Origin: Acidobacteriota bacterium
GTDB taxonomy: Bacteria > Acidobacteriota > UBA4820 > DSQY01
Assembly: GCA_049591295.1 (NCBI GenBank)
Contig: JBAWEQ010000080.1
Location: 2,238-66,237, forward strand
Reading direction: 5' to 3'
DNA length: 64,000 nucleotides
Shown here: in pieces, positions 1 through 64,000 of the stretch
Numbering within the stretch: the stretch's first letter is position 1
Layout of the letters: every line of letters starts with the position of its first letter
The notes under the pieces: generated by a model
The model's database searches: none
Told to the model about the DNA's origin: nothing
Seen by the model: only the letters and a program-made list of their open reading frames with translations
Program-made: the position numbers and the translations under genes

Positions 1-2667
1 GCCGCTGCCCGCGAAGCCCGGCAGGAAGGGACTGCCCAGGTAGGTGAACTGATACTGGCTAAAGCGGTCCAGACTGCTGCCGTCCATCCAGTTCAGGCCC
101 GTCGAGATCTTCTGGAAGTACGGCAGGTAGAAGTTCTTGCTGAGGTCCACGCTCCAGAGGGAATAGTCCTTGAACTTCGAGGCATTCTCGTGCTGGCCGG
201 GGAGGCCCCACGGCTCCCAGGAGGTGCGGTGGTGGGCCATGGCCTGCGCCTCGGCCGACCAGCCCTTCCAGGCGAAGGTGTAGCTCAGCCCCGCCCCCAC
301 GTCGCCGTGGTCCTTGGGCAGGCGGAAGTTCCAGGCCGTCTGGGAGACCTTCGAGTAGCGGTAGTAGCGGGCGTCCACGTCGAGCGAGAGCTTGGAGTAG
401 TCGTCGATGCGCCAGCCGAGGTTGCCGGTCGCGGTCTCGCGAAGCACGTCCACGCGCTCGTCGCGGGCCTCCACCCCTCCCTGGTAGTAGCGGTCCTGGA
501 AGGGCACGAGGAAGAGGTAGCCGGTGAAGCCGCCGTCTATCCTCGGGAAGAGGCCCACCTTGGAGACCGTGAGGGTGTTGACGGCCCCCGCCGCGAAGAG
601 GTTGACCTGCGTCTTGGTGTGCTTCCAGTCGTAGTTGAAGTAGTTCACCCCGATCAGGGGCACGGGGAAGGAGAGGCTCTTGTCCCAGTAGGTGCCGCCC
701 ACGGCGAACCAGCGGCTGGCCTCCTGTTGCATCTGGACCTGGCGGGTCCCGTTCTTCTCCTTCACGAGGTAGCGCAGCCCCTTGGCCGTCTCCTGCAGCA
801 TGGGCTTGTCGCTTGCCTCGGCCTTGGCCAACTCTTGCTGGAAGTTAGGGACATTGATGGCCACCTGGGAGAAGTGGATCTCGCGCTCGGCCATGATATT
901 CCGCCCGCCCACGGAGAAGAGCTGCTGCCCCCGCACCCGGTTCAGGAGCCAGTAGGTCTTGCCGTCGGGGCCCGTGTAGGGGGCGTAGAAGTCCGTCTCG
1001 TCATTGCTCACCATGGGCTCTTGCAGGCCCTTCTGGCTCACGGTCATGCGGATCTTGGCGAAGGTGCGCTGATCGATCCAGACCTTGCCGGAGTAAACGC
1101 TGCCCGTCGCCGCGGGCAGGGGGACGAACTCCACCTCGTAGCAGTCGTGGCCGTCCACGCTGGCCCGGCCCACGTAACGGTAGGCGTAGTCGCGGCCAAG
1201 GGTGAGGGCCAGGGGCAGCGTGTTCACCTTCTCGGGCTCGATGATGGGGAGCTGGGGGATCTTCTTGCCCTTCCACGCCACGCCGTTGACGAGGAGCCTG
1301 TTCTGCACCCAGCGAGCCCCGACGCCCTTCTGGTAGAGGAAGCTGTTCTCGAAGGTGACGTTCAGGCTCCAGGTGCCGCCGGGGAACTGGAAGTGATAGT
1401 CCACCTGCGCGTCGCTCGTGTAGTTGTCGAGAAAGACCTCCTGCGCCTCCTGGACGGCCTGGTAGCGGGCGATGATCACCTCCACGGGGATGGTGTAGGT
1501 GGTGGAGACGGAGAGCTTCTCCTCCCCCACCGTGCCCGTCTTGAGGCGGCCGAAGAGCACGAGGAGCGGCCGGCCGTTCCAGGGCACGTTGAGCACCGTC
1601 TCCTGCTTCTTCTGGTCGGCCTTGTAGCCGAGGGAGACGGCCTGCCCCGAGGGCAGCGGATAGGCCTCCGGATTGGTGAGGTCGGCCGTGGGCAGATGGA
1701 TCTCCAGGGCCGCGGCCCTGGAGCCGGCCACGGTCGGCACGAGCACCATCCCCTGCACCATCGTGTCGGGGTCCAGCAGGTTGATGAGGCCGATGTCCGG
1801 CCTCGGTCCCGAGCTGTCCCGGATGGAGGTCGCCTCGGTGGCGAAGCCTGGGCCCATGCGCGGCGTGAGCTTCTCCCTCAGCGCCAGCAGCCCTTCCCAG
1901 ACCGCCGGCAGGTTTCCGGCGGCCACGTCGGTGTAGGTCACGCCGCGGGAGGCCGAGACCAGGACCAGGAGTTGGGCGGCGATGGCGTTCTCCACGCGCG
2001 GCAGGTGGAGCAGCAGCGGTGCGCCCAGGTGGTGGGCTTCCAGAAAATGCACCACCTCGCCCGAGGGTTCGCCCGTCGGGCCCGTGGCCTCCGAGCTGTA
2101 GCCCTCGACGTAGGCGCGGAGATTTCGCGCGTAGAGGGGCTCCAGGAGGGGCAGGTCCTCGGGGGCCACCTCGCCCAGCAGGATGCGGGCCTCGCTCTTG
2201 CCCCGCAGCGCCACGGTGAGCTCCTTCATCATCAGGGCGAGCTTGTCGGGGTCTTCCTTGAAGGTCGAAGGGAACTGCTCCCGGTCGAGGGAGAGCCCCA
2301 GGGCGTCCGCGCTGGGACCCGCGTGCTCCGAGAGGGTGACGAGATAGGTCATGGTCTCCTTGCTCGACGGGCCGTCGGGCAACTGGGTCGTCACGCAGAG
2401 CCTGGCGCGGGCTTCATTCACCGCCTTCACGGCCGCATCGAAGGCCGGCCAGTCCGGGCTCTTGGCCCACGCCGACGGGACGGTCAGGGTCACCCCCACG
2501 GGATTGGCAGCCAGGCTCGGGTGGGCGGCCAATTCGCTCTCCAGGGCAGCCCATTGGTCTGGGGGCACCCTCACCCCGAACTTCAGGTCCTGCTGGGGGT
2601 AGCGGTCCTGCGCGGCCGCAGCCAAGGCCAGCCCGAATGCCAGAAGGAACGTGAACCAGCGCCGCAT
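1..2667 (-). CDS. Large secreted/outer-membrane protein with LolA-like central domain and aromatic-rich beta-barrel-like C-terminal region (partial; C-terminus runs off the window start)
   Basis: Hand translation of the minus strand from ATG at 2667 gives MRRWFTFLLAFGLALAAAAQD (signal peptide), preceded by AGGAGA SD; globular composition continues uninterrupted to position 1. The overlapping plus ORF 190..2727 is low-complexity G/R/A/V/H-rich, typical antisense artefact. Confidence 0.6.
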   Translation of the reverse strand, partial: MRRWFTFLLAFGLALAAAAQDRYPQQDLKFGVRVPPDQWAALESELAAHPSLAANPVGVTLTVPSAWAKSPDWPAFDAAVKAVNEARARLCVTTQLPDGPSSKETMTYLVTLSEHAGPSADALGLSLDREQFPSTFKEDPDKLALMMKELTVALRGKSEARILLGEVAPEDLPLLEPLYARNLRAYVEGYSSEATGPTGEPSGEVVHFLEAHHLGAPLLLHLPRVENAIAAQLLVLVSASRGVTYTDVAAGNLPAVWEGLLALREKLTPRMGPGFATEATSIRDSSGPRPDIGLINLLDPDTMVQGMVLVPTVAGSRAAALEIHLPTADLTNPEAYPLPSGQAVSLGYKADQKKQETVLNVPWNGRPLLVLFGRLKTGTVGEEKLSVSTTYTIPVEVIIARYQAVQEAQEVFLDNYTSDAQVDYHFQFPGGTWSLNVTFENSFLYQKGVGARWVQNRLLVNGVAWKGKKIPQLPIIEPEKVNTLPLALTLGRDYAYRYVGRASVDGHDCYEVEFVPLPAATGSVYSGKVWIDQRTFAKIRMTVSQKGLQEPMVSNDETDFYAPYTGPDGKTYWLLNRVRGQQLFSVGGRNIMAEREIHFSQVAINVPNFQQELAKAEASDKPMLQETAKGLRYLVKEKNGTRQVQMQQEASRWFAVGGTYWDKSLSFPVPLIGVNYFNYDWKHTKTQVNLFAAGAVNTLTVSKVGLFPRIDGGFTGYLFLVPFQDRYYQGGVEARDERVDVLRETATGNLGWRIDDYSKLSLDVDARYYRYSKVSQTAWNFRLPKDHGDVGAGLSYTFAWKGWSAEAQAMAHHRTSWEPWGLPGQHENASKFKDYSLWSVDLSKNFYLPYFQKISTGLNWMDGSSLDRFSQYQFTYLGSPFLPGFAGSG

Positions 2668-2889
2668 GGAGGCGTCTCCTTTCTGAGTGAACTTCAGCCA
2701 GTCCTCCTGATCCGTGCGCCATTATAGCGCGAACGGGCGGGTCGGTAAGGGGGACAGGGGACAAGGGACAGGGGAACGGCCTACCGGCTCCTTTCGGCCT
2801 CGCCTCATCTCCTCATCTCCTCATCTCGATAGGGACAAGGGACAGGGAACGCGGCTGCCTTTGGGGGTTCGCACTTCGCAATCCAAGAT

Positions 2890-2956
2890 CCTTGGTGCCT
2901 TGGTGCCTTGGTGCCTTGGTGTCTTGGTGCCTTGGTGTCTTGGTGTCTTGGTGGTG
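2890..2956. repeat. Tandem 9-mer array CCTTGGTG(C/T) x7, contiguous with a REP-like tail GGTGGTGAATCTTTTTCGAATTCCCCTTTCC
   Basis: Direct reading: ccttggtgccttggtgccttggtgccttggtgtcttggtgccttggtgtcttggtgtcttggtgg; intergenic between ferredoxin (end 3049) and the OMP start (2667). Confidence 0.9.
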
Positions 2957-3048
2957 AATCTTTTTCGAATTCCCCTTTCCCCAGACGCGCAAAGGCCCGG
3001 GATCGGCTCCCGGGCCCTCGAACTCCCGTGGCTTTCGCCTAGAGTCGC

Positions 3049-3282
3049 CTACTCTCCGTCGTTACCGATGGCGTCCACCGGACAGGAGGCCTTGGCGTCC
3101 TCGCAGAGCTGCTCCTCCTCGGCGGTTTCGGGCTGCTTCGTCACGAAAGCGTGGCTCGAGTCCTCGTTCATCACGAAGTGGTCCGGCGCGATGGAGATGC
3201 ACGAGTCACACGCGATGCAATTTTCATCCACGTACCACTTGCCGGGTACGCATTCTTCAACCTTCAGGTTCACGTCGGCCAT
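3049..3282 (-). CDS. fdx: Small ferredoxin (single-domain 4Fe-4S/3Fe-4S type)
   Basis: 77 aa; CIACDSCISIAP ... CPVDAI cysteine motifs; acidic C-terminus. Confidence 0.8.
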   Translation of the reverse strand: MADVNLKVEECVPGKWYVDENCIACDSCISIAPDHFVMNEDSSHAFVTKQPETAEEEQLCEDAKASCPVDAIGNDGE

Positions 3283-3470
3283 GTGGAATCCTCCTAAGCG
3301 GGTCGGATGGGTCTGAGAGGGCTCCCCCCTCCTCGATCAAAAGGAGGCAATATAGCCTTCCCCCCCTGGGAAGTCAAGCCGTTGAAACGGCTGCCCTTGA
3401 AACTGGTGGTTCTGGCCCTGGCTGGCTGTCCCGTCTTCCTCCAGGGGACCTTTCGCGCTACCCTTCCAGT

Positions 3471-4817
3471 ATGGCGAAGGTCCTGATCGTGGACGACGAG
3501 GCGGCCATTCGTGAAACCCTCCGGGGCATCCTTGAGCGGCAGGGCTATGCCGTCGTGGAGGCGGCCAGCGCGCGGGCGGGCATCGCGGCGCTGGAGGCGG
3601 AGGCGCCGGTGGACGTGGCGCTGGTGGACCTGCGGCTTCCCGACCTCGACGGCACGGCGGTCCTGGATGCCTCTCTCGAACGGGGGCTCACGACGCCCGT
3701 GGTCATGATCTCGGGCCACGGCTCCATCCCGGCCGCCGTGGACGCCGTGCGGAGGGGGGCCTACGACTTTCTCGAAAAGCCCCTGGACCGCGAACGGCTC
3801 CTCATCGTGCTGCGCAACGCCACGCGCCAGTCGGCCCTGGAGCGCCGGGCCTCGGAGGAGAGCGAGGCGGGGTTCCTGACCGCCTCCCCCCTGATGAAGG
3901 CCGTCCTCTCGGAGGCGCAGCGGGCGGCACCGTCCTACGCACCCATCCTCATCACCGGCGAGACGGGATCGGGCAAGGAGGTGCTCGCGCGCTGGATCCA
4001 CCGGCAGAGCCCCTGGTCCACCGGGCCCTTCGTGGCGCTCAACTGCGCCGCCCTGCCCGAGAACCTCGCCGAATCGGAGCTCTTCGGCCACGCCCGCGGG
4101 GCCTTCACCGGCGCGGAGAGCGCGCGCAAGGGCAAGTTCCTCACCGCCGACGGGGGCACCCTCTTCCTGGATGAGATCGGCGATCTCCCCCTCCCGGTGC
4201 AGGCCAAGCTGTTGCGGGTGCTGGAGGAGGGCGTCGTGGAGCCCGTGGGCTCGGACCGGCCCGTCAAGGTGCGGGTCCGGGTCTTGGCGGCCACGCACCG
4301 GGATCTCAAGGCCAAGGCCAAGGAGGGAAGCTTCCGCGAGGACCTCCTCTTCCGCGTATCGGGATTCCCCCTGCACGTACCGCCGCTGAGGGAGCGGCCG
4401 GAGGACATCCAGATCCTGACCCGCCGCTTTCTGGCCGAGGCGCGAGTCCGGCAGGCGTGGCCCATCGGCGAACCCCCGCCGGCCTTCCTCCGGGTGGTGG
4501 CCCGCCACACCTGGCCGGGCAACGTCCGGGAGCTCCGCTGGGCCGTGGAAAGGGCCGTGCTGTTGGCCGGTCCCGCCATGCCGGGGCCGGAGCACCTTCC
4601 GCCCGAAGTGCGGTTCGGCCAGGGCGAGGCGCCCTCCGGATCCCTCGTGGAGGCGCGGCAGTTTGCGGAGGCCCAGGCCATCCGCCAAGCCCTGGAACAG
4701 GCCCGGGGCAACGTCGCCGCCGCAGCCCGGCTCCTCACCCTCAGCCGCTCCCGCCTCTACGAGCGCCTCGGCGAGCTGGAGATCGACCCCGCCCCCTACC
4801 GCCGGCGCAAGGGGTAG
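3471..4817 (+). CDS. Sigma-54-dependent Fis-family response regulator (NtrC class)
   Basis: REC domain (LIVDDE...D), AAA+ sigma54-activator motifs GETGSGKE, ESELFGHARGAFTGA, C-terminal HTH. Confidence 0.9.
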   Translation: MAKVLIVDDEAAIRETLRGILERQGYAVVEAASARAGIAALEAEAPVDVALVDLRLPDLDGTAVLDASLERGLTTPVVMISGHGSIPAAVDAVRRGAYDFLEKPLDRERLLIVLRNATRQSALERRASEESEAGFLTASPLMKAVLSEAQRAAPSYAPILITGETGSGKEVLARWIHRQSPWSTGPFVALNCAALPENLAESELFGHARGAFTGAESARKGKFLTADGGTLFLDEIGDLPLPVQAKLLRVLEEGVVEPVGSDRPVKVRVRVLAATHRDLKAKAKEGSFREDLLFRVSGFPLHVPPLRERPEDIQILTRRFLAEARVRQAWPIGEPPPAFLRVVARHTWPGNVRELRWAVERAVLLAGPAMPGPEHLPPEVRFGQGEAPSGSLVEARQFAEAQAIRQALEQARGNVAAAARLLTLSRSRLYERLGELEIDPAPYRRRKG

Positions 4818-5174
4818 GGGAAAGGCCGGAATTCAGAAGGCGAAAAGAAAAGGCAGACCACAGAGGCGCAGAGGCACAGAGATAGGGTGGGGCGTGCCGG
4901 GACCTCGCCCGAGATGTTCCCGGGGCTACCCGCTGCGGGCAGCCCTCAGAACGACGCCCACACCGACAATGCGGCGCCCTCCCGAGACCTCCTCCAGGGG
5001 GTCGCTTGCTCAGGATCCCGTCGTGCCCGGAACTGCGTCGTCTTGCACCGGCGGGATTCCGTGTCAGCCGCCCGCTGTAGGCTTGCCACGGAATGACGCG
5101 GCGGGAAGCGTCTCGCTTCTCGCGTCTCGCGCCTCCCTCCACCGTCCCGCGCCCCCGTGCTATCCTGAATCCCC

Positions 5175-5981
5175 ATGGATGCGACCCTGGCCACCGGCGT
5201 GAAGCTCGAGAAGATGCTCCTGAACCGCGCGGGCAGGGCCATCGCGGATTTCGACCTCATCCGAGAGGGAGACCGCGTGGCCGTGGCCCTCTCGGGCGGG
5301 AAGGACTCTTTCAGCCTGCTCAGGCTCCTCTTCCTGCTCCAGCGCCGCTCTCCGGTCTCCTTCGAAATGACGGGGCTCACCATCCACAACGGCTCCGACC
5401 TGTTTCAGGCGGACCTCCTGGAGGAGTACTGTCGCCGCGAGGGCATCCCCCTTCACGTGGAGAGGACCTCCCTCGCGGCCGTCGTGGAGGAGAAGCGGCG
5501 GCCCGGCTCCCCCTACTGCTCCCTCTGCTCGCGCCTCAGGCGGGGAGCCCTCTACGGCGCGGCGCAGGCCCTGGGCTGCAACAAGCTCGCCCTGGGGCAC
5601 CACCTGGACGACGCCGCCGAGACGCTCCTCATGAACCTCTTCTTCGAGGGGAACCTGAAGGCGATGCCCCCGAAGCTGCTGGCGGAGAACGGCAGGATCA
5701 CGCTGATCCGTCCCCTGTTGTACGCCCCCGAGGCCCTGCTCGCCGACTACGCGCGCGAGCAGGGATTCCCCGTCATCGACTGCGGATGCTGGCTCTGCGG
5801 GGAGCAGGAACAGGAGAGGGCGCGGATGAAGGCCCTCATCGCCGAGGTGTCCGGGCGCTACCCGAAAGTTCGTAGCTCCATCCTGTCGGCCCTCACGAGG
5901 CTGGAGCCCCGGTTCCTCATGGACCGTCGCCGGCACGATTTCGAGGAGGAGGAGGCCCCCCGTGGAACCCCTGAAAGCTGA
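5175..5981 (+). CDS. ttcA: tRNA 2-thiocytidine(32) synthetase TtcA (PP-loop ATPase)
   Basis: PP-loop SGGKDS, CSLCSRLRRGALY and C-terminal CGCWLCGE Fe-S cysteine motifs. Confidence 0.85.
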   Translation: MDATLATGVKLEKMLLNRAGRAIADFDLIREGDRVAVALSGGKDSFSLLRLLFLLQRRSPVSFEMTGLTIHNGSDLFQADLLEEYCRREGIPLHVERTSLAAVVEEKRRPGSPYCSLCSRLRRGALYGAAQALGCNKLALGHHLDDAAETLLMNLFFEGNLKAMPPKLLAENGRITLIRPLLYAPEALLADYAREQGFPVIDCGCWLCGEQEQERARMKALIAEVSGRYPKVRSSILSALTRLEPRFLMDRRRHDFEEEEAPRGTPES

Positions 5982-6465
5982 AGACCTGCGAGAGCTCTCG
6001 CGGCGCATCAGCCAGTACCGGCTTTTCTTCTGGATCTACGTCGCCTCGGCGGCCTTCTACGCGGCCAGCGCCGCGGCCCTGACCGCGCAGACCCGGCCGT
6101 CCCCCTACCCGCTCGCCGACGGTTCCCTCGCGTTCGGCCTCTTCGCCCTGCTCGTCGTCTTCCTGGGCCGCTGGGCCGCCTTCCGCCCCTCGGCCCTCCG
6201 CCGTCTACAGTTGGACTCGATGCAGAAGATGGTCCGCTACATCTTCTTCACGTGGCTCTTCCTGTTGGCCATGGGCGAGAGCCTGGGCATGACGGCGGTC
6301 ACGGCGGCGGCCCTGGGTGCGGGGCCGCCCTGGAAGATGCTCCTGCTGTGCCTCTGGCAGGTGCTCGCCGGACTGGTGCTCACCCCAGAGCGGGCGCACT
6401 GGGACCGCGTGCTCTCTCTCTGGCAGCAAACCTTCCCCCCCCCGACCGATAGGAGGATCCCATGA
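5962..6465 (+). CDS. Hypothetical polytopic membrane protein
   Basis: 167 aa, several hydrophobic helices, GC3-rich codon use, 4-nt overlaps with both neighbours (operon-like). Confidence 0.4.
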   Translation: MEPLKAEDLRELSRRISQYRLFFWIYVASAAFYAASAAALTAQTRPSPYPLADGSLAFGLFALLVVFLGRWAAFRPSALRRLQLDSMQKMVRYIFFTWLFLLAMGESLGMTAVTAAALGAGPPWKMLLLCLWQVLAGLVLTPERAHWDRVLSLWQQTFPPPTDRRIP

Positions 6466-6908
6466 GCCGTTCCCTGCTGCGCACCGCTCTGGTCGCCGCG
6501 GCGCTGTGCCTCTCGCTTCCCTTCAGCGCCGAGTTCTCGTGCAACCGCTACGACTTCGCGCTGAACCGGTTCATCCGCCTGGACGCCAAGGCGGGCGACC
6601 TGGCGATCCAGGACGTGGAGTTCCTGTTCCCCTCCTACATCGGTCCCAAGAAGCTGGACATCGAGGGCCGAAACGAGGCCACGGTGGACGTCAAGAATTA
6701 CGGCACCGTCCCCCTTAGGGTTCACGTGGCCATCGCCCTCTTCGACGCCAGCGGCAACCTGGTGGGGTGCGGCGCGACGGGGAGCAAGCTCGGGTACACG
6801 CGCGCCGGAGAGGGCGAGGACTTCCACGTCACGTTCAACTACGTGCACTCCAAGCTGATGAGCGCGAAGTACTTCTACCTGACCGTGGAGACCGAGCCCG
6901 CCAAGTAA
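6462..6908 (+). CDS. Hypothetical secreted protein
   Basis: N-terminal signal peptide MSRSLLRTALVAAALCLSLPFSA; beta-rich composition; no recognisable family. Confidence 0.5.
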   Translation: MSRSLLRTALVAAALCLSLPFSAEFSCNRYDFALNRFIRLDAKAGDLAIQDVEFLFPSYIGPKKLDIEGRNEATVDVKNYGTVPLRVHVAIALFDASGNLVGCGATGSKLGYTRAGEGEDFHVTFNYVHSKLMSAKYFYLTVETEPAK

Positions 6909-7071
6909 GAGGGCAGAGAGAATTCGGGAAAGAAAAAATTCACCACAAAGACACCAAGGGCTTGGGATTGCGAAGTGCGAATGACGGAAATGATGGCCGG
7001 CGACCGGCAACCCCCCGCCCCGGCGTCAACCCGAAGCACCCTTCAGAGGGCTGCTGACTCAGGATCTTAAG

Positions 7072-7872
7072 TCACCGCTTCACGCCGCAGAGGGTCTGCG
7101 CCCCATCCCGCGCCACGCGCAGGTGGACCCCCTCCTCGCGGAACTGAGGCAGGAAGCGGATCTCCACCCCTTCCTCCCTGACCACCCTGTTCAGGTGGAA
7201 GTGGCCCAGCACGGCCGATGTCACCCCTTCGGCCTTGAGGCGGCGGGCCCAGGCCGAGAGCTCCTGCACCGGGAAATAGGTCTTGTAAGTCGCGTTGGTG
7301 ACCGCCAGCCGGCCTTCCAAGTGACGCGCCAGCCGGAGCTGCCGTTCGGCCGGCAGGAGCTGGAAAAGCCTCCTCACGGATCGCGCCCTGGAGAACTCCC
7401 TCCATCGGAGGTAGTTGGCATCCGAGGTATTGATCAGGTCGCCGTGTTCGAAGCGGATGCGGGCGGGCCCGTCCGTCACCAGGTCCCAGCGGTCGCACAC
7501 CCGGATGGGGCTCCACCGGGCCAGCTCATCCATGAAGTAGTCGCGGTTCCCCGCCAGGTAGATGACCTTGCGCCCGTTCCTGGCGAGGCGCGAGAGGGCC
7601 GTGAGGACGGCTTCCTGTTCGGGGGTTTGGGCTTCGGGGAGGCCGATCCAGACCTGGAAGAGATCGCCGAGAAGGACCAGGTGGGGAGCGCCGGCCCTCT
7701 CGAAATCCTGAAGCCAGGTGAGGAATACGGAAAGGGCGGGGTCGCCGGTCGAAAGGTGGGGGTCCGCCGCGCACCAAGCCAGATCGTCCACGCCGCTCCT
7801 CCGCCTCACGACGCACGGGCCGTGCCGCCGGCCCCGCGTGGGGAGCCTATCACGCGGGCGGGGGCCGCACAA
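7072..7872 (-). CDS. lpxH: UDP-2,3-diacylglucosamine diphosphatase LpxH (calcineurin-like metallophosphoesterase); true start probably internal (alternative start near 7810)
   Basis: Motifs LLGDLFQVWIG, GNRDYF, GHFH align with E. coli LpxH ILGDLFEAWIGDD / GNRDFL / HGHTH. Confidence 0.8.
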   Translation of the reverse strand: MCGPRPRDRLPTRGRRHGPCVVRRRSGVDDLAWCAADPHLSTGDPALSVFLTWLQDFERAGAPHLVLLGDLFQVWIGLPEAQTPEQEAVLTALSRLARNGRKVIYLAGNRDYFMDELARWSPIRVCDRWDLVTDGPARIRFEHGDLINTSDANYLRWREFSRARSVRRLFQLLPAERQLRLARHLEGRLAVTNATYKTYFPVQELSAWARRLKAEGVTSAVLGHFHLNRVVREEGVEIRFLPQFREEGVHLRVARDGAQTLCGVKR

Positions 7873-8067
7873 GGTTGCTTGCGGCCCGGCGGGCGTTCAT
7901 ATTATTCATCAGGCGATGGTTGCGCTGACAGGATTGGGCGCCGAACAGTGCGACCGGGGTTGGGGCAATAATGGCGCGATCATGTCCAGGGTGTTGGAGG
8001 GACGGCCCCCCTTGAGCCTCACGATGGGTGGCGCCGAATAGGTCATGGTCATCAAGGAGGAAGAAAA

Positions 8068-8484
8068 ATGGATTTGACCCTTGCCAGCCAGGAGCGTTGC
8101 GAGGTGATGGATATCACCGCCAACGTCCAGCGGGCCTGCCGTCAGTGGGGCGGAAGCGGGGCGGTGCTGGTCTACTGCCCCCATACGACCGGCGGCGTGA
8201 CCCTCAACGAGAAATTCGATCCGACGGTCCGCCAGGACATCCTGCATTGGATGGAGCGGCTGGTCCCCGCGGGAGCGGTCTACGCCCACGAGGAAGGGAA
8301 CGCCGACGCCCACATCAAGGCGAGCCTTACTGGAAACCAGGTCCTGATCCCCGTGCGCCAGGGGAATCTGCTCCTGGGCCGTTGGCAGGGGCTTTTCTTC
8401 CTGGAGTTCGACGGGCCCAGGCACCGCACCCTCTGGCTCAGCTTCCTCGCGGCGGCCCCGCAGGAGATGGGAAGCGGGAAGTAG
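8068..8484 (+). CDS. yjbQ: YjbQ/UPF0047 family secondary thiamine-phosphate synthase enzyme
   Basis: 138 aa; conserved YCPHTT ... NADAH motifs; strong SD AAGGAGGAAG upstream. Confidence 0.85.
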   Translation: MDLTLASQERCEVMDITANVQRACRQWGGSGAVLVYCPHTTGGVTLNEKFDPTVRQDILHWMERLVPAGAVYAHEEGNADAHIKASLTGNQVLIPVRQGNLLLGRWQGLFFLEFDGPRHRTLWLSFLAAAPQEMGSGK

Positions 8485-8589
8485 GAGCAGGGCGCTGGAC
8501 GGGATTGGCGAGACGCGAGACGCGAGAGGCGAGACGCAAAAAGCGCGCCCCTTCGTCTGGCGGCGTTTGGCTTTCTGCGTGGCCCCGCC

Positions 8590-9390
8590 TCAATCGTTGA
8601 CGGTGACGAAGCCCGTGACGCCGTCGGTCTGGATTCGGCGCTGGAGGGCCTCGGCGGCCTCCTCGGTGGGCAGGTGGCCCACGCGGACTCGGTAGAAGTC
8701 CCGGAACCGGATCACGTAGGCATCGCCGTAACGGTTGGCCATCAGATCCCTGAACCGCAGCGCGTTCTGCTCGTTCTGGAAGGCTCCGACCTGCACGGTG
8801 AAGGAGGCGTCGAGCAGGGAGGCACTGGTGCCAGGACCGCCCACGAGGGTCTCGCCGGGCGTGGGGGCGGACTTGGGCCGCTCGGTGGCGCGGTCCAACA
8901 CCTGGATGCGAACGTGGGCCAGCCCCTCGTTGGCAAATCCCAGGGCCTTGGCCGCGCCGTAGGAACAGTCCAACCCCCGGCCCTTCACGAAAGGGCCTCT
9001 GTCGTTGATCGTGAGCACGGCCTGGCGGCCGTTGTCCAGATTGGTGACCCTCACGATGGTCCCCAGGGGCAGGGTGCGATGCGCCGCAGTGAGGCCGTAC
9101 ATGTCGAAGATCTCGCCGCTGGCCGTGGGCTTGCCGTTGAAGTCCTTCCCGTACCAGGAGGAGACCACCTCCTGCTCCCGCTCCCGGCTCGGAATGTGCG
9201 GCGCGCCGGCCCGGCGCCGGTGGTGCACGCACCCGCTCTGGAGCAGCAACGCCGCGAGGGCCAGGCCGATCAGAAGCCCGCTCCGGCGCCTCAAGCCGCC
9301 CCGCCAAGCCGACCGAGACGCGGCATTCGACCTGTAACCTTTGGAGGGCGATTCATGGCCGAAGGAGCGCAGCTCGGTGTCATCTCTCAT
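8590..9390 (-). CDS. rlpA: Septal ring lytic transglycosylase RlpA (DPBB domain + C-terminal SPOR domain), lipoprotein
   Basis: Lipobox LLLQSGC, DPBB motifs WYGKDFNGKPTASGE ... LPLGTIVRVTN, C-terminal SPOR-like FTVQVGAF. Confidence 0.85.
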   Translation of the reverse strand: MRDDTELRSFGHESPSKGYRSNAASRSAWRGGLRRRSGLLIGLALAALLLQSGCVHHRRRAGAPHIPSREREQEVVSSWYGKDFNGKPTASGEIFDMYGLTAAHRTLPLGTIVRVTNLDNGRQAVLTINDRGPFVKGRGLDCSYGAAKALGFANEGLAHVRIQVLDRATERPKSAPTPGETLVGGPGTSASLLDASFTVQVGAFQNEQNALRFRDLMANRYGDAYVIRFRDFYRVRVGHLPTEEAAEALQRRIQTDGVTGFVTVND

Positions 9391-9628
9391 CGGGAAAGGC
9401 CCTCCGCAGAATCGAGCCGCGCCGGATGAACCAGAGGAACACCAGAAAAGCCGCGACCCCGAGCAGGCCGCCCAGGGCGATGATGAGCAGCGCCCTGACC
9501 GCCACTTCGCGCTGCCCCTCTGCCCCGCCGAACCAGGACCTCAGGGCCTCCAGGGCTGGGAAGCCCTCGAAGAGCATGTAGAGGGAGGATAAGAGGGCCT
9601 TGAGAATCCGGACCAGCCAGTCGAGCAC
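9380..9628 (-). CDS. Hypothetical small membrane protein
   Basis: 82 aa ORF with one hydrophobic helix; overlaps annotated rlpA start by 11 nt; weak. Confidence 0.25.
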   Translation of the reverse strand: MLDWLVRILKALLSSLYMLFEGFPALEALRSWFGGAEGQREVAVRALLIIALGGLLGVAAFLVFLWFIRRGSILRRAFPDER

Positions 9629-9695
9629 CCCGTCCTCCCGCCAGGCACCACGAGACCCGTCTCCGGTCAGCCGAGGGCGGACTCTCCGCCAGGGC

Positions 9696-10451
9696 TCAGG
9701 GTTTGAAAGGGTCCTGCAGGTCCATGAGCTGCCGCTGCACCTTCACGCCCGGAGGGATGTTCACCTTGAAGGCATCCGGGGGCAGCGTCGGGTTCATCTC
9801 CCAGTCCGAAAAATCGAACCGGATGCGGTCTCCCTCCGTCTCCACCACGTCGAATCCCTCCAGGAGCCCCGTGCGGTCCTCCACATCGAAGTGCAGGACG
9901 GCGATCTTCCGCTTCAGGCGGAACTTGCGGGGGACGAGGGTCAGGTGGGCGATGTGGCCCTCCTCTCCGGACCAGATCACCGTGAAGGACTGCTTCAGCT
10001 CATCCAGGGGCTGCCCCACGCCCAGGTAGCGGATGATCTTGTTCTGGTGCCTCCGGATGTCCTGGACGATGACCCTCTTCTGGCCGGGCTCATAGACCAG
10101 CAGGTCGCCGTCCTTGATGAGGAAATAGAGCGGCGAGGGGGAGGTGTACCGGTAGAGCGCCGTGTCGGGCTTCTTCAGGGTCAGCTCGCCCTTGAGTACC
10201 TGCGGCTTGGCCAGCATGCTGAAGTTGTTGGTCTGCACGAACCTCACGCGCAGGGTTTGGATCCCCTTCTGCAGGTCGTTCATCTTCTGAAGGAGGGCCA
10301 CCAGCCGGGGGTCATCCGGCTTCGGAGGCTCCTTGGCCCGCGCGGAAAGGGGCCCAAGCGCTAGCAGGAAGAGGACGACGAGGAGCGGCAGGAGGAGGGC
10401 TCTCCCGCCCGGCCTGCCGGCAAAGGGGTTGGAGCGCCGTTCCCTAGCCAT
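9696..10451 (-). CDS. LolA-like outer-membrane lipoprotein carrier family protein (secreted)
   Basis: Signal peptide; LolA-fold length and composition; 8-nt overlap with purH. Confidence 0.6.
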
Positions 10452-12003
10452 GCCGGAAGTGCCTCGTGCCCGTGAAGACCATGGCCAGCTTGAGCCGGTC
10501 GGCGGCCTCGATGACCTCCGGATCCCGGATGCTTCCGCCCGGCTGGATCACGGCCGTGACGCCGGCTTCGGCCAGTTCCTCTACGCCATCCGGGAAGGGG
10601 AAGAAGGCGTCGGAGGCGGCCGAGCAGCCCTTCGTGTCGCGGTAGGCCTTCATCCGGGCGATCTTCACCGAATCCACCCGGCTCATCTGGCCGGCGCCCA
10701 CGCCCACGGTCCCCTCCGCGTCTCCGATGACGATGGCGTTGCTCTTCACGTGCTTGCAGACCTTCCAGGCCAGCTCCAGGGCGGTGGTTTCGGATTCCGT
10801 GGGAGCCCGCTTCGTGACCACCTTGCGCTCCTCGGGCAGGCCCGGCAGGTCCTGGGTCTGCACCAGCAGACCGCCGGCCACGCGCTTGAGGTCCCAGCCC
10901 GGGAAGGGATCCTGGTCCTTGAGCTCGATGATCCTGAGGTTCTTCTTCCGGGAGAGCACCTCCAGGGCCTTGGGCTCGAAGGAGGGGGCCACCACGATCT
11001 CCAGGAAGATCTCCGACAGGGCGAGGGCCGCCTCCCCGTCGCAGGGGACGTTGAAGGCCACGATGCCCCCGTAGGCCGAGAGCGAATCGGTCTGGAGGGC
11101 CCGGCGGAAGGCCGCCAGGGGCGTGGCCCCGAGGGCGGCCCCGCAGGGGTTGGTGTGCTTGATGATGGCGCAGGAGGGGCGCGGCAGCTCGCAGGCCAGG
11201 GCCCACGCCCCGTGCAGGTCCAGGAGGTTGTTGAAGGAGAGCTCCTTGCCCTGGTGCTGCCTCAGGGCCCCGAGGAAGCGGTCCCCCTCGCGGTAGAAGG
11301 CGGCCTCCTGCTGCGGGTTTTCGCCGTACCGCAGGCTCTGGGCCTTATGGACGAAAAGGGGCAGGAAATCGGGGAAGGTCCCTCCGTTGCGGACCAGCTC
11401 GCCCCCTTCCATGCGGATCGTGGAGAGATGGCGGGCGATGGCGCCGTCGTACTGCGCCGTCCGCTGGAAGGCCTTGGCGGAGAGCCTCAGCCTCGTCTCG
11501 GCGGTGACGCCCCCCTCGCGCTCGATCTCTTCCGTGAGCGGGCCGTAATCCGACGGGTCCACGACCACAGCCACGGATTCGAAGTTCTTCGCCGCCGAGC
11601 GGACCATGGAGGGGCCGCCGATGTCGATGTTCTCGACGGCCTCGGCGATGCTCGCCCCGGGAGAGGCCACCACCCTCTCGAACGGATAGAGATTGACGAC
11701 CACGAGGTCGATGGGCGCCCCGCCCAGCCGCTCCAGGTCCTTCAGGTGCTCCTCCGTGCGCCTCGCCAGGATACCGCCGTGCACGCGGGGATGCAGGGTC
11801 TTGACCCGCCCTTCCATGACCTCCGGGGAGCCCGTATAGGAGGCCACGTCCGTCACGGGCAGACCGGCCTCCCTCAGGAGCTTGGCCGTCCCGCCGGTGG
11901 AGAGCACCTCCACCCCGCGCCCGGTGAGGAAGCGGACGAACCCTTCCAGGTTCTCCTTGCGCGAAACCGAAATCAGAGCCCTCTGGATGGTCACCGTCTT
12001 CAT
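10444..12003 (-). CDS. purH: Bifunctional AICAR transformylase / IMP cyclohydrolase
   Basis: 519 aa; MGS-like N-terminal domain ([14 protein letters not shown]), full-length PurH similarity. Confidence 0.95.
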
Positions 12004-12072
12004 CGTTCTTCTCCGCTCTCATGGGCCGGGGACGGGCGCCGCCGACGTTCCCGGCATGGTGAAAGCCGCTGC

Positions 12073-12909
12073 TCAGGAGGCGTGCTTCTCCCCGGGATGA
12101 TAGAAGGGGGTCGCCGCCACGTCGCCCCCCATGGACTTCCACATATAAAACCAGCTCTTGGCCGCGTCGGAAACGGCGTGCGAGAGGACCACCTCGGCCA
12201 CGCCGAAGGCGTTGGAGCGGTCATCGAAGGTACTCGAGGAGACCCGCTTCCCGTGCGGGAAATAGCAGAAAAGCACCGCCTGCTCGTAGCGCGGCATGCC
12301 GTCCAGTCTGTGGATCAGGTAGGACCGCAGGTCCCCCGTCAGGGGCGGGCTGTCGTACCCGTCGAAGACGACCACCATGAGGGGCAGCTTGCGCTCCATG
12401 TAGGCGAGGTAGTCCGCCCGCACCTGCGCGGCCCTCGGATCCTGGCCCGCCCGGAGAGGATCGTTGAGCAGGTAGATGAGCCCGGCGGTCATCCCCATGT
12501 GGTAGGCCACCTGCTGGAACGGTTCCGTCGTCTGGAGAAGGGTGGGGACGAGGTCGAATTCCCGCACCGCCGCATCGAGGATGTCCGCCGTGGGCCTGGG
12601 GGCATAGCCCGCCAGGGCGTCGGACACCCCGCGATCCAGGTCAGTCCGATAGGCCAGCAGGGCGTTTCGGAGCGCCACCGGCGCCAGCCGCAGGGTCAGG
12701 TCCGTCATCCTCTTCGTGGTGGCGGGGCCGTAGGCGGCGTCCGCGGGAGCCGCGGCCGGGATGGGAACCGCCGGCGCCAACAGGAGAAGCCCGGCGAGGA
12801 AGAGAAGGAGACAGGGAGACAGGGAGACAGGGAGACAGGCGAAAAAAGGAAAGAGCCGGGGTACCGGGAGGCAGGGGAACCCAGGAGTCGCGGTCATTGG
12901 CTTTCTCAT
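12073..12909 (-). CDS. Hypothetical secreted protein; (GGAGACA)x4 heptamer repeat in the region encoding its signal peptide
   Basis: C-terminal globular 278 aa of the artefactual ORF 12073..14259, starting MRKPMTATPG...; the upstream remainder of that ORF is antisense to icd. Confidence 0.45.
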   Translation of the reverse strand: MRKPMTATPGFPCLPVPRLFPFFACLPVSLSPCLLLFLAGLLLLAPAVPIPAAAPADAAYGPATTKRMTDLTLRLAPVALRNALLAYRTDLDRGVSDALAGYAPRPTADILDAAVREFDLVPTLLQTTEPFQQVAYHMGMTAGLIYLLNDPLRAGQDPRAAQVRADYLAYMERKLPLMVVVFDGYDSPPLTGDLRSYLIHRLDGMPRYEQAVLFCYFPHGKRVSSSTFDDRSNAFGVAEVVLSHAVSDAAKSWFYMWKSMGGDVAATPFYHPGEKHAS

Positions 12910-12968
12910 GGTCTCATCTCCGGCGTGGCGACCCCGTCTCTTTTCCCTGTTTCGCTGTCTCTCTGTTT

Positions 12969-14387
12969 CTACCCTTTCATCTGCGCGATGACGGCGTCCC
13001 CGAACTCGGAGCACTTGAGCTCCTTCACGTCCTTGTGGCCCTCCGCCTTCATGAGGCGGGCGAAGTCGTACGTGACGGTGTGGGCGGCGATGGCGGATTC
13101 GATCCCCTTCACGAGCAGGTCGGCCGCCTCGGTCCACCCCAGGTGCCGGAACATCATCTCGCCCGAGAGGATGACGGAACCGGGGTTGACCTTGTCCAGG
13201 TTGGCGTACTTGGGCGCCGTGCCATGAGTGGCCTCGAAGATGGCGTGGCCCGACACGTAGTTGATGTTCCCGCCGGGGGCGATGCCGATGCCGCCCACCT
13301 GCGCCGCAAGGGCGTCCGAGAGATAGTCTCCGTTCAGGTTCAGCGTGGCGATGACGTCGAACTCGTCGGCCCGGGTGAGGGTCTGCTGGAGGGTGATGTC
13401 GGCGATGGTGTCCTTGAGCATGAGCTTGGACTTCCACTTGCCGTCGCCGTGGGTGGGCCAGAGCTTGAGGGTGTCCGCCACCTCCCGGACGATCTCGGCC
13501 TTCTTGTCCGGCGCGAACATGTCCAGGCCGGGCTCGATCATGCGGGCGTTCTCCTCGTCGCTCAGAGCGGGGTTCGCCTCCTTGTTGCCGAGGATCCAGC
13601 TCTCCCGGATCGTCACGGTCTCGCTCCGGAACTCCTCCGCCCCCACCTCGTAACCCCAGTCCTTGAAGGCGCCCTCGGTGAACTTCATGATGTTGCCCTT
13701 GTGGGTGAAGTTCACGCTCCTGCGGCGGTTCTTGAGGGCGTACTGGATGGCGGCGCGGCAGAGACGCTTGGAGCCGTCTTCGGAGACGGGTTTGATGCCG
13801 ATGCCCGAGGACTCGGGGAACCGGATCTTCTTGACGCCCATCTCCTTGATGAGGAAGTCGATGACCTTCTTCACCTCGGGGCTGTAGGCCTTCCACTCGA
13901 TGCCGGCGTAGATGTCCTCGGTGTTTTCCCGGAAGATCACCATGTCCACCTTCTCGGGGTGCTTCACGGGGCTGGGCACACCCTTGAAGTACTTCACCGG
14001 TCGCAGGCAGACGTAGAGATCGAGGAGCTGCCGGAGGGCCACGTTCAGCGAGCGGATGCCGCCGCCGATGGGAGTCGTGAGGGGGCCTTTGATGCCCACG
14101 AGATAGGTCTTGAAGGCCTCCACCGTGTCGTCCGGAAGCCACTCCCCGAACTTGTGGAAGGACTTCTCGCCGGCGAACACCTCCATCCAGGCAATCTTCT
14201 TCTTGCCCCCGTAGGCCTTCTCGACCGCCGCGTCCAGCACGCGCTGGGAGGCGCGCCAAATGTCGGGGCCCGTGCCGTCGCCTTCGATGAAGGGAATGAT
14301 GGGGTGATCAGGGACCTGAAGCTCCCCGCTTTTCATCTGAATGGGGGCGCCTTCCTTGGGTGGGGTGAGGGTCTTGAAAGTAGCCAC
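12969..14387 (-). CDS. icd: NADP-dependent isocitrate dehydrogenase
   Basis: 472 aa; typical dimeric prokaryotic IDH motifs ([15 protein letters not shown]). Confidence 0.95.
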
Positions 14388-14766
14388 GGTCGTACCTCCT
14401 CTGGTGGAAGCGGGCGAAGCGCTGGTCCTGTCCGGAGCTACCCCCTGGGATCCCCATAAAAGGGGGTTTCGCCTTTGCCCGGCAAGGCTTGCATGGGTTC
14501 CGCACCCGCGTCAGCCCCGTAGTATAGCCGTGCGCCGGGAGGGGGGTCAACTCGGTGACAGATCAGGGCTGATAGGTGAGGGAAAAGGGACAGGGGACAG
14601 GGGAAAGTGAGGAGCCGGAAGCCGGCAAGGCGGTGGCCTTGTTCAATTCGCGATTCAAATCCTCCGTGTCTTGGCCTCTCCGTGTCGTATTTCTCCTGAC
14701 TTCCGCCTTCACCCTCCCCCTGCCTCTATTGCCAGGGTTCCCTAGCTATCCTATGATGAGTCTAAA

Positions 14767-16635
14767 TTGGAGGCAGGGTTGGCCGAGTATCTGATCCAGT
14801 GTTGGAATTGCTTGGGCGAATACGACGCCCTCTCCGCGGTGTGGTGCTCCTGCAACCCCAGCCGCCCGACGAAGGTCTGCCCCTTCTGCCTCCAGTGTTT
14901 CTGCTCGGCCCCCGAGGCCTACCACGACAAGTTCTGGGCCGGGGCCCCCGAGGCCATGATCAAGGACCGCGAGATGCTGGCCAAGGCGAGGGGGCCTCTC
15001 GGCGAAGCGCTCGTGCGATCCAAGGTCATCACGAACGAGCAGCTCCTCCAGGCCCTCAAGCACCAGAAGACGACCGGAGGAAAGCTGGGAGAGATCCTTG
15101 TGGAACTCGGCTACCTCACCCCCCAGACGCTCGTGGGCTTCCTTTCCAGCCAGCGGAGCTTTCAGCACGTCTCCCTGCGGGACACCCCCCTCGATCCTAT
15201 GCTGGTGGCCTCCATCGGCGCGGACGCCTGCCTCCAGAGACTGGTCGTGCCGGTCAGCCGGGAAACCATGGCGGGCAAAGACCTGATGGCCCTGGCCATG
15301 GTGGACCCGGCGGACGGAGGGGCCATCGAGTTTATTCAGAACATGACCGGGTGCCAGATCCTGCCCATGCATACTACCCGCGAGGAGCTGGAAGAAGCCC
15401 TGTTGCCGTTCCTTCCTGCCCCCCCTCCGCCCGCGGAAGAACCAGCCCCGCCAGACAAGACCGTCACCCCGTCCGGCGTCGAGATGGCCACCGATGTCCT
15501 GCGCAAGGCCCTCGCGCGCGGGGCTTCGGACCTGTACCTGGAGCCCAAGGAGGAGATGGTGGCCGTGAGCCTCCGTATCGACGGCACGCTCTACCGGGCC
15601 AAGCCGGTCGCGCGCCACCTCCAGGAGTCGCTCACGTTCGAGATGAAGAAGCTGCTGAGGCTGGACACGGCGATCCGCGACAGGCCCCAGGAGGGCCGGG
15701 TGGTGATGCGCTCGGGGGAACACCGCTTCGACGTCATCGCCCATTGCCTGCCGACCCGGTTCGGCGAGAGCCTGTCCCTCAAGATCATCAACCGAGACAC
15801 CTTCCTGAAGAGCTACGAGCAGCTCGGGCTGCCCTCCGAAGATCAGTTGGCCTTGAGGGCCGCGCTGAGCGCACAGCGGGGGCTGATCCTCGTCTGTGCC
15901 CCCCTCTTCCACGGCTGCACCACGACCCTCTATGCCATCCTGAACGACCTGGGGCTGGACGGCCACCGCAAGATCATGAGCATCGAGGCCCAGAGCGTCT
16001 GTCCGGTGCCGAACGTGTCCCAGGTCTCCCTCGGCCCCGGCCGGGACGAGGAGGCGGCACTCACCACCCTCAAGGCCCTGGGGAACATCCAGCCCGACGT
16101 CTGCGTCCTGGCCGACCTCCTTCTGAATTCGCCCGTGATGGCGACCCAGATGCTCAAGCTGGTCTCGAAGATGCTCGTGGTCGCTACGGTCGAAGCGGCC
16201 AGTTCGGTGCAGGCCCTCCTGAAGGTCCGCGATGCCGGCGTCCCCTCCTCGGATCTGGCGGAGCACCTTCAGCTCGTGCTGAACCAGAGGCTGGTGCGCC
16301 GGATCTGCCCCCACTGTCGCCAGGCCACGGGGCTCTCCGACCGCGCTCTGCGCCTCATGGGTCTCTCGGAAGCCGAGATCGCCGGGCTGACCAGCATTTC
16401 CCAGGGCCAGGGCTGCGAGGAGTGCTCCGGCATCGGCTACAAGGGCCGGATCTCCCTCTTCGAGACCCTCAGCCCCTCGCCCGGCTTCCGGCGGGCCCTG
16501 GCCCGGGAGGCCACCGAGAAGGGCCTCCAACGCGAGGCGGCGAAGGCCGGCATGGTGTCCATGCGCGAGAGGGCCCTACAGGCCATTCGGGAGGGGCACA
16601 CCACCCTCGAAGAGTTTCAGAAGGAACACTTCTGA
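14767..16635 (+). CDS. PilB/GspE-like pseudo-ATPase: N-terminal Cys-rich zinc-ribbon + tandem MshEN (c-di-GMP-binding) motifs + degenerate secretion-ATPase domain
   Basis: TTG start. Residues PLGEALVRSKVITNEQLLQALKHQ and KLGEILVELGYLTPQTLVGFLSSQ match the 24-residue MshEN motif. Walker A is APLFHGCT instead of GPTGSGKT, Walker B VLADLL instead of VGEIRD, His box lost; C-terminal CPHC...CEEC tetracysteine retained. Compared directly with the bona fide PilB at 28218. Confidence 0.7.
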   Translation: MEAGLAEYLIQCWNCLGEYDALSAVWCSCNPSRPTKVCPFCLQCFCSAPEAYHDKFWAGAPEAMIKDREMLAKARGPLGEALVRSKVITNEQLLQALKHQKTTGGKLGEILVELGYLTPQTLVGFLSSQRSFQHVSLRDTPLDPMLVASIGADACLQRLVVPVSRETMAGKDLMALAMVDPADGGAIEFIQNMTGCQILPMHTTREELEEALLPFLPAPPPPAEEPAPPDKTVTPSGVEMATDVLRKALARGASDLYLEPKEEMVAVSLRIDGTLYRAKPVARHLQESLTFEMKKLLRLDTAIRDRPQEGRVVMRSGEHRFDVIAHCLPTRFGESLSLKIINRDTFLKSYEQLGLPSEDQLALRAALSAQRGLILVCAPLFHGCTTTLYAILNDLGLDGHRKIMSIEAQSVCPVPNVSQVSLGPGRDEEAALTTLKALGNIQPDVCVLADLLLNSPVMATQMLKLVSKMLVVATVEAASSVQALLKVRDAGVPSSDLAEHLQLVLNQRLVRRICPHCRQATGLSDRALRLMGLSEAEIAGLTSISQGQGCEECSGIGYKGRISLFETLSPSPGFRRALAREATEKGLQREAAKAGMVSMRERALQAIREGHTTLEEFQKEHF

Positions 16636-16873
16636 GAGGGTAGGCGGAAGGAAAGGATTCACCACCGAGACACCAAGGCACGAAGGAATTAGAGATCGGG
16701 GCTTCTCAGCGCCCTCGTCTCTTGCCCCTTGCTCGCCGCAATGTGGGAGATGCCTCGATGATCGTTCTCCAGAACGCGATCCTTCGAAGGCCCATTTATC
16801 ATCCATTCTCCATCATCCTCCTGTCCCCTGTCGCTCGTCCCCTGCTACAATAGGCCCGGGGAGGTCCCTCTCG

Positions 16874-17581
16874 ATGGCCTTGCTCCTCTTCGACATTGAC
16901 GGCACGCTGTTGAGACCCCTGGGCATCGGCCGAAGGGCCTTCGAGCGAGCCCTTCGGCGCCTCCACGGGTCCGTGCCCTCCGAGCGCTTCGGCTACGACG
17001 GCCTGCTTGATCCGGAGATCGCCCGCCAAACGTTGGCTCAGCTCGGCATTCCGCCGGAGCGGGCGGCCGTGGAATCCCTGCTGAACACTTACATTGAGGA
17101 ACTCGCGCGCGAGCCAGCCCCGCCCCGGCAGGAAGCTCTCTGCCCCGGCATCCCGGAGGTTCTCGAAGAGGCGCGGCAGCGGGGCCACCATCTCGGCCTC
17201 TTGACGGGGAACGTCCGGGCTGGGGCCGGGATCAAGATCGGGCTCCTGGGTCTTCTCGACTTCTTCAGGACGGCGCCGGAGGTCCCCCTCCTGGGTGCCT
17301 TCGGAGAAGACGCCCTGGAGCGGGCCTCGCTCGTTCCCGTCGCCCTGGCGCGGTGCGGAGCGGCCTTCGGCTCCGACTTCGATCCGGCCCACACCTGGAT
17401 CGTGGGCGACTCCCGCCGGGACGTGGCCGCCGCCAAGGCCGCGGGGATTCGGTGCGCGGCCGTGGCCACGGGCTTCACATCCCTCGGCGAACTGAGCTCT
17501 CTCGGCCCCGAATTAGCCCTGCCGGATCTCTCCGATCCGGCGCCGCTCCTGGACGGCGTGGAGGGGAGGGCCGCCGCATGA
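16874..17581 (+). CDS. HAD-superfamily hydrolase (phosphoglycolate phosphatase-like)
   Basis: LLFDIDGTL motif I, ...GLLTGN..., ...VGDSRRD... motifs. Confidence 0.75.
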   Translation: MALLLFDIDGTLLRPLGIGRRAFERALRRLHGSVPSERFGYDGLLDPEIARQTLAQLGIPPERAAVESLLNTYIEELAREPAPPRQEALCPGIPEVLEEARQRGHHLGLLTGNVRAGAGIKIGLLGLLDFFRTAPEVPLLGAFGEDALERASLVPVALARCGAAFGSDFDPAHTWIVGDSRRDVAAAKAAGIRCAAVATGFTSLGELSSLGPELALPDLSDPAPLLDGVEGRAAA

Positions 17582-19014
17582 GCGCCCATCCCCCGCGCAT
17601 GGACGTGCTCCTGGACTCGGGCGAGGCCAGGAGGCTGGAAGCCGAATTCGGCCGTGCCAGCCTCAAGGCCGCCCTCCGCGATGCCATGGCTGAGAATATC
17701 CGCCGCTGGCGCCAGGGGGGCGAGGCGCCCGCCCAGGCGGAGCTTCTGATTTCGGCGGAGCGCCTGCTGCGCGCGCGCTTCGATCCCCCCCTGCGCCGGG
17801 TCATCAACGCCACGGGAGTGGTGCTCCATACCAACCTGGGAAGGGCACCCCTCCCGAGCCGGGCACTGCGGCGGGCCTCGGAGCTGCTGGCCGGTTACGT
17901 GGACCTGGAGACGGACCTCTCGGCCCACGGCCGGGGCCACCGCGACGCCCGGTTGGAATCGGCCATTCAAGACCTGCTCCAGACCGACAAGGGGGTGGTG
18001 GCGGTGAACAACAACGCGGCCGCCGTCCTCCTCATGCTCAATACCCTGTCGGCCGGGCGGGAGACGCTCGTCAGCCGGGGGGAGCTCGTGGAGATCGGCG
18101 GCGGCTTCCGCATCCCCGAGGTCATGGCGGCCTCGGGAGCACGGCTGCGGGAAGTGGGAACCACCAACCGCACGCGCATCGCCGACTTTCGCTCGGCCCT
18201 CTCTCCGGCCTCGGCCCTGCTCCTAAACGTCCACCCCTCCAATTTCCGCATCCTGGGTTTCACCGAGCGCGCCTCTCTCGAAGAGCTGGTCAGCCTGGGG
18301 CGGGAGGTGCACCTTCCCGTGGGCTGCGACCTAGGCTCGGGGCTGTTGGCACCCGCGGGGGAGCTGGGCCTCCGGGACGAGCCCACGGTGCAGGAGGCCC
18401 TGGCCAGCGGGGCGGACGCCATCTGCTTCAGCACCGACAAGCTTTTCGGGGCCTGCCAGGGAGGGCTCCTACTCGTGGAACCCTCGCGCCTCAAGGCCTT
18501 CCGCACGAACCCCCTGCTGCGGGCACTCCGGGTGGACAAGGTCACCTACCTGCTCATGGGAGCGGCGGTGGAGGCGTACCGAAAGGGCCGCTGGCGGGAG
18601 CTGCCGGCCCTGGGGCTCCTGGCCGCCCCCAGGGGCGTTCTCCTCAGACGTGCCGGCCGGCTCAAGGCCGCCCTCGACCGGCTCGCCCCGGATCGATTCG
18701 AATCGTCCGTCGTGGAGGCCGAGGGCAGGGCGGGCGGAGGGACCGCCCCGCTCGACCCGCTCCCCTCCCCGGCACTCGCCCTGAAGCCCTCGCGGGGCAA
18801 GGCCCACGACCTCGAGGCCTACCTGCGCGCGGGAGGAGAGCCGCCGGTCGTGGGCGTGCTCGCGGAGGGCACCCTTCTGTTGCACGTGCGGACCCTGCTG
18901 CCGGGGGACGTCCCCGCGCTGCTGGACCGTCTTGCCCGCTTTCAGGGGTCCGCTCAGGAAAGCGACCCCACATCCCAGTCACCCATGTCGGCGACCCACC
19001 TTTTGCCGACGTAG
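17578..19014 (+). CDS. selA: L-seryl-tRNA(Sec) selenium transferase SelA
   Basis: VINATGVVLHTNLGRAPL, PLP-lysine region FSTDKLFGACQGGLL; ATG at 17578 overlaps the HAD stop (ATGA). Confidence 0.8.
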   Translation: MSAHPPRMDVLLDSGEARRLEAEFGRASLKAALRDAMAENIRRWRQGGEAPAQAELLISAERLLRARFDPPLRRVINATGVVLHTNLGRAPLPSRALRRASELLAGYVDLETDLSAHGRGHRDARLESAIQDLLQTDKGVVAVNNNAAAVLLMLNTLSAGRETLVSRGELVEIGGGFRIPEVMAASGARLREVGTTNRTRIADFRSALSPASALLLNVHPSNFRILGFTERASLEELVSLGREVHLPVGCDLGSGLLAPAGELGLRDEPTVQEALASGADAICFSTDKLFGACQGGLLLVEPSRLKAFRTNPLLRALRVDKVTYLLMGAAVEAYRKGRWRELPALGLLAAPRGVLLRRAGRLKAALDRLAPDRFESSVVEAEGRAGGGTAPLDPLPSPALALKPSRGKAHDLEAYLRAGGEPPVVGVLAEGTLLLHVRTLLPGDVPALLDRLARFQGSAQESDPTSQSPMSATHLLPT

Positions 19015-19029
19015 CCGGGGGGATCGATC

Positions 19030-19563
19030 ATGGAGAGAATCCTTCGTCCGCTCGCCGCCGTTCTCCCGCTTCTGCTCCTGCTCGCCGCCTGCGCCGAGCG
19101 CGGCTCCCAGGGTCCGGGGGCCGCGCAGACCGCGGCCGGGCCGTCCGCCGAGGCCCCCGTCGTGCAGACCGGGGGGGGGCTCTACCCCACGGGGGAGCGC
19201 CTGGCCCGCTACCTCCGCTACAAGTACCCGGCCTACGAGAACGGCCGTTGGGCCGTAGGCTGGAATTCCAGGATTCCCTGGATGGCCATGATGGGCAGGG
19301 GCGTGGAGGAGCATTGGCCCTTCTCCGTCACCCTGGCGGGCCTGGGCGCCGAGGCCGGCACCAGCGAGCAGGCTTACGACCAGCTCGATCCGAGCAGTTT
19401 CGTGGGGCTCATCTGGCTGGAGCCGATGGTCACCCCCAAGGGGCTCCTGGAAGCCGTGAAGGTGACCTTCCGCCCCATCGGGAGCCTCCCTTACGTGCAG
19501 ACCATCATCGCCTGCGAACCGGGCCTGTCGATCATCCCCCAGGCCGCTCCCGAAGGGCGGTAG
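19030..19563 (+). CDS. Hypothetical lipoprotein
   Basis: Signal peptide with lipobox LLLAACA. Confidence 0.5.
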   Translation: MERILRPLAAVLPLLLLLAACAERGSQGPGAAQTAAGPSAEAPVVQTGGGLYPTGERLARYLRYKYPAYENGRWAVGWNSRIPWMAMMGRGVEEHWPFSVTLAGLGAEAGTSEQAYDQLDPSSFVGLIWLEPMVTPKGLLEAVKVTFRPIGSLPYVQTIIACEPGLSIIPQAAPEGR

Positions 19564-20045
19564 GGAGCCACCACCAAGGCCCCAAGACCCGAAGGGGAGA
19601 CTGAGGCAGTCAGGAGGCAACCGACAGGGCAAGCTCCGCGATCTTCGCGTCTCGCGTCTCGCCTCTCGCCTCTCGCCTCTCGCCTCTCGCGTCTCGCGTT
19701 TTGCGTTTCGCGTTTTGCCTCTCGCTCCTGTCTGGGGCAAATGGCGCTTCGGGGATAGAGTCCGGTTCACGGCGGGCCTTTCCTCTGCCACGGGCCGGTG
19801 GGCGCCCTTGATCCGCCTCTCCAAAGGAGGAGGGCGGAAGGCGGGTGGGGCATTTACCACCCTCCAGCCCCTCGCAGGCTGGCCATGGGGTTCCACCCGA
19901 GGGGGCGGCGTTATATTAGGCCCCTGGTTGTCGCGGGGCCTTGCAAACCAGGACAAAGGGGAATTGGGTGAGCCACCACGATCTACATTCCCGCTCCCAG
20001 CGCGGCCCGTCACAGGTTTCGATCCAGGGCCTCTTTCCCAGGCGA

Positions 20046-20747
20046 GTGACCATCGTCGCGGGCCATTTCGGGAGCGGCAAGACGGAGATCACGCTGAACG
20101 CCGCCGTGCGGCTGGCCCGCGAAGGCCAGACGGTCTCCCTCGTGGACCTGGACGTGGTCAAGCCCTACTTCCGCTCCCGGTCGGCGCGGGAGCTGCTGCG
20201 TCTCTCCGGCGTCGAACTCGTGGCGCCCATGGGCGAGTTCTACTCCTCCGACCTGCCCATCATCCTTCCCCAGATCCGCCAGCGCCTTCTGGACGGGACT
20301 CGCAAGGTGTTCATGGATGCGGGCGGGGACGACACCGGGGCCCGGGTGGTCGGCTCCCTCACCGACGTCATTCCGCCCGCCGAGAGCGAATTCCTCCTGG
20401 TCCTGAACTTCCGCAGGCCCTTCACCCCCGACGTGGATTCGGCCCTGGCCATGGCCAGGGAGATCGAGGCGAGGGGGCGGATGCGTCTCACGGGCCTGCT
20501 CTCCAACACGCACCTCATGGGCGAGACAACGGGGGAGGTGGTCCGGGAGGGCTTTCGGCTGGCCGCCGAGACGGCCCGGCGCCTCGGCCTGCCCCTGTTG
20601 GCCGTGGCCGTCGAGGAGGGCCGGGATCTGGGGCTCTGTGCCGAGGAGTTCCCCTGCCCGATCCTACCCATCACACGAATCGTCAAGCCCCCCTTCGAGG
20701 CGGACCGCGAGCAGCGCGCCGTGGGCCCCCTCTTCGTGGTGGGCTGA
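20046..20747 (+). CDS. Uncharacterised P-loop NTPase (SIMIBI-like), first gene of the OFOR operon; start uncertain (ORF opens at TTG 19941)
   Basis: Walker A VAGHFGSGKTE close to a GTG at 20046; Walker B-like VDLD; no characterised-family match. Confidence 0.45.
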   Translation: MTIVAGHFGSGKTEITLNAAVRLAREGQTVSLVDLDVVKPYFRSRSARELLRLSGVELVAPMGEFYSSDLPIILPQIRQRLLDGTRKVFMDAGGDDTGARVVGSLTDVIPPAESEFLLVLNFRRPFTPDVDSALAMAREIEARGRMRLTGLLSNTHLMGETTGEVVREGFRLAAETARRLGLPLLAVAVEEGRDLGLCAEEFPCPILPITRIVKPPFEADREQRAVGPLFVVG

Positions 20748-20761
20748 GAAAGGAGCCGCTT

Positions 20762-20995
20762 GTGCCGCAGATCGTCATCAACCGCGAACTCTGCAAGGGC
20801 TGCGAGCTGTGCGTGCACGCCTGCCCGCAGAAGATCCTGGGCATGGCCAAGGAGATCAACTCCAAGGGCTATTTCTTCGCTCAGGTGGAAGAGCAGAAGC
20901 GGTGCATCGGGTGCCGGCTCTGCTGCATCACCTGCCCCGACGTGGCCATCCAGATGCGCGTCCACGGGACCATGGTTCACTACTTTGCCTATTGA
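20762..20995 (+). CDS. korD: 2-oxoacid:ferredoxin oxidoreductase delta subunit (2x[4Fe-4S] ferredoxin)
   Basis: GTG start after SD GAAAGGAG; CKGCELCVHACP and CIGCRLCCITCP motifs; start coordinate is +/-1 nt. Confidence 0.75.
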   Translation: MPQIVINRELCKGCELCVHACPQKILGMAKEINSKGYFFAQVEEQKRCIGCRLCCITCPDVAIQMRVHGTMVHYFAY

Positions 20996-21183
20996 AGGCT
21001 CATGGCGAATTCAACAAGACGGCCGACGGCGAGCCGCTTCGGGATGCCGAGATGAGGAGATGAGGAGATGTCGAAGGGAACCGGCGGGAGGTGCTGCGGG
21101 TTCTTCTTGTCCCCCGTCCCTTGTCCCCTGTCCCCTGTCGCGCCTCGCGCTCCTCACTCCTCACTATCCCACGAGGGTCCCAC

Positions 21184-22272
21184 ATGGCTAAGAAATTGAT
21201 GAAGGGCAGCGAGGCCATCGGCGAGGCGGCCATCCAGGCCGGCTGCAAGCTCTTCTTCGGCTACCCCATCACGCCGCAGAACGAGATCCCCGAATACATG
21301 TCCCACCGCCTGCCGCAGATAGGCGGGACTTTCGTCCAGGCGGAGAGCGAGGTGGCGGCCTCGAACATGATCTACGGCGCCGCCGGCTCGGGGGAGCGCG
21401 TCTTCACCTCCTCCTCCTCGCCGGGCATCTCGCTCATGCAGGAGGGGATCTCCTACATCGCCGGCTCGGAGCTGCCTGTGGTTCTGGTCAACATCATGCG
21501 CGCCGGGCCCGGCCTGGGCGGAATCCTGCCCAGCCAGGCGGACTACTTCCAGGCCACCAAGGGAGGAGGCCACGGCGACTACCGCCTCCTCGTGCTGGCG
21601 CCGTGGTCCGTGCAGGAGGCGGCGGACCTCATCCAGGACGCCTTCGACCTGGCCGACTTCTACCGGAACCCCGTGATGATCCTGGGCGACGGCCTCATCG
21701 GCCAGATGATGGAGCCCGTGGAGTTCCATCCCGACCGCAAGCCCTGCAAAGAGCTCAAGCCCAAGGAGTGGGCGGCCACCGGCTGCAAGGGGGACCGGCC
21801 CACCAACATCATCAACTCCCTTTTCCTGGACCCGGCCGCCCTTGAGCAGCACAACCACAAGCTTCAGGCCAAGTACGAGGCCATGGCGCGGGACGAGATC
21901 CGATGCGCCGAGTACGGCACCGAGGAGCCTTACGACGTCCTGATCGTGGCCTACGGCACCGTGGCCAGGGTCTGCGTCACGGCCCTGGAGGACCTGAAGG
22001 AGGCGGGCATCCGCGCCGCCATGGTCCGGCCCATCACCCTCTTCCCCTTCCCCTACGCCCGGGTCCGGGCCGCCTCCGAAAAGGCCAAGGCGGTCCTGGT
22101 GGTGGAGCTCTCCTGCGGCCAGATGGTGGAGGATGTGCGCCTGGCCGTGGAGGGGACCCGTCCGGTTCACTTCTACGGCCGCCAGGGCGGCATGCTCGTG
22201 ACCCCCGAGGAGGTGGTGGACGAGATCCGGCGCCTCCTCACGGGGCCGCAACAGGAGGCCGACCATGCTTGA
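21184..22272 (+). CDS. korA: 2-oxoacid (2-oxoglutarate/2-ketoisovalerate):ferredoxin oxidoreductase alpha subunit
   Basis: MAKKLMKGSEAIGEAAIQAGC...FGYPITPQNEI typical KorA/VorA N-terminus. Confidence 0.85.
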   Translation: MAKKLMKGSEAIGEAAIQAGCKLFFGYPITPQNEIPEYMSHRLPQIGGTFVQAESEVAASNMIYGAAGSGERVFTSSSSPGISLMQEGISYIAGSELPVVLVNIMRAGPGLGGILPSQADYFQATKGGGHGDYRLLVLAPWSVQEAADLIQDAFDLADFYRNPVMILGDGLIGQMMEPVEFHPDRKPCKELKPKEWAATGCKGDRPTNIINSLFLDPAALEQHNHKLQAKYEAMARDEIRCAEYGTEEPYDVLIVAYGTVARVCVTALEDLKEAGIRAAMVRPITLFPFPYARVRAASEKAKAVLVVELSCGQMVEDVRLAVEGTRPVHFYGRQGGMLVTPEEVVDEIRRLLTGPQQEADHA

Positions 22273-23044
22273 GACCGTCTTCTGCCGGACACCGGCCCTC
22301 GCCGACGTCACCACGCACTACTGCCCCGGGTGCACCCACGGCGTCATCCACCGGCTCGTGGCCGAGGTGGTGGACGAGCTGGGGCTGAGGGAGCGCACCA
22401 TCGGCATCGCTCCCGTGGGCTGCTCGGTCCTCGCCTACAACTACTTCACCACGGACTTCCAGGAGGCCTCCCACGGACGGGCGCCGGCCGTGGCCACGGG
22501 GGTCAAGCGGGCGCGTCCCGACCTCATCGTCTTCTCCTACCAGGGGGACGGCGATCTCGCCTCCATCGGCATGGGAGAGATCGTCCACTGCGCCAACCGG
22601 GGCGAGAAGATCACGGTGATCTTCGTGAACAACGCCATCTACGGCATGACGGGCGGCCAGATGGCCCCCACCACCATGCCGGGCCAGATCGCCACGACGT
22701 GCCCGCTGGGGCGCGACGTGGAGCTTGCCGGCTACCCCATCCGCGTGGTCGAGCTGCTCTCCACCCTGAGAACCCCGGCCTTCATCGCCCGAGCGTCGGT
22801 CCACACACCCCTCTACACGGTCAACGCCAAGGAGATGCTCCGGCGCGCCTTCCGCCATCAGGCGGAGGGCCGTTGCTTCTCCCTCGTGGAGATCCTCTCC
22901 ACCTGCCCCACGAACTGGGGCCTGCCTCCCGCCGAGGCCACGCAGTGGCTGGAGCAGAACATGCTCCCCTACTACCCTCTGGGGATCTTCAAGGAACCGG
23001 GCGGCGAGGACCGCGCCCCCAGCCCCCTGGGAGGACGAAAGTGA
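22265..23044 (+). CDS. korB: 2-oxoacid:ferredoxin oxidoreductase beta subunit (ThDP-binding)
   Basis: YCPGCTHG ... GDGD ... ThDP motif. Confidence 0.9.
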   Translation: MLETVFCRTPALADVTTHYCPGCTHGVIHRLVAEVVDELGLRERTIGIAPVGCSVLAYNYFTTDFQEASHGRAPAVATGVKRARPDLIVFSYQGDGDLASIGMGEIVHCANRGEKITVIFVNNAIYGMTGGQMAPTTMPGQIATTCPLGRDVELAGYPIRVVELLSTLRTPAFIARASVHTPLYTVNAKEMLRRAFRHQAEGRCFSLVEILSTCPTNWGLPPAEATQWLEQNMLPYYPLGIFKEPGGEDRAPSPLGGRK

Positions 23045-23140
23045 AGAACCACCAAGACACCAAGACACGGACAGACCTGGGGTCCTTTGCAGCCGAGGAT
23101 TTCTTCTTGGTGCCTTCGTGCCTTTGTGGTGAATCCTTTT
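23045..23140. repeat. REP-like palindromic element inserted between korB and korC (caccaagacaccaag / cttggtgccttcgtgcc arms plus GGTGAATCCTTTTCC tail)
   Basis: Inverted copies of the CACCAAGACACCAAGG family seen at six other gene 3' ends in this window. Confidence 0.7.
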
Positions 23141-23152
23141 CCGGAGCTTTCC

Positions 23153-23713
23153 ATGCAGAATGATGTGATCATGGCGGGGTTCGGGGGCCAGGGCGTCCTG
23201 CTCATCGGGAAGATGCTGGCCTACGCCGGGATGCACGCCGGCAAGGAGGTCTCCTGGATGCCCTCCTACGGCCCCGAGATGCGCGGCGGCACGGCCAACT
23301 GCACGGTGGTCATCTCGGACCGCCCCGTGGGCTCGCCCGTCATCCAGTGCCCCAGGGCCGTGCTGGCCATGAACCTGCCCTCGCTGGACAAGTTCGAGTC
23401 CGCCCTCAAACCCGGCGGCCTTCTGCTGGTCAACACCTCCCTCATCAACCGCGAGCCCAAGCGGAGCGACGTGCGCGTGGTGAAGGTGCCCGCCAACGAC
23501 ATCGCCAACGAGCTGAAGAACCCCAAGGGGGCCAACATGGTGGCCCTCGGCGCCTACCTGGGCGCCACGGAGGCGGTGCCCCTGGAGGAGATGGAGAAGC
23601 TCATCCGGGACACCTTCGCCAGCAAGCCCGCCGTCGTCGAAGCCAACATCCAGGCCCTGCGCCGAGGCCACGAGCTGGGCCGCGCCCAGAGCCGGGGGGA
23701 GGGACATCCATGA
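23153..23713 (+). CDS. korC: 2-oxoacid:ferredoxin oxidoreductase gamma subunit
   Basis: MQNDVIMAGFGGQGVLL typical gamma-subunit start; 186 aa. Confidence 0.85.
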   Translation: MQNDVIMAGFGGQGVLLIGKMLAYAGMHAGKEVSWMPSYGPEMRGGTANCTVVISDRPVGSPVIQCPRAVLAMNLPSLDKFESALKPGGLLLVNTSLINREPKRSDVRVVKVPANDIANELKNPKGANMVALGAYLGATEAVPLEEMEKLIRDTFASKPAVVEANIQALRRGHELGRAQSRGEGHP

Positions 23714-24195
23714 TCGAACAGAGCTGCGCCCAGACGGCACCCCTGGAGGAGATCCTCGACCGCTACCCGCGGGAGGAGGCCTCCCTCATCCAGGTCCTCC
23801 AGGACGTGCACCGGGCCTACAACTACCTGCCCTGCGACGTGCTGGCCAAGGTGAGCGAAAGCCTCGGAGTGCCCCTCGCCAAAGTCTTCTCGGTCTCCAC
23901 CTTCTACAAGGCCTTTTCCCTGACGCCCCAGGGAAAGATCATCGTCAGGGTCTGCACCGGAACCGCCTGCCACATCCGCGGGGCCACGCAGCTCATCGAC
24001 GAGGCCCGGCGGCTTCTGGAGATCGCCCCCGGCGAGACCACCCCGGACATGGGCTTCACCCTCAAGACGGTGAACTGCGTCGGGGCCTGCGCCATGGCCC
24101 CGGTCCTCATCGTGGGGGAGAAGGTCCACGGCAACACCAAGCCGGCCAAAGTCGCCAAGGCTCTCGGCGTGGAGGAGAAACACCATGCGCATTGA
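23710..24195 (+). CDS. NuoE/HoxE-like thioredoxin-fold [2Fe-2S] subunit
   Basis: CTGTACHIRG ... CVGACAMAP motifs; ATG overlaps korC stop. Confidence 0.8.
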   Translation: MIEQSCAQTAPLEEILDRYPREEASLIQVLQDVHRAYNYLPCDVLAKVSESLGVPLAKVFSVSTFYKAFSLTPQGKIIVRVCTGTACHIRGATQLIDEARRLLEIAPGETTPDMGFTLKTVNCVGACAMAPVLIVGEKVHGNTKPAKVAKALGVEEKHHAH

Positions 24196-26089
24196 CAGCA
24201 GGGAGCGCTTCGACGCCGCGGTGAGCGAGGCCCTCGCCGGCCGAGAGGGTCACAAGACCGAGATCCTGGTCTGCTGCGGCACGGGCTGCCTGGCCAACGG
24301 GAGCCAGAAGGTGGCCGAGGCCTTTGCAGAGGAAGTGGAGAAGCGGGGCCTTAAGGCCAGCGTCGGCCTCTTCACCAAGAAGACCGGCTGCCACGGCTTC
24401 TGCGAGAAGGGGCCGCTGGTGGTCCTCCAGCCCTCGGGCGTCCTCTACACCAAGGTGGAGCCCCGGCACGTCCCGGACATCCTCGACAAGACGGTGGCCA
24501 AGGGAGAGCTGATCCCCCGCCTGCTCTACAAGGACCCCTCCACGAAGAAGCCCGTGGAGCGCTACGCCGAGGTCCCCTTCTACAAGAACCAGACCCGCAT
24601 CGCCATGCGGAACATCGGCAAGATCGATCCCGCGGACCTGGGCGACGCCCTCGCCCACGGCGCTTACGCCGGCCTGGCCAAGGCCCTCTTCGAGATGACC
24701 CCCGAGCAGGTGATCGCGGAGGTGGAGAGTTCGGGCTTGCGCGGCCGGGGCGGAGCCGGTTTCGTCACGGCCCGCAAATGGAAGGCCGCCCGCAAGGCCA
24801 AGGGAGAGAGGAAGTTCCTGCTGTGCAACGGGGACGAGGGCGACCCCGGCGCGTTCAAGGACCGCTCCATCATGGAGGGCGATCCCCACTCGGTGCTCGA
24901 GGGCATGGTGATCGGCGCCTACGCCGTCGGCGCCCACGAAGGGTACATCTACGTCCGCGACGAGTACCCCCTAGCCGTGGTCCACCTCACGCTGGCCATG
25001 GAACAGGCCCGGCAGGCGGGGATCCTGGGCCGCAACATCCTGGGAACGGGCTTCGACTTCGACATCCGCATCTCGCGGGGAGGAGGGGCCTTCGTCTGCG
25101 GCGAGTCCTCGGCTCTCATGCGCTCCCTCGAAGGCAAGACAGGCGAGCCGCGCCAGAAGTACGTCCACGCCACGGAGCGCGGCCTCTTCGACTGTCCCAC
25201 GGTTCTCAACAACGTGGAGACCTGGGCCGACGTGGGCGCCATCATCCAGAACGGGGGCGCCTGGTTCGCCGCCATGGGCACAGACAAGTCCAAGGGCACC
25301 AAGGCCTTCTCCCTGGTGGGCAAGGTGAAGAACACCGGGCTCATCGAACTGCCCATGGGCACCACGCTCCGCCACATCATCTACGACATCGGCGGGGGGA
25401 TCCTGGGCGACCGGCCCTTCAAGGCCGTTCAGACGGGGGGCCCCTCGGGCGGCTGCCTGCCCGAATCGCACCTGGACGATCCCGTGGACTACGAGAAGCT
25501 CACCGAAGCCGGATCCATGATGGGTTCGGGCGGCATGATCGTCATGGACGACCGAACCTGCATGGTGGACGTGGCCCGCTACTTCCTCCGCTTCCTCGTG
25601 GAGGAGTCCTGCGGCAAGTGCGTGCCCTGCCGGGAGGGGCTCAAGCAGATGCTCGTCATCTACGACGACCTCGTGGCCGGGCGCGGCAGGCCCGGAGACA
25701 TCGAGCGCATCGAGCGGCTCAGCGCCGGCATGCAGCTCGGCAGCCTGTGCGAGCTGGGCAAGAGCGCCCCCAACCCCGTCCTCTCCACGCTGCGGTATTT
25801 CCGGGACGAGTACCTGGCCCACATCGAGCAGAAGGCCTGTCCCGCCGGCATCTGCAGGGACCTCACGGCCTACGAGATCCTGGAGAGCTGCGAGGGCTGC
25901 GGCGTCTGCCTCAAGGCCTGCCCCACCGAGGCCATCACGGGGGAGAAGAAGGCCCTCCACGTGATCCACCAGGGCAAGTGCATCTCCTGCGGGGCCTGCT
26001 ACGAGGTCTGCCCCACCGACGCCATCCGCTTCTTCCCCAAGGCCGAGCTGGCCCCGGCGGCGGCCGCGAGCCGCGGAGGTGCCTCATGA
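24185..26089 (+). CDS. NuoF/HoxF/HndC-like NAD(P)H-binding flavoprotein subunit with N-terminal [2Fe-2S] and C-terminal 2x[4Fe-4S] domains
   Basis: GRGGAGF (FMN/NADH), CNGDEGDPGAF, SCGKCVPCREG, C-terminal CEGCGVCLKACP and CISCGACYEVCP. Confidence 0.85.
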   Translation: MRIDSRERFDAAVSEALAGREGHKTEILVCCGTGCLANGSQKVAEAFAEEVEKRGLKASVGLFTKKTGCHGFCEKGPLVVLQPSGVLYTKVEPRHVPDILDKTVAKGELIPRLLYKDPSTKKPVERYAEVPFYKNQTRIAMRNIGKIDPADLGDALAHGAYAGLAKALFEMTPEQVIAEVESSGLRGRGGAGFVTARKWKAARKAKGERKFLLCNGDEGDPGAFKDRSIMEGDPHSVLEGMVIGAYAVGAHEGYIYVRDEYPLAVVHLTLAMEQARQAGILGRNILGTGFDFDIRISRGGGAFVCGESSALMRSLEGKTGEPRQKYVHATERGLFDCPTVLNNVETWADVGAIIQNGGAWFAAMGTDKSKGTKAFSLVGKVKNTGLIELPMGTTLRHIIYDIGGGILGDRPFKAVQTGGPSGGCLPESHLDDPVDYEKLTEAGSMMGSGGMIVMDDRTCMVDVARYFLRFLVEESCGKCVPCREGLKQMLVIYDDLVAGRGRPGDIERIERLSAGMQLGSLCELGKSAPNPVLSTLRYFRDEYLAHIEQKACPAGICRDLTAYEILESCEGCGVCLKACPTEAITGEKKALHVIHQGKCISCGACYEVCPTDAIRFFPKAELAPAAAASRGGAS

Positions 26090-26859
26090 TCACCCTGACC
26101 GTCAACGGAAAGACCGTCCGCGCCCGGGAGGGTTCGCCCCTCCTGGAGGCCGTCCGCGCCGCCGGCGTCGAGATTCCGACCCTCTGCCAGCACGAGGCCC
26201 TGGAGCCCTGGGGGGGCTGCCGCCTCTGCCTGGTGGACGTGACCCGGCCCGAATGGAACGGCTGGGCCAAGATGGTGGTCTCCTGCATGTATCCCGCGGA
26301 GGAGGGGCTCATCGTCCAGACCCACACGGAGCGTGTCGTGGAGACGCGCAAGGTGGTGCTGGACCTGCTCCTCGCCCGCTGTCCCGAGACGCCTCTCATC
26401 CAGAGGCTGGCCCGGGAGCACGGCATCGAGGAGACCTCCTACCTGCCCAACCCCGAGCCCACGGACTGCATCCTCTGCGGCCTCTGCACGAGGGTCTGCG
26501 ACCACATCGGCGTCTTTGCCATCAGCTCCGTGAACCGCGGTGCCGGCCGGGAGATCGCGCCCCCCTTCCACGAGGCCCCGCCCGACTGCATCGGCTGCCT
26601 GGCCTGCGCCGAGGTCTGCCCCACCTCCTGCATCCCCTACGAGACCTCGGACGCCCGCAGGACCATCTGGAACAAGGCCTTCGAGATGGTGCGGTGCCCA
26701 AAGTGCGGCAAGGCCCACATCACGAAGGCCCAGGCCGACTTCTACGCGGGCAGGAACGGCGTCCCGCGGAGCTACTTCGAGACCTGCGACGCCTGCAAGC
26801 GCCAGGAGATGGCCCACACCTTCAGCAAGCTCTCGGCGGGCGCTGGGGTGGTGCGGTGA
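26086..26859 (+). CDS. NuoG-N-terminal/HoxU-like [2Fe-2S]+[4Fe-4S] electron-transfer subunit (no molybdopterin domain)
   Basis: Plant-type 2Fe-2S motif C-x10-C-x2-C, His-ligated cluster motif, CILCGLCTRVCD, CIGCLACAEVCP; 257 aa. Confidence 0.75.
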   Translation: MITLTVNGKTVRAREGSPLLEAVRAAGVEIPTLCQHEALEPWGGCRLCLVDVTRPEWNGWAKMVVSCMYPAEEGLIVQTHTERVVETRKVVLDLLLARCPETPLIQRLAREHGIEETSYLPNPEPTDCILCGLCTRVCDHIGVFAISSVNRGAGREIAPPFHEAPPDCIGCLACAEVCPTSCIPYETSDARRTIWNKAFEMVRCPKCGKAHITKAQADFYAGRNGVPRSYFETCDACKRQEMAHTFSKLSAGAGVVR

Positions 26860-26899
26860 GGCGGCGGATGATAGGCGACGGAGAGAGGAGAGGCCAGCC

Positions 26900-27367
26900 A
26901 TGACGAAGATCTACCGCGTTACCATCGAGCGATGCATCGCCTGCGGCAAGTGCGAACTGGCCTGCGCCTTCGCGCACGGCAGCGAGGGCAGGCCCAGCAA
27001 GACGCGAATCAACATCTTCCGGCGCGGCCCCGAGCTGGGCACGCCCGTGGTCTGTTTCCAGTGCGACGACGCCGCCTGCGCCTCCATCTGCCCCACCCAG
27101 GCCCTCGTGCGCAACGAGGCGACCGGCGCCATCGAGATGCTGAGGGAGCGGTGCATCGACTGCCGCCTGTGCGTCGCCGCCTGCCCCTTCGGCAACATGC
27201 TCTGGGACGAGGCCTACCACTGCGTCCAAAAGTGCGACCTCTGCGGAGGAGACCCCAAGTGCGTCCCCTTCTGCCCGACGCATGCCCTGGAGTACGTGCC
27301 GGCCGATGAAGCCGCCGCCAAACCCGAACCGCTGGTTTGGGAGGAGGCGGTGAGGGCCGGAAGCTAG
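26900..27367 (+). CDS. HycB/DmsB-like 2-4x[4Fe-4S] ferredoxin subunit
   Basis: CIACGKCELACA, CFQCDDAACASICP, CIDCRLCVAACP, CDLCGGDPKCVPFCP. Confidence 0.8.
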   Translation: MTKIYRVTIERCIACGKCELACAFAHGSEGRPSKTRINIFRRGPELGTPVVCFQCDDAACASICPTQALVRNEATGAIEMLRERCIDCRLCVAACPFGNMLWDEAYHCVQKCDLCGGDPKCVPFCPTHALEYVPADEAAAKPEPLVWEEAVRAGS

Positions 27368-27487
27368 AGGGAACCGAGATGAGGAGATGAGGTAATGAGG
27401 TAATGAGGTGATGAGGGGATGAGGTCTCGCCCGATCTTCCTTCCATCATCCATCATCCATCATCCATCATCCCCCAAGGAGCCGGCC

Positions 27488-28000
27488 ATGAGCGAACCGA
27501 AGGACCAGATCCGTGAGATCCTCAAGAAAGCCTACCAGATCGAGGTGGACGGCTACACCTTCTACTCCCTGGCCGCCGACAAGTCCACCAAACCGGCCGT
27601 CCAGGAGCTCTTCGAAAAGCTCGCCAAGGACGAGACCGAGCACAAGACCTACCTGCGCGAGGTGATGCGGCGCTACGAGGCCGAGGGGACCGGAGCCTTC
27701 ACGGTGGACCGGCGGGATCCCCAGGTCAAGGCCTTCACCGATGCCATCTTCACCCAGAAGTTCAAGGAGCAGGCCCACGGAGCGGCATTCGAGCTGGGCG
27801 CCCTCTCCGTGGGCATGCAGCTCGAGACCAACGCCATCGCCCACTTCTCCGCCGCGGCCGAGGCGGCCTCCGAGCGAGAGGTCCAGGAGTTCTACCGATT
27901 TCTCGCCCAGTGGGAACGGGGCCACTTCGAGGCCCTTCAGGCTCTCCACGCCCTCGTCCGGGCCGACTTCTGGGAGCAGGGGGGCTTCGCGCCGTTTTAG
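27488..28000 (+). CDS. Ferritin-like / rubrerythrin-family di-iron protein (no rubredoxin domain)
   Basis: Paired E...ExxH motifs (KDETEH, WERGHFE); 170 aa; TAG stop at 27998-28000. Confidence 0.65.
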   Translation: MSEPKDQIREILKKAYQIEVDGYTFYSLAADKSTKPAVQELFEKLAKDETEHKTYLREVMRRYEAEGTGAFTVDRRDPQVKAFTDAIFTQKFKEQAHGAAFELGALSVGMQLETNAIAHFSAAAEAASEREVQEFYRFLAQWERGHFEALQALHALVRADFWEQGGFAPF

Positions 28001-28144
28001 ACGCGAGACGCTAGACGCGAGACGCTGGACGCGAGGCGTTAGACGCCAGATGCGAGACGCGAGACGCAAAGAGCTTTCTTCACGTCTCGTAGTTCCCCAG
28101 TCCCCTCACCCGGGCCCTTGCTCCCTACCCGCCCCCTCCCTGAG

Positions 28145-28174
28145 TTGACAGCCCCTTTCTTCGGCTTTTATAAT
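28145..28174 (+). promoter_or_regulatory. Consensus sigma70 promoter TTGACA-N18-TATAAT upstream of pilB
   Basis: ttgaca gcccctttcttcggcttt tataat, about 45 nt upstream of the pilB ATG; stands out as AT-rich in a 67% GC background. Confidence 0.6.
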
Positions 28175-28217
28175 GGATTAGTTATGATTTTTTTCTTGGG
28201 GAGGCCGGGAGCCTGCC

Positions 28218-29933
28218 ATGTCGGAACGCTTGGGGGAAATGCTCATCAAGGCGGGGCTGATCTCGCAGAAGCAGCTCCAGGAGGCCCTCCAGCTCCAGAA
28301 GACCAACGGGGGAAAGCTGGGCTATAACCTGGTCCGGCTGGGCCACGTCAAGGAGGAGGACATCACCTCCCTCCTGTCGGAGCAGTACGGGGTCCCCGCC
28401 ATCCACCTCGAGCACTTCGAGATCGACGAGTCCATCCTGAAGCACATCCCCTCGGACGTGGCCCAGAAGTACCTTGTCATCCCCATCGAGCGGACCGGGG
28501 CCACGCTCACGGTGGCCATGGCCGATCCCAGCAACGTCTTCGCCCTGGACGACATCCGCTTCATCACCGGCTACCAGGTGGAGCCCGTGGTGGCGGCGGA
28601 GGCCTCCATCCGGGAGGCCATCGGGCGCTACTACGGCTCCACCCACGAGCTCCAGCTCAAGGAGATCATGGACGAGATCGCCAAGGAGGAGGTGGCCGAT
28701 CTCGAGGTGGAAGACGAGGAGGGCCAGATCTCCGCGGAGGACCTCGAACAGGCCAGCCAGGACGCCCCCGTCGTCAAGCTCTGCAACCTGATCATGACGG
28801 ACGCGGTCCGGAAGGGGGCCAGCGACATCCACGTGGAGCCCTACGAGAAGGACTTCCGGGTCCGGTTCCGCATCGACGGCGTTCTCTACGAGCAGCTCCG
28901 GCCGCCCATGAAGCTGCGGGAGGCCATCGCCTCCCGCCTGAAGATCCTGGCCAAGCTGGACATCTCCGAGAAACGGCTGCCCCAGGACGGGCGCATCAAG
29001 ATGAGGATGAAGCTGGACAACAAGACCAAGGAGATCGACTACCGCGTCTCCACGGTCCCCTGCCTCCACGGCGAGAAGATCGTCATGCGGCTGCTCGACA
29101 AGGAGGGCCTCAAGCTCGATCTGACCAAGCTGGGCTTCGAAGAAGAGAGCATGCAGAAGTTCGAGCGGGCCATCATGAAGCCCTACGGGATGGTGCTGGT
29201 CACCGGCCCCACCGGCTCGGGCAAGACCAACACCCTCTACTCGGCGGTGGGCCAACTCAACAAGCCCGAGACCAACATCATGACGGCCGAGGACCCCGTG
29301 GAGTTCAACATCGAGGGATGCAACCAGGTCCAGATGAAGGAGGCCATCGGCCTCAACTTCGCCTCGGCCCTCAGGGCCTTTCTGCGGCAGGATCCCAACA
29401 TCATCCTGGTGGGCGAGATCCGGGACTTCGAGACGGCCGAGATCGCCGTCAAGGCGGCCCTCACGGGCCACCTCGTGCTCTCCACGCTGCACACCAACGA
29501 CGCCCCCTCCACCATCAGCCGGCTCATGAACATGGGCATCGAGCCCTTCCTCGTGGCCACCTCCGTCCACCTCATCCAGGCCCAGCGGCTCGTCCGCCGG
29601 ATCTGCAAGGAGTGCAAGGAGGAGTTCAAGCTGCCCCGCAAGGCCCTGCAGGACCTGGGCTACTCCGACGAGGAGGTGGACACCGTAAAGGTCTACAAAG
29701 GCCGGGGGTGTCCCACCTGCAACAACAGCGGCTACAAGGGCCGCGTCGCGCTCATGGAGGTCATGGAGATGAGCGAGCAGCTCAGGGAGATGGTCCTCAT
29801 GGGCGCCAACGCAGTGGAGCTCAAACGGCAGGCCCTGCAGGAGGGGATGATCACCCTCCGGCGCTCTGGCCTGGTGAAGATCAGCAACGGCGTCACCACC
29901 ATCGAGGAAGTGGTCCGAGAAACCGTCAGTTGA
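28218..29933 (+). CDS. pilB: Type IV pilus assembly ATPase PilB (with N-terminal MshEN c-di-GMP-binding domain)
   Basis: MshEN motifs RLGEMLIKAGLISQKQLQEALQLQ / KLGYNLVRLGHVKEEDITSLLSEQ, Walker A GPTGSGKT, VGEIRD, STLHTN, CKEC...CPTC. Confidence 0.95.
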   Translation: MSERLGEMLIKAGLISQKQLQEALQLQKTNGGKLGYNLVRLGHVKEEDITSLLSEQYGVPAIHLEHFEIDESILKHIPSDVAQKYLVIPIERTGATLTVAMADPSNVFALDDIRFITGYQVEPVVAAEASIREAIGRYYGSTHELQLKEIMDEIAKEEVADLEVEDEEGQISAEDLEQASQDAPVVKLCNLIMTDAVRKGASDIHVEPYEKDFRVRFRIDGVLYEQLRPPMKLREAIASRLKILAKLDISEKRLPQDGRIKMRMKLDNKTKEIDYRVSTVPCLHGEKIVMRLLDKEGLKLDLTKLGFEEESMQKFERAIMKPYGMVLVTGPTGSGKTNTLYSAVGQLNKPETNIMTAEDPVEFNIEGCNQVQMKEAIGLNFASALRAFLRQDPNIILVGEIRDFETAEIAVKAALTGHLVLSTLHTNDAPSTISRLMNMGIEPFLVATSVHLIQAQRLVRRICKECKEEFKLPRKALQDLGYSDEEVDTVKVYKGRGCPTCNNSGYKGRVALMEVMEMSEQLREMVLMGANAVELKRQALQEGMITLRRSGLVKISNGVTTIEEVVRETVS

Positions 29934-29952
29934 CCCGTTCACGGAGGGCCCC

Positions 29953-31104
29953 ATGACCGTCACGATCCATCAGTTGCTAAAATTCTTGGTGGACCACGGG
30001 GGCTCCGACCTCCACATCACGGTCAATTCCCCGCCCCAGATCCGGATTCACGGCAAGCTCACTCCCATCGAGGGGACCAAGCCCCTCACGGCGGCCGAGA
30101 CCAAGCAGCTCTGCTACAGCATCCTGACCGACCAGCAGAAGCACAAATTCGAGGAGAGCCTCGAACTGGACCTCTCCTTCGGCATCAAAGGGCTCTCCCG
30201 TTTCCGGGGAAACATCTTCAGCCAGCGCGGTGCGGTGGCGGGGGCTTTTCGGACCATTCCCTACGAGATAAGGGGCTTTCAGGAACTGGGGCTACCGACA
30301 ATTGTAGAGAAGCTCTGCGAAAAGCCCAGGGGGCTCATCCTCGTGACGGGGCCCACGGGCTCGGGAAAGTCCACCACGCTGGCGGCCATGATCGACAAGA
30401 TCAATCGCGAGCGGAGCGACCACATCATCACCATCGAGGACCCGGTCGAGTACCTCCACCCCCACAAGTCCTGCGTGGTGAACCAGCGGGAGATCGGCTC
30501 CGACACCTACTCCTTCAAGAACGCCCTGAAGAGCATCCTGCGCCAGGACCCTGACGTGGTCCTCATCGGCGAGATGCGCGACCTGGAGACCATCGAGGCG
30601 GCCCTGAGGATCGCCGAGACGGGCCACCTCACCTTCGCCACCCTGCACACCAACTCCGCGGTGGAGACTATCAACAGGATCATCGACGTCTTCCCCAGCC
30701 ACCAGCAGTCCCAGGTCAGGACCCAGCTCTCCTTCGTGCTCCAGGGAATCCTCTGCCAGGCCCTCCTGCCCACGCGGGACGGAAAGGGACGCTGCCTCAC
30801 GGTGGAGATCATGGTGCCGAACGCCGCCATCCGTAACCTCATCCGCGAAGACAAGGTGCACCAGCTCTATTCGGTCATGCAGACGGGCCAGTCGGGCCAC
30901 GGCATGCAGACCTTCAACCAGTCCCTCGCCGACCTGTATCTGAAGGGGAAACTCGACCTGGAGACGGCCATGGCCCGGTCCTCCATGCCGGACGAACTCC
31001 AGGAGCTGATCAACCGCAACATCACCTTGGGACAACGGCGCATGAACGCGCCCTCGCCGACCTCCGCCCCCCCCCGGGGGCCCATGCCGGTGCGCAAGCC
31101 CTGA
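29953..31104 (+). CDS. pilT: Twitching motility retraction ATPase PilT
   Basis: GPTGSGKSTT, IGEMRD, ATLHTN, AIRNLIRE motifs. Confidence 0.95.
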   Translation: MTVTIHQLLKFLVDHGGSDLHITVNSPPQIRIHGKLTPIEGTKPLTAAETKQLCYSILTDQQKHKFEESLELDLSFGIKGLSRFRGNIFSQRGAVAGAFRTIPYEIRGFQELGLPTIVEKLCEKPRGLILVTGPTGSGKSTTLAAMIDKINRERSDHIITIEDPVEYLHPHKSCVVNQREIGSDTYSFKNALKSILRQDPDVVLIGEMRDLETIEAALRIAETGHLTFATLHTNSAVETINRIIDVFPSHQQSQVRTQLSFVLQGILCQALLPTRDGKGRCLTVEIMVPNAAIRNLIREDKVHQLYSVMQTGQSGHGMQTFNQSLADLYLKGKLDLETAMARSSMPDELQELINRNITLGQRRMNAPSPTSAPPRGPMPVRKP

Positions 31105-31130
31105 AGGCTTAGGACAGGGAGGGAGGAACC

Positions 31131-32333
31131 ATGCCCCAGTTCGAGTGGAAAGGCCGCAGGCGGACCGGAGAGACCATAGAGGGCGCCATGGCCGCCGACA
31201 ACAAGGACGCCGTCATCGCGGCCCTCCGACGTCAGCAGATCGTCGCCACCAGGGTCAAGGAGAAGGGCAAGGAGCTCGCCCTCCCCAAGTTCGGCGGCGG
31301 CGTAAAAACGAAGGAGCTGGCCATCTTCACTCGCCAGTTCTCCGTCATGATCGACGCGGGCCTCCCCGTTGTGCAGTGCCTGGAGATCCTGGGGTCCCAG
31401 CAGTCCAACCGGGCCTTCCAGCGCGTGCTCTTCGAGATCCGCGAGGACGTGGAGGCGGGCTCCAGCCTCCACGACGCCTTCAAGAAGCACCCCAAGGTCT
31501 TCAACGACCTCTACTGCAACCTCGTGGCGGCCGGGGAAGCGGGAGGCATCCTGGACACCATCCTCCAGCGCCTCTCGATCTACATCGAGAAGTCCGTCAA
31601 GCTGCGCTCCGCGATCAAGTCCGCCATGATCTACCCCGTGGTGGTCGTCACGGTGGCCGTCCTGGTCGTGATGGTCATCATGTGGAAGGTGGTCCCCACC
31701 TTCGCCAACCTATTCGAAGGCCTGGGCGCACAGCTCCCCCTGCCCACCCGGATCGTCATCGGCATCAGCAATTTCCTGGGGCGCTGGGCCTGGCTGGTCA
31801 TCATCCTGGTCATCGCGGTGGCGGTCACCATACGCCTCTACTACAGGACGCCCGGGGGCCGGTACACCATCGACAAGATCCTGCTCAAGGTGCCGGTCTT
31901 CGGCATCGTCCTGAAAAAGATCGCCGTGGCCCGCTTCTGCCGGACCCTGGCGACCCTGGTCTCCTCCGGCGTGCCCATCCTGGAGGGGCTGGACATCACC
32001 GCCCGCACCTCCGGCAACGCCATCGTGGAAGAGGCCATCATGAAGACGCGCAAGGCGGTGGAGGAGGGCAAGACGCTCACCCAGCCCCTGGAGGAATCGA
32101 AGATCTTTCCCGGCATGGTGACCCAGATGATCAACGTGGGCGAGTCCACCGGCGCCCTCGACGCCATGCTCGGCAAGATCGCCGACTTCTACGAGGACGA
32201 GGTGGACGAGGCCGTGGGCAACCTCATGGCCATGCTGGAGCCCGTCATCATCGTCTTTCTGGGCGTCACCATCGGCGGCATCGTCATCGCCATGTACATG
32301 CCCATGTTCTCCCTCATCCAGCAGATCCAGTAG
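31131..32333 (+). CDS. pilC: Type IV pilus platform protein PilC (GspF family)
   Basis: 400 aa, two GspF repeats, three TM segments. Confidence 0.9.
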   Translation: MPQFEWKGRRRTGETIEGAMAADNKDAVIAALRRQQIVATRVKEKGKELALPKFGGGVKTKELAIFTRQFSVMIDAGLPVVQCLEILGSQQSNRAFQRVLFEIREDVEAGSSLHDAFKKHPKVFNDLYCNLVAAGEAGGILDTILQRLSIYIEKSVKLRSAIKSAMIYPVVVVTVAVLVVMVIMWKVVPTFANLFEGLGAQLPLPTRIVIGISNFLGRWAWLVIILVIAVAVTIRLYYRTPGGRYTIDKILLKVPVFGIVLKKIAVARFCRTLATLVSSGVPILEGLDITARTSGNAIVEEAIMKTRKAVEEGKTLTQPLEESKIFPGMVTQMINVGESTGALDAMLGKIADFYEDEVDEAVGNLMAMLEPVIIVFLGVTIGGIVIAMYMPMFSLIQQIQ

Positions 32334-32360
32334 CGAGGGAAACCAAGGAGCAGGGAACCT

Positions 32361-32404
32361 GGAGGCAGGGAGGGAACGAGGCCGCGAGCCACCTCCCTGC
32401 CTCT
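32361..32404 (+). terminator. GC-rich hairpin after pilC (possible intrinsic terminator, weak U-tract)
   Basis: ggaggcagggagg ... cctccctgcctct, 12/13-bp stem, followed by tggcttcgtctcc. Confidence 0.35.
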
Positions 32405-33226
32405 TGGCTTCGTCTCCTCAGATCACCCGTGCACCTTGTCCTAGAGGGAAGAAGAGGAGCGAGACGTGAGCCGCGAGACGCAAGACGCGAAACGCGAGAC
32501 GCGACGAGGCAAAGCATCCTACGCGGGTCATCCTGAGGGCCCCTTCGGAGGGCCGCTGGCTCAGGGTCCCGTAGCAGAGAGACCACCGGCGGCACCGGAA
32601 CTGCGGGATCCTGTGCTAGTTGCCCGTTGTGGGCTTGCCACAGGATGACGGGAAAAAGGGGGCCAGACGCGAGGCGCGAGGCGCAAGACGTGAGACGCGA
32701 GGGAGCCAACGGTCGAATGGCCACCCCTCTTTTCCGTCATGGCTCCCTAAGCGTTGTTGAGAAAGTCCCCCTTCCGAGGCCGTCATTCGGGCGAGCGGAG
32801 CGAGTCCAGAATCCGAAGCCACGGCGGCGGACAGGAAAGGCTGGGGCCGCAGGTCGCGGTCTAAAGCCGGCATCCCGGCCTCTCGATCCCGTTCACCCGC
32901 AAAAACGACGGGGCTCTCTGGCGCGCAGACTTCCTCCCCGTTTCCCGGCCTTCCGACCTCCTACTACTCCGACACCAATAGGGTTGACTCTTTGCAAAGG
33001 ACAGCTTCGAAGTGGGGATGGGAGAGCAGCGAGGCCGAAGCCTGAGCCTGCCCCCGCGAAGGCGGGGGGGCCTGCTTGCGAAACCAGCCCACCGCGGTGG
33101 GCTTTCCCCAGCCGAGCGCCGAGAGGGAAGGGGCCAACCCCTTCCCTCTCGGATTGGTAACTTCCCAACCTCCGCCTCCGCGCGCTATCATTTTCTCCAT
33201 GACGATTGCCGGGAATCCCTAAGGCC

Positions 33227-34855
33227 ATGGAAGCCCTCGAGACGAGCGCCGTTCGGTTGATGGTCTACCGGATGGTGATCATCCTCACCTTCTTCCTCAG
33301 CGCGCTGGGAATCCAGGCCTTCCTGGGAGCCGAGGCCTACCTCAGGCCCTTCTACTACATCATCGCCTTCGTCCTGGCCCAGAATCTCCTCTACACCGTT
33401 ATCTATCTCTCCGCCCGCTCGCTCAGGGATCGGCCGTTTTTCATCATCGTCCAGCTCTTCGGGGACGTCCTGACGGTGACGCTGCTGGCCCTGTTCACGG
33501 GTGGCATCCAGAGCATCTTCACCTTCCTCTACCACCTGCTCATCGTGGTGGCGGGATACCTCCTGCGCAAGCGCGGGGCCTTCACCATGGCGGTGATCAA
33601 TGCCCTGGTGTACGGACTTCTCTGCGTCGCCCTCTTCTACGACTGGATCAACCCCGAGAGACTGGGCGGGAGCTTCCCCTACGACCGCCCCACCGCCGAG
33701 TCGGCCCTCTATTCGCTCCTGGCCAATTACGTCGGCTTCTTCCTCATCGCCGCGCTCATCACCATCATGTCGGGGCGCCTCGAATCCACCCGCAAGGCGC
33801 TGGGAGTCATGGAGAGGGATTTCACCAGCCTCCAGAGCCTGAACGAGCAGATCCTCTCCTCCCTCACCTGGGGGGTCGTGACCACCGACGCCCAGGGCCG
33901 CGTCACCTATTCCAACCCCGCGGCCATGCGGCTGCTGGGCGAAACCCTGCCCGCGGGATGGGACTTCGACCCCCACCTCGCGGCTCTGGGCCATCGCGGC
34001 CGCTCCGCGCTGGACCCGGAGGCTCCCGAGGGGCGGGAGCTGGAGCTGGCCGTGGCAGGCGGAGAGCGCCACCTCTCCATCGTCACCGCCCCTCTCCGCT
34101 CCGGTCCGTCCGCCCTGGGCTACCTGGCGCTCATCCGCGACCAGACGGAGGTGGTGAAGCTGAGGGAACAACTGGCGCTGAAGGAGCGGCTCATGGCGAC
34201 GGGGGCCATGGCCGCGGACATCGCCCACGAGATCAAGAACCCGCTGGGCAGCATCTTCGGCGCCGCGCAGATGCTCAAGAGGCAGGCACCCGATGAGAGC
34301 AGCGAGCACGCCCTGCTGGCCATCATCCAGGAGGAGAGCCGTCGCCTGACCGAGATCCTCAACAACTTCCTCCGCTACGTGAAACCCCCGCAGATTCGGA
34401 GGCAGCCGCTCGACCTGACGGCCCTGGCCGCAGAGGTCGTGACCCTCTTCCGGAACGATTCGGCGAACCCTTCGGGGCTGATCGTGCAGCTGGCCCTCCC
34501 GGGCCATCCGGTGGAGGTCTCGGCCGATGCGGACCGGGTCCGGCAGGCCCTCTGGAACATCCTCACCAACGCCAGAAAGGCGGTGAAAGCCGAGGGGGTC
34601 ATCCGCGTTTCCTTAACGCGCTCAAGCCTAGACGCTATACTGGAGGTGGAGGACAACGGCGAGGGCATGAGGAATTCGCAGATCCCCAACTACTTCCAGC
34701 CGTTCCGCCGCGGCTTCGCGCAGGGTTCGGGCCTGGGCCTCTCGGTGGTCTACCAGATCATGGAGGAGCACCGGGGGCGCGTCGAGATCGAATCGGCCCT
34801 CGGAAGGGGCACGCGCTGCCGGCTCCTCTTCCCTCTGGAGGCGGCCCATGAGTGA
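33227..34855 (+). CDS. pilS: PilS-like membrane sensor histidine kinase (6 TM + PAS + HisKA + HATPase)
   Basis: H-box ADIAHEIKNPL, N/G1/G2 boxes; follows pilBTC and precedes pilR; start could be TTG at 33206. Confidence 0.8.
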   Translation: MEALETSAVRLMVYRMVIILTFFLSALGIQAFLGAEAYLRPFYYIIAFVLAQNLLYTVIYLSARSLRDRPFFIIVQLFGDVLTVTLLALFTGGIQSIFTFLYHLLIVVAGYLLRKRGAFTMAVINALVYGLLCVALFYDWINPERLGGSFPYDRPTAESALYSLLANYVGFFLIAALITIMSGRLESTRKALGVMERDFTSLQSLNEQILSSLTWGVVTTDAQGRVTYSNPAAMRLLGETLPAGWDFDPHLAALGHRGRSALDPEAPEGRELELAVAGGERHLSIVTAPLRSGPSALGYLALIRDQTEVVKLREQLALKERLMATGAMAADIAHEIKNPLGSIFGAAQMLKRQAPDESSEHALLAIIQEESRRLTEILNNFLRYVKPPQIRRQPLDLTALAAEVVTLFRNDSANPSGLIVQLALPGHPVEVSADADRVRQALWNILTNARKAVKAEGVIRVSLTRSSLDAILEVEDNGEGMRNSQIPNYFQPFRRGFAQGSGLGLSVVYQIMEEHRGRVEIESALGRGTRCRLLFPLEAAHE

Positions 34856-36227
34856 CCGCGTGCTGGTCGTGGACGACGAGACCTCCATGCGGCGCATGCT
34901 GGAGATCCTCTTCCGGGACGAGGGGTACGAGGTCCAGACCGCGGAGAGCGCCGAGCGGGCCATGGCGGCCCTCGGCTCGACGCCGTTCGACGTCGTGATC
35001 TCGGACATCCGCATGCCGGGGCTCTCGGGCATGGACCTCCTGCGCCGGCTCAAGACCGACGATTCCCAGGCCGAAGTGATCCTCATGACCGCCTATGCGA
35101 GCACGGATTCGGCCATCGAAGCCCTGAAGCTGGGCGCCTTCGATTACGTCACCAAGCCCTTCCAGGTGGAGGAGCTGGTCAACATCGTCCGGCACGCCAT
35201 CGAGAAGAAGACGCTCAGCGAGGAGAACGTCCTCCTCAAGGTCCGCCTGGCCCACCAGGAGCGCTTCGGTGAGATCGTCGGCCAGAGCCGGCCCATGCAG
35301 GAGATCTACGCCCTGATCGAGCGCATCGCCCCCACGGCGAGCACCGTCCTCGTCCAGGGCGAGAGCGGCACCGGCAAGGAGCTCATCGCCAGGACCATCC
35401 ACCAGCGCTCGCCCCGCGGCAAGCGCCCCTTCGTCGCCGTCAACTGCGGAGGGCTCACCGAGACCCTCCTGGAGAGCGAGCTCTTCGGCCACGTCAAGGG
35501 GGCCTTCACCGGGGCCCACGCCACCAAGAAGGGCTTTTTCGACCTGGCCGAAGGGGGAACGATCTTTCTGGATGAAATCGGCGAGATGTCTCCCTCCATG
35601 CAGGTCAAGCTGCTGCGCGCCTTGCAGGAGCGCCGCATCCGCCCCGTGGGGGGCGACGGCGAGCACCCCGTGGACGCGCGGGTCATCGCGGCCACCAACG
35701 AGGACCTCCAGCGGATGATTCAGGAGAAGAGGTTCCGGGAGGACCTCTACTACCGCATCAAGGTCCACTCCATCGCGGTGCCGCCGCTCCGGAACCGCCG
35801 CGAGGACATCCCCCTGCTGGCCAGGAGCTTCATGGAGAAGCACGCCAGGCTCATGGGCCGCGCCCTCCCGACCCTGTCGGCGGAGGCGCTCAAGGCCCTC
35901 GAAAGCTACGGCTGGCCGGGCAACGTGCGGGAGCTCGAGAACGTGGTGGAACGGGCCATGGCTCTCGCCGAGGGGCGCATCGAGACGCGCCACCTGCCGG
36001 AGGAGGTGGTGAGCTTCCGCCTGACCCAGGCCCCGGGGGAGATCCAGATCCCCGAGAGCGGGTTCGACCTCACCGAGGTGGTGGAACAGACCCGGGCGCG
36101 CTACATCCAGAAGGCACTGGAGCTGGAGGGGGGCGTCATGGTCAGGGCGGCCCAGCGGTTGGGAATCACCTTCCGCTCCATGCGCTACTTCGTCAAGAAG
36201 TACCACCTGAACGCGAAAGAAGGCTGA
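34848..36227 (+). CDS. pilR: PilR-like sigma54-dependent response regulator
   Basis: REC + GESGTGKE + ESELFGHVKGAFTGA + HTH. Confidence 0.85.
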   Translation: MSDRVLVVDDETSMRRMLEILFRDEGYEVQTAESAERAMAALGSTPFDVVISDIRMPGLSGMDLLRRLKTDDSQAEVILMTAYASTDSAIEALKLGAFDYVTKPFQVEELVNIVRHAIEKKTLSEENVLLKVRLAHQERFGEIVGQSRPMQEIYALIERIAPTASTVLVQGESGTGKELIARTIHQRSPRGKRPFVAVNCGGLTETLLESELFGHVKGAFTGAHATKKGFFDLAEGGTIFLDEIGEMSPSMQVKLLRALQERRIRPVGGDGEHPVDARVIAATNEDLQRMIQEKRFREDLYYRIKVHSIAVPPLRNRREDIPLLARSFMEKHARLMGRALPTLSAEALKALESYGWPGNVRELENVVERAMALAEGRIETRHLPEEVVSFRLTQAPGEIQIPESGFDLTEVVEQTRARYIQKALELEGGVMVRAAQRLGITFRSMRYFVKKYHLNAKEG

Positions 36228-36418
36228 GGGAAAGAAGATTCCCATTTTAGAAAGTGAAAAGAATGCACCACCAAGACACCAAGGCACCAAGGGATCGTAA
36301 ATCGAATCTTGGAAAAAGCTCCTCCGGCCATCCCGCGTCTCCTAAGCATCTCATCCCCTCATCCCCTACTCACCTCATCACCTCATCACCTCATCACCCC
36401 ATCACCCCCGAGGCCTGA

Positions 36419-37420
36419 ATGACCGATGCCGCCGGTCCCGCCCCCCCGGAACTGAGCCTCCTGGTCCCCCTCTACAACGAGGAGGAGAACCTGGAACCCC
36501 TGCTGGAGCGCATCCAGGAGGAGATGGCCCGCCTGGGACGGAGCTACGAGGTCGTGCTCGTGGACGACGGCTCCCGAGACAGCACGGTGGCGCGGCTCAA
36601 GAGGGCCGTCGCCCAACGCCCCCACCTCCGCGTCGTCCTCCTCCGGCGCAATTCCGGCCAGACCGCCGCCCTCGCGGCGGCCATCGAGCACTCCCGGGGG
36701 GCCGTCCTCGTCCCGCTGGACGGTGACCTCCAGAACGATCCCGCCGACATCCGCAAGCTGGTTTCGAAGCTCGACGAGGGCTTCGACGTGGCCAGCGGCT
36801 GGCGCCGCCACCGCCGGGACCCCTTCTTCACGCGCATTCTGCCCTCGAAGATCGCCAACGGGCTCATCTCCCTCATCTCGGGAGTCAAACTGCACGACTA
36901 CGGCTGCACCCTCAAGGCCTACCGGCGCGAGGTGCTGGCCCCCGTGGTGCTGTTGGGAGAGATGCACCGCTTCATCCCCATCCTGGCCACGTGGCAGGGG
37001 GCGCGCGTGGCCGAGGTGGAGGTGACCCATCATCCCCGCGTGGCGGGCAAGAGCAAGTACGGCCTCGGCCGCACCCTCAAGGTCGTCCTCGACCTCCTGA
37101 CCATCAAGTTCATGGGCTCCTTCCTCACCAAGCCCATCTACGCCTTCGGCGGAGCGGGCGTGGGGCTCTGGCTCCTCTCGGCTGTATTGGCCGCCTACAC
37201 GCTTTGGCAGAAGCTGGCCTACGGCGTCTGGGTCCACAACAACCCCCTGCTCCTCGTGGCCATCTTCATCGCTCTCGTAGGGATGCAGCTCATCATGATG
37301 GGCCTTCTGGGCGAACTCCTCATCCGCATCTACTTCGCCAGCTCCGGAACAACCCCCTACGTCATCCGCGAGGTTCTCGAGTCGCCTGGGGGCGGTGGAG
37401 AGGTGGAGGCTGAAGGGTGA
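36419..37420 (+). CDS. GT2 polyprenyl-phosphate glycosyltransferase (ArnC/GtrB/DPM1-like) with C-terminal TM anchor
   Basis: LSLLVPLYNEEENL ... VVLVDDGSRD ... DGDLQNDP; the stop codon lies inside the first GGGTGAA repeat unit. Confidence 0.8.
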   Translation: MTDAAGPAPPELSLLVPLYNEEENLEPLLERIQEEMARLGRSYEVVLVDDGSRDSTVARLKRAVAQRPHLRVVLLRRNSGQTAALAAAIEHSRGAVLVPLDGDLQNDPADIRKLVSKLDEGFDVASGWRRHRRDPFFTRILPSKIANGLISLISGVKLHDYGCTLKAYRREVLAPVVLLGEMHRFIPILATWQGARVAEVEVTHHPRVAGKSKYGLGRTLKVVLDLLTIKFMGSFLTKPIYAFGGAGVGLWLLSAVLAAYTLWQKLAYGVWVHNNPLLLVAIFIALVGMQLIMMGLLGELLIRIYFASSGTTPYVIREVLESPGGGGEVEAEG

Positions 37421-37500
37421 AGGGTGAAGGGTGAAGGGTGAAGGGTGAAGGGTGAAGGGTGAAGGGTGAAGGGTGAAGGGTGGAGGGTGAAGGGTGAAGG
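37414..37500. repeat. Heptamer microsatellite (GGGTGAA) x12
   Basis: Perfect tandem array beginning within the last codons of the GT2 gene. Confidence 0.95.
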
Positions 37501-37560
37501 GTGAGGAGTAGAGAGCCCATGACCCATCGGCCAGCAGCCATGGATTCAAGAAGAATCATG

Positions 37561-37660
37561 GCGCTCCCGTGGGGCGGGCACCCCGGCCCGCCGCTCTCCC
37601 GCTCCGCTGAACCGTGGGGCGGGCGCCCCCGCCCGCCGCTCCCCGGCTCCAACCGGCGCG
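37561..37660. repeat. Pair of GC-rich palindromic REP units (GTGGGGCGGGCGCCCCCGCCCGCCGCTCCCC) upstream of the RAYT gene
   Basis: Each unit contains the inverted repeat GGCGGGCG / CGCCCGCC. Confidence 0.8.
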
Positions 37661-37724
37661 CCCCAAGAAGGCTATTTCCAATGAAAAGAAAGCCTCCTCA
37701 ACGAGGCGAAGCTTCACTCCGGCC

Positions 37725-38438
37725 ATGGAACGGCTGACGACCTATCGTCGCCGCCTACCCCATTTTCATGTGAGGGGTGCCCGCTACTCCCTCACGTTCC
37801 GCTTATCACCCCGGCAATCCCCGCCGCTATCCTCCAAAGAGTGCGAGGCCATGGTCTCTCATATCCACAAGATGGGCCCGGGCAAGGTTGAAGCCTTCGT
37901 CGTTATGCCCGACCACGTGCATCTTCTCTATTCCACCACGAGAGATGAGCATCTGATCAAGACATTACAATCCCTCAAGGGCTCGTCTTCCCATACCCTC
38001 ACCAGCCGCTTCGGCCGCCGGTCACCCATATGGCAGGATGAAACCTATGATCACCTCATCCGCAATGAGCCGGAATTCAGCACAGCTTGGCTCTACATAG
38101 AGGGCAATCCCGTTCGAAAAGGCCTCGTTAGCCGCATCACAGACTATCCCTGGTCCAGCGCTTGGAAGGGAGGGGGGGTCGCGGCCGAGGGCGGCCGCGC
38201 CACAGCCGAGACCGGCCGCGCCACAGCCGAGGGCGGCCGCGGTACGGAAGAGAATCATGATGAACTCGTGGGGCGGGCGCCCTCGCCCGCCGCTCCCCAT
38301 GGTCACCCCACCGTGGGGCGGGCGCCCTCGCCCGCCATCCCTCATCCCCAATCAGACCCGCAACCCCTTGATGGTCTCGCGGCCGAGGGCGGCCGCGCCA
38401 CAGCCGAGGGCGGCCGCGCCACGGGCGAAGGGAAATAG
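37725..38438 (+). CDS. REP-associated tyrosine transposase (RAYT; IS200/IS605 TnpA-like HUH enzyme) with a repeat-encoded C-terminal tail
   Basis: PDHVHLLY (HUH) and WQDETYDHLIRNEPEFSTAWLYIEGNPVRKGLVSRITDYPWSSAW align with E. coli YafM/TnpA-REP (PEHMHCIW ... WQPRFWEHAIRN ... YIYINPVKHGWV ... DWPFSTF). The reading frame then continues without a stop through REP copies (GRAPSPAAPHG..., AAEGGRATAEGGRA). Confidence 0.8.
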   Translation: MERLTTYRRRLPHFHVRGARYSLTFRLSPRQSPPLSSKECEAMVSHIHKMGPGKVEAFVVMPDHVHLLYSTTRDEHLIKTLQSLKGSSSHTLTSRFGRRSPIWQDETYDHLIRNEPEFSTAWLYIEGNPVRKGLVSRITDYPWSSAWKGGGVAAEGGRATAETGRATAEGGRGTEENHDELVGRAPSPAAPHGHPTVGRAPSPAIPHPQSDPQPLDGLAAEGGRATAEGGRATGEGK

Positions 38439-38441
38439 GCC

Positions 38442-40313
38442 ATGTGCGGCATAGCGGGCTTCGCGCTGAACCGGCCGGCTGATCGCGAGGCGCTCGCGGC
38501 CATGACGCGGAGCCTCGTGCACCGGGGCCCCGACGGGGAAGGCTTCTTCGTGGAAGAGGGCGTGGGGCTGGGCCACCGGCGCCTGGCCATCCTGGACCTT
38601 CCGGGCGGGGCCCAGCCCATGGCCAACGAGTCGGGCTCGGTGGTGGTGGTCTTCAACGGCGAGATCTACAACTTCCAGGCCCTGCGCGCGGAGCTGGAGG
38701 CCAAGGGACACCGCTTCGCCACGCGCTCGGACACGGAGGTGCTCGTGCACCTCTACGAGGAGGAGGGCGAGGATTTCCTCCCCAGGCTGAACGGCATCTT
38801 CGCCTTCGCCCTCTACGACCGCGAGCGCCGGAGCCTCCTGCTGGCGAGGGACCCGCTGGGAGTGAAGCCGCTCTATTATGCCGAGGTGCCGCGAGGGCTC
38901 CTGTTCGGCTCCGAGCTCAAGGCCCTGCGCGCCCATCCCGATTTCCCGACTGACCTGGACCTGGATGCCCTGAAGGCCTACTTCACCTGCGAATACGTCC
39001 CCGCTCCCCTCTCCATCTACCGTTCGGCCAGAAAGCTCCTGCCCGGCCACGCTCTGCTGGCGGGACCGGAGGGAATCCGGGTCCGTCCCTACTGGCACTG
39101 GGCCATTCCTCAGGAGCTTGGGCTGTCCCGGGCAGAAGCGGCGGAAAAACTCCGGGAAACGGTCCTGCGAAGCGTCAAGGGCCAGCTCATCTCCGACGTG
39201 CCCCTGGGGGTGTTCCTGAGCGGCGGCGTGGATTCCAGCATCGTCGCGGCCTGCATGGTGGAAGCGGGGGGGCGCGTGGAGAGCTTCTCCATCGGCTTCG
39301 AGGACCCCTCCTTCGACGAGAGCGCGTACGCCCGGACGGCGGCGCGGCACCTGGGTTGCGGCCACCACGAGCACACCTTCTCCGAGAAAGAGCTGCTGGC
39401 CGAGGTCCCGCGCGTACTCGGCCTTCTCGACGAACCCTTTGCCGACCCCTCGCTCTTTCCCACCGCCCTGCTCTCCCGCTTCGCCCGGCAGCGCGTGACC
39501 GTGGCCCTGGGCGGGGACGGCGGCGACGAGCTCTTCGCGGGATACCCGACCTACTGGGTGCACCACCGCTTCGGCCTCTACCGGTCCCTGCCGGGCTGGG
39601 CGCGACGCGCCGGGATGGCCGCGGCGGACCGCCTCCTGCCCGTCTCCCACGCGAACCTCACCCTGCCCTACAAGCTCCGCAAGTTCAGGGACGGGGCTGA
39701 GTATCCAATGCCGCTGCGGCACCACCTCTGGCTCGGCTCGTGGACCCCGGAGGGGCTCGCGCGGCTTATGCCAGGTGCCGGTGCCGTGGCCCTCTCCGAG
39801 AAGTGGATCCCGGACGCGCCGCAGAAGGATCCCGTCACCTCGGCCCAGTGGCTGGACCTCCACACCTATCTGCTGGAGGACATCCTCGCCAAGGTGGACA
39901 GGGCCAGCATGATGGCCTCCCTGGAGGCCCGCGTGCCCCTGCTCGATCCCGAGATCGTCCGCCTCGCCTTCGCCATGCCCCACGACTGGAAGCTCCGCGG
40001 GCGCGCGGGCAAGGCGGTCTTCAAGGAGGCCTTCGCCGGCCGCTTCCCGAAGGGCTTCCTCGACCGCCCCAAAAAGGGCTTCGGCATCCCCGTCGCCCGC
40101 TGGCTCACGGGCCCCCTGCGGCCCATGGCCGAGGAACTGCTCTCCGATGAGGTGCTGGGCAGGGTCCCCTTCCTCAAACCGGACGAACCCCGCCGCCTCT
40201 GGCGCGAACACCTCGCCCGCAAGGCCGACCATCGCAAACCCCTCTGGACCCTGCTGTGCTTTCTCGACTGGTGGAGGAGGGACCACAAGCGGATAGGAGG
40301 AAGGAGCGAATGA
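38442..40313 (+). CDS. asnB: Asparagine synthase (glutamine-hydrolysing) family amidotransferase
   Basis: MCGIAGF N-terminal nucleophile, SGGVDSS PP-loop; 623 aa. Confidence 0.9.
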   Translation: MCGIAGFALNRPADREALAAMTRSLVHRGPDGEGFFVEEGVGLGHRRLAILDLPGGAQPMANESGSVVVVFNGEIYNFQALRAELEAKGHRFATRSDTEVLVHLYEEEGEDFLPRLNGIFAFALYDRERRSLLLARDPLGVKPLYYAEVPRGLLFGSELKALRAHPDFPTDLDLDALKAYFTCEYVPAPLSIYRSARKLLPGHALLAGPEGIRVRPYWHWAIPQELGLSRAEAAEKLRETVLRSVKGQLISDVPLGVFLSGGVDSSIVAACMVEAGGRVESFSIGFEDPSFDESAYARTAARHLGCGHHEHTFSEKELLAEVPRVLGLLDEPFADPSLFPTALLSRFARQRVTVALGGDGGDELFAGYPTYWVHHRFGLYRSLPGWARRAGMAAADRLLPVSHANLTLPYKLRKFRDGAEYPMPLRHHLWLGSWTPEGLARLMPGAGAVALSEKWIPDAPQKDPVTSAQWLDLHTYLLEDILAKVDRASMMASLEARVPLLDPEIVRLAFAMPHDWKLRGRAGKAVFKEAFAGRFPKGFLDRPKKGFGIPVARWLTGPLRPMAEELLSDEVLGRVPFLKPDEPRRLWREHLARKADHRKPLWTLLCFLDWWRRDHKRIGGRSE

Positions 40314-40335
40314 GCAGCCCAAAGCGAGGAATCCC

Positions 40336-40470
40336 TTCCCGTGGGGCGGGCGCCCTCGCCCGCCGCTCCCCGACTCCGATCAACCGTGGGGCGGGCGCCC
40401 CCGCCCGCCGCTCCCCGACTCCGACCAACCGTGGGGCGGGCGCCCCCGCCCGCCACTCTTCCGCTCTGGA
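40336..40470. repeat. Three tandem 45-bp copies of the same GC-rich palindromic REP (BIME-like cluster)
   Basis: ccgtggggcgggcgccc(t/c)cgcccgccgctccccgactccga(t/c)caa x3. Confidence 0.85.
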
Positions 40471-40621
40471 GAGCGCTCCTACAAGGGCCTAGAGCATGCG
40501 AAGCTCACACGCCAAGGATTTCACTCCCATTCGCCATTCGCCATTCGAAATCCGAAATCCCTTCGTGCCTTCGTGTCTTGGTGGTGAATTTTCCTTCCCC
40601 CCTTGGCCCGAGCTTCTCCTC

Positions 40622-42259
40622 GTGGTCCTCGTGGCGGCGGCGGCTTTCTTCGCCAGTTTCAAGGCCGTTCAGGACCCCGATACCTTCTGGCACTTGGCCA
40701 TCGGGAGGGAGATCTGGCAGACCCATCACCTCGTGCGCACGGAGACCTTCTCGTTCACCGCCAGGGGCGCCCCCTGGACCGACGAGGAGTGGCTCTTCCA
40801 CCTCCTCTGCTACCCCCTGTGGCTGTTGGGCGGAGCCGCCCTGGCCAAGGGGCTCACGGCCGCCTGCGCCGCGCTCGGCGTCCTGGGGGCCTACCGCTGC
40901 GTGCGGCTCTCGGGAGGCAGCGCCCCCGGCCTGGCGATCTTCGTCCTGCCCCTCCTGGCCGTCTACGGCGAGCGCTTCCGCTACCGCCCCGAGATCTTCT
41001 CGCTGGTGCTGATGGTGCTCCTCCTGGCGATCCTCCTGAAGTCCGAGGCCTCGCCCGCGGGCCTTCGCCGCGCCCTGCCCTGGCTGCTCGCGCTCTTCCT
41101 GCTCTGGGTGCAGATCCACGGCGCCTGGGCCTACGGGCTGGTGCTGACGGGGGCCTTCCTGGCCGGGAGGCTCGTGGATCGGTGGAGGGAGGGCGCCCTC
41201 GCGTTCAAGGACGCCCTTCACAGCGCGGGCATCGTCTTGGCCTGCTGGGCGATCACCCTGATCAACCCCTTCGGCTGGCGATTGACATTCTTTCCTGTCC
41301 AGCACGCGCTGGACCTTCTGAACCACAAGGCCTACGTCCCCATCGCCGAATGGGTGAGGACGCCCCTGACCGGCGTCTACGCGCTCTTCGCGGCCATGGC
41401 CGTCGCCACCCTACTGGCCCAGCTCTTCGCCCGGCCGCACCGCTGGTCTTCCATTCTCGTCGTCGCGAGCCAAGTGGCGCTGGGCCTTTACTGGGTCCGC
41501 TACGCGGCCTACGCCGTGATCACCCTGGCCCCTTTCGCCGCCCGATCGTTGCAGCCGATCCTCAACCGCCACCGGGTGCAGACGGCGGCCTACGCCCTCG
41601 GCATTCCGCTAGCCCTCTTCGCCGCAGGCTGGCAGGCGCTGCACCCGCCGCTTTACCCGCCCATGGCGGAGCGCTACCCCGTCCAGGAGGCGGCCTTCCT
41701 GAAGCGCGTGGACTTCTCGGGGAACCTCTACCACGAATTCCGCGTGGGCGGCTATCTGGAGTGGGCCCTCGACCACCAGGCCAAGGTCTTCTTCGACGGG
41801 CGCTTCGGCCCCTTCAACGAGGCCGGGATTGCCTACTACCAAGCCCACCGCTCCATTCCCGCCTTCGAGGCCTTCCTGGCCCGCTACCCCTTCGACGCGG
41901 CCCTCTATTCCTACAAGGACTTCACCTTCAAGGGCCCGCCCGGCACCCCGCCCCGCGGCCCCTCCGCCGTCCTCTTCCCACCGGAATCCTGGGTCATGGT
42001 GGACTTCGGCCCCTACGGCATGGTCCTCGCCAAGCGCGAGCCGGCCAACCAGGCCCTCATCCAGAAGGACGGCTATCCGCTCCTCCGCCTGGATGACCTG
42101 CCCTACCTCCTCTGGAGCGCCGAGCACGGTACCATCCCGCCCCAGGCCCTCACCGCCGAATTGGAGCGGGCCCTCAACAAGAAACCCAGCCCATACCTGC
42201 GAAGGGTCATGGATAATGCCCTATCTTCGCTGATGGCTTCAAGGGAAGCTCATGATTAG
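40622..42259 (+). CDS. Polytopic membrane protein, putative GT-C-fold glycosyltransferase (paralog A); ORF opens at 40496 but the N-terminal extension is repeat-derived
   Basis: About 12 TM helices; conserved DPDTFWHLAIGREIW and GAPWTDEEWLF loop motifs shared with the downstream paralog. Confidence 0.5.
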   Translation: MVLVAAAAFFASFKAVQDPDTFWHLAIGREIWQTHHLVRTETFSFTARGAPWTDEEWLFHLLCYPLWLLGGAALAKGLTAACAALGVLGAYRCVRLSGGSAPGLAIFVLPLLAVYGERFRYRPEIFSLVLMVLLLAILLKSEASPAGLRRALPWLLALFLLWVQIHGAWAYGLVLTGAFLAGRLVDRWREGALAFKDALHSAGIVLACWAITLINPFGWRLTFFPVQHALDLLNHKAYVPIAEWVRTPLTGVYALFAAMAVATLLAQLFARPHRWSSILVVASQVALGLYWVRYAAYAVITLAPFAARSLQPILNRHRVQTAAYALGIPLALFAAGWQALHPPLYPPMAERYPVQEAAFLKRVDFSGNLYHEFRVGGYLEWALDHQAKVFFDGRFGPFNEAGIAYYQAHRSIPAFEAFLARYPFDAALYSYKDFTFKGPPGTPPRGPSAVLFPPESWVMVDFGPYGMVLAKREPANQALIQKDGYPLLRLDDLPYLLWSAEHGTIPPQALTAELERALNKKPSPYLRRVMDNALSSLMASREAHD

Positions 42260-42326
42260 AGTTGTTGCACGAATACGAAGCATCATCCGCTGGTTTTTCC
42301 CTCCCCTCCCCCCTCTGGAGGGAGCA

Positions 42327-44051
42327 ATGTGGGCAGAAATTGTGCTTATCCTACTCTTGATGGCCCTGGTGGCTCAGGCAAGCTTCTCCCCCATTTGGGA
42401 TCCAGACAGTTTTTGGCACTTAGCCATTGGAAGGGAAATCTGGACGGTCGGCCATCCCCTCTACAAGGAGACCTTTTCGTTTACTCTCGCTGGAAAATCC
42501 TGGTTCGATGGGGAATGGCTTTTTAACTTTGGCATCTATGTCCTTTGGCGCCTGGGGGGCTACCCGCTTTTGGAGTGGAGCGTAGCTCTGGGCGGAGCTC
42601 TTGTGGTTGGGCTCCTCTATCGCGCTGTGAGGGTTACCGGCACTACGGCGCTGACGCTGGCTTGCTATTTCATGACCGTCTTACCAGCTTTCACCGATCG
42701 AATTCGGTTAAGGCCAGACGTCCTCTCTATGATGTTCCTGGCTCTATTATTGGAGCGCATGCGACGATGGAGAACAGATCCAGACGCGCAGCCCGGCACC
42801 TGGCTGTTCGTCCTATTTCTCTTCGCTCTCTGGGCCCAGTGCCATGGTGGGTGGAGTTTCGGTTTGCTGATCTTGGGCGTCATTGCTTCGGGGATGCTTC
42901 TCGATGGCTGGCAAGAAGGCATCCCATTCAACTCTCATCGCTTGGCCGTACTGGTCACGCCGCTGGTAGCGGCCCTAACGGGGGTTCTGATTAATCCCTA
43001 TGGATGGAGGACCCTGGCCTTTCCCTTCGAAAACCTCCTCGCCCTCTTCGATCGCCAGCTCCCCGTCCTTTTTGAATGGCAGCATACTCCGCTCACCCTC
43101 AGCACGCTACCCAGTCTAGCTATATTTTCGCTTGTGTTTCTTTCCACTCTGCTGCCGTTCAAGAAGGTTTGCTGGACCGAGGTGTTATTTTCCGGAAGCC
43201 AGCTATTTCTGGGCTTCTGGTGGGAGCGATACTTGTCCTTCGCGGCATTAACTCTGGCGCCACTCGCCTGCTTAAAACTAGAACCTCTTCTGCGCCGGGG
43301 CACGGCGACCCGCAAGCCCATCCTCGCGGGAGCTTTATTGTTGCTGTTAGTTCGCGGTGTCTCCATTGCATCCATGCCCACTTCCTCTTGGAGCCTAGCC
43401 GAGAATTATCCCTTGCAGGAGGTCCAATTTCTGAAGCGACATAATACTCCAGCAAATTTGTTTCACACCTTCGTTGCGGGAGGATTCCTGGAATGGGAGT
43501 ATTGGCCCCTCGGCAGGGTTTACATGGACGGGCGATTGATCTTTCTTCCAGAACTCAGCGCCTATCTGCAAGCCAAGCAAAGTCTTCGGACATTCAAGGC
43601 GTTTCTACTGTCTCACCCTTTTACCGTCGCCATTGTCCCATACGCTTCGGCACCATTGGGGGGCCAAGGCTTGGATGGCCCGGCGAGATCACTCAATGAC
43701 GACATATTCTCCAATAGGGAATGGGCGCTTGTCTTTTTTGGGGAGTATGGTTGCGTCTACCTACGAAGAATTCCCGCTTACGAACCAATGATCCAACGCT
43801 ACGAATTTCACCTCTTGAAGCCATGCGACAATGCTTACCTTGTCTGGTGCTGCCGTACAGGCAAAATCAATCCCGCGGAATTACATTCTGAAATTGAGCG
43901 CGTAACAAAACGAGAACCCAAAGTCGCACGAGCTCTTCACTTCTCTGAACTTGAGCAAGCCATCTCGGCCATTACCACAAAGGGGGCAATTGCCAGCGGG
44001 AGGTCGAAAGCCTCTTCACCGACAGCGCCACCCAGAGGACCGCAAGAGTGA
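42327..44051 (+). CDS. Polytopic membrane protein, putative GT-C-fold glycosyltransferase (paralog B, low-GC xenolog)
   Basis: ATG at 42327 with SD GGAGGGAG; DPDSFWHLAIGREIW, GKSWFDGEWLF; local GC about 52% against about 68% for paralog A. Confidence 0.5.
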   Translation: MWAEIVLILLLMALVAQASFSPIWDPDSFWHLAIGREIWTVGHPLYKETFSFTLAGKSWFDGEWLFNFGIYVLWRLGGYPLLEWSVALGGALVVGLLYRAVRVTGTTALTLACYFMTVLPAFTDRIRLRPDVLSMMFLALLLERMRRWRTDPDAQPGTWLFVLFLFALWAQCHGGWSFGLLILGVIASGMLLDGWQEGIPFNSHRLAVLVTPLVAALTGVLINPYGWRTLAFPFENLLALFDRQLPVLFEWQHTPLTLSTLPSLAIFSLVFLSTLLPFKKVCWTEVLFSGSQLFLGFWWERYLSFAALTLAPLACLKLEPLLRRGTATRKPILAGALLLLLVRGVSIASMPTSSWSLAENYPLQEVQFLKRHNTPANLFHTFVAGGFLEWEYWPLGRVYMDGRLIFLPELSAYLQAKQSLRTFKAFLLSHPFTVAIVPYASAPLGGQGLDGPARSLNDDIFSNREWALVFFGEYGCVYLRRIPAYEPMIQRYEFHLLKPCDNAYLVWCCRTGKINPAELHSEIERVTKREPKVARALHFSELEQAISAITTKGAIASGRSKASSPTAPPRGPQE

Positions 44052-46359
44052 CCAGAAGCGAGACGGCGGCCGGAATGTAGACGTGCCAGGGCCGGTAGAC
44101 GAACCGGACCTCGTGCTTCCCCGCCGGCACGAGCACTCCCCTGAAGCAGCCGTTGACCCGGTAGATGGGGACGTGGCGGCCGTCCACCGAGGCCCGCCAG
44201 CCGGGATACCAGGAATCTCTCAGGACCAGCAGCGCCTCGTGCGGAGCCTCCGCCGCGATGGTCACCCTTTCAGCGCCGTCATGAATAAATGTCAGACGAC
44301 CTCCCGCCATCGGTCCTTCGGGCCAGGCGCTCGGCGCCGGCTGTCCCATCGTCTCCACAAGGGCTACACCGTCTGCCTCATGGCCGAGGGCGACGATCTG
44401 TTTCGCCAAGGGCTGGCCTGGGTCCACCATGGCCACGGCCCTGGCAAAATAGAGCCGGCCCAGGGCGCCCGGGATGGCGTAGACACGGGCGTCACCTCCC
44501 TCGTGGACCACCTGCACCCCAGCCAACGGCGTCTGTTCAGGCAGCAGGAGCAGCGATGCCCCCATGTTCTCGAAGCGCAGCCACTCCGGAGCGGCGTACA
44601 TGATGCAGGTAGGCGGAGCCGGCGGATTGAAGAAGAGCTGGAAATAGCGGTTGAGGAAATAGGCCGCGTTCTGCTCCGCCGCCCGCACTCCGAACACCTG
44701 GCCCTGATTGGGGGGCAGGACGAAATAGGGGTGCCAGCCCAAGGAGACGACCCGGTCATGGGGGCGGTCCCGGTGCAGCCATTGAAACGTGGGATTGGGC
44801 CTGAAGGCGATGCTATTCCACGAAAGGTGGTCCAGCGAAAGAGGAAAGGCCAGGGGCAGTACGATCAGGGCACCCAACGCCAAGGTCGTCTTGCCCCGCC
44901 GCTGCACCATAGCCAACAACCCTACCGCCACCAACCCGGCACCGATCAGCACCCAAGCCAGCGCCGGCCAGTGGGTCTGAACCCCAGCGGAAAGAGGCAG
45001 TGCCCCAAAGAGCCAAAGGTCGCCCAGCAAGGCCAAGCCTCCGGCGCTCCATGCCAGCGCCTTGACCCACCGCGCTCCCCGGCGCATGGCGCGCAGGCCC
45101 TCGGGGGCCAAAAAGGCACAGCCCGCCCAGAAGAAAGCCTTGAAATAGAAGAGGGGGATGATGAAGAGCTTCACCTGCAGAAAGGCCTTCACCGCCGTCC
45201 CAACGGCTGTGAGCGGCATGAGGAGGACCAGCCCCGCCAGAGCGACAGCCAGCCAGTACCGAGAGGCCCGTCTTCCCGCCAGGGCCGCCGCGGCCAAAAG
45301 GGCCACCAGGGCCGGGGCGACGTAGAGGTCGGAGGCAAGGGCGAAGGGTGCCTTCCAGGAATACTCGAAGAGAAAAGGAAGCCCCGCCTCCTTGTACGAG
45401 AAGCTGTGATGCAATAGCCAGAGCAAAGGAACCCACAGGACGGCCAGGGCCGCGAGCGTCAGGGCACCGACCACGGACAAGGTGCCCAACCTTTTCCAGT
45501 AGAGTCTCCCCGCCTCCTCCCGCCCCCGCTCTTCCGCCAGCCAGAAATAGCCGCCCGCCATGGCGGCCACGAGCAGGCAAGGTTCGGGGTGGGAGACCTG
45601 CCCTAAAAGGATGAAGGGTAGGGCCGCCTGGGCCAGCGAAGGCCAATCCCTCCAACGGGCGGACCGAAGACCCAACAGGCACCAGGGCAGCAAGGCGAAG
45701 GCCGAGGGTTCGAGGATGGTCAGCCGTTCCAGCGTCCATGGATTCAGTGCAAAGATCGCCGAACCCACGAGGCTCTCGACGGCATCGTACCCCTCGCCCC
45801 GAAACCACCTCCACGCCCCCCAGCACCCAAAGACCAAGGTCAAGAAGAGAGAAAAGCAATAGGCCCAATTGGTGGGAATGAGGTAGAAGAACCAGCGGAA
45901 CGGGTTGAACGGCCGGTACTGCCCGTTATCCAGCGTAGGATAGCCGCCCCCCGTGTAGGGGTCCCACAGGGGCAGCCGACCGCCGTGCAGGAGGTGAGCC
46001 GTGGCGAGGTCCTGCGGCCAGAAAACCGAGAGCGCGACGAAGTCTTTATCCGCGATCCACGGGGCGGTCGCCTTCCGGGCCAAGAAGGCCTTATCAGGAA
46101 CGATCTGCTTCCCGTCGTCGAGCGCCTGGATGGTCCCCCAATTGGGATACCGAGCGAAGGGCAGGAAGTTGCAGCCAGCCAAGAGGGGAGCAAAAGCCAA
46201 CAGCACGAGGCCCGTCAGCAGAAGTCCAGCAAAACTCAGCGCAGGCCGCCTGCTTTCTCCCGCGTGATTCTCTGTTGGATGTCCTGGCGTAACGGGGCCT
46301 TCGACTTCGCCTTGAGCCGGAACTAGTGAATCGTTCGCCTGCACTGGAAATATCCCCAT
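43972..46359 (-). CDS. YfhO-like GT-C membrane glycosyltransferase (large periplasmic C-terminal domain)
   Basis: Many TM helices, C-terminal WYPGWRASVDGRHVPIYRVNGCFRGVLVPAGKHEVRFVYRP typical of YfhO-family C-termini. The ORF-track N-terminus (to 47190) is antisense junk overlapping a real gene in another frame; ATG at 46359 or 46389. Confidence 0.5.
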   Translation of the reverse strand: MGIFPVQANDSLVPAQGEVEGPVTPGHPTENHAGESRRPALSFAGLLLTGLVLLAFAPLLAGCNFLPFARYPNWGTIQALDDGKQIVPDKAFLARKATAPWIADKDFVALSVFWPQDLATAHLLHGGRLPLWDPYTGGGYPTLDNGQYRPFNPFRWFFYLIPTNWAYCFSLFLTLVFGCWGAWRWFRGEGYDAVESLVGSAIFALNPWTLERLTILEPSAFALLPWCLLGLRSARWRDWPSLAQAALPFILLGQVSHPEPCLLVAAMAGGYFWLAEERGREEAGRLYWKRLGTLSVVGALTLAALAVLWVPLLWLLHHSFSYKEAGLPFLFEYSWKAPFALASDLYVAPALVALLAAAALAGRRASRYWLAVALAGLVLLMPLTAVGTAVKAFLQVKLFIIPLFYFKAFFWAGCAFLAPEGLRAMRRGARWVKALAWSAGGLALLGDLWLFGALPLSAGVQTHWPALAWVLIGAGLVAVGLLAMVQRRGKTTLALGALIVLPLAFPLSLDHLSWNSIAFRPNPTFQWLHRDRPHDRVVSLGWHPYFVLPPNQGQVFGVRAAEQNAAYFLNRYFQLFFNPPAPPTCIMYAAPEWLRFENMGASLLLLPEQTPLAGVQVVHEGGDARVYAIPGALGRLYFARAVAMVDPGQPLAKQIVALGHEADGVALVETMGQPAPSAWPEGPMAGGRLTFIHDGAERVTIAAEAPHEALLVLRDSWYPGWRASVDGRHVPIYRVNGCFRGVLVPAGKHEVRFVYRPWHVYIPAAVSLLVTLAVLWVALSVKRLSTSRWQLPPLW

Positions 46360-47750
46360 AGGGTCCTCCCCTCCCGGAACGCCCATTCGGCAGCTAGGGA
46401 GGGGAAAAAGATGCCGGCAGCTATGGAATAACGGCCCACGTTCACGGAGGCCAATGCCACCAGTACGGCACTTACGGCCCCATACGACAGAGCCGCCAAC
46501 GCGAAACCGTTGTGCACCACCCATTCCTTCTCGGCTTCCGTGCCGGGGCGCGGCATGCCATAGTCCATCCTCCCCAGCCAGGCGCTGGCCAGAAGACGGG
46601 CGGAATAGAGCACGATGGCGATCGCCAGAAAGGCCTGCAGCACGAGACCGAAGCGCAGCAACCCTCCCAGAGATTCCCAAAGGTTCGTCAGCGCAAAGAA
46701 GAGGTAGGCTCTCAGGTAGCGCCGCAAGACAAATCGGGAGAGCTCTCCTAGCCGCCTGTTGGCCAATACCGTGTCCTGACCGTACAGTTTTGCCGCTACG
46801 GGCGCCGCGATCTCCCAAGCGTCGATGTTGAAATCCCTCTTCCAGAGGCCCATGTCTATACCGCGCGGCCCCACGACGGCAGGAACCCCCTTGCGTTGGC
46901 GCTCCGCAAGGAGGGCTTGGGCCAGCGGCCGGACATCCGCTGGGACCTTCTCGACGAGCGAGGGGTCCAAAAGACCTACCGCCAGTCCCGAAGCCTGATA
47001 GCCTCCGAAGGAAGCCACGCCGAAGTCGTTCACGGCCCATAACCTTAGGCCACAAAAAGCCACAAGGGGGAGCAGGGCGACCGCGGCCAGCCGCAAGACA
47101 AAGGGCCAGGCTGCTCGTTTTGTTGCCGGTTCGGACTTGGGCCTCATGAGATATAGGATCACGCCGGCGAATGGGGCGAGCACCACCCATATGACATTCA
47201 GGGGTCGCACGGCCCAGGCACCCAGCAAAAAAGCCCCCAGGGCGATCCAGGACATCCGCCCCGGACGGTCAGCCGCGACCCAGAAGAGACTGGCCAACAC
47301 CCCGGCGGATAGGACCCGTCCGAGAAAATCGCTCATAATACATTGGCTGGAAGGGTCGTTGAGCAGGGTAACCAGGAAAGCACCCGCCAGAGCGAAGGAC
47401 TGCCACCCAGCCGCGCCGAAACGGCGCAAGGCCCCATACAGGAAAAACACCACGGCGACGTGGAGCCCCATCTGCACGAGCGGAAGAAGCGAGAGTCGGG
47501 GTGACACCCACTGCACCACCTTGAGAAAGAGCGGGTATCCGAAAGAGCGGACCCCGCCGAGCAGACCCAACCAGCCTTGGCGGCTCGCCTCGAGGTAGGA
47601 ATCGGAATCCCCAGCCGCCCCAAGATGCAGCATGCCCAAGGCAATGGCAGCCGCCATGGTGGCAGCCGCGAGCACAATCATCCCGCCCAACGGTGAGCGA
47701 AACCAGCTCCGAATCGCAACCAATAGCCGTGGGTGGGACGCGTCCGCCAT
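46323..47750 (-). CDS. Hypothetical polytopic membrane protein (polysaccharide locus)
   Basis: 475 aa, about 11 TM segments, normal composition; different frame from the overlapping long ORF. Confidence 0.5.
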   Translation of the reverse strand: MADASHPRLLVAIRSWFRSPLGGMIVLAAATMAAAIALGMLHLGAAGDSDSYLEASRQGWLGLLGGVRSFGYPLFLKVVQWVSPRLSLLPLVQMGLHVAVVFFLYGALRRFGAAGWQSFALAGAFLVTLLNDPSSQCIMSDFLGRVLSAGVLASLFWVAADRPGRMSWIALGAFLLGAWAVRPLNVIWVVLAPFAGVILYLMRPKSEPATKRAAWPFVLRLAAVALLPLVAFCGLRLWAVNDFGVASFGGYQASGLAVGLLDPSLVEKVPADVRPLAQALLAERQRKGVPAVVGPRGIDMGLWKRDFNIDAWEIAAPVAAKLYGQDTVLANRRLGELSRFVLRRYLRAYLFFALTNLWESLGGLLRFGLVLQAFLAIAIVLYSARLLASAWLGRMDYGMPRPGTEAEKEWVVHNGFALAALSYGAVSAVLVALASVNVGRYSIAAGIFFPSLAAEWAFREGRTLWGYFQCRRTIH

Positions 47751-49361
47751 TCACTTCTCCTCGTGGTACTCCTGCTCGGTGTTGACGGCCCAGAGGTTCT
47801 CCTTGGAGGTGATCCCGGCCAGGATGTTGTCCACGGCGGTCATGGCGCAGAGCATGGAGTGGTCCTGGTTGTTGTACTTGTGCATACCGTTGCGGCCAAT
47901 GGGGTAGAGGTTCTCCAGGCCGTCCAGGAAGCTCCGCACCACGTCGAAGCGGTCGTAGGTGCCGAAGTAGGCCGGGTAGGTCTTGGGCTGACGGATCACC
48001 ACGCGGTCCAGCACATCCTCGGGCTCGATCACGCCGATGGCGGCCAGTTCCCTCACCGCCAGCTCCCCGATGGCCTCGTCCGTCATGCCCCAGAAGTCGT
48101 CCCCCTCGTTGCAGAAGTACTCCACGCCCATCCAGACGGTGGAAGGGTCGGCCACCAGGTAGGGGCTCCAGTTGTTGAAAAGCTGGAGGCGCCCGATCTT
48201 GACCTCCGGCTCCTGGATGTAGATCCAGTTGTCGGGGATGATGCCGTTCACCGTGGGAATCCGGCTCTCGTTCTCGATCTTCAGCTTGCGCAGCAGCACG
48301 CCCACGGTGACGAAGTCGCGGTAGACGAGGCCCGCCGCCACCTCGGCCGCTTCCGCCGGCACTGTGCCCCCCATGGCCGCCACCAGGTCCTTGATGGCCA
48401 TGGTGGAGAAAAAGATATCACCTGACAGCTCGTGCCTCTCTCCCGTGACCTCGTTCTCCGTGACCACCGCCTCGATGTGCCCGGGCGACCACCGGACACC
48501 GACCACCTTCTGGTTCAGCCGCACCTCGCCGCCCGCCGCCGCCACCTGGGCGGCCACCGTCTCCCACATCTGTCCCGGCCCGAGCTTGGGGTAGAGGAAG
48601 CGCTCGATGAGGCTCGTCTGGGTGCCTTTCTGGGCGATGCCTGCCCGGCTGCGGAAGGGTTTGGCCAGCGCGTGGAAAACGGCGCTCCACACCGAGAGCC
48701 CCTTCACCCTCTGGGCGCCCCATTCGGGCTTGATGACGGAGCAGGGCACGCCCCACACCTTTTCGGTGTAATCGCGAAAGAAGGTGTTGTAGAGCTCCCG
48801 GCCGAAGCGGTTGACGAAGAAGTCCTCCAGGGAGCGCTCCTCGCGTATGGGGAAGAGCGAGGCCCTCAGGTAGCTGAAGCCGATGCGCACGAGGCGCATG
48901 AGGCCCATCTTCCGCAGGGTATCCAGGCTCAAGGTGATGGGATAGCTAAAGAACTTGCGGAGGAACAGGATCCGCGACAGGCGCTGGCGCACCAGCATGA
49001 CGAGGTTCTCACGCTCGGGGTCGGGGGCGGGCCGCGACACCGCCTCGCCTCGAAGCCCGCGCGTCCTCGCCTCCTTCGCCAGGGGGATCTCCCGGCCCAG
49101 GAGCCGGTCGTCCCGCGAGGGCGCCCCCTGCATGGGCAGCACGTTCTGCCACCACTCCATCACCCGGTCCGACTTAGAGAAGAAGCGGTGGCCGCCGATG
49201 TCCATCCGGTTGCCCTTGTGGACCACCGTCCGCGCGATGCCGCCGATCTCCCCCGTGGCCTCAAGGACGATGGGCTTAACGTCGGTGCGGTCCAGCAGCT
49301 CCCACGCCGCCGTCAACCCCGCCGGCCCCGCCCCGATGATGATCGCGGTCTTAGCGGCCAT
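47751..49361 (-). CDS. NAD(P)/FAD-dependent oxidoreductase (amine-oxidase / phytoene-desaturase-like)
   Basis: Rossmann GxGxx[17 protein letters not shown] directly after the ATG at 49361 (alternative GTG start at 49427). Confidence 0.65.
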
Positions 49362-49454
49362 GAGACGCTGTCTCCACGGCAAGTATGCTTCCCATGGCGC
49401 AACCTCGTCGAGCCAAGAATGCGGCACGGGGAGCCCCTAACGCCATTCCGGCAG

Positions 49455-51080
49455 TCATCGTCGCTCCGGATGGGCGGCAGGCTTCACCGCCATGTCGGCC
49501 CTGCCGACAATCAGCAATCCGGTGCAGCGAGCCAAAGGCCTGTAGTGGAGACTGACCCAGCCCACCACTGGGTCGCCTGGGTCAGGGCCATAGCGCCCGT
49601 CGAGGAGAATCCAATCGGGTGGCTTGGCCGCCAGGTGAGCGAGGAGGTCGTGCACCATCGCGGGATCGAAGCGGCCCATGTCGAAGTTATCATAGGGCGT
49701 GGCCCCCACCCTGCGCAGGACGAAGGAGTAGAAGGAGCAGTAGTCATAGCAGAAGACGCTCTGGCCGGGCTGCAGAAAGCGCTTCTGGAACTGATACAGC
49801 AGTTCCCATGAGGGCTTACTTTGGGCTACCTCAGTAGTCAGCTTGCCTGACGGGAAGTCGAAAGAACTCCTCGGGGCGAGGTAAGGATAGGGCAGGGAGG
49901 TGGTCGCCACGGTGATAGCCAGCGGGAGCATGAGTCCGGCACCCGTAAGCCGGGAAAACCATCGAGGCTGGCACTTCCTGACCCGTTCCCATTCCCAGAG
50001 AATCAGTAGGAACGCACCCGGAAAGGCAAAAATCAGGGTCATGACCGTGGGCCTGTGCAGGGCCATCAGCACCAGTGCCCCGGTCATACAGAGCAGGACC
50101 AGCCATGGCCACCGCTCCTCTTCGGAGAGTCTCCGCAAGCGCGCGCTCCTCAGCAGGGTGAGCGCTACTGCCACGGGAAAAACCAGAAACACTACCGCCA
50201 TGCCGACACCTTGGCCCAGGTCGTTCGCGAGGGTCCAGGCATCCCCCGTCCTCCACACCGCCGGCAGCGCCCGAAAGGTCGCAGACCATCCCTGTCCCCA
50301 TCCCACGCGATTTCCCGGGTTGTCATGGTAGAGCCTCAACGGCGCCCAGAGGAGGTCATCGAGGATTTGCGAAGCGGGCACCTTCGCCAGCAGAGTGACC
50401 ACGATCGGGCCTGCCACTACGAGTCCCCCGCCCACGAATAGCCCGATTTTCTTCCAGCGCCGTTCCCCGCCCGAGAGCAGCAACAGTAGGATGACGAGAA
50501 GCACCCAGTAACCGCCTTCGTCCTGCAACATGAGTCCGCCGGCCCCGGCCAAGGCGCCCGAGGCGAACAGCAAACCCCGCCTCTCCCCCCGGTCGGAGAG
50601 GGCGAGACACGCCGCCGACAGAAAGAGCGCCGCATTCACCATCCAGTGATGGCTGACGATCGGCCACACCACAAAGCCCACCGCAACCTGCGACAGGAAC
50701 AGCACCGCCAGCGAGGCCCGCGAAAGATTTAGGGCCTTCCCTAAGAGCGCAAGACCCAGCAGCATCACGCCGTTGACCAGCCACGCGAGCCACCGGGCCG
50801 CCACCAGCGTTGTCCCGAAGAGGCGCAGCCACCCCGCAATAAGATAAAGGGACCCGGGTGCTACAAAGAAAAAGAAGTCCCTGTAAGGCACCTGCCCGTG
50901 CAAAATCCTCAGGGCGCCCGCAAGCAGCACCCCCTCGTCCCCGGAACTGAATTCCAGGAAGGTCAGGTGCAGATACTGCAAGGGCTCCCACAGGGCCAAG
51001 GCGAACAACAGCCAGGGGAGCACCCGCTTGACCCTTTCCCCCAGGCTTGTCGTCCCCTTCTCTACCGCCGCCTCGCTCAT
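49455..51080 (-). CDS. GT39/ArnT/PMT_2-like GT-C membrane glycosyltransferase
   Basis: First periplasmic loop GDEGVLLAGALRILHGQVPYRDFFFFVAPG resembles the PMT_2 DE...P motif; about 12 TM; the ORF-track N-terminal extension is probably not translated. Confidence 0.45.
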   Translation of the reverse strand: MSEAAVEKGTTSLGERVKRVLPWLLFALALWEPLQYLHLTFLEFSSGDEGVLLAGALRILHGQVPYRDFFFFVAPGSLYLIAGWLRLFGTTLVAARWLAWLVNGVMLLGLALLGKALNLSRASLAVLFLSQVAVGFVVWPIVSHHWMVNAALFLSAACLALSDRGERRGLLFASGALAGAGGLMLQDEGGYWVLLVILLLLLSGGERRWKKIGLFVGGGLVVAGPIVVTLLAKVPASQILDDLLWAPLRLYHDNPGNRVGWGQGWSATFRALPAVWRTGDAWTLANDLGQGVGMAVVFLVFPVAVALTLLRSARLRRLSEEERWPWLVLLCMTGALVLMALHRPTVMTLIFAFPGAFLLILWEWERVRKCQPRWFSRLTGAGLMLPLAITVATTSLPYPYLAPRSSFDFPSGKLTTEVAQSKPSWELLYQFQKRFLQPGQSVFCYDYCSFYSFVLRRVGATPYDNFDMGRFDPAMVHDLLAHLAAKPPDWILLDGRYGPDPGDPVVGWVSLHYRPLARCTGLLIVGRADMAVKPAAHPERR

Positions 51081-51934
51081 CGAAACAGGCTCACCTTTCT
51101 CACCGCGAAGTTCCAGACGAACACCAGCGCCGTCGTGATGAGCTTGGAGTACAGGTAATAAAGGCCGGCCACGCTGGTGAGGAGCCACATGGAGAGATCG
51201 TTGAGCCCTAGCCCTAGCACGCCCACGAGCGCGAAGAGTCCAAATTCCACCCAGCGGTTGCTCACTGCTCGCTTACTGAACACCCACAGGACGCTGAAGG
51301 TATAGTTGATGATGAGCCCCACCACGAAGGCGAGGGTGGCCGAGGTGAGGTAGTAGAGGCCGCCGTAATGGGTGAGGGCGTACAGGAGCCCGAAATCTAT
51401 TACGAAAGCCGCCCCGCCCACCACCGTGTAACGGAAGAATTGGACCAGCGTGCTCTCGGTAGGCGTGCCGAACAAGTCCTTCAGGATGGTCTTCACCTCT
51501 TGGCCAGCCTGCCATATATCGGAGCGCAGATCCCCTTTCGACTCCCGGAAGACGAAGCGCCGCATGAGCAGGAAGGAGATCATCGCTGAGGGCAGCGTAG
51601 CCACCGCAGCCGTCACAAGCACGTGTACACCAAGCTCTTTGAAGAGCCTCAGAACCCCTACCCCCACCACGTACATGAAGCCGTAAACCCCGAAAAAACG
51701 CACAATCAGCCGGTTATCACGACTCTTGAAAACGATGGTCCCCGTCGTTTTGAAGTTGAAGAGAATTCCAAGGATGGTCTCGATGAGAGCAGCCAGAGCA
51801 TAGTGCAGGCCCAGCAGAATGAAGAGGGCGAAGACCGAGTAGCCGAAGAGGGTGTTGATACCGCCCACAAAGAGGAAGCGGATAAAAGGTACGGCCCAGA
51901 GCCTCCGAATAGTAGCGGGCAGGGCCAGAGGCAT
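51077..51934 (-). CDS. Tandem (duplicated) GtrA-like flippase-type membrane protein
   Basis: Two consecutive GtrA-like repeats each ending in an N(F/Y)xxxxxW(V/I)F-type motif (ILFNFKTTGTIVF; INYTFSVLWVF ... WNFAVRKVSLF); start overlaps the GT2 stop. Confidence 0.6.
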   Translation of the reverse strand: MPLALPATIRRLWAVPFIRFLFVGGINTLFGYSVFALFILLGLHYALAALIETILGILFNFKTTGTIVFKSRDNRLIVRFFGVYGFMYVVGVGVLRLFKELGVHVLVTAAVATLPSAMISFLLMRRFVFRESKGDLRSDIWQAGQEVKTILKDLFGTPTESTLVQFFRYTVVGGAAFVIDFGLLYALTHYGGLYYLTSATLAFVVGLIINYTFSVLWVFSKRAVSNRWVEFGLFALVGVLGLGLNDLSMWLLTSVAGLYYLYSKLITTALVFVWNFAVRKVSLFR

Positions 51935-52956
51935 TACCGGTCCGTGTCGGAGGCCGCTACGTCCCCCGCCTTCTCTGCTTCCCCTTGCTTTCTCGGCTTC
52001 ACAGATCCCGGCTCGTTTAATGGCGGCTCGAAGTTGATCCGTTCCTTCTCGATGACCAGCGGCCGTTTGCGGACGTGCGTGTAGATGAAGCCGATATACT
52101 CCCCCAGAATGCCCGTAAAGAAGAGCTGGATCGACCCCAAGAAAAATACCGCCACCAGGAGTGGCGCAAGTCCAAGCGTGAATTCCTTCCAAAAAAGGAG
52201 CTTGTAGACCAAATACCCCATGCCGACGAGAAAGCTCAGGGCCGACATGGCGAAGCCGAGCATGGTCGCGAGCCTGAGCGGCACCTTGCTGTGGCTCGTA
52301 ATCCCCAACATGGCAACGTCGTACAAGCGGTAGAAGTTATATGTGCTCTTGCCCCTCTTACGCGCAGGTTGGTCGAAGTGGACGAGAGCACGTTCAAACC
52401 CCGCCTCCATGACCAGCCCGCGGAAATACGGATAGGGGTCGTCCATCTTCCGCAGGGCCTCGATGATGCAGCGGTCATAGAGGCCGAAGCCGTAATAATT
52501 CTCGATCAGCTCGATCTCCGAGAGGCGACTCACTAGCCTGTAATAGAACCTCCGGATGGAGTACATCAGCTTCGACTCCCCAGCGCTGCGCTTCACCGCC
52601 AGGACAACCTTGTAGCCCTCCTCCCACTTCTTAATGAACGTCGGGATCAGCTCGGGTGGGTCCTGCAAATCGGCGGCCACGGGTATCACAGCATCGCCCC
52701 GGCATTGCAGGATGCCGTAAACCCCCGACCGCGTTACCCCGAAATTCCGGCTGTTCAAAATCACCTTTACGCGCCTGTCCCGCGCCGCAAGTGTCCGGAG
52801 CTTATCCTGAGTGCCATCCGTTGAAGCGTTATCGATGAAGACGTGTTCATAGACATAATCGTTAAGACCTTCGAAGACCTCCTTTACCCTCGCACACACC
52901 TCCTCGACATTATCAACTTCGTTATAGCAATGGCTTAACACACTCATCAGAACCAT
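51934..52956 (-). CDS. GT2 polyprenyl-phosphate glycosyltransferase (GtrB/ArnC-like)
   Basis: MSVLSHCYNE ... FIDNASTDGT ... AADLQDPPE; C-terminal TM. Confidence 0.8.
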   Translation of the reverse strand: MVLMSVLSHCYNEVDNVEEVCARVKEVFEGLNDYVYEHVFIDNASTDGTQDKLRTLAARDRRVKVILNSRNFGVTRSGVYGILQCRGDAVIPVAADLQDPPELIPTFIKKWEEGYKVVLAVKRSAGESKLMYSIRRFYYRLVSRLSEIELIENYYGFGLYDRCIIEALRKMDDPYPYFRGLVMEAGFERALVHFDQPARKRGKSTYNFYRLYDVAMLGITSHSKVPLRLATMLGFAMSALSFLVGMGYLVYKLLFWKEFTLGLAPLLVAVFFLGSIQLFFTGILGEYIGFIYTHVRKRPLVIEKERINFEPPLNEPGSVKPRKQGEAEKAGDVAASDTDR

Positions 52957-52993
52957 CTATACTCTCCCAACCATTCCATTTCACGCGTGCCCA

Positions 52994-54763
52994 TCATAGT
53001 CCCCTCCTCTGCAAAAGAACCCACAACTTCGACTCAGCTACCTTAGTATAGTCTTTCGCCAACATTGCCGCATAATGCCTTTGCATAAAGGCTGAGGTGT
53101 AGGGAATTACCGCTCTCTTGGGTATCATGATTATATCAACAGTTGCGACAAGCTTCTGCACACTTGGAGCCGTTCTCCCCGTCACATTTCCCGTGTAGTT
53201 CCACATCGGCATATCCCACCGTGCACTGGGCAGGCCAAGTGCAAATGGAAACGGATTGGAGTAATCCATTACCATAATGGTGCTCTTCTCTGTAATTCTC
53301 GGCTTCAGTAGCTTCAGCCCATCCTTAATCCAACAGCAATATTCGAAAGCGGTCATTTGCTTAACCCACGGATTCCTAGATAACAGCGCCGACACCCCCT
53401 CATTCTCGGTAAGCGCCGTCTCCCTGTATCTCTGATAACCCTCAAAAACATCATCAACGGCCGAACATCCGTTCTCCTCCACATTTCCCCTTATGACGAT
53501 TTCCGCGGGTGGCAATATAAGTTCTTCGATGCTCTTCTCATGGAACCTACACTTCTCAATAAGCACGGCGTTGCTTTCCTTCCATGACACAGAATTAATT
53601 ACGCTCGCCACATCCGGGACAAGAACCGTCCCTATTAAAAACACCGCCACCACCCAACCAATCCATAGCTCGCCTCCTCTCTCCGCGCCCCTTGAATCCT
53701 GCCCCATCCCTGCCGGTCCCAAGAGATATCCGGCCGCTAAGCCAATCAACGGGATCTGCACCAACTGACCATTTGTACTTGTTACCATAATACTCGCGGC
53801 AACCACTACCATAACTGTAAGCAACACCCGCTGGGACCGCGGCGTCCAGTCGCGGACCACCGCTGCCCATGCGATAAATAACAGCATCAACGGTACACCG
53901 TTACTGTCCAACACCCGCAACAATCCTTCGATTCTGTCCACAGGCTGATAAAGAGGTTCCATTCTCGACAAATCGCTGAGGTATCCCACAATAGATATTC
54001 TCAAGCTGACCCCAAGCACGAATATGACACCTATTACGCCTATTAGTTTCGCAAGCAGGGCCCACCAACGATTACCTCTAATTATATTAGCATAACACAC
54101 AATTCCACACGCCACCAAGAAAAAATTCATTTTGACATAGAACTCCATGCCAATACAAAGAGAACCCAACATAAAGTTCAGACGATCTAGCCAGTCACAA
54201 TGCACTAACCTTCGTGGGAAGATTTCCTCAACGGCAATAATGCACAGCAAAGCCCAACCTACCCTATCATATAGCATCGCATAGGAGGTGCCCTTGTAAT
54301 GGAAGCCAAGCGGATAAGTGGCAATTGGAAGAACAAAGACCATACTCGACACAAGGAAGCACAACAACGCCGGCATTCTTCTGCTACCAATAGACCAGAT
54401 AGCCGCAGCACTCGTAGCCGCGAAAATGCACATGCCAACAGTGATTGCCTGCACTTTTGGCCCCACTATAGCCATTCCTACTCGTATCAAGTCGAGAAAG
54501 AAGTCCCCATAGGGATAAGAAAAATCAATATGCGCCCTTTGGCCACAACATAGTCGCCAGGCTGCATCCAGAAAGATCGTTGTATCCCAAGGAAACATCA
54601 GTTGATGGCTAAATCCCATTCTGAGGACAATCAATACGGTGATCATAACAACACACGCGAACATGCATCCCCAGAACACATACGCCTTCTTGCTAATACT
54701 ACTCACAGCAAAACGAAGATACTCCTCAGCTCTTTCCAGATCCAACCTATTCCTTTGCATCAT
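52994..54763 (-). CDS. Hypothetical polytopic membrane protein (low GC, about 46%)
   Basis: 589 aa, many TM helices; codon use distinctly AT-richer than flanking DNA. Confidence 0.5.
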   Translation of the reverse strand: MMQRNRLDLERAEEYLRFAVSSISKKAYVFWGCMFACVVMITVLIVLRMGFSHQLMFPWDTTIFLDAAWRLCCGQRAHIDFSYPYGDFFLDLIRVGMAIVGPKVQAITVGMCIFAATSAAAIWSIGSRRMPALLCFLVSSMVFVLPIATYPLGFHYKGTSYAMLYDRVGWALLCIIAVEEIFPRRLVHCDWLDRLNFMLGSLCIGMEFYVKMNFFLVACGIVCYANIIRGNRWWALLAKLIGVIGVIFVLGVSLRISIVGYLSDLSRMEPLYQPVDRIEGLLRVLDSNGVPLMLLFIAWAAVVRDWTPRSQRVLLTVMVVVAASIMVTSTNGQLVQIPLIGLAAGYLLGPAGMGQDSRGAERGGELWIGWVVAVFLIGTVLVPDVASVINSVSWKESNAVLIEKCRFHEKSIEELILPPAEIVIRGNVEENGCSAVDDVFEGYQRYRETALTENEGVSALLSRNPWVKQMTAFEYCCWIKDGLKLLKPRITEKSTIMVMDYSNPFPFALGLPSARWDMPMWNYTGNVTGRTAPSVQKLVATVDIIMIPKRAVIPYTSAFMQRHYAAMLAKDYTKVAESKLWVLLQRRGL

Positions 54764-54824
54764 TACTTACCCCAATCCACTTTCCTATCTACTTCATCCA
54801 CCGCTTCCGGCCCCGCTATCACCA

Positions 54825-55736
54825 TTACCATCCCTCCAGCGCTGTACCAGCGGGGCGTTCCTGCCAATCTTGAAGTGCCTGAGCAATAGAATGAATGTCG
54901 TTCAAGCCCACGACGCTGCTAAGGCGCTCTAGCCTTAGTCCTCCATTCAAGGGTCGCTTAGCCTTTTGATGCAAATTAGCTGTTAGGCATCCATCAATCC
55001 AAGAAGTATCGCCATTCCACCTCTGCACAATCGCTACAGCAAAGTCAGCCCTGCTAAGCAACTCCATTCCGACAACGTTGACAATTCCCTCCGCATTACT
55101 TTCCAGAAGGCCTTTTACCACCTTGGCCAAATCTCGACTGTAGGTTGGAGTCGATATTTGGTCTGAGGGCACTCTAATGTGCTGCCCAGCGTGGAGTTGC
55201 CGAAACAGTCGATATACAAAGTTTTTCCCCCTGTATTCCGGGCCATAGATCCCAGTCGAACGAACAATAAGGGCGCGTCGGTCAGCAGCCAAGACCATCC
55301 GCTCTCCTAGAAGCTTGCTTCTACCATATACCGACAGTGGGCGCGCCGAATCTTCCTCCGAGTAAGGTCCAGCGATACCATCGAAGACATAATCCGAAGA
55401 GAGATATACAAAGCGCCCTCCGCGATTGCTGACCTCCTCCGCCAGGTTCGCTGGAATCGAGGCGTTCGCTCTAAGTGCTCTCTTCTCGTCATCCTCACAA
55501 GCGTCCACATCGCTCCAACCCGCAGCGTATACCACGTGCTTTGGCCTGGCGGCATCAAGCACATCCCTCATTGCAAGAAACCCAGCGCCATTTGTGCGGA
55601 GGTCGATACTTACGACTCCAGCCGTATTTCTTGCCTCGCGATCCACACCTAGCGCAGAATCACCAAGGCACTCCATTAGTGCGCTGCCAACTAAGCCCCG
55701 AGCTCCAACCACTAGCACCGTGCCCACGTCAGCCAT
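54825..55736 (-). CDS. rmlD: dTDP-4-dehydrorhamnose reductase
   Basis: VLVVGARGLVGSAL Rossmann, YxxxK (YGRSK), RmlD-like length (303 aa from the ATG at 55736). Confidence 0.75.
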   Translation of the reverse strand: MADVGTVLVVGARGLVGSALMECLGDSALGVDREARNTAGVVSIDLRTNGAGFLAMRDVLDAARPKHVVYAAGWSDVDACEDDEKRALRANASIPANLAEEVSNRGGRFVYLSSDYVFDGIAGPYSEEDSARPLSVYGRSKLLGERMVLAADRRALIVRSTGIYGPEYRGKNFVYRLFRQLHAGQHIRVPSDQISTPTYSRDLAKVVKGLLESNAEGIVNVVGMELLSRADFAVAIVQRWNGDTSWIDGCLTANLHQKAKRPLNGGLRLERLSSVVGLNDIHSIAQALQDWQERPAGTALEGW

Positions 55737-56178
55737 TCTTGATGGCCCAAGTGTACGGAATCGTGCAGTCATCCCAAGGCAGCCGCTTCATCTCACCTTC
55801 TCTGTATTCTGTCGTGGCGACATTGCATAGCATACTTGGATACACTGCAATGCCCCTGAAGCCGTTCCAGATTGCAGGGGGGATCTGTACAAGGTAATAG
55901 CATTCCGGACCCAGGTATATCTCCTGCACCTCTCCCCGCGTCGGAGAACCCACCCTATCGTCATACAGAACCAGCTTAATAAGGCCATGTGGACAGCAAT
56001 AATTCAGAGTCATCTCGGAATGAAGATGCCACCCCTTCACGACACCCGGATTGATCCACGAGAAATATACCTCACCAACCACCCCGAACTCCTTATCGCT
56101 TCTTTTGATCATATGCATAATTTTGCCACGCTCATCTACGATTATCTCTCTCGCTGCCATTCGCACACCCTCAATCAT
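55729..56178 (-). CDS. RmlC-like cupin (dTDP-sugar 3,5-epimerase / WxcM-type 3,4-ketoisomerase family)
   Basis: 149 aa cupin with GEVYFSW ... GWHLH motif. Confidence 0.55.
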   Translation of the reverse strand: MIEGVRMAAREIIVDERGKIMHMIKRSDKEFGVVGEVYFSWINPGVVKGWHLHSEMTLNYCCPHGLIKLVLYDDRVGSPTRGEVQEIYLGPECYYLVQIPPAIWNGFRGIAVYPSMLCNVATTEYREGEMKRLPWDDCTIPYTWAIKNG

Positions 56179-56206
56179 GGCTCCTCCGCAAATAGCGCTT
56201 GTCTGA

Positions 56207-57067
56207 TCAACCTAACCACCACTCATCACGCATCTTGATTCGCGCCACTATTGATACGACTGTTGTTCTGGCAACATAGTTCAGCACCGCCATTGCGTAT
56301 GCAGCCACCATATCACCTCGCTTGGCTTCATCATGGCCTTTGAAGCTCGAACTTCTAATGAAACGCACGAAATCACAAATCTGGCGCTTTCCAATCTCTC
56401 CACTCCAGGCTTTCCTGGACGCCCGAAATCCACAAAGGACTTCCCCTAGAACAACCATGTCTCCCAATTCCAACAGGCGGACCCAATAATCCAAATCTAT
56501 CATGTAGGGAATCCGTCCATCGAAGCTTCCCGCCACAGCGCTATCAGACCGCCTGAACAACACCGCGCTTGGCTCTCCCACAACGTTGGTTCCATGCCGC
56601 GCCGAGGCCGCTAACACGGCCTGTCTTGCGTATCGACCTGGCTTGAGTGGACAACGCCTCCGAATAAGAATCTGTCCCTTCTCCCCAATTATTCGACGAC
56701 CACATGTAACCAGCGTAATACCGTTGCCTCCTTCGCCTTCAAGCGTTTCCACTTCTCTAGCAATACACATGGGGTCTAGCACATCATCCGCGCATAATAG
56801 CTTGACGTATTTTCCGCTGGCCAGGCTTAGGCAGCGATTCCAATTCGCCTCTGCGCCTATATTCTCTTCATTGCGGTAATGCCGAATTCGCGGATCCACA
56901 AAACCCGAAATAATCTCATAAGTCCGATCAGAGGAGCAGTTGTCGACTACTATCACTTCAACGCTTGGGAAATGTTGCGCCAGGGCTGATTCAAGAGACT
57001 CCAGAATATAAGCCTCCGCATTGTATGTCGGGATGCAGATAGAAACCGTCGGGGTCATTGTTGACAT
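56207..57067 (-). CDS. GT2 family glycosyltransferase
   Basis: VSICIPTYNAEAYI ... VIVVDNCSSD ... CADD. Confidence 0.8.
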   Translation of the reverse strand: MSTMTPTVSICIPTYNAEAYILESLESALAQHFPSVEVIVVDNCSSDRTYEIISGFVDPRIRHYRNEENIGAEANWNRCLSLASGKYVKLLCADDVLDPMCIAREVETLEGEGGNGITLVTCGRRIIGEKGQILIRRRCPLKPGRYARQAVLAASARHGTNVVGEPSAVLFRRSDSAVAGSFDGRIPYMIDLDYWVRLLELGDMVVLGEVLCGFRASRKAWSGEIGKRQICDFVRFIRSSSFKGHDEAKRGDMVAAYAMAVLNYVARTTVVSIVARIKMRDEWWLG

Positions 57068-57339
57068 CTCCCAATGCTACCGTCTCTGACTTACTACTCC
57101 GGCATCATTATGGTATACCCATCACGGGCTAAAACCCTTGTACAGCATTGGCCGTCGGTTTTACAGCTACAACTCTAATGGTGCCTCATTAGTAGGTGGC
57201 TATTGGACAGGCCCCTAACCTCGAACTCCTTCGCGAGATCAACTCCTCCCGTACAGATGTCATTACCCTCCTTCTTACCACCATGCCTCCGCGACTGGAG
57301 TGGTAACATTGTACCAGCGATGCGTTCTCTTCTGAGCAT

Positions 57340-58401
57340 TCAAGGGTTATTCCCCACAACTTCGCCGATCACTTGCTTGACGATATAGAGAGGTCTACGC
57401 TTGGTCTCACGAAAGACACGAGCTAAATACTGCCCTATCAGGCCTAAGGACAACAATTGGGTACCCTCCAGAAACAGAATGACTACAAGAAGTGATGTCC
57501 AACCTTGGATCACCGTCTCTGGATGCATGAGTTTGCTCACAATGAGCCAGACAATCATCACAAATGATCCACACGTCAAAAGAAAGCCTAGCTGCCCCAC
57601 CATGGCAAGTGGCCTATCCGAAAAGCTCGTTATTCCAGCCATCCCAAGCGATATCATCCTTCCAAGGCTATAGTGCGTCCTGCCCGCATAACGTCGGTCG
57701 CGCTCATAATAAATACAGGTCTGCTTGAAACCTATCCATGGGATTAGGCCTCGAAGGTACCGACTTTCTTCTCTCATCGTTCTCAAGATCGTAACGATAT
57801 GCCTGTCCAAGAGCCTGAAATCTCCCGAATCCAGGGGCAAAGAAATGTTGCTCAGTAAGCTAAGGAGTCTATAGTATGTTGTTGCAGTAAGGCGCTTAAA
57901 TGGTGATTCACCCTTTCGACTCCTCCTAACAGCACATACTACTTTCGAGCCTTGTTCCCAATGATCTATCATTGCAGGTATGATTTCTGGTGGATCTTGC
58001 AAATCCGAATCAATGATAACAACGGCATTGCCCCCTGCATAATCTAGGCCTGCGGTAATGGCGCATTGATGACCAAAGTTCCTGGACAAACTAATAACTC
58101 TGACTGTGTTATCACATTTGCAGAGGCCTTCAAGAATATTGAGTGTTTGGTCTTTGCTACCGTCATCGACAAAGACTAGTTCGTGCTCCCAGCCCTTGAG
58201 ACCATCGGCGACTGCTTTAAGTCGCCGATAGAACTCGTGCAGGGTGTCCTCCTCTTGATAAACTGGAGCTACGACGGAAAGAAGCTTGGCCCTCGGCGGC
58301 AGGGCCACTTTTCCCTCCCCTAAACCCTGCTCATTTTCAACAGGGGAGCGCAAGTCTTTACCCGTTGGCACCACCGGCATAGGATTAGATTCCCCTTTCA
58401 A
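57340..58401 (-). CDS. GT2 polyprenyl-phosphate glycosyltransferase (ArnC/GtrB-like) with C-terminal TM helices
   Basis: [14 protein letters not shown] ... VFVDDGSKD ... DSDLQDPPE. Confidence 0.8.
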
Positions 58402-59467
58402 AGATCTGCCTCCTCAACCTGTCGCTATATGCATACGGCGTATCAACCATGTCGATCATGACGGGGGCGTCCTGGGGGCACTCCTTGATGACCATCTGGC
58501 CGCGCATGACTTCGCGGCAGGAGAGCTGGCCCTTCTGGAGGGGGATCGCGAGGTAGAGGTCCTCGTCTTTGATCAGGTCCCCGACCTGAAGATCGCGGGC
58601 GGCGTAAACGCCGCGGACGAGGGAGTCGAGGTAGCGGATCTCCTTCTCGGGGACGATGCGCCGCTGGCTCCCCGGATTGCCGCACATTTCGCGCGCCTTG
58701 TGCCAGGATTTGAACCAGTTGTCGATCTGTTCAGGCAGGGAGCAGTAGGGGCTGACCTTCGCGGTCCCTTCGTCGATGTCCACGTGGCGCTCGAAGGTCC
58801 GCGCCCCTTTAGCGTAGGCCATCAGGATGGAGGCCGTCCAGTCGTGGTACTCATGGGTGGAGAAGCCGACGGTGTTGTTGGGGTAGCGGTGTCTCAGGAA
58901 ATCGATCTGGTTCAGCTCCAGCTCGTAATCCTCCGAGGGGTACATCGCCACGCAGTGGTTGATAGCCAGAGGGATGTTGCGGTTGGCAAAAAAGGTCACC
59001 AGGTCGTCCATATCCTTCAGAGAACAACCGCCGGTGGAAACGATGACCGGTTTGCGGGTCTTGGCGATGGCCTCGATGAGGAACCAGTCGTTGATGTCCG
59101 AGCTGGCGATCTTGATTATGGGCAGCCCCAGCTCCACGCAGAGCTCCACGGAGCTCTCGTCGAAAGGGGTGGCCATGGGGATGCAACTGTTCTTGCGGAT
59201 CGCCTCCGTGAGCTTGGCGAAGTCCTCCCGGGACATCTGGGTGTCGAGCGTCTTCTTGATGTAGCGGATGTCCTGGCGGTCGCGGAAGTCCTTGTGAATG
59301 AAGCGCTCCACGTCGCGGAACTGGAGCTTCATGGCCGCCCGCACGTTGTTGAAGCGAACCACGCGGCTGTAGTCCTCGATGATCTTCAACCCGCGCTCCA
59401 GCTTGCCCCAGTGGTTGTTGGCGATCTCGAGAACGAAGAGGTCTTCGAAGACGTCCCTGTCGATCAT
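58385..59467 (-). CDS. NeuB-family nonulosonic acid synthase (N-acetylneuraminate / pseudaminate / legionaminate synthase-like) with C-terminal SAF domain
   Basis: [17 protein letters not shown] motifs; about 360 aa from the ATG at 59467. Confidence 0.7.
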
Positions 59468-59570
59468 CTCGCCCTCCCGTGGGCTGCCGTACAAAATAGC
59501 AAAAAGCGTGCCGCCTATCCGCCCTCCACTCTACACCCTCCACCCTCCACAGCGCTCCACCCGACTGACA

Positions 59571-61388
59571 CTATTTGGAAGTGTACTCATCCCGCAGGGG
59601 GCCGAGCAAGTTTTCGGCGAACTCTTGCCGGTCGAGGAAGGGGGCCATGTCATGGAGCGGGGCCGAGACGATGCGCCCGTCGGAGAGTTGGCGGGAACTG
59701 GGCCTGGGCTCGAAGGTCTGCCGCGGATCCAGCACCACCCTTGCCACGCCGGGGCCCGGCGTGGCAAGGAAGGTCTCAGTCAGGTTCCGGAAGCCCTCTC
59801 CCTCGATCTTTACCGCCGGCAGGCCGTAGGCCTCCGCGAGCCGACAGGGGTCGGGGAAGGAGACGCCACTTTCAGGGCTTTCCCCAATCAGCTCGCCAAA
59901 GAAATTCTTCTGGGTGGTCCGGATGGAGAGGTAGCCGCCGTTGTCGAGGACGAAGAGCTTGACGGGCAGGCGGTGGTGGGCAACGGTCTGGAGCTCCTGG
60001 ACGTTCATTTGAAGGCTCCCGTCCCCGGCCAAGCAGATGACCCGCGCTCCTCCCCGCGCCACGGCCGCGCCGATAGAAGCGGGCAGGTCGTAGCCCATGG
60101 AGGCGCTACCCGAGTTGGAGAAGAGCCTCTGGCCGCGCTTCAGCCTGGCCGCCTGGAAGGGGACGATGGTGGCCGTGGCGTTGCCGCAGACCACCGCGTC
60201 GTCTTCGGTGAGCAGATCGAAGAGCGTCTCCACGAAGTAGTAGGGATTGATGCCCCCCTCGGTGGTCCGCTGGCGGGCCAGGACGGGCGGATAGCGTTTC
60301 ACCCGCTCGCGGCACCACTGGAGCCAATGCGCGTGGCGCCCCGCGTCCCAAGCTTTCGCTTTGAGCTGTCGCCCCATCTCTTCGAGGAAGAGCCCCGCGT
60401 CGCAGGCGATGGCCAGTTCTGGGCGCGCCGTGGGTTTGGCTAGCTCGGCCCGGTCGGCGTCCACCTGAATGAGGAAGGCGTGGGGCGCGAAGGCCGGCCA
60501 GTTGTAGCTCACCTGGCGGATGTTGAGGCGGCTGCCGATCACCAGCAGGCAGTCTGCGTTCTGCACCGTGAAGTTGCCGGCGCGCGTCCCGATGGTGCCA
60601 GGCCGGCCACAGTAAAGAGGGTGATCCGAAGGGATCAGGTCGTGCGTCCAGGCGGTGGTGACCGGGATGCCGAACCGCTCGGCCATGCTCAGGAAAAGGT
60701 CCGCCGCGCCCGCCAGGCGCACGCCAGTTCCGGCCAGCAGGACGGGCCGCTCTGCCGCGGAGAGGCGCTCCCGGGTCTGTCGCACCTGCTCCGGCAAGCG
60801 CCCCAGCTCCCAATCGGGTGGGTCCTCGGAGGGGTCATAGGACCGAAGCGCGTCCGGCTCCACCCTGCTGCCTTGCACGTCGATGGGGATGTCCAGCCAG
60901 CAAGGGCCGGAGCGGCCGGTTTGGCAGAGGTGCCAGGCCTTCTCCAGGTGATAGCGGGTCTCCTCGGGCGCGCGCACCAGGGCGGCGTATTTGGTGATGC
61001 CCTTCACCATGGAGACGATGTCCGCCTCCTGGTCGCCGAGCTGGCGCAGGCCCGGCACTTGGTTGAAGGCCATGCAGGTCTCTCGCTTCACCTGCCCGGA
61101 GATGACGAGCATGGGAATGGAGTCGGTCCAGGCCCCGAAGACGCCGTTGAGGGCGTTGATGCCGCCCGGCCCCGTGGTGACGCTTACGACCCCCGGCGTG
61201 CCCGTGATGCGCGCGTAGCCTTCTGCCGCCATGGCACAGGCCTGTTCGTGGTGCTGGCAGATGGGGGTGATACGCGTCTCCTTGCGCAGTGAATCGTTGA
61301 GGTGCATGGCCCCCCCGCCCGTCACCAGGAAAACGTGGCGAACACCGCGATCGGCGAGGAAAGAGAAGACGTAGTCGGAGAGCTTCAT
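59571..61388 (-). CDS. Thiamine-diphosphate-dependent enzyme of the acetolactate-synthase-large-subunit family (YerE-like sugar C-branching enzyme candidate)
   Basis: N-terminal Pyr domain, central FAD-like domain, C-terminal GDGS...N ThDP motif (AGDGSLQMNVQEL). Confidence 0.8.
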   Translation of the reverse strand: MKLSDYVFSFLADRGVRHVFLVTGGGAMHLNDSLRKETRITPICQHHEQACAMAAEGYARITGTPGVVSVTTGPGGINALNGVFGAWTDSIPMLVISGQVKRETCMAFNQVPGLRQLGDQEADIVSMVKGITKYAALVRAPEETRYHLEKAWHLCQTGRSGPCWLDIPIDVQGSRVEPDALRSYDPSEDPPDWELGRLPEQVRQTRERLSAAERPVLLAGTGVRLAGAADLFLSMAERFGIPVTTAWTHDLIPSDHPLYCGRPGTIGTRAGNFTVQNADCLLVIGSRLNIRQVSYNWPAFAPHAFLIQVDADRAELAKPTARPELAIACDAGLFLEEMGRQLKAKAWDAGRHAHWLQWCRERVKRYPPVLARQRTTEGGINPYYFVETLFDLLTEDDAVVCGNATATIVPFQAARLKRGQRLFSNSGSASMGYDLPASIGAAVARGGARVICLAGDGSLQMNVQELQTVAHHRLPVKLFVLDNGGYLSIRTTQKNFFGELIGESPESGVSFPDPCRLAEAYGLPAVKIEGEGFRNLTETFLATPGPGVARVVLDPRQTFEPRPSSRQLSDGRIVSAPLHDMAPFLDRQEFAENLLGPLRDEYTSK

Positions 61389-61420
61389 GGAAGCCTCTTG
61401 CGGCGGCGCGAGGCGCGAGA

Positions 61421-61700
61421 TGGGATGCGGAGGCGACTCGTAGGAGGCCTCTCCAGAGGCCGATGCGCCGGATTCCTCCCACCCATCGCGCCCTGGAGAG
61501 CGCTCCTACGTGAGGCGGGACGCGAGACGCGAGACGCAAAACGCGAGACGCGAAACGCGAGACGCGAGACGCGAGGCGCAAGACGCGAGCGGCGAGACGC
61601 GAGATGGGATGAGGAGGCGACTCGTAGGAGGCCTCTCCAGAGGCCGATGCGCCGAATTTCTCCCACCCATCGCGCTCTGGAGAGCGCTCCTACGCCGGGC
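61421..61700. repeat. Composite repeat: two about 90-100-bp direct repeats (each with an imperfect palindrome GTAGGAGGCCTCTCCAG / CTGGAGAGCGCTCCTAC) separated by a (GCGAGAC)n array
   Basis: Direct reading of 61421-61510 against 61601-61700. Confidence 0.85.
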
Positions 61701-61830
61701 CGGTGGCGAGAAGCGGGACGCAAGACGCGAGACGCGGGAGACGGGGCGCAAAAGGCGAAGACAGCCTCGAAGTCAGGACGTTGGTGTGACGGAGGGGAAT
61801 GGAAACAAGCTGCAGTGAGGGCCTCTTCCA

Positions 61831-62709
61831 TCATTTGTCCACCAGGAGGAGCTCCCGCCGGATGAGATGGCGGTGCTCGGCGTACCAAGCGTACAGGGAA
61901 CGGACGGCGTGCTCCAAGGGGGTGAAGGGGAAGCCCGGCACCTCGGCCTTGAGCCGCCGGTTGTCGCCGCTGTATTCCACGCCGAGGCCGGGCTGCGCGA
62001 TGCGGACCGGCAGCTCTTTTCCCGAAATCCTCACCACCATCTCGGCCAGCGTTTTCAGTTCCACCGCCTCATCGGGTGTGACGTTGTAGGCCCTGTGGGC
62101 CGGCTCAGCCAGCAGGAAGTGCCGTACGATCCTCACGAGGTCGTCCACCCAGAGGTAGTCGAAGCGCCGGTTCTGCCTCAGCGTCACGGGCAGGTCGAAG
62201 AGCGTCTTGCAGATGGCGTTGGAGATGAAGCGGATCTCCCAGTCCTCGTAATTGCCGAAGACGCCGAAGGGGCGGAGCTCCACCACGTTGTCGAGACGTT
62301 CAGCGTATCGCGCGCAGAGATACTTGGAGTAGCCCGTCTCGTCCACCGGGACGTGAGTCCCGAAGAAGGGCTCCGCCATCTTGGGAGCAAAGAACCGCTG
62401 GTCGTAGACCGCTCCGGAGGTGATGAGGATCATCCGCCCGTAGCCCGTCTCGTTGCGAACGATGTTGTGGAACATTCGCGTGTTCGCGTAGACGAGCCCC
62501 GCCGGGTCTTTGGCGTTCCGGTGGCCAGGCTTGGTCGCACAGTGGACGACCGCATCCACTGGGCTCGCACGCAGAAAGGACGCCACGGCCTCCTCGTCGA
62601 GAAGATCCAGCTCGGCGTGACCGGGTGCAAGCAGATCAAATTCCTGTTCAAGTTGTTCCGCCAAGTTTCGGCCGATGAAGCCGCTGGCTCCGGTGATCCA
62701 GACTTTCAT
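61831..62709 (-). CDS. NAD-dependent epimerase/dehydratase (extended SDR)
   Basis: ITGASGFIGRNL Rossmann, YxxxK (YSKYLCARY). Confidence 0.8.
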   Translation of the reverse strand: MKVWITGASGFIGRNLAEQLEQEFDLLAPGHAELDLLDEEAVASFLRASPVDAVVHCATKPGHRNAKDPAGLVYANTRMFHNIVRNETGYGRMILITSGAVYDQRFFAPKMAEPFFGTHVPVDETGYSKYLCARYAERLDNVVELRPFGVFGNYEDWEIRFISNAICKTLFDLPVTLRQNRRFDYLWVDDLVRIVRHFLLAEPAHRAYNVTPDEAVELKTLAEMVVRISGKELPVRIAQPGLGVEYSGDNRRLKAEVPGFPFTPLEHAVRSLYAWYAEHRHLIRRELLLVDK

Positions 62710-62713
62710 CCGG

Positions 62714-64000
62714 TCAGCCTCCCGGCTTTGCCAGCCTGACGAACTCCCTGAGGCTCTCTACCATGAAATCCACCATCGCATCGGTCAGGCCCGGGTAAAC
62801 CCCGAGCCAAAAGACTCGCTCCATGACGAAGTCGGAGTTCTTGAGGTCGCCGACGACGCGCTTGGGGACTGCGAGGTAGGCGGGCTGGCGGGTGAGGTTG
62901 CCGCCGAAGAGGAGGCGGGTGGCGATCTTGCGCTGGTTCAAGAAGTCCAGCACCGCGGCCCGGTCGAAGGGGGCGTCGGGACGGACGGCGAGGGGGAAGC
63001 CGAACCAGCTCGGGTCGCTGCCCTCCGTCGCTTCGGGCAGAACAAAGAGGTGGCCGAGGTCTTGAATGCCCTCGTAAAGCCTCTTGAAATGGCGTTTGCG
63101 GGCCTCGATGAAGCCGGGCAGCTTGTCGAGCTGGGCCAGGCCGATGGCCGCCTGCAGGTCCGTGGCCTTGAGGTTGTAGCCCACGTGCGAGTAGACGTAC
63201 TTGTGGTCGTACCCCTGGGGCAGCTCGCCGAGTTTCCAGCCGAAGCGCTTCCCGCAGGTATTCTCCTTGCCGGGCAGGCACCAGCAGTCCCGCCCCCAGT
63301 CGCGGAAGGATTCGACCAGCTTCTTGAGCAGCGGGTGGTCCGTGAGCACGCAGCCCCCCTCACCCATGGTCATGTGGTGGGCGGGGTAGAAGCTCACCGT
63401 CGCCAGGTCGCCGAAGGTGCCGACGTTCTTGCCGCGGTAGGTAGAGCCGACGGCGTCGCAGCAGTCCTCGATGAGCCAGAGGCCGCGGGCCTTCGCGAAG
63501 GCGGTCACCGCCTCCACATCGAAGGGGTTGCCCAGGGTGTGGGCCAGCATGACGGCTTTGGTCTTCGGCGAGAGGGCCGCTTCCAGCTGGCTCGAGTCCA
63601 CGTTGTAAGTGGGGAGCGTCACATCCACGAAAACCGGTACAAGGCCGTTCTGGAGGATCGGGTTCACGGTCGTTGGAAAGCCAGCCGCCACGGTGATCAC
63701 CTCATCGCCGGGTCTGAGCCTGCGCTCCCCGAGCTGGGGCGAGGTGAGGGCCGAGAGGGCGAGCAGGTTCGCGGAGGAGCCCGAGTTCACGAGCAGCGCG
63801 TGGCGCCGGCCCATAAACACCGCGAAGCGGCTCTCGAACCGCGTGGCGTACGGCCCGGCCGTGAGCCAGAAGTCCAGGGCCGACTCCACCAGGAGGACCA
63901 GCTCCTCCGCGTTGAAAACCCGTCCGGCATAGGGCACCGGTGAAGTTCCCGGAACGAATTCCTTCGGAGGAAAGGCCGCGGCATGGTAGCGGCGTACCTG
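62714..64000 (-). CDS. rfbH: PMP-dependent CDP-6-deoxy-D-xylo-4-hexulose 3-dehydrase (E1; RfbH/DdhC family), N-terminus beyond window end
   Basis: DegT-fold, but with the diagnostic His in place of the PLP lysine ([14 protein letters not shown]) and the RDCWCLPG...NTCGKRFG Cys motif. The reading frame stays open upstream of the annotated GTG to the window edge ([14 protein letters not shown]...). Confidence 0.7.

Follow-up and report, generated by a model that had tools for sequence, protein, structure and literature searches.

The dispersed repeat in this 64,000-nt window (the whole stretch of DNA analyzed) is, judging by its sequence, part of a hairpin-forming insertion family present in many bacterial phyla. 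Its copies here are probably gene-less ('solo'), mostly half-decayed members of an IVS/REPIN-like selfish palindromic insertion element, and not terminators. The repeated sequence is ATTCACCAC followed by (CAAGRCAC)n, and the window has it once as a full hairpin and at least seven times in half or degenerate form:

2868-2975, minus strand: copy A, a half element expanded by slippage, with (CCTTGGTG)x8 and then GTGAATC at 2890-2960; its minus-strand order is purine-rich leader, ATTCACC head (GGTGAAT in plus reading, 2953-2959), eight tandem octamers (2890-2953), CCAAG-ATC-CTTGG stub and tail GATTGCGAAGTGCGAA (2868-2883); downstream of the stop of a ferredoxin gene (3049-3282, minus strand).
4818-4881, plus strand: copy B, degenerate, with CACAGAGG-type units and CCACAGAGGCGCAGAGGCACAGAG at 4858-4881; its purine-rich leader runs from the TAG stop (4815-4817) of a sigma-54 activator gene.
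6909-6981, plus strand: copy C, a half element of leader, ATTCACCACAAAGACACCAAGG (6938-6959), stub CCAAGGGCTTGG (6954-6965) and tail GATTGCGAAGTGCGAA (6966-6981), the tail being common to copies A and C; 3′ of the TAA stop of the gene at 6462-6908.
14661-14684, minus strand: a weak degenerate copy, CACGGAGAGGCCAAGACACGGAGG, in the spacer upstream of a T2SSE ATPase gene.
16636-16690, plus strand: copy D, a half element with the leader GGAAGGAAAGG and ATTCACCACCGAGACACCAAGGCACGAAGG at 16657-16686; 3′ of the TGA stop of a T2SSE/MshEN ATPase gene.
19564-19595, plus strand: a degenerate copy, CCACCACCAAGGCCCCAAGACCCGAAGG, 3′ of the TAG stop of the ORF at 19030-19563.
23045-23152, plus strand: copies E/F, the only full element in the window, with an A/C arm at 23047-23068 (plus), a 37-nt loop, a G/T arm at 23106-23134 (minus) ending in GGTGAAT, a T-rich trailer and an SD; it occupies the whole spacer between an oxidoreductase beta stop (23042-23044) and the gamma ATG at 23153.
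36228-36310, plus strand: copy G, a half element of leader, ATGCACCACCAAGACACCAAGGCACCAAGG at 36263-36292 and a CCAAGGG...CTTGG stub; 3′ of the TGA stop of a pilR-like sigma-54 activator.
40527-40600, minus strand: copy H, a half element with its G/T arm on the plus strand (CTTCGTGCCTTCGTGTCTTGGTGGTGAAT at 40561-40589), preceded by (CCATTCG)x3, which repeats the head motif ATTCRCC, and by (CGAAATC)x2; upstream of a plus-strand gene.

All seven copies listed by the initial annotation are present at or near the positions it gave, and we found two further degenerate copies, at 19568-19595 (plus) and 14661-14684 (minus). The copies are non-random. Across the window, a 13-mer with up to 2 mismatches matched 17 times against 1.64 expected (0 of 100 shuffles), the 16-mer head 5 times against 0.69, and arrays of at least two units plus CAC occurred 6 times against 0.005 (200 shuffles). 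The chromosome is Acidobacteriota-like, with a window GC content of about 66%. The window is not from an IncP plasmid, and megablast returned no plasmid match for it.

We agree that this is a dispersed extragenic family of the REP/MITE kind, distinct from the GC-rich REPs flanking the Y1_Tnp (RAYT-like) gene at 37725-38180. Several details of the first description need revision. Its tandem 9-mer is an 8-mer (TRF: period 8, 8.0 copies, 94% matches), and its korB and korC are the beta and gamma subunit genes of a 2-oxoacid:ferredoxin oxidoreductase. The two sequences seen between these genes as a head-to-head pair do form a pair, but as the two arms of one hairpin filling the 108-nt beta-gamma spacer. 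A hairpin had been ascribed to an internal CAAGACACCAAGG duplication; pairing is instead with the second, inverted arm, which in most window copies has been lost or reduced to a CCAAG...CTTGG stub.

The reported location close 3′ of stop codons, with consistent polarity, stands for most copies. From stop to TTCACC head, the distance is 2 nt for E, 4 nt for the copy at 19568, 21 nt for D, 29 nt for C, 35 nt for G and 40 nt for B. The exception is A, whose head lies 89 nt past the stop with a GC-rich hairpin in between. H and F have the opposite orientation and lie upstream of plus-strand genes. Orientation is uniform because the palindrome is polar: whichever strand is read, the A/C-rich arm comes first.

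To see the family beyond the window, we scanned one genome per species for the exact 21-mer ATTCACCACMRAGRCACSAAG and obtained at least 118 loci, compared to about 4 expected by our own estimate. Among the matches listed, record labels include Acidobacteriota, Planctomycetota, Alpha-, Gamma- and Zetaproteobacteria, Chloroflexota, Verrucomicrobiota and others, although many phylum labels derive from MAGs and at least two of these look wrong. The listed matches also include isolates of Azospirillum, Paramagnetospirillum and Methylobacter, and their loci range from 41 to 72% GC. The full form is an inverted pair of arms of about 30 nt, each consisting of TTCACC and three tandem units of 8-9 nt (3 x CRC-N-RAG-R), with a loop between them and GGTGAA as the partner head. 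The 118 loci listed hold 289 arms, 180 of which combine into 90 (+,-) pairs whose loops have a median length of 44 nt; exactly three units are present in 182 of the 289.

The arms of an element co-vary. Arm identity is 0.87 within elements and 0.58 between them, and the unit types of both arms agree in 106 of 118 elements. In 40 arm pairs, 88.3% of cells are paired, compared to 81.6% in shuffles and 35-46% in slid controls, and double-change cells number 121 versus 59.6 in shuffles (0 of 500 shuffles). Mismatches between arms show no G-U bias, so pairing at the RNA level is putative. Loop sequences are not conserved between copies within one genome. We looked for target-site duplications at the elements and found none, which makes classical cut-and-paste unlikely.

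A minority of copies have loops of about 400 nt that hold a GxxExxY / PDDEXK_3 (Pfam) nuclease gene of about 120 codons, with its start codon immediately next to the final unit of the A/C-rich arm. In the arm-selected loci, each of the seven GxxExxY genes or fragments lies within arms or adjoins them. Starting from the protein, 64 of 77 loci have a significant bracketing inverted repeat of the same architecture, with unit variants that include CACAGAGG, CGCAGAGR, CGCAAAG and CAATGAGG; the protein-selected loci, 80 in all, are those that best matched a query made from arm-bearing cassettes, so the 83% applies to that subfamily. A structure model of the protein (pLDDT 91.9) has a minimal PD-(D/E)XK core with D72, E82 and K84 invariant. 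In the literature we searched, we found no description of a link between a hairpin repeat and this nuclease gene.

Solo copies and a cassette of the same MAG share their unit pattern in two cases (L007/L051 and L061/L033). Of the 32 solo loops that measure 60 nt or more, only 2 contain a recognizable gene fragment, so that direct descent of solo copies from cassettes is thinly supported. No GxxExxY gene or remnant occurs in the window or in the loci of its syntenic relatives. The cassette can be stably inherited: three Magnetospirillum-like contigs with 75-80% nucleotide identity share one site for it, flanked by a HAD hydrolase gene and miaA. Arm type weakly follows protein phylogeny, and the nearest protein neighbor shares the arm type 22 times out of 38, versus 12.3 by chance.

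Comparison with syntenic relatives of the window shows that the element is gained, lost and replaced at one and the same site. The PORb|PORg spacer, filled in the window by the 108-nt CACCAAGA hairpin, holds in L207 (96% nucleotide identity) a 175-nt CACAGAGG hairpin of another unit type and in L208 a degenerate copy of 102 nt. The element is absent from L209, where the genes overlap (-11 nt), and from L210, where the spacer is 10 nt and spacers measure 8-17 nt across the nine consecutive operon genes compared. At the site of copy D, L208 and L209 have AGTGAGG...CCTCATC arrays instead. The region of copy G in L086 has unrelated arrays directly upstream of the next gene, in a locus that begins at the copy G spacer and leaves the gene upstream out of view. 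Between copy H and its counterpart in L086, a close relative, 1 of 29 positions differs, and the REP block just upstream differs.

We propose that elements of this selfish family insert into the very short spacers of compact operons or at the ends of their genes, and that copies would sit just past stop codons because insertion falls there. Gain, loss and replacement then follow quickly, and tandem units slip, as in copy A with its 8 units. The elements are presumably co-transcribed with host genes; their arms would pair, leaving the insert looped out and close to neutral, and RNase III may cleave the stem, as it does in IVS. By analogy with RAYT and REPs in a REPtron, the GxxExxY nuclease might spread or maintain the family. 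Just as possible would be the opposite order, with the gene homing into hairpins that are already present. The window copies are best seen as relics without demonstrated host function.

Could the cell instead keep these repeats as 3′-UTR or inter-cistronic RNA hairpins that stop transcription, hold off 3′ exonucleases or serve as RNase III sites uncoupling cistrons? Under the same reading, unpaired A/C-rich, G-poor half copies could act as Rho-loading (rut-like) tracts. The position just 3′ of stops, the co-variation of arms and the left A-run and right T-run of many full copies outside the window are compatible with it, as are the RNase III cleavage of IVS stems (PMC4990558) and the predominance of REPs downstream of genes (PMC3733652). 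Some elements persist at orthologous sites despite sequence turnover (L065/L081 and L087/L089), which would also fit a host function. Where a single arm directly follows a long ORF, the A/C sense outnumbers the G/U sense by 28 to 6, but this polarity follows from the geometry of the palindrome. The terminator role initially suggested does not agree with our results: the sole full window copy, E/F, is inside an operon whose subunits must be co-expressed, and a terminator consensus scan gave 8 matches versus 10.2 expected and 9 versus 9.8, with only two weak loop matches at the copies. RNA folds are no better than shuffles (z = +0.38 for E/F, -1.2 to +1.3 for half copies), except for H (-3.1), and the arm mismatches lack a wobble bias. 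The same operon works without any spacer in L209 and L210, and a host RNA element leaves the GxxExxY genes in loops unexplained. We consider it unlikely.

Individual CRC-N-RAG units, 8-9 nt apart, might be read singly by a DNA-binding protein or the ribosome, tuning the coupling of neighboring genes. The reader could be of the ribbon-helix-helix style (like MetJ or omega), or the units could be tandem SD-like motifs with anti-SD-like partners in RNA. CRC and RAG are indeed invariant in both arms beyond what pairing requires, and it is at N and spacer positions that mismatches cluster. AAGG, GAGG or GGAG occurs within the units, the last of which adjoins the start codon in cassettes. Sister arrays in the window are literal SD/anti-SD repeats: (GATGAGGT)n includes GAGGTGAT, and (CTCATCAC)n is identical to AUCACCUC, the 3′ tail of 16S rRNA. 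However, we identified no binding protein, copies are not tied to promoters, and in L209 and L210 the operon functions in their absence. Within operon spacers, the arm next to the stop is the purine-rich one and the arm next to the following start is the pyrimidine-rich one, an order opposite to that expected of an SD. Such a role strikes us as distinctly improbable. We regard it as highly improbable that the arrays are long simple-sequence repeats, non-mobile and of no shared origin, generated locally by polymerase slippage in a lineage that tends to form 7-8-nt units. Arrays of period 6-9 built from other units (GCGAGAC, GATGAGGT, GGTGAAG, GGGGACA, TCCATCA, CCATTCG) do number 32 in the window, copy number varies, and close relatives have different unit types and periods at a shared site; heptamer-rich repeats of this kind are known in scattered bacteria (Mrazek 2007, as cited in PMC4679880). 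Yet slippage accounts for the expansion of an array and not for its origin: the 21-mer includes the non-repeated head ATTCACC and recurs far above expectation in many lineages, arms prefer exactly three units and form inverted, co-varying pairs, and they bracket one protein family.

The selfish palindromic element that we favor has partial counterparts among known systems. Bacterial MITEs (Correia, ERIC, RUP) are likewise small, non-coding and intergenic, have terminal inverted repeats and are co-transcribed with their neighbors, as is probably the case here. Target-site duplications and a conserved interior are features of MITEs, which descend from insertion sequences of the DDE-transposase type. 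In contrast, the present family has no such duplications, its loops are unconserved within a genome, and no transposase is involved. TAACTGA heptamers, intergenic in Beggiatoaceae, Cyanobacteria and Bacteroidetes, resemble it, as do long simple-sequence repeats, in having tandem 7-8-nt intergenic units in distant phyla, no known vehicle and variable copy number, and post-transcriptional roles have been proposed for them (PMC4679880). The TAACTGA arrays differ in being direct repeats just upstream of start codons, without an inverted partner, a fixed head motif or an associated gene family.

The IVS of 23S rRNA (e.g., in Coxiella burnetii and Leptospira, with an S23p / four-helix-bundle ORF) are built like the complete element: both are inserts of about 0.43-0.5 kb with complementary termini and a long stem, in which a short tandem run of 7-9-nt units with or after an AG-rich SD-like motif directly precedes the small loop ORF; in both systems, repeat number varies between strains. 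That of Coxiella is a selfish element of 428 nt with a 28-bp terminal stem and three tandem heptamers before a small ORF, is excised by RNase III, and is regarded as of unknown mobility (PMC4990558). However, IVS sit in 23S rRNA gene helices and their excision by RNase III is shown, whereas the present family occupies protein-gene spacers, where any excision is hypothetical; its unrelated PD-(D/E)XK GxxExxY nuclease replaces the four-helix bundle, and most of its copies are cargo-free. REPs and REPINs share with it the many short extragenic palindromes, mostly downstream of genes, as singlets and inverted doublets without target-site duplication. The REPtron, in which a RAYT (Y1 HUH transposase) gene is flanked by its own REPs, likewise has a small dedicated enzyme gene bracketed by repeats that are also dispersed without it (PMC3116915; PMC3733652). 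Unlike REPs, the present arms have no GTAG or CGTC tag but a TTCACC/GGTGAA head and three tandem sub-repeats, and the gene encodes a PD-(D/E)XK nuclease and not an HUH tyrosine transposase. REPs are also largely species- or family-specific, whereas the present sequence recurs nearly unchanged across phyla.

The window is a chromosomal segment of ~66% GC. It carries a pilB-pilT-pilC-pilS-pilR cluster and a 2-oxoacid:ferredoxin oxidoreductase/NADH-dehydrogenase-like operon, and also encodes SelA, an asparagine synthase and a RAYT-like Y1 transposase; the proteins closest to its own carry the names Acidobacteriota and Thermoanaerobaculales. An exact-sequence search with PilT of the window gave no match. 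The initial annotation had listed sites of a dispersed repeat in this stretch, and we found the repeat at all of them. In their common orientation, the copies run from a purine-rich leader (GGAAAGGA) through a head, ATTCACC, into tandem octamers, CAC-N-AAG-R. The tandem unit had been given as a 9-mer; its true period is 8 nt, with TRF calling 8.0 copies at 2890-2953 and 2.4-3 at the other sites. Motif counts in the window were 17, 5 and 6, compared to 1.64, 0.69 and 0.005 expected by chance, and two further degenerate copies were added.

Copies of the repeat in the window
2890-2960, minus strand: copy A, with a tail GATTGCGAAGTGCGAA
4858-4881: copy B, a CACAGAGG variant
6938-6959: copy C, with the same tail as copy A
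14661-14684: added degenerate copy
16657-16686: copy D
19568-19595: added degenerate copy
23047-23068, plus strand: copy E, head AACCAC
23106-23134, minus strand: copy F
36263-36292: copy G
40561-40589, minus strand: copy H
Copies A, C, D, F, G and H have the head (A)TTCACC or ATGCACC and 2-8 units.

Apart from the variant heads and units listed, the window copies show the family pattern, a TTCACC head leading into tandem units, CRC-N-RAG-R, each 8-9 nt long; we call this combination an arm. Their arrays are also long simple sequence repeats (LSSR, STRR-like), with a head-to-tail unit of 5-11 nt and a length greater than chance allows, but the head motif, the inverted arm and the identity across lineages fall outside that label. 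An inverted second arm is present in the window only at E/F, which had been described as a head-to-head pair at 23045-23140 between korB and korC. Two inverted copies do lie there, but they are the arms of a single hairpin rather than two elements, and the genes on either side encode the oxidoreductase beta and gamma subunits (PORb and PORg). The hairpin takes up the entire 108-nt spacer between them, and its arms pair except at the variable positions, each of which is mismatched. All other copies are half elements that keep at most a CCAAG...CTTGG stub. An IncP plasmid context was dismissed, as megablast against plasmids gave no match and the genes are oxidoreductase subunits.

The family extends far beyond this genome. 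An exact scan with ATTCACCACMRAGRCACSAAG, a pattern of ~19 nt of information, over one genome per species (596 Gb) returned at least 118 loci against a chance estimate of ~4. Labels of the listed matches name many phyla, and three isolate genera (Azospirillum, Paramagnetospirillum and Methylobacter) are represented. Phylum counts from MAG titles call for caution, because the labels of two contigs, L211 and L213, are doubtful. Both (JBLNBG010000142.1, labeled Bacteroidales, and DATIKR010000118.1, labeled Omnitrophota) have 66-67% GC, are syntenic with a Magnetospirillum contig (L061) at 75-80% nucleotide identity and are probably mis-binned under wrong taxonomy labels. GC content of the listed loci ranges from 41 to 72%. 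Viral contigs yielded eight matches. The listed loci hold 289 arms, 180 of which make 90 pairs of an A/C-rich arm and then its reverse complement (median loop 44 nt, range 0-347), with 109 single; exactly three units occur in 182 of the 289. Among these matches, ~93% of pairs are solo elements, without a gene, as are the window copies.

On the left side of the head, family members share no conserved sequence. Several 8-kb loci contain two or three elements, and in ten displayed same-locus pairs the copies have common arms and mostly different loops (exceptions L041 and L012). A Haloferula MAG has two nearly identical full elements ~200 nt apart (L100:5020-5123 and 5221-5324), a whole-element local tandem duplication. 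Searching the accessible literature by sequence string gave unrelated primers and no relevant paper. A blastn search of plasmids with the consensus hairpin found no match, the query probably having been masked by the low-complexity filter. At gathering thresholds, Rfam detected no rRNA or other family in the window and no family in 15 full-hairpin loci.

The two arms of an element change together. Arm identity, here equivalent to complementarity, is 0.87 within elements and 0.58 between them, and the unit types of both arms agree in 106 of 118 elements. For covariation we took 40 arm pairs of fixed length and replaced their loops by GAAA. Standard pairs fill 88.3% of cells compared to 81.6% after shuffling, 121 cells are changed on both sides compared to 59.6, and the covariation score is 0.259 compared to 0.137; none of 500 shuffles reaches any of these three measures, and sliding the partner lowers pairing to 35-46%. 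The regular expression that picked the arms fixes CRC and RAG and leaves the N and R positions free, and it is at N and R that compensatory change falls. The TTCACC and GGTGAA ends pair with each other (alignment columns 3-7). Mismatches show no G-U excess in either orientation (wobble counts 39 versus 29, transversions 47), so the pairing can be assigned to neither the RNA nor the DNA level. Both arms also retain the motif beyond the needs of pairing. Head and CRC-N-RAG unit are strongly conserved across lineages, yet genomes that are 96% identical can differ in unit type.

A terminator-like role, as initially suggested, is not supported for these copies. An intrinsic terminator has a stable GC-rich stem leading directly into a U-tract where a transcription unit ends. 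A terminator scan showed no enrichment and no convincing site at the copies, and the full copy, E/F, is intra-operonic. Its fold has a z score of +0.38, half copies are unstructured, and folding is no better than in shuffles except at H, where the head pairs with an upstream (CCATTCG)n array. The uniform orientation of the copies follows from the polarity of the palindrome; across lineages, single arms right after a long ORF are in the A/C sense in 28 cases and in the other in 6. Sigma-54 promoters, NtrC sites, parS, DnaA boxes, ARG boxes, Chi and attC do not match the element in spacing or symmetry.

We compared the window with four syntenic relatives, L207 (96% nucleotide identity to the window in PORb) and L208, L209 and L210 (82% each; identity between L208 and L209 is 93%).

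Spacers at orthologous sites in the window and its relatives
PORb-PORg, window: 108-nt CACCAAGA hairpin
PORb-PORg, L207: 175-nt hairpin with CACAGAGG/CGCCGAGG units and a different loop
PORb-PORg, L208: 102-nt degenerate CACCAAG copy, 3' end as in the window
PORb-PORg, L209: absent, -11 nt overlap
PORb-PORg, L210: 10 nt
Fer2-Fer4_11, window: ~28 nt, gene bounds approximate
Fer2-Fer4_11, L207: CTCCTCA arrays
Fer2-Fer4_11, L208 and L209: full CACCAAGG hairpin in each
Fer2-Fer4_11, L210: 8 nt
T2SSE-HAD (compared in the window, L208 and L209), window: copy D
T2SSE-HAD, L208 and L209: AGTGAGG...CCTCATC arrays

Across nine consecutive operon genes compared, L210 spacers measure 8-17 nt; the matching spacers in the window's clade span 85-300 nt and run from a purine-rich array across a loop to a pyrimidine-rich one. 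Compact operons evidently tolerate 100-300-nt inserts between translationally coupled genes, and the speed of spacer turnover becomes visible. In two other pairs of loci (L065/L081 and L087/L089) the element is kept at its site and both arms have changed in step. Between copy H and its counterpart in a close relative (L086), 1 of 29 positions differs; the adjoining REP block is not the same in the two. The PORb-PORg insertion replaced the last codons of PORb, which is why the head adjoins the stop. At the palindrome edges of 112 elements we detected no target-site duplication over shuffles: direct repeats of 0 nt occur in 67 (72.8 expected) and of at least 2 nt in 14 (~12 expected).

Some elements carry a gene in the hairpin loop. 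At L010, the ORF between the arms is a hit to TIGR04256, 'GxxExxY protein' (1.7e-41), and to Pfam PDDEXK_3 (1.3e-39). Running tblastn over all arm-selected loci gave seven GxxExxY genes or fragments; six are bracketed or directly abutted by arms, and the seventh (L041) starts ~100 nt past a hairpin. At L061, no gap separates the A/C arm from the start codon (CACCAAGGCACCAAGATG), and ~25 nt lie between the stop and the G/T arm. The string of the window copies also flanks GxxExxY genes at L061 and L007, and solo copies and a cassette within one MAG have a common unit pattern. Beyond these ~0.45-kb cassettes, no autonomous element with arms 0.5-3 kb apart was seen. The window itself contains no GxxExxY/PDDEXK_3 gene by tblastn (E <= 1) or profile HMM (E <= 10).

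As an independent sample, we selected by protein alone the best 80 metagenome loci. CAC-N-RAG arms lie on both sides in 24 and on one side in 8 of these 80, fractions that describe the subfamily nearest to the arm-bearing queries. By our reading of the sequences, most of the remainder appear to have a like architecture, with units CGCAGAGR, CGCCGAGR, CGCAAAG, CAATGAGG or CATGAAG. For 64 of 77 full-length genes in this sample, the bracketing inverted repeat is better than in all 30 shuffles. Arms are translated as spurious peptides (HHQGTKDTK..., ...LGVLVVN), a burden for annotation, and they probably break metagenome assemblies, as most carrier contigs measure 1-2 kb. We withdrew a cross-phylum transfer read from an 81%-identical "Bacteroidales" GxxExxY protein, whose contig is syntenic with the Magnetospirillum contig.

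The GxxExxY protein has an invariant D...ExK triad, and its model is a confident minimal PD-(D/E)XK fold (pLDDT 91.9). Its structural neighbors, LHK-Exo, Cas4 and lambda exonuclease, are only weak PD-(D/E)XK hits by fold; a PDB search by sequence found no relative. TIGR04256/PF13366 is a large family, for which one search at E <= 1e-10 gave more than 5,000 relatives. The literature we found says of its function only 'unknown' and describes multiple transfers across divisions (PMC3424549). Inverted tandem arrays that bracket genes may be a wider phenomenon: judging gene identities from translated sequence, we saw 7-9-mer arrays (CGCAGATGA units) around a folK-like kinase (L198:2336-2998), AAAACAG units around a PIN-domain-like protein (L011:528-1280) and, on a viral contig, GGACTCA units around an FkbM-like methyltransferase (L126:1255-1979).

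Two known systems resemble these elements. The Coxiella 23S rRNA intervening sequence (IVS) is a 428-nt selfish element with a 28-bp terminal stem, in which an AG-rich SD-like motif and three tandem heptamers (GACAGAT) precede a small ORF (S23p); its repeat number differs between strains, and RNase III excises it (PMC4990558). Complete members of our family likewise have a terminal complementary stem and tandem 7-9-mers before a small loop ORF, so that GxxExxY cassettes follow the same plan with other cargo. In contrast, the window copies show the stem or the repeat part alone, and they lie between protein-coding genes rather than in a 23S rRNA helix (9, 25 or 45). The other close parallel is the REPtron, in which REPs surround the RAYT gene presumed to spread them (PMC3733652), although its enzyme class differs. 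REPs are defined as 20-40-nt palindromes with an unpaired GTAG or CGTC tag at one end (PMC3733652), whereas our arms lack such a tag and end in TTCACC/GGTGAA. The Y1_Tnp gene of the window (37725-38180) is flanked by CCGTGGGGCGGGCGCCC repeats and not by the element, upholding the earlier view that the family is distinct from the GC-rich REPs of the RAYT; no cognate RAYT flanked by the element occurs in the window. MITEs differ in having target-site duplications and internal sequence conserved among the copies of one genome, where loops of this family usually vary.

Our analysis demonstrates a non-random distribution, spread across lineages, arm covariation, an association with GxxExxY genes, and gain, loss and replacement at individual sites. 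The best reading is that the family is an IVS/REPIN-like selfish palindromic element whose solo and half forms populate the window. In this reading, slippage explains the growth of the arrays and part of their decay. The elements would be co-transcribed with host genes and may be looped out or processed by RNase III, and the GxxExxY nuclease may play a part in their spread. Among bacterial extragenic palindromes, this family would extend the REP/RAYT picture by a third type with a different enzyme, and it opens a route to the old question of how rRNA intervening sequences arose and move.

How cassettes and solo copies relate is a separate matter. Several points speak against a simple decay of cassettes into solo copies. 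Only 2 of 32 long loops retain a gene remnant, and there is no GxxExxY gene in the window or at its relatives' loci. Arm type tracks protein phylogeny weakly, and Magnetospirillum-like genomes inherit the cassette stably at one site. The reverse, in which the gene homes into pre-existing hairpins, is equally possible. Tentatively, and with doubt outweighing confidence, we propose that GxxExxY (PDDEXK_3) proteins could be the dedicated nucleases of an unrecognized class of ~0.45-0.5-kb palindromic selfish elements. Each element would be a hairpin, built from three tandem SD-like octamers, around a single nuclease gene, and the elements would give rise to gene-less hairpins in large numbers within intergenic spacers of many phyla. 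They would then be a PD-(D/E)XK counterpart of RAYT/REP and a free-living relative of the rRNA IVS. If true, this would account for cross-phylum arm identity and wholesale site replacement through homing with flank co-conversion. If the link holds, it also gives TIGR04256/PF13366, a large 'unknown function' family, its first functional context.

Other dispersed 7-8-nt tandem arrays (GCGAGAC, GATGAGGT/CTCATCAC, GGGGACA/GGAGACAG, TCCATCA and GGTGAAG x14.7) make the window's spacers a patchwork, at 2750-2827, 5108-5135, 8508-8537, 12807-12839, 19645-19725, 21049-21165, 27378-27472, 27999-28067, 32459-32702, 36341-36406, 37402-37504 and 61515-61736. They tend to be purine-rich after stops and pyrimidine-rich before starts. 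Those of GCGAGAC, GATGAGGT, CACAGAGG and GGTGAAG look like the same vocabulary, resembling arm variants near GxxExxY genes (CGCAGAGR, CAATGAGG) or repeats of the head GGTGAA. At 36341-36406 and 27378-27425, (CTCATCAC)n also reads (AUCACCUC)n, which we take to be the 3' tail of 16S rRNA (anti-Shine-Dalgarno). The complementary array, (GATGAGGT)n, repeats a perfect extended SD sequence (GAGGTGAT), and the head GGATTCACCACCAAG resembles GGATCACCTCCTTA; these likenesses may be coincidence.

The RAYT-like gene lies within 37565-38431, flanked by GC-rich REPs that recur every 45 nt (CCGTGGGGCGGGCGCCCnCGCCCGCC) and by GCCGAGGGCGGCCGCGCCACA repeats of 21 nt. Another cluster of REPs (40337-40471), which follows the asparagine synthase gene, is different in L086. 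An 845-aa ORF at 190-2727, whose first codon positions are 93% GC, has no match in Pfam and may encode a low-complexity protein or be no genuine gene. A 177-aa ORF (19030-19563) that lies between SelA and the following conserved gene has high GC3 and no Pfam match; called genes at this position in L208 and L209 include no counterpart, the spacer there being 263-301 nt. Minus-strand glycosyltransferases and an RmlD-like reductase occupy 52000-58400, where GC is 49-53% and GC skew strongly negative. This is probably a horizontally acquired surface-polysaccharide island, and none of the other 7-8-nt arrays occurs in it (52-58 kb). Upstream of pilB, right after a GCGAGAC array, 28145-28174 contains a perfect sigma-70 consensus (TTGACA-18-TATAAT, 12/12) that is conserved in L207.

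Follow-up and report, generated by a model that had tools for sequence, protein, structure and literature searches.

Intergenic arrays of seven- and eight-nucleotide tandem repeats with polar orientation in an uncultured Thermoanaerobaculia genome

The intergenic spacers of an uncultured genome of the class Thermoanaerobaculia (Acidobacteriota) carry arrays of 7- and 8-nt tandem units at about 30 loci per 64 kb, and the genome holds at least ten mutually unrelated unit families. The arrays are polar: with few exceptions, the purine-rich strand points, 5' to 3', away from the gene next to it. They form and vary in length in place, and in array-rich lineages they have inflated operon junctions that were formerly tight. 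Our leading reading, held with about even confidence, is that they are hypervariable repeat families driven by slippage, with an orientation filtered by selection, and form the acidobacterial counterpart of the cyanobacterial short tandemly repeated repetitive sequences (STRRs) and of the Xanthomonas and Nostoc heptamers. The arrays look more like tolerated repeat DNA than like on/off expression switches. Arrays of the STRR kind are already known but unexplained, and those described here are a further member. The window referred to below is the whole stretch of DNA analysed, 64 kb in length.

Array detection and census

Arrays were detected with TRF at a score of at least 40, and dinucleotide shuffles of the window served as the null. 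The window holds 13 arrays of period 7 against 0.02 per shuffle and six of period 8 against 0.00, and enrichment at other periods was not found in the window by the same comparison. With about 89% of the window coding, 24 of the 26 arrays lie outside called genes (binomial P ~1e-21), and the bias toward gene boundaries raised by the first-pass annotation is real. Units of 7 or 8 nt would not survive in open reading frames, because they shift the reading frame. The GCGAGAC unit occupies eight loci in the window, the GGGACAG type about six, the GATGAGG type about five and the CACCAAGG type about seven. A CRISPR array was considered and rejected, the units being 7-8 nt long and directly abutting, as against repeats of 23-50 nt with unique spacers of similar length.

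The first-pass annotation had described perfect heptamer arrays, and both TRF and a read-out of the sequence find arrays at essentially every position it listed. Its 7-nt families stand, while the perfection does not: TRF match values run from 75 to 100%, periodicity is perfect over at least three units in only ten stretches, and about half of its supposed heptamers are octamers. Among those taken for heptamers, CCTCATCT, GAGATGAG, GATGAGGT, CTCATCAC and GGAGACAG are tandem arrays with an 8-nt unit. The arrays at 5110-5131 and 19646-19725 had been given as GCGAGAC and are present as its reverse complement (GCGTCTC and TCGCGTC, respectively). A GGGACAG array assigned to 16826-16850 is only a degenerate trace, listed below under 16795-16845, and the one at 2831-2850 has about three copies, under the TRF threshold. 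The GGGTGAA array had been counted as 12 copies at 37414-37500; it has 14.7 copies and spans 37402-37504. Families newly found are CACCAAGG/CCTTGGTG, TCCATCA (4.4 copies), TCCACCC (4.7 copies), CCATTCG (3 copies) and CACAGAGG (2.9 copies), the first of which stands in eight copies at 2890-2953 and also near 16657, 19566, 23050/23106, 36269 and 40560. The loci are as follows.

2750-2775, plus strand: GGGGACA, 3.7 copies, 5' of a minus-strand gene ending near 2667-2721; canonical G-quadruplex motif inside
2803-2827, minus strand: CCTCATCT, 3.1 copies, perfect octamer, complement of the GATGAGG family
2831-2850, plus strand: GGGACAA/GGGACAG
2890-2962, minus strand: CCTTGGTG, then conserved head GTGGTGAATC; right arm of the CACCAAGG hairpin-element family
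4859-4881, plus strand: CACAGAGG, 41 nt past a stop codon
5108-5135, minus strand: GCGTCTC, 4 copies, 39 nt ahead of the start at 5175
8508-8537, plus strand: GCGAGAC, 4.3 copies, 23 nt past the stop at 8484, in a convergent spacer
12807-12839, plus strand: GGAGACAG, 4.1 copies, perfect octamer; predicted to form a long hairpin with 12942-12969
12942-12969, minus strand: TTTCCCTG, 3.5 copies, degenerate complement of GGAGACAG/GGAAACAG; abuts the stop of a minus-strand isocitrate dehydrogenase gene
14587-14604, plus strand: GGGACAG, 2.6 copies, in a divergent spacer; G-quadruplex motif inside
16657-16690, plus strand: head ATTCACCAC, then CACCGAGA/CACCAAGG/CACGAAGG units, 22 nt past the stop at 16635
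16795-16845, minus strand: degenerate ATCATCC and CCTGTCC units, about 28 nt ahead of the start at 16874
19645-19725, minus strand: TCGCGTC, 11.6 copies, with GCCTCTC and GCGTTTT variants; CACCAAGG-like units precede at 19566-19600
21049-21070, plus strand: GAGATGAG, 2.8 copies, octamer, 53 nt past a porD-like stop
21108-21165, minus strand: TGTCCCC, 4.6 copies, then CTCCTCA, 2.3 copies; ends 18 nt ahead of a porA-like start at 21184
23045-23140, no strand assigned: complete hairpin element; left arm CACCAAGA, 2.4 copies, right arm CTTCGTGC, 2.9 copies, head GTGGTGAATCC
27378-27425, plus strand: GATGAGGT, 6 copies, octamer, 10 nt past a ferredoxin-like stop
27442-27472, minus strand: TCCATCA, perfect; ends 15 nt ahead of the rubrerythrin start at 27488
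27998-28067, plus strand: (TA)GACGCGA, 9.9 copies; next come a C-rich tract and, at 28145-28174, a perfect TTGACA-18-TATAAT promoter
32459-32504, plus strand: GCGAGAC, 6.6 copies, 125 nt past the pilC stop
32668-32702, plus strand: CGCGAGG, 5 copies, a GCGAGAC variant
36269-36292, plus strand: CACCAAGG, 3 copies with head, 41 nt past the stop at 36227
36341-36406, minus strand: CTCATCAC/CCTCATCA, about 7 copies (CTCATCAC at 36350-36406), octamer; ends 12 nt ahead of the GT2 start at 36419
37402-37504, plus strand: GGTGAAG (GGGTGAA), overlapping the last 19 nt of GT2 including its stop; G-quadruplex motif
40527-40583, minus strand: CCATTCG, CGAAATC (2.1 copies) and CCTTCGTG (3 copies) with head GTGGTGAAT, 38 nt ahead of the start at 40622
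59518-59550, minus strand: TCCACCC, 20 nt past the stop of a minus-strand gene at 59571-61388
61515-61604, plus strand: GCGAGAC, 12.9 copies, flanked by two REPIN-like copies
61706-61736, plus strand: GCGAGAC, 4.4 copies, among the few arrays that break the polarity rule

Turnover among relatives

The relatives compared are all short-read MAGs and several of their contigs end inside arrays, so that long arrays in them may be truncated. Among relatives whose genes are about 95% identical, a given spacer differs widely in copy number and even in the family of its units, which bears out the copy-number polymorphism that the first-pass annotation had proposed to look for. The GGGTGAA array has 2-3 copies in L001 and L002 and none in L010, GCGAGAC stands at one spacer in 10, 4, 3 or 0 copies across genomes, and five copies of CTCCTCA have been supplanted among relatives by 16 homogenised copies of CTTCTCA/CTTCTTA. 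Growth in place is seen where a proto-repeat of two TAGTCCCC copies, in L001 and the window, corresponds to ten copies of the related unit TAGTCACC in the close relative L010. Stop-to-start gaps of 4-13 nt in the array-poor L006 and L009 contrast with 108-191 nt of arrays at these junctions here, and coding density, as given by the first gene caller, is 0.93-0.98 in these relatives against 0.77-0.90 in the clade of the window.

The distribution is patchy: on a PilB tree, array-rich genomes are intermingled with array-poor ones. The arrays had been called unusual for a GC-rich heterotroph; that host type alone does not make them odd. The array-rich state is lineage-specific within Thermoanaerobaculia, and many unrelated contigs from metagenomes also carry arrays of this sort. 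Some families are common to lineages with PilB only 84-89% identical, namely GCGAGAC (L007), CACCAAGG (L013, L018) and CTCCTCA (L011, L013).

Such arrays may be generated by slipped-strand mispairing or by unequal exchange, in a process that intrinsically favours units of 7-8 nt. The arrays would then be largely non-adaptive, accumulating together with REP sequences and RAYT in lineages permissive for intergenic expansion, and any effect on expression would be a graded by-product of spacer length and composition, with no on/off switch. It weighs against the slippage reading that the same few units recur at many loci of one genome and that some are common to distant lineages, a recurrence which random local slippage does not predict.

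The first-pass annotation had gone further and suggested that copy-number changes modulate expression. Classical contingency loci, in which frequent reversible slippage switches the flanking genes, would account for the variation between relatives, and some arrays do touch stop codons or adjoin type IV pilus and glycosyltransferase genes; in relatives, several purine-rich arrays run through the final codons of a reading frame. We nevertheless regard this explanation as very improbable, and the switch as first worded is not supported. No array falls inside the 5' portion of an open reading frame or separates a -35 from a -10 element, the sole overlaps with reading frames being at last codons. 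The flanking genes are mostly housekeeping ones (pyruvate:ferredoxin oxidoreductase, rubrerythrin, isocitrate dehydrogenase, purH). In four contigs, each from a different sample and all sharing a 100% identical rubrerythrin gene, the consensus assemblies show an identical array pair in the upstream spacer (spacer C), while one of them differs in spacer D; such stability over short timescales also favours our leading reading. Units of 7-8 nt at this density of loci are unlike known phase-variable repertoires, and for Xanthomonas and Nostoc the conclusion of Rehm et al. was likewise negative (PMC4692102). Predicted ribosome-binding site accessibility is independent of the arrays: in five of seven cases it was unchanged on deleting, shuffling or flipping them.

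Polarity of the arrays

On the sense strand, arrays are purine-rich behind stops and pyrimidine-rich ahead of starts. Counted over the window and its relatives, where orthologous spacers are not statistically independent, stop-proximal arrays are 37 purine-rich to 10 pyrimidine-rich and start-proximal arrays are 28 pyrimidine-rich to 3 purine-rich; the window alone gives a Fisher P of 4e-4. All 17 spacers with both array types (17/17) are ordered purine-rich then pyrimidine-rich, and 34 unrelated metagenomic loci have the same direction (P = 0.013). The array at 2750-2775 is pyrimidine-rich on the sense strand of its minus-strand neighbour because it lies upstream of that gene's start, and the one at 59518-59550 is purine-rich on the sense strand of the gene at 59571-61388 because that gene is on the minus strand. 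No purine asymmetry is seen in the spacers of array-poor relatives (0.51 vs 0.49), and the polarity is therefore a property of the arrays. The same orientation rule has been reported independently for the Xanthomonas and Nostoc heptamers (PMC4692102).

Arrays in the purine-rich GATGAGG orientation, which the first-pass annotation had placed 10-20 nt upstream of starts, sit 10-53 nt past stop codons; it is the pyrimidine-rich CCTCATCA, TCCATCA and CTCCTCA arrays that end 12-18 nt ahead of starts. Pyrimidine-rich arrays overall have 0-1 G per unit and end 12-44 nt ahead of starts or abut a promoter -35 element, and Shine-Dalgarno motifs are kept between array and start codon. Contacts with stop codons were correctly noted: the GT2 TGA (37418-37420) lies within the GGGTGAA array, and the rubrerythrin TAG (27998-28000) is the first triplet of a GCGAGAC array.

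We infer that purifying selection acting on the transcribed spacer gives the arrays their polarity. G-rich units with Shine-Dalgarno-like motifs and ATG or GTG would not be tolerated just upstream of the ribosome-binding site, and C-rich, G-poor units resembling Rho-loading sites may be disfavoured directly behind the stop, a putative filter. In neither orientation does the GCGAGAC unit contain a Shine-Dalgarno-like motif or a start codon, and its start-side orientation is unbiased (5:5) as against 2:10 for the other families, small numbers which favour the translation-signal filter on the start side. On the stop side its bias is strong (16:3), though its orientations differ little in translation signals; this counts against the preferred explanation, which would need the putative Rho-avoidance filter here. 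The pyrimidine-rich tract of the rubrerythrin-pilB spacer is upstream of the promoter -35 element and outside any 5' UTR; constraints on the ribosome-binding site cannot explain all cases. A further point against selection-filtered slippage is that polarity recurs in other phyla and where arrays of different units were gained independently, which fits a dedicated function or a directional mechanism too.

Such a function could be that of direction-sensitive elements at the RNA level, either Rho-loading insulators against read-through and antisense transcription or landing pads for S1 or cold-shock proteins upstream of the Shine-Dalgarno motif. Because the polarity is symmetric about gene ends, RNA polymerase entering a gene from outside on either strand meets a C-rich, G-poor array first. 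Polarity is also kept in convergent spacers, where the start-codon constraint is absent (left half, 9 purine-rich to 1 pyrimidine-rich; right half, 1:2), the low G content and position of the pyrimidine-rich arrays are as such elements would have them, and canonical intrinsic terminators are not enriched (12 vs 9.5 expected). S1, Csp and Csr proteins have been proposed to bind the TAACTGA repeats that directly precede starts in Beggiatoaceae (PMC4679880). We nonetheless hold this account to be unlikely, given that the role of Rho or S1 is putative here, that Rho sites in por operon junctions would cause polarity on genes needing co-expression, that close relatives have no arrays at the same junctions, that predicted ribosome-binding site accessibility is mostly unaffected, and that the variety of unit sequences exceeds what a sequence-specific binder could recognise.

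A directional DNA process acting in the middle of spacers, such as 3'-end slippage synthesis in break repair (resembling head-to-head fused telomere-like G-rich ends), or operator arrays with a 7-8-bp register would agree with unit sizes of 7 and 8 only, with the purine-rich strand always being the one that would end 3' at a mid-spacer break, and with a lineage-specific state, as expected from the gain of an enzyme. A growth gradient is absent, however: unit mismatch along the purine-rich strand is 0.066 vs 0.064 (P = 0.46, 51 arrays). That the unrelated unit families number more than ten argues against one template or binder, and GCGAGAC shows no excess in viral contigs (2, vs 1 and 20 for composition-matched control heptamers), so that we give this explanation very little weight. 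Ribbon-helix-helix cooperative binders use a 7-8-bp register, as in the heptads of the omega protein and the 8-bp met boxes of MetJ; the likeness to the arrays is in the period only.

Structure, hairpin elements and REP sequences

A consistent RNA structure of the arrays was not found, most array-filled spacers having z-scores between -2 and +2.3 against shuffles; the spacer at 12781-12968 has a long predicted hairpin (MFE z = -5.2). This hairpin is one of several observations that would suit an origin of the arrays from small palindromic mobile elements (MITE- or REPIN-like), as their arms or remnants, since a palindrome with a 5' purine arm and a 3' pyrimidine arm is the same on both strands and would account for the dispersal of units as well as for the polarity. 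The CACCAAGG/CACAGAGG family has a conserved head (AAAGGATTCACCAC), with complete inverted pairs at 23045-23140 and in spacer B of L011 and L013. The junction that holds the element at 23045-23140 measures 4-30 nt in relatives, and a hairpin element present in L011 is missing from its counterpart junction in L013, just 25 nt in length. The arms co-vary between genomes (CAAGG/CCTTG here, CAGAGG/CCTCTG in L002), and convergent opposite-strand pairs are frequent in Xanthomonas and Nostoc, with 70-75 in Xanthomonas (PMC4692102). MITE-like traits, namely inverted arms, conserved ends and presence/absence polymorphism, were found in the CACCAAGG subfamily only, where a target-site duplication was not made out. 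For the arrays at large this origin is quite doubtful: purine- and pyrimidine-rich arrays that share a spacer match each other's complement no better than arrays from different spacers do (0.148 vs 0.122, P = 0.28), a conserved flank or head was not found for the GCGAGAC arrays, one array grew in place from a local proto-repeat, and most array spacers have the unremarkable z-scores given above.

True REPs (GTGGGGCGGGCGCCCCCGCCCGCC; GTAGGAGCGCTCTCCAGAGCGC) are present apart from the arrays in the same genomes and spacers, and the RAYT gene was confirmed as Y1_Tnp; this co-occurrence also speaks for palindromic elements. Three REP types were tested and are confined to array-rich genomes (7 of 10-11), as is the hairpin head, and array-poor genomes are without REP or head save for one 21-mer match in L021. 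An identity of the arrays with REP/REPIN was rejected. Like the arrays, REPs with RAYT are intergenic and multi-copy; unlike them, they are 20-25-nt palindromes with a GT[A/G]G head, whereas in the arrays 7-8-mers follow one another head to tail and show no palindromy.

Non-B DNA or RNA structure (G-quadruplex, i-motif or triplex) has been proposed for GGGAATC and GGGGAYT repeats. The GGGTGAA array, GGGGACA, GGGACAG and the complement of TGTCCCC match the G-quadruplex pattern here, yet a canonical motif overlaps only 4 of 30 arrays, and the commonest families (GCGAGAC, GATGAGG, CACCAAGG and TCCATCA) cannot form three-tetrad quadruplexes. As a general account this fails for families without G-runs and is very unlikely to be right.

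Comparison with known repeat systems

The first-pass annotation had likened the arrays to cyanobacterial STRRs, and aptly. STRRs are reportedly (Mazel et al. 1990) several heptanucleotide families found as dispersed tandem arrays in the non-coding DNA of one cyanobacterial genome. The arrays share with them 7-nt head-to-tail units beyond chance, the same unit at many non-coding loci and several families per genome; they differ in phylum, in having units other than those of STRR1-3 and in including octamers. The STRR1 unit CCCCAGT occurs here in single or double copies only, in the C-rich tract after 28080.

The heptamers of Xanthomonas (GGGAATC) and Nostoc PCC 7120 (GGGGA[C/T]T) are about 90% intergenic, usually in 3-5 copies with occasional long arrays, and vary extensively in length and sequence between close relatives at the same gene pairs; their flanking genes belong to all functional classes, and no regulatory role was found (Rehm et al. 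2015, PMC4692102). Tandem intergenic units, turnover and purine/pyrimidine polarity are common to both systems. Unlike these heptamers, which have one dominant family and units with runs of three or more G, the arrays here belong to many unrelated families, half of them 8-nt, mostly cannot form a G-quadruplex, inflate operon junctions that are tight in sister lineages, and have as their host an anaerobic lineage of the Acidobacteriota.

The 'global regulator sites' of Geobacter metallireducens consist of 3-5 tandem units of 7-9 nt, usually as opposite-strand pairs at variable distance, at dozens of loci, with the families GTTGCTYN, TCTCCGTS, MTYCTGA and GGGACCG (Aklujkar et al. 2009, PMC2700814). 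They were interpreted as protein-binding, with copy number apparently fixed at 3-5, and an analysis of turnover or polarity is not reported there (PMC2700814).

TAACTGA repeats occur in marine Beggiatoaceae, some Cyanobacteria and Bacteroidetes, in 2-6 and occasionally up to 43 copies, mostly just upstream of starts (MacGregor 2015, PMC4679880). They are a single AT-rich unit that replaces a recognisable ribosome-binding site, whereas Shine-Dalgarno motifs are retained here. The identical TAACTGA unit is found in distant phyla, its mechanism of transfer not being known (PMC4679880), and GCGAGAC arrays are likewise found across contigs of 26-75% GC.

Tandem repeat content of the window

Tandem Repeats Finder returned 63 rows for the window, the high-scoring ones being nearly all of period 7 or 8. 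At a score of at least 40, 13 period-7 and 6 period-8 arrays were found, where dinucleotide-preserving shuffles averaged 0.02 and 0.00, and the same comparison gave no enrichment in the window at periods 5, 6, 9, 10 or 11. Gene calls were made with a codon-usage caller trained on Pfam-confirmed ORFs, and 24 of 26 arrays were intergenic, the coding share of the window being about 89% (P ~1e-21). The first-pass annotation had described perfect heptamer arrays. When the sequence was read out, arrays were present at essentially all of the positions that it listed, and about half of the units are indeed 7 nt long; the other half are octamers (CCTCATCT, GAGATGAG, GATGAGGT, CTCATCAC and GGAGACAG), and perfect periodicity over at least three units is confined to ten stretches. 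Two entries given as GCGAGAC are its reverse complement, a supposed array at 16826-16850 is merely a degenerate trace, and several families had been overlooked, among them CACCAAGG/CCTTGGTG (x8, 2890-2953), TCCATCA, TCCACCC and CCATTCG.

The genes of the window include a pyruvate:ferredoxin oxidoreductase cluster, a NuoF-like gene, rubrerythrin, pilB-pilT-pilC-pilS-pilR, glycosyltransferases and asparagine synthase. No rRNA or tRNA genes were found in the window, and in an Rfam search of it no hit reached the gathering threshold, two chance-level matches being all that appeared at E <= 0.5. A low-GC island at about 42000-58400 (49-55% GC vs about 67%) is essentially free of 7- and 8-nt arrays; it encodes glycosyltransferases and RmlD-like, NeuB-like, YfhO-like and PMT_2-like proteins and is probably a surface-polysaccharide cluster gained by horizontal transfer.

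Array turnover among close relatives

A PilB scan of species-representative genomes placed the window among uncultured Acidobacteriota of the class Thermoanaerobaculia, with PilB identities of 98-99% in three MAGs (L001, L002 and L010) and 70-91% in about two dozen. The genes of the window share 91-97% DNA identity with those of the three closest MAGs, and homology stops exactly at the array-bearing spacers. Copy numbers at the same spacers differ between these genomes, a polymorphism that the first-pass annotation had rightly suspected, all relatives being short-read MAGs in which long arrays are possibly collapsed. GGGTGAA, previously counted as 12 copies, has 14.7 in the window and 2-3 in L001 and L002, and is absent from L010. 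The rubrerythrin-pilB spacer holds GCGAGAC x10 in the window, x4 in L001 and x3 in L010, where CACCTAGT x10 follows, and none in L002, which has CCCTTGT x5 instead. A two-copy proto-repeat, TAGTCCCCTAGTCCCC, persists in L001 and the window, and an octamer array in L010 has visibly grown from it; CACTCCT x5 in L001 and L002 matches a homogenised CTTCTCA/CTTCTTA x16 in L010. The junction at 26843-26890 is array-free in the window and carries two arrays in each of the three MAGs.

A 100% identical rubrerythrin gene occurs on four ENA contigs from four samples, with identical upstream arrays in 4/4 and near-identical downstream spacers in 3/4. Turnover is thus quick at about 5% divergence, and the arrays do not appear to behave like high-frequency switches. 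Classical phase variation is unlikely, because the arrays lie in the wrong positions, their neighbours are mostly housekeeping genes and they are stable across samples.

Purine-rich arrays often cross the final codons of the ORF upstream and then provide its stop codon or closely trail it, giving the same protein differing predicted C-terminal tails among relatives.

Arrays running through an ORF end
L001, 3792-3834
L002, 8617-8659
L010, 8470-8512
Window, 37402-37420

Two non-repeat intergenic stretches are conserved, one at 19726-19945 with L002 and one at 32760-33226 (the latter half of the 893-nt spacer between pilC and pilS) with L001; they contain no called gene and have no Rfam match, and could be leaders or small RNAs.

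Inflation of operon junctions

The window clade and the relatives L007, L011-L013, L018 and L027 have 4-8 arrays per 10 kb, and L003-L006, L008, L009 and L014-L025 have essentially none. The two states are interleaved on the PilB tree, which is weak, being a single-gene neighbour-joining tree, and puts the window on an artefactual long branch; the position of the window was taken from PilB identities instead. Junctions that measure 188, 120, 108 and 191 nt in the window are tight between the same genes of the array-poor L006 and L009, with stop-to-start gaps of 4-13 nt (e.g. TGAAGGGAGCGGCCATG). Other array-rich lineages hold other units at them (GGGATTG, CTTTTCA, GGATTTG, CAATTCG and GGAAGGC), from which we infer that ancestrally tight junctions were inflated repeatedly and independently. 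Close lineages that differ in whether a given operon junction holds arrays (108-191 nt) or not (4-13 nt) provide a natural experiment.

No promoter or terminator consensus was found in the inflated operon junctions, so the arrays of the por junctions are probably transcribed as intercistronic RNA. The sole strong promoter is a perfect sigma-70 consensus, TTGACA-18-TATAAT, upstream of pilB at 28145-28174, which is kept in L001, L002 and L010; directly upstream of its -35 element the array content is different in every one of these genomes and the window.

Hairpin, REP and REPIN elements

The octamer family CACCAAGG/CACAGAGG/CACGAAGG stands apart by a conserved head, AAAGGATTCACCAC, and by complete inverted pairs (23045-23140).

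Octamer-armed hairpin element with head AAAGGATTCACCAC, window positions
23045-23140
2890-2962
16657-16690
19566-19600
36263-36292
40560-40590
about 6938

At one site the element is present in L011 and missing from the 25-nt junction of L013, and between genomes its two arms change together (CAAGG/CCTTG vs CAGAGG/CCTCTG). Its behaviour is that of a small palindromic mobile element with octamer-array arms, seemingly a MITE-like family not described before.

Further repeats of the array-rich genomes are REP elements, GTGGGGCGGGCGCCCCCGCCCGCC, and a REPIN of GTAGGAGCGCTCTCCAGAGCGC and GTAGGAGGCCTCTCCAGAGGCC (7 of the 10-11), accompanied by a gene for a RAYT-type Y1 transposase. Neither REP/REPIN elements nor the hairpin head were found in the array-poor genomes, bar one 21-mer match in L021. 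The window copy of this transposase gene (Y1_Tnp) lies at 37716-38438, flanked by REP hairpins GTGGGGCGGGCGCCCCCGCCCGCC (7 copies) and 21-nt tandem repeats GCCGAGGGCGGCCGCGCCACA (37560-38440); copies of GTGGGGCGGGCGCCCCCGCCCGCC include a 45-nt unit x2.7 at 40339-40458. The window and L010 carry the entire RAYT/REP cassette, which L001 and L002 lack at the same site. The REPIN-like unit, GTAGGAGGCCTCTCCAGAGGCC followed by about 25 nt and an inverted GTAGGAGCGCTCTCCAGAGCGC, occurs at two places.

REPIN-like unit, window positions
61440-61695, two tandem copies interleaved with GCGAGAC arrays
40461-40482

In L001 and L010, too, it adjoins GTCTCGC-type arrays, possibly a sign that the REPs and the GCGAGAC family are connected.

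Polarity of the arrays

On the sense strand, the arrays nearest to stops were 37 purine-rich and 10 pyrimidine-rich, and those nearest to starts 28 pyrimidine-rich and 3 purine-rich; the window alone gives Fisher P = 4e-4, the polarity P values being indicative only because orthologous spacers are not independent observations. Spacers with both types have the purine-rich array first in 17/17 (left array purine-rich on the + strand), and at the median purine-rich arrays start 16 nt from the left gene and pyrimidine-rich arrays end 38 nt before the right gene. Reverse complementation leaves the rule unchanged: the purine-rich strand reads 5' to 3' away from the neighbouring gene. The rule also holds in convergent spacers, where there is no start-codon constraint. 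Unrelated GC-rich metagenomic loci (n = 34) show the same direction more weakly (P = 0.013). The same rule is on record for the heptamers of Xanthomonas (GGGAATC) and Nostoc (GGGGAYT), where convergent pairs are frequent and the 5' neighbouring ORF is on average 28 nt away (PMC4692102).

Polarity is a quantitative constraint on every explanation, and already counts against a simple mutation bias coupled to transcription, against hairpins as a general feature and against G-quadruplexes. A gene-calling artefact, with purine-rich arrays inside mis-called 5' extensions, was rejected, as coding-scored arrays are purine-rich and lie at extreme ORF 3' ends, with none at 5' ends. Nor is polarity a general property of spacers: the purine fraction on the two sides is 0.51 vs 0.49 in array-poor relatives and 0.58 vs 0.39 in array-rich genomes. 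Transcription-coupled mutation bias fails on logic, since transcription runs in one direction through both flanks of a gene and such a bias cannot give them opposite composition. Long RNA hairpins are not general, the MFE z-scores of array-filled spacers lying mostly between -2 and +2.3, around zero, with exceptions at 12781-12968 (-5.2) and in one spacer of L007 (-2.3). G-quadruplexes were discarded as a general explanation with only 4/30 arrays qualifying, and directional telomerase-like growth with no 5'-to-3' gradient of degeneracy (mismatch 0.066 vs 0.064 in the two halves of 51 arrays). Complementarity between purine-rich and pyrimidine-rich partners of the same spacer was not above that of arrays from different spacers (P = 0.28), and deleting, shuffling or flipping pyrimidine-rich arrays produced no consistent change in predicted ribosome-binding-site accessibility.

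Proposed origin and selection of the arrays

The best-supported reading is that the arrays are slippage-resized, STRR-like families, excluded from ORFs and found in tolerant lineages, with their orientation filtered by selection. Such families would arise and change size by slippage or unequal exchange, would be kept out of ORFs since neither 7 nor 8 is divisible by 3, and would build up alongside REP and hairpin elements where intergenic expansion is tolerated, selection on the transcribed spacer filtering their orientation. On the start side, G-rich, Shine-Dalgarno-like or ATG/GTG-bearing units would not be tolerated before the ribosome-binding site. This filter on translation signals has some support, since GCGAGAC, free of such signals in either orientation, is unbiased next to starts (5:5) and the other families are biased (2:10). 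Translation signals do not account for the bias on the stop side, where GCGAGAC is itself skewed (16:3); our tentative explanation is that C-rich, G-poor RNA resembling a Rho-loading site is avoided where the ribosome has just been released.

Filtering leaves over the recurrence of the same few units at many loci and the pyrimidine-rich tract of the rubrerythrin-pilB spacer, which lies upstream of the promoter and not in the 5' UTR. These two observations keep alive a reading that we consider improbable, namely that a dedicated function or mechanism, rather than passive filtering, lies behind the convergent polarity; the regaining of polarity after independent gains with unrelated units, and its being common to Xanthomonas and Nostoc, also fit it. 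In one version, the arrays could be direction-sensitive transcription insulators, an incoming polymerase, sense or antisense, first transcribing a C-rich, G-poor, Rho-loading array. Alternatively, an oriented DNA-level process could act at spacers through a factor confined to array-rich lineages, possibly tied to REP/RAYT. If either were true, the 35-year-old question of the role of STRR-like repeats would become directly testable at orthologous array-rich and array-poor junctions.

Relation to known repeats and wider occurrence

STRR heptamer families have been known since 1990. Heptamer repeats were reportedly found over-represented in many bacteria in a 2007 study. The window arrays match this known class of heptameric intergenic repeats, whose origin and function are still not understood, and the likeness to cyanobacterial STRRs seen in the first-pass annotation holds. 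To the same class belong the heptamers of Xanthomonas and Nostoc (PMC4692102), whose polarity rule the window arrays follow, the TAACTGA repeats of Beggiatoaceae (PMC4679880) and the paired hepta-/octanucleotide sites of Geobacter metallireducens (PMC2700814). Neither the unit sequences nor tandem repeats in Thermoanaerobaculia brought up anything relevant in full-text literature searches, and no report for Acidobacteriota was found. New here are the phylum, the uncommonly wide range of 7- and 8-nt families side by side in one genome, junction inflation shown against array-free sister lineages, and the polarity rule independently recovered for units unable to form G-quadruplexes.

Several metagenomic contigs start (L154, L080) or end (L160, L071, L163) inside a 7-nt array. 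Such arrays thus break short-read assemblies, making MAG copy numbers lower bounds, and since predicted C-termini can be lengthened or cut short by them they also matter for MAG annotation.

Heptamer arrays of many kinds are widespread. At least 120 metagenomic contigs, with GC contents of 26-75%, contain (GCGAGAC)3, and further heptamer families are present in many of them. As a special cross-phylum signal GCGAGAC was rejected: it occurred 2 times in viral contigs vs 1 and 20 for composition-matched control heptamers, and with controls equally or more frequent it is one of many possible units. Among the (GCGAGAC)3 contigs are some from AT-rich genomes, where the array is conspicuous by its composition.

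Intergenic GCGAGAC/GTCTCGC arrays in AT-rich metagenomic contigs (26-44% GC)
L137, 865-905
L143, 390-425
L055, 701-725
L072, 1023-1100

In L072 and a further metagenomic contig, L157, the GCGAGAC/GTCTCGC arrays adjoin other heptamer families.

Follow-up and report, generated by a model that had tools for sequence, protein, structure and literature searches.

The question raised by this locus is what redox partner serves the electron-input core of a bifurcating enzyme when its genes directly follow those of a four-subunit 2-oxoacid:ferredoxin oxidoreductase (OFOR). The locus lies in a 64,000-nt stretch of DNA from an Acidobacteriota bacterium (the window). Eight genes, with one for a P-loop NTPase ahead of them, had been predicted here, and all nine were found in place on the + strand, in the order P-loop NTPase, OFOR delta, alpha, beta, gamma, BfuC, BfuB, BfuA and HycB-like polyferredoxin. 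We consider it probable that the cassette encodes one eight-subunit soluble complex, in which a VorB-like OFOR is joined through a WorS-type polyferredoxin to a bifurcating BfuABC; the complex, its coupling, its direction and its substrate are what we infer. If this is correct, a bifurcating core otherwise known from hydrogenases would be joined to a 2-oxoacid oxidoreductase in an anaerobic Acidobacteria genome. The features are as follows.

19968 or 20046..20747, + strand: SIMIBI-class P-loop NTPase, gene 1 of the cassette (Walker A GHFGSGKT)
20762..20995, + strand: OFOR delta, 77 aa, 2x[4Fe-4S] ferredoxin (two CxxCxxCxxxC motifs)
20996..21183, no strand: intergenic gap, 188 nt, with 7-8-nt tandem arrays of GAGATGAG, TGTCCCC and CTCCTCA (TRF)
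21184..22272, + strand: OFOR alpha, 362 aa, VorB-like (POR_N + PFOR_II; YPITP at residues 27-31)
22265..23044, + strand: OFOR beta, 259 aa, TPP-binding (TPP_enzyme_C; GDG-x24-NN at residues 94-123)
23045..23152, no strand: intergenic gap, 108 nt, with CACCAAGA / CTTCGTGC arrays (TRF, sequence)
23153..23713, + strand: OFOR gamma, 186 aa (PF01558 POR at 7.5e-46)
23710..24195, + strand: BfuC, NuoE/HydC-like, 161 aa, [2Fe-2S] cluster C1 (PF01257 at 3e-47; Cys82/87/123/127)
24185..26089, + strand: BfuB, NuoF/HydB-like, 634 aa, with FMN/NAD(H) site, B1 cluster, B2 site, B3/B4 and B5 (domain architecture, motifs)
26086..26859, + strand: BfuA, Type 2 / WorA-like, 257 aa, with A1 [2Fe-2S], A2 and A4 [4Fe-4S], four-Cys finger and C-terminal helix (Fer2_4 + 2x[4Fe-4S]; 9mqx_A match)
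26900..27367, + strand: WorS/HycB-like polyferredoxin, 155 aa, 4x[4Fe-4S] (17 Cys; 9mqx_E match)
27488..28000, + strand: ferritin/rubrerythrin-like di-iron protein, 170 aa, Cys-free (PF02915 at 5.5e-15; ExxH at 49, 94 and 143)

Overlapping stop and start codons had been claimed along the operon. They occur only at alpha/beta (8 nt), gamma/BfuC (4 nt), BfuC/BfuB (11 nt) and BfuB/BfuA (4 nt); delta and alpha are 188 nt apart, beta and gamma 108 nt, and BfuA and the HycB-like gene 40 nt. In a relative (L002) the delta to alpha junction is about 10 nt, compared to 188 nt in the window. The two longer gaps, filled with repeats, split the OFOR genes in the window genome and count against the view of a single complex.

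The alpha subunit scored 536 bits against the NCBIfam PRK07119 'VorB' subfamily (cut-off 399, full profile length), compared to only 95 bits against PorA_Arch, and by these profiles the OFOR is VorB-like, not POR-like. Its delta-alpha-beta-gamma order is also that of the methanogen vorC-vorB-vorA arrangement. VorB-type OFORs (PRK07119) work with free ferredoxin and lack Bfu genes. The top NCBIfam matches of delta (OGOR_delta, OorD and PorD_KorD) were all below cut-off. In beta, Cys20, Cys23, Cys53 and Cys214 could be the ligands of the proximal [4Fe-4S] cluster, and the domains and motifs together make up the full set for an active enzyme. The VOR-related arylpyruvate enzyme HpdDEFG falls among the VORs but acts specifically on (hydroxy)phenylpyruvate (PMC13285125), and the substrate can therefore not be transferred by similarity.

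In 9MQX, the cryo-EM structure of the bifurcating tungsten aldehyde oxidoreductase WorABC(SL)3 from Acetomicrobium mobile (PMC12318220), chains A, B, C and E are, in that order, the closest solved homologues of BfuA, BfuB, BfuC and the polyferredoxin. The best PDB match of BfuC was 9mqx_C (WorC, 1.1e-42). For BfuB, 9mqx_B ranked first (7.5e-233), followed by bifurcating NiFe- and FeFe-HydB, with the non-bifurcating Nqo1 at only 9e-115. BfuB has an N-terminal thioredoxin-like 2Fe-2S domain, the FMN domain, SLBB, NADH_4Fe-4S and a C-terminal 2x[4Fe-4S] domain, so that every extra cluster-binding domain of the bifurcating enzymes is present. The motifs are CCGTGC..CHGFC, GRGGAGF, DEGDPGAFKDR, GGGAFVCGE, TCMVD, CGKCVPC, LCELG, H546..C552..C557 and 2x CxxCxxCxxxCP. 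They include the family-defining B2 site (Cys/His/Cys/Cys, ie three Cys and one His), whose ligands were recorded for each of 1,558 Bfu sequences and not for non-bifurcating homologues (Schut et al. 2022, Supp. Fig. 9, PMC9304861). Two BfuB signature residues, Ala202 and Phe282, are present. The third, Met204, is replaced by Lys (DEGDPGAFKDR) in the Acidobacteria-like subclade that includes the window, Lys being the residue found in non-bifurcating NuoF/HoxF. Met204 is retained in more distant carriers of the cassette, and every carrier keeps the B3/B4 and B5 domains as well as the full set of B2 ligands. A crude NJ tree of BfuB did not recover all the carriers in one clade. Judged by domains and motifs, BfuBC is complete for a bifurcating-type core.

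The NuoE, NuoF and truncated NuoG genes of the original prediction were thus all recovered, with PF01257 in BfuC, both the 2Fe-2S and the C-terminal 2x[4Fe-4S] domains in a NuoF-like BfuB, and a BfuA of 257 aa. Of its Bfu/HoxEFU-like label the Bfu part stood; HoxEFU fitted less well, all NuoE/F/G and HoxE/U NCBIfam scores being below cut-off. The gene called truncated NuoG/HoxU-like is indeed a truncated NuoG and, beyond that, a WorA-type BfuA with a docking helix, as indicated by the 9mqx_A match, an AF2-predicted helix and a survey of BfuA tails. The match to 9mqx_A (2.9e-54) aligned residues 4-246, including both CxxC pairs. The HxxxCxxCx5C motif was not found in the BfuA sequence, and A3 is therefore absent. 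The C-terminal helix is predicted at 235-253 with a pLDDT of about 84, in a model that is poor overall (pTM 0.55; TM 0.43 to 9mqx_A). In a comparison of 80 loci, every type that encodes a WorS/CooF homologue (window, Wor and Codh types) has the tail, and the POR type, which lacks such a homologue, does not. In WorABCSL, WorS is recruited by the C-terminal helix of WorA, and S4 lies 10.7 A from A4 (PMC12318220).

The HycB-like ferredoxin of the original prediction is present, with 17 Cys. It is not a loose ferredoxin but a homologue of the connector subunit WorS, its top PDB match (9mqx_E, 5.8e-38, residues 1-139). The top NCBIfam match (3.4e-29) was to the N-terminal 130 residues of PadI, a profile from an NADH-dependent 2-oxoacid enzyme in which a HycB-like module (positions 9-139) and an OFOR beta subunit (positions 144-435) are fused in one chain. 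We propose by analogy that the polyferredoxin connects the OFOR to BfuA; one analogy, the PadI fusion, suggests the contact with the OFOR, as evidence of the Rosetta-stone kind. The tail of the polyferredoxin is Pro/Glu-rich, or almost missing in distant relatives, and formation of a WorS-type nanowire is therefore doubtful.

No hydrogenase or formate dehydrogenase family was matched among the window's scanned coding-like ORFs (at least 250 aa, GC3 filter) and the neighbours of the cassette, in line with the claim that neither enzyme is present. The GC3 filter picked nothing at 42.3-47.7 kb and 53-58.4 kb, and the ORFs of 138-167 aa that it also picked lay below the size scanned. The scanned ORFs flanking five distant cassettes likewise included no H2 or formate catalytic subunit, and no carbon-fixation genes were seen among the scanned ORFs of the window or of those flanks.

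Synteny, proposed as a check on the prediction, bore it out. The cassette is kept as a block, with the nine-gene order complete, on one strand and without violation, in 30 of 40 species-level window-type loci labelled Acidobacteriota, Myxococcota, Planctomycetota and Thermodesulfobacteriota. Because order and strand are identical in these 30 sets, the arrangement is far beyond chance. Identity across the complete sets is 56-83% for alpha and 40-79% for BfuA, and the genes flanking the cassettes in different loci are not related to each other. The extra BfuB clusters and B2 site, the scanned ORFs and this block conservation support the predicted reading, ie the electron-input core of the bifurcating hydrogenase/formate dehydrogenase family placed on an OFOR, to give a 2-oxoacid enzyme linked to NAD(H) and ferredoxin.

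The function predicted as most likely is oxidation of a 2-oxoacid with CoA and simultaneous reduction of NAD+ and ferredoxin. What was observed behind it is the gene content, the cofactor motifs, the homology to each of the 9MQX chains, a syntenic block shared between phyla, and a BfuA tail that occurs together with a WorS gene. By homology to WorABCSL, the TPP site would decarboxylate the 2-oxoacid with CoA, and electrons would leave the beta [4Fe-4S] cluster for the pair of clusters in delta and then cross the HycB/WorS-like subunit by way of its four clusters. They would enter BfuA at A4, continue to A2 and A1, and reach FMN through B1 of BfuB. At FMN they would be split, a hydride going to NAD+ and low-potential electrons going via the BfuC cluster and B3/B4 to ferredoxin. 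The predicted net reaction is

2 R-CO-COO- + 2 CoA + NAD+ + 2 Fd(ox) -> 2 acyl-CoA + 2 CO2 + NADH + 2 Fd(red)

The same complex may lack bifurcation and simply be a 2-oxoacid oxidoreductase that reduces NAD+ (or uses NADH), like PadEFGHI or the NAD-linked AorABC, with the extra BfuB clusters as mere wire or vestige. Lys in place of Met204 puts a residue typical of non-bifurcating homologues in the NADH-site motif, and curated families and structures include OFOR and AOR enzymes that are NAD-linked and have HycB-like modules. Schut et al. concede that a 2-oxoacid couple of about -500 mV can reduce either NAD+ or ferredoxin without bifurcation (PMC9304861), although Wor-Bfu is strictly coupled despite an even lower-potential donor (PMC9304861). 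We regard a non-bifurcating enzyme as unlikely, given that every carrier retains the full set of B2 ligands together with B3/B4 and B5, that distant carriers keep Met204, and that the nearest structures by sequence are all bifurcating, with Nqo1/NuoF far lower and covering only the core.

We give a similarly low probability to the complex running in reverse, where NADH and reduced ferredoxin would jointly drive the carboxylation of acyl-CoA and the enzyme would be a 2-oxoacid synthase serving amino-acid or pyruvate synthesis. In favour of this reading, the VorB family has an anabolic methanogen enzyme as its characterised anchor. Bfu enzymes are reversible, and such a role was suggested for Por-Bfu in Dehalococcoides by Schut et al. 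(PMC9304861); a reverse role proposed in M. thermoautotrophicum is noted in PMC13285125. However, from the potentials in PMC9304861, NADH (about -280 mV) and ferredoxin electrons would average well above the -500 mV or so needed, so that confurcation would make carboxylation harder than ferredoxin alone. The carriers are also of heterotroph-type lineages, and the ORFs scanned in the window and around the five distant cassettes held no carbon-fixation genes. Quite improbable, finally, is a pair of co-expressed but physically separate enzymes, a ferredoxin-dependent OFOR and a stand-alone BfuABC-S shuttling electrons between ferredoxin and NAD(H). Synteny by itself would fit a partnership through free ferredoxin as well as a complex, and long gaps do separate the OFOR genes of the window genome. 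Against this, the BfuABC core requires a third redox partner through BfuA, and the OFOR is the only one in the cassette, the genes around the cassette being unrelated; the strict gene order with the gamma/BfuC overlap is kept across phyla; and the PadI fusion may be taken to show that this type of polyferredoxin binds OFOR beta.

The single bifurcating complex that we prefer has a published precedent in concept, the 'Por-Bfu' enzymes, predicted from bioinformatics and none of them purified (Schut et al. 2022, Front Microbiol, PMC9304861); the present variant is distinct and without earlier description. Like Por-Bfu (Por-BfuABCDEFG; type example Dehalococcoides mccartyi 195), it has a four-subunit OFOR immediately upstream of bfuC-bfuB-bfuA, a Type 2 BfuA (A1, A2 and A4 only) with a four-Cys finger, and a predicted coupling of 2-oxoacid oxidation to NAD+ and ferredoxin, and both are known from genes alone. 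The Dehalococcoidia-type loci (L039, L040 and relatives), however, encode a POR-type OFOR in the order gamma(delta)-alpha-beta, with PorB above the NCBIfam cut-off and 24-31% identity to the window OFOR. Their BfuA ends just after the second CxxC, and they lack both the WorS/HycB gene and the P-loop gene. These features are consistent with PMC12318220.

As in WorABC(SL)3, A3 is lost in the window cassette, the Zn-finger Cys pattern is present, the A subunit carries a C-terminal adaptor helix and the S subunit has four clusters, but the catalytic partner in WorABC(SL)3 is the tungstopterin WorL instead of a four-subunit TPP/Fe-S OFOR, and in Wor loci S-L precede C-B-A whereas S here follows A. 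The predicted Codh-Bfu (CodhABCSF; L041 and L064) likewise combines a catalytic subunit, a CooF/WorS-type polyferredoxin and BfuCBA with a tailed BfuA; its partner is CooS within a Wood-Ljungdahl cluster, and the polyferredoxin lies before BfuC. PadEFGHI, the NADH-dependent phenylglyoxylate dehydrogenase (NCBIfam NF045762-NF045766), also has an OFOR core delivering electrons to NAD+ and, in PadI, a beta subunit with an N-terminal HycB-like polyferredoxin module, which in the window is a separate gene. The window scores far below the Pad cut-offs (PadG 55/700, PadI 102/700, PadE 60/300). The NAD module of Pad is known as a different flavoprotein and not as BfuBC.

A P-loop NTPase does head the operon, as predicted, but its start is probably GTG 19968 (259 aa) and not 20046 (233 aa), because conservation in the family runs upstream of 20046 and a 94%-identical homologue (P0241) has 259 aa. 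It leads 32 of the 40 window-type (G1) loci, at 36-65% identity. Pfam CbiA/ParA matches were below cut-off; the AF2 model (pLDDT 85.7) matched SRP54/FtsY, ATPase-type HypB, MinD and NifH in Foldseek at a TM of about 0.5. Almost all of more than 1,200 relatives are 'hypothetical' or without a name, a few having generic labels (RecA/RadA recombinase, CbiA). Its most likely role is that of an assembly or metallocentre-maturation factor. At the other end, the ferritin/rubrerythrin-like gene is a syntenic tenth member of the cassette in the Acidobacteria-like subclade only. It follows the polyferredoxin in 23 window-type loci; a 24th match (L038) lies about 2 kb off and on the other strand.

Between 19968 and 28000 the + strand of the window carries ten genes, namely a nine-gene cassette and a ferritin/rubrerythrin-like gene. 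The gene inventory of the original prediction was correct.

Genes of the cassette, in order, and the gene after it (OFOR = 2-oxoacid:ferredoxin oxidoreductase).
from 19968 more likely than 20046, + strand, P-loop NTPase, first cassette gene
+ strand, OFOR delta, 77 aa, two CxxCxxCxxxC motifs
+ strand, OFOR alpha, 362 aa, POR_N and PFOR_II domains, YPITP
+ strand, OFOR beta, 259 aa, GDG-x24-NN TPP motif, candidate cluster cysteines
+ strand, OFOR gamma, 186 aa, POR domain
+ strand, NuoE-like protein (BfuC), 161 aa
+ strand, NuoF-like protein (BfuB), 634 aa, thioredoxin-like [2Fe-2S] domain N-terminal, 2x[4Fe-4S] domain C-terminal
+ strand, NuoG-N-terminal-like protein (BfuA), 257 aa
+ strand, HycB-like polyferredoxin, 155 aa, 17 Cys
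27488-28000, + strand, ferritin/rubrerythrin-like di-iron protein, Cys-free, three ExxH motifs

A P-loop NTPase does stand at the head of the cassette, as had been proposed, with its start most likely at 19968 and not at 20046. Only at alpha/beta, gamma/NuoE, NuoE/NuoF and NuoF/NuoG do stop and start codons overlap; delta and alpha are separated by 188 nt, and beta and gamma by 108 nt. These intra-operon gaps are unusually long because they are filled by tandem arrays, and measure about 10 nt in a relative (L002).

Upstream of the cassette lie genes for SelA and a HAD hydrolase, together with a small ORF that is lipoprotein-like, and downstream those for PilB, PilT and PilC. The SelA (selenocysteine synthase) gene occupies 17575-19014, about 950 nt before the cassette, and its presence means that the organism makes selenoproteins. 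A perfect sigma-70 consensus (TTGACA, 18 nt, TATAAT; 12/12) is found at 28145-28174, upstream of pilB, and as a predicted promoter sets off the genes behind the cassette as a transcription unit of their own. The stated absence of a hydrogenase or formate dehydrogenase (FDH) was borne out, no catalytic subunit of either being found among the scanned neighbours or the scanned window ORFs. The scan covered the cassette neighbours and those coding-like ORFs chosen by a GC3 filter that are at least 250 aa long; in 42.3-47.7 kb and in 53-58.4 kb the filter chose no ORF. The ORFs scanned encode regulators, PurH, isocitrate/isopropylmalate dehydrogenase, Asn synthase and polysaccharide proteins of the glycosyltransferase, NeuB and DegT types, ie housekeeping or polysaccharide functions, and on these ORFs and the neighbours listed the reading of a hydrogenase or FDH just beyond the cassette was rejected. 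Searches of the window for Rfam families and for tRNAs gave no matches. The GC content of the window is high (about 66%), and its proteins have their nearest relatives in MAGs labelled Thermoanaerobaculia, Thermoanaerobaculales or Acidobacteriota.

The interpretation of the NuoE/NuoF/NuoG-like proteins as the electron-input core of the bifurcating family, attached here to an OFOR, is supported by the discriminating features of BfuB, by PDB matches and by the synteny of the block. The electron-bifurcating Bfu family was defined by its conserved BfuBC core (Schut et al. 2022, PMC9304861). BfuB of the window is a NuoF-like FMN/NAD(H) module with the B1 [4Fe-4S] cluster (PF01512, 7.5e-44; PF10589, 3.7e-31), and its motifs GRGGAGF, CGKCVPC and LCELG were all found. 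The clusters missing from non-bifurcating homologues are there: B5 [2Fe-2S] (PF01257, residues 24-102), with the N-terminal motif CCGTGC..CHGFC, and B3/B4 2x[4Fe-4S] (Fer4, 565-615), with CEGCGVCLKACP and CISCGACYEVCP. The ligands of the B2 site are complete, namely Cys459 (TCMVD), His546, Cys552 and Cys557 (HIEQKACPAGIC). In Acetomicrobium mobile these are Cys438, His525, Cys531 and Cys536, kept in 1,558 of 1,558 Bfu sequences (Supp. Fig. 9), and non-bifurcating NuoF, HoxF and FdsB lack them (PMC9304861). Most of the related loci scanned also keep them, a few sequences having missed one search pattern. The fifth B2 ligand, Cys476, is replaced by Ala, as in Zn-type sites. BfuC has a single [2Fe-2S] site (PF01257, 3e-47; Cys82/87/123/127). 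Identification as HoxEFU or NuoEFG was rejected on scores below cut-off (nuoF_fam 462 against 558.65, HoxE 132 against 224, HoxU 108 against 333, NuoE 129 against 141), and a non-bifurcating NuoF/HoxF type is also excluded by the extra domains and B2 ligands of BfuB.

The closest structural relative is the bifurcating tungsten aldehyde oxidoreductase of A. mobile, WorABC(SL)3 (9MQX, PMC12318220). BfuA, BfuB, BfuC and the polyferredoxin all find their best PDB match in its chains A, B, C and E, respectively (2.9e-54, 7.5e-233, 1.1e-42 and 5.8e-38). The best PDB relatives of BfuB are all bifurcating, the others being NiFe-HydB (3.4e-227) and FeFe-HydB; Thermus Nqo1 matches the core only (9e-115). 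A difference from Wor lies in the tungstopterin subunit WorL, which is not in the cassette. No AFOR_N or AFOR_C domains were found in the cassette or in the scanned window ORFs; they were found in a Wor-type locus (L046).

BfuA is of Type 2 (WorA-like), with clusters A1, A2 and A4 there and with the His-ligated A3, and A5, absent. It has a [2Fe-2S] motif (Cys34/45/48/67) and two CxxCxxCxxxC motifs, and no HxxxCxxCx5C motif occurs in its 257 aa. It aligns with WorA from end to end. In 9MQX, WorA lacks A3 and has a four-Cys zinc finger and a C-terminal alpha-helix which recruits the four-cluster WorS, and WorS passes electrons to A4 (PMC12318220). BfuA has a putative zinc finger at the corresponding place, as its CPKC (204-207) and CDAC (234-237) match the paired cysteines of WorA in the alignment. 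A 20-residue tail follows, in which K238, R239 and L249 are conserved and which shares a looser KRxxxAxxF pattern with RKREYASKF of WorA. A helix is predicted by AF2 at residues 235-253. Because the model is globally poor (pTM 0.55), only its secondary structure and top match were used.

In about one third of the carriers of the cassette the finger cysteines are gone (RDPxTGE...TSDxSKR) and the C-terminal tail is kept. These loci are L001, L008, L011, L012, L014, L015, L017-L023, L028 and L049; mostly all four cysteines are lost, L028 retaining one. In the window the codons of Cys204/207/234/237 lie at 26695-26706 and 26785-26796. The concerted loss fits four residues acting as one site, and the pattern suggests that the finger is dispensable and the tail is not.

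The polyferredoxin aligns with WorS over residues 1-139 with 16 of 16 ligand cysteines matched and is, by its aligned ligands, a WorS-type subunit with four [4Fe-4S] clusters. Its tail (29 aa, VPADEAAAKPEPLVWEEAVRAGS) is Pro/Glu-rich and lies beyond the alignment to WorS, and in distant carriers of the cassette is only 7-8 residues long; stacking of S subunits as in the Wor nanowire would therefore be doubtful. The best NCBIfam match, at 3.4e-29, is to the first ~130 residues of PadI. That profile describes the beta subunit of the NADH-dependent phenylglyoxylate dehydrogenase, and its positions 144-435 are an ordinary OFOR beta subunit. Read from the profile, a known NAD-linked 2-oxoacid enzyme has a HycB/WorS-like module covalently fused to OFOR beta, and because of this fusion it is plausible that the free polyferredoxin of the window docks on OFOR beta/delta. 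The cassette itself is not PadEFGHI, since PadG (55.5/700), PadI (47 for beta and 102 for the polyferredoxin, /700) and PadE (59.9/300) all score under the equivalog cut-offs.

The features of the OFOR superfamily are complete: POR_N/PFOR_II and YPITP in alpha, GDG..NN and the cluster cysteines in beta, POR in gamma and 2x[4Fe-4S] in delta. The alpha subunit scores 536 bits on the VorB model PRK07119 (cut-off 399), an NCBIfam model of 'subfamily' type and not an equivalog, and 95 bits on PorA_Arch (cut-off 550). PDB relatives are 1yd7 (P. furiosus 2-ketoacid enzyme), 8ys5 (H. pylori OorA) and 6n2n (M. marinus OGOR). A four-subunit OFOR related to VOR, HpdDEFG, is specific for (hydroxy)phenylpyruvate (2026 study, PMC13285125). 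Assignment of the substrate by similarity, branched-chain 2-oxoacids as for the VorB subfamily included, was dropped because the VorB-like profile, the KOR/OGOR-type structures and the arylpyruvate-specific VOR relative disagree; we commit only to a predicted 2-oxoacid substrate other than that of the classical POR profile.

The proposed synteny search for such cassettes in other genomes was run as a BfuA-alignment scan with one genome per GTDB species. It gave 80 loci (L001-L080), in which the ten window proteins were located by tblastn, and four architectures. G1, the window type, comprises 40 loci with the order P-loop, delta, alpha, beta, gamma, BfuC, BfuB, BfuA, polyferredoxin; the full nine-gene set is present in 30, with no violations of order or strand. 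Identity to the window is 56-83% for alpha and 40-79% for BfuA. The MAGs are labelled Acidobacteriota/Thermoanaerobaculia/Holophagae, Myxococcota, Phycisphaerales/Planctomycetota, Thermodesulfobacteriota or 'Deltaproteobacteria'. Alphas from Phycisphaerales and Myxococcales MAGs also pass PRK07119 (519 bits in L025, 506 bits in L036). G2 is the published Por-Bfu type, from Dehalococcoidia, Bacillota and Syntrophorhabdaceae, with the order PorG(D)-PorA-PorB-BfuCBA. Its OFOR subunits share only 24-31% identity with those of the window, and a Dehalococcoidia locus (L040) scores 431 bits on PorB (NCBIfam cut-off 405) and 493 bits on PorA_Arch. No polyferredoxin or P-loop gene was found in G2 loci by tblastn with the window proteins. 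G3 is Wor-Bfu (Eubacterium callanderi and others), with AOR domains confirmed, and G4 is CooS-CooF-BfuCBA adjoining acetyl-CoA synthase. Loci of types G1, G3 and G4 encode a WorS/CooF-type polyferredoxin, and their BfuA carries the tail; G2 loci lack such a gene, and their BfuA stops at the second CxxC. This co-occurrence matches and extends the remark that Por-Bfu has neither the helix nor WorS (PMC12318220). No conserved flanking genes hinting at a pathway were found. The flanks vary by locus, with no hydrogenase or FDH among those scanned, and the cassette itself is therefore the conserved unit. An NJ tree of BfuB, its deep nodes unresolved and some carriers scattered, was counted neither for nor against a single origin of the cassette.

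Por-Bfu was a prediction from 12 sequences in Chloroflexi and Proteobacteria, uncharacterised, combining ABC with four POR subunits (PMC9304861); its WorA homologue has no C-terminal helix and a WorS homologue is lacking (PMC12318220). The window likewise has four OFOR subunits contiguous with bfuCBA. However, the Por-Bfu partner is POR-type whereas the window alpha is VorB-like (PRK07119) and not PorA, and the window has the WorS homologue and the helical BfuA tail, neither of which is found in POR-type loci. With OFOR clade, BfuA tail and WorS-type gene all different from G2, the cassette is not the described Por-Bfu; judged by its genes, it is a second way to join an OFOR to the bifurcating core, with a different OFOR clade and a Wor-type connector. 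No earlier description of the OFOR + WorS + Bfu arrangement was found in the literature searched, subscription journals lying outside its coverage. The enzyme class is thus already predicted in the literature, and the architecture of the window was not found described there. We give an even chance to the full reading, that of an undescribed Bfu class in which a VorB-type four-subunit OFOR, a WorS-type polyferredoxin, a tailed BfuA-BfuBC and a SIMIBI NTPase of its own were assembled independently of POR-type Por-Bfu. On this reading the undescribed class is widespread in Thermoanaerobaculia, other Acidobacteriota, Myxococcota, Planctomycetota and Thermodesulfobacteriota, and it would obligately couple NAD+ and ferredoxin reduction in the oxidation of (amino-acid-derived) 2-oxoacids.

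Membership of the Bfu family would predict coupling of three substrates, ie a third substrate, NAD and ferredoxin. By homology, electrons from TPP-dependent decarboxylation would pass to the beta and delta clusters and on through the S subunit, A4, A2, A1 and B1 to the FMN, where a hydride would go to NAD+ and ferredoxin would be reduced via C1 and B3/B4. The thermodynamically natural direction is oxidative and bifurcating. For Wor-, Por- and Codh-Bfu it has been argued that coupling to NAD+ reduction allows ferredoxin to be reduced even at low substrate/product ratios (Schut et al., PMC9304861). The same authors raised the reverse role, a confurcating 2-oxoacid synthase, which seems less likely because, with electrons from NADH mixed in, the donors would have a higher mean potential than ferredoxin by itself.

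A less probable reading, an NAD-linked enzyme that does not bifurcate, is hinted at by one residue of BfuB. Three residues are said to tell bifurcating from non-bifurcating flavoproteins (PMC9304861; A. mobile numbering). In the window the Ala202 and Phe282 positions are kept (DEGDPGAF.., GGGAFVCGE), and the Met204 position is Lys, the residue of non-bifurcating enzymes, within DEGDPGAFKDR (BfuB residues 217-227, 24833-24865). Both the window and all loci of its Acidobacteria-like subclade (L002-L024, L049) have Lys here; more distant carriers of the same cassette retain Met. The complete B2 site and the B3/B4 and B5 domains stand on the side of bifurcation. If the enzymes with Lys do not bifurcate, they would provide a natural test of which residues confer it. 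A reading in which the OFOR and the Bfu module are two separate, co-expressed enzymes is likewise less probable than the preferred one of a single coupled complex.

No OFOR-linked Bfu enzyme has been purified to date, and why a -500 mV donor should need bifurcation is a question that the field's own papers raise without settling. The cassette provides a second, independently wired OFOR-Bfu with a structural hypothesis, in which the BfuA tail binds S and S binds the OFOR. Its carriers belong to abundant soil and sediment phyla, for which the founding survey did not list this type of enzyme. If the reading is true, the bifurcating plug with its iron-sulfur connector is a portable adaptor that serves TPP enzymes too. 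Real coupling would alter how electrons and ATP are accounted for when these lineages oxidise amino acids and organic acids anaerobically, and would also make the WorS-type connector an adaptor of general use, joining catalytic modules to the bifurcating core.

In 32 G1 loci the P-loop gene comes first (36-65% identity); of its more than 1,200 relatives almost all lack a name or are called 'hypothetical'. Its product gave nothing above Pfam or NCBIfam cut-offs, and Walker-A matches only against PDB sequences. The predicted structure (pLDDT 85.7) resembles SRP54/FtsY, ATPase-type HypB, MinD and NifH with TM ~0.5, a likeness at class level (SIMIBI) only, and on this model the protein is a SIMIBI-class NTPase. 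Many SIMIBI proteins insert metal centres, and a role in maturation or assembly is therefore a reasonable guess. The ferritin-like gene follows the polyferredoxin directly in 23 G1 loci, in the Acidobacteria-like subclade only. Its product may protect the oxygen-sensitive complex or accept electrons from it; in the 'Rub-Bfu' of Thermotoga, rubrerythrin adjoins BfuB (Schut et al., PMC9304861).

Among the Codh-like loci, L041 and L064 were scanned with Pfam. In L041 (5254-12939) the genes for CooS (Prismane/CODH), a CooF-like polyferredoxin, BfuC, BfuB, a tailed BfuA and acetyl-CoA synthase follow one another, and that for MTHFR lies shortly before them; L064 (~6847-13235) has a polyferredoxin-BfuCBA block and then acetyl-CoA synthase. 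By tblastn alone the order is similar in L042-L044, L060, L071, L077, L078 and L080. MAGs with the labels Planctomycetia, Acidobacteriota, Hydrogenedentota and Firestonebacteria again show the order polyferredoxin-BfuCBA. The CooS-CooF-BfuCBA loci are the predicted 'CodhABCSF', apparently set in Wood-Ljungdahl clusters and extending well past the Firmicutes. In a Syntrophorhabdaceae MAG (L068, 3054-10708), two POR-like alpha-beta pairs stand in succession upstream of BfuCBA with a tail-less BfuA.

Intergenic regions across the window are filled with units of 7-8 nt repeated in tandem, which belong to a small common vocabulary (GCGAGAC/GTCTCGC, GATGAGG/CCTCATC, CACCAAGG/CCTTGGTG, GGGGACA/TGTCCCC and GGTGAAG); the window scan gave no Rfam match.

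Positions of the tandem arrays.
19645-19725, 21049-21165, 23050-23128, 27378-27472, 27999-28067: at or near the cassette
2750-2953, 5108, 8508, 12807, 32459, 36269-36406, 37402-37504, 61515-61736: elsewhere

The array before the operon (TCGCGTC x11.6) is the reverse complement of that after the ferritin-like gene (AGACGCG x9.9). Longer intergenic tandem repeats, with units of 45 nt (2.7 copies, 96% matches) at 40339-40458 and of 21 nt at 38184-38422, adjoin the Asn-synthase-like gene and an ORF of 587 aa that has no Pfam match. At 42000-44000 and 52000-58000, among glycosyltransferase, NeuB, DegT and epimerase genes, the GC content falls to 49-55% (against about 66%) with a strongly negative GC skew, and these stretches are probably a horizontally acquired surface-polysaccharide cluster.
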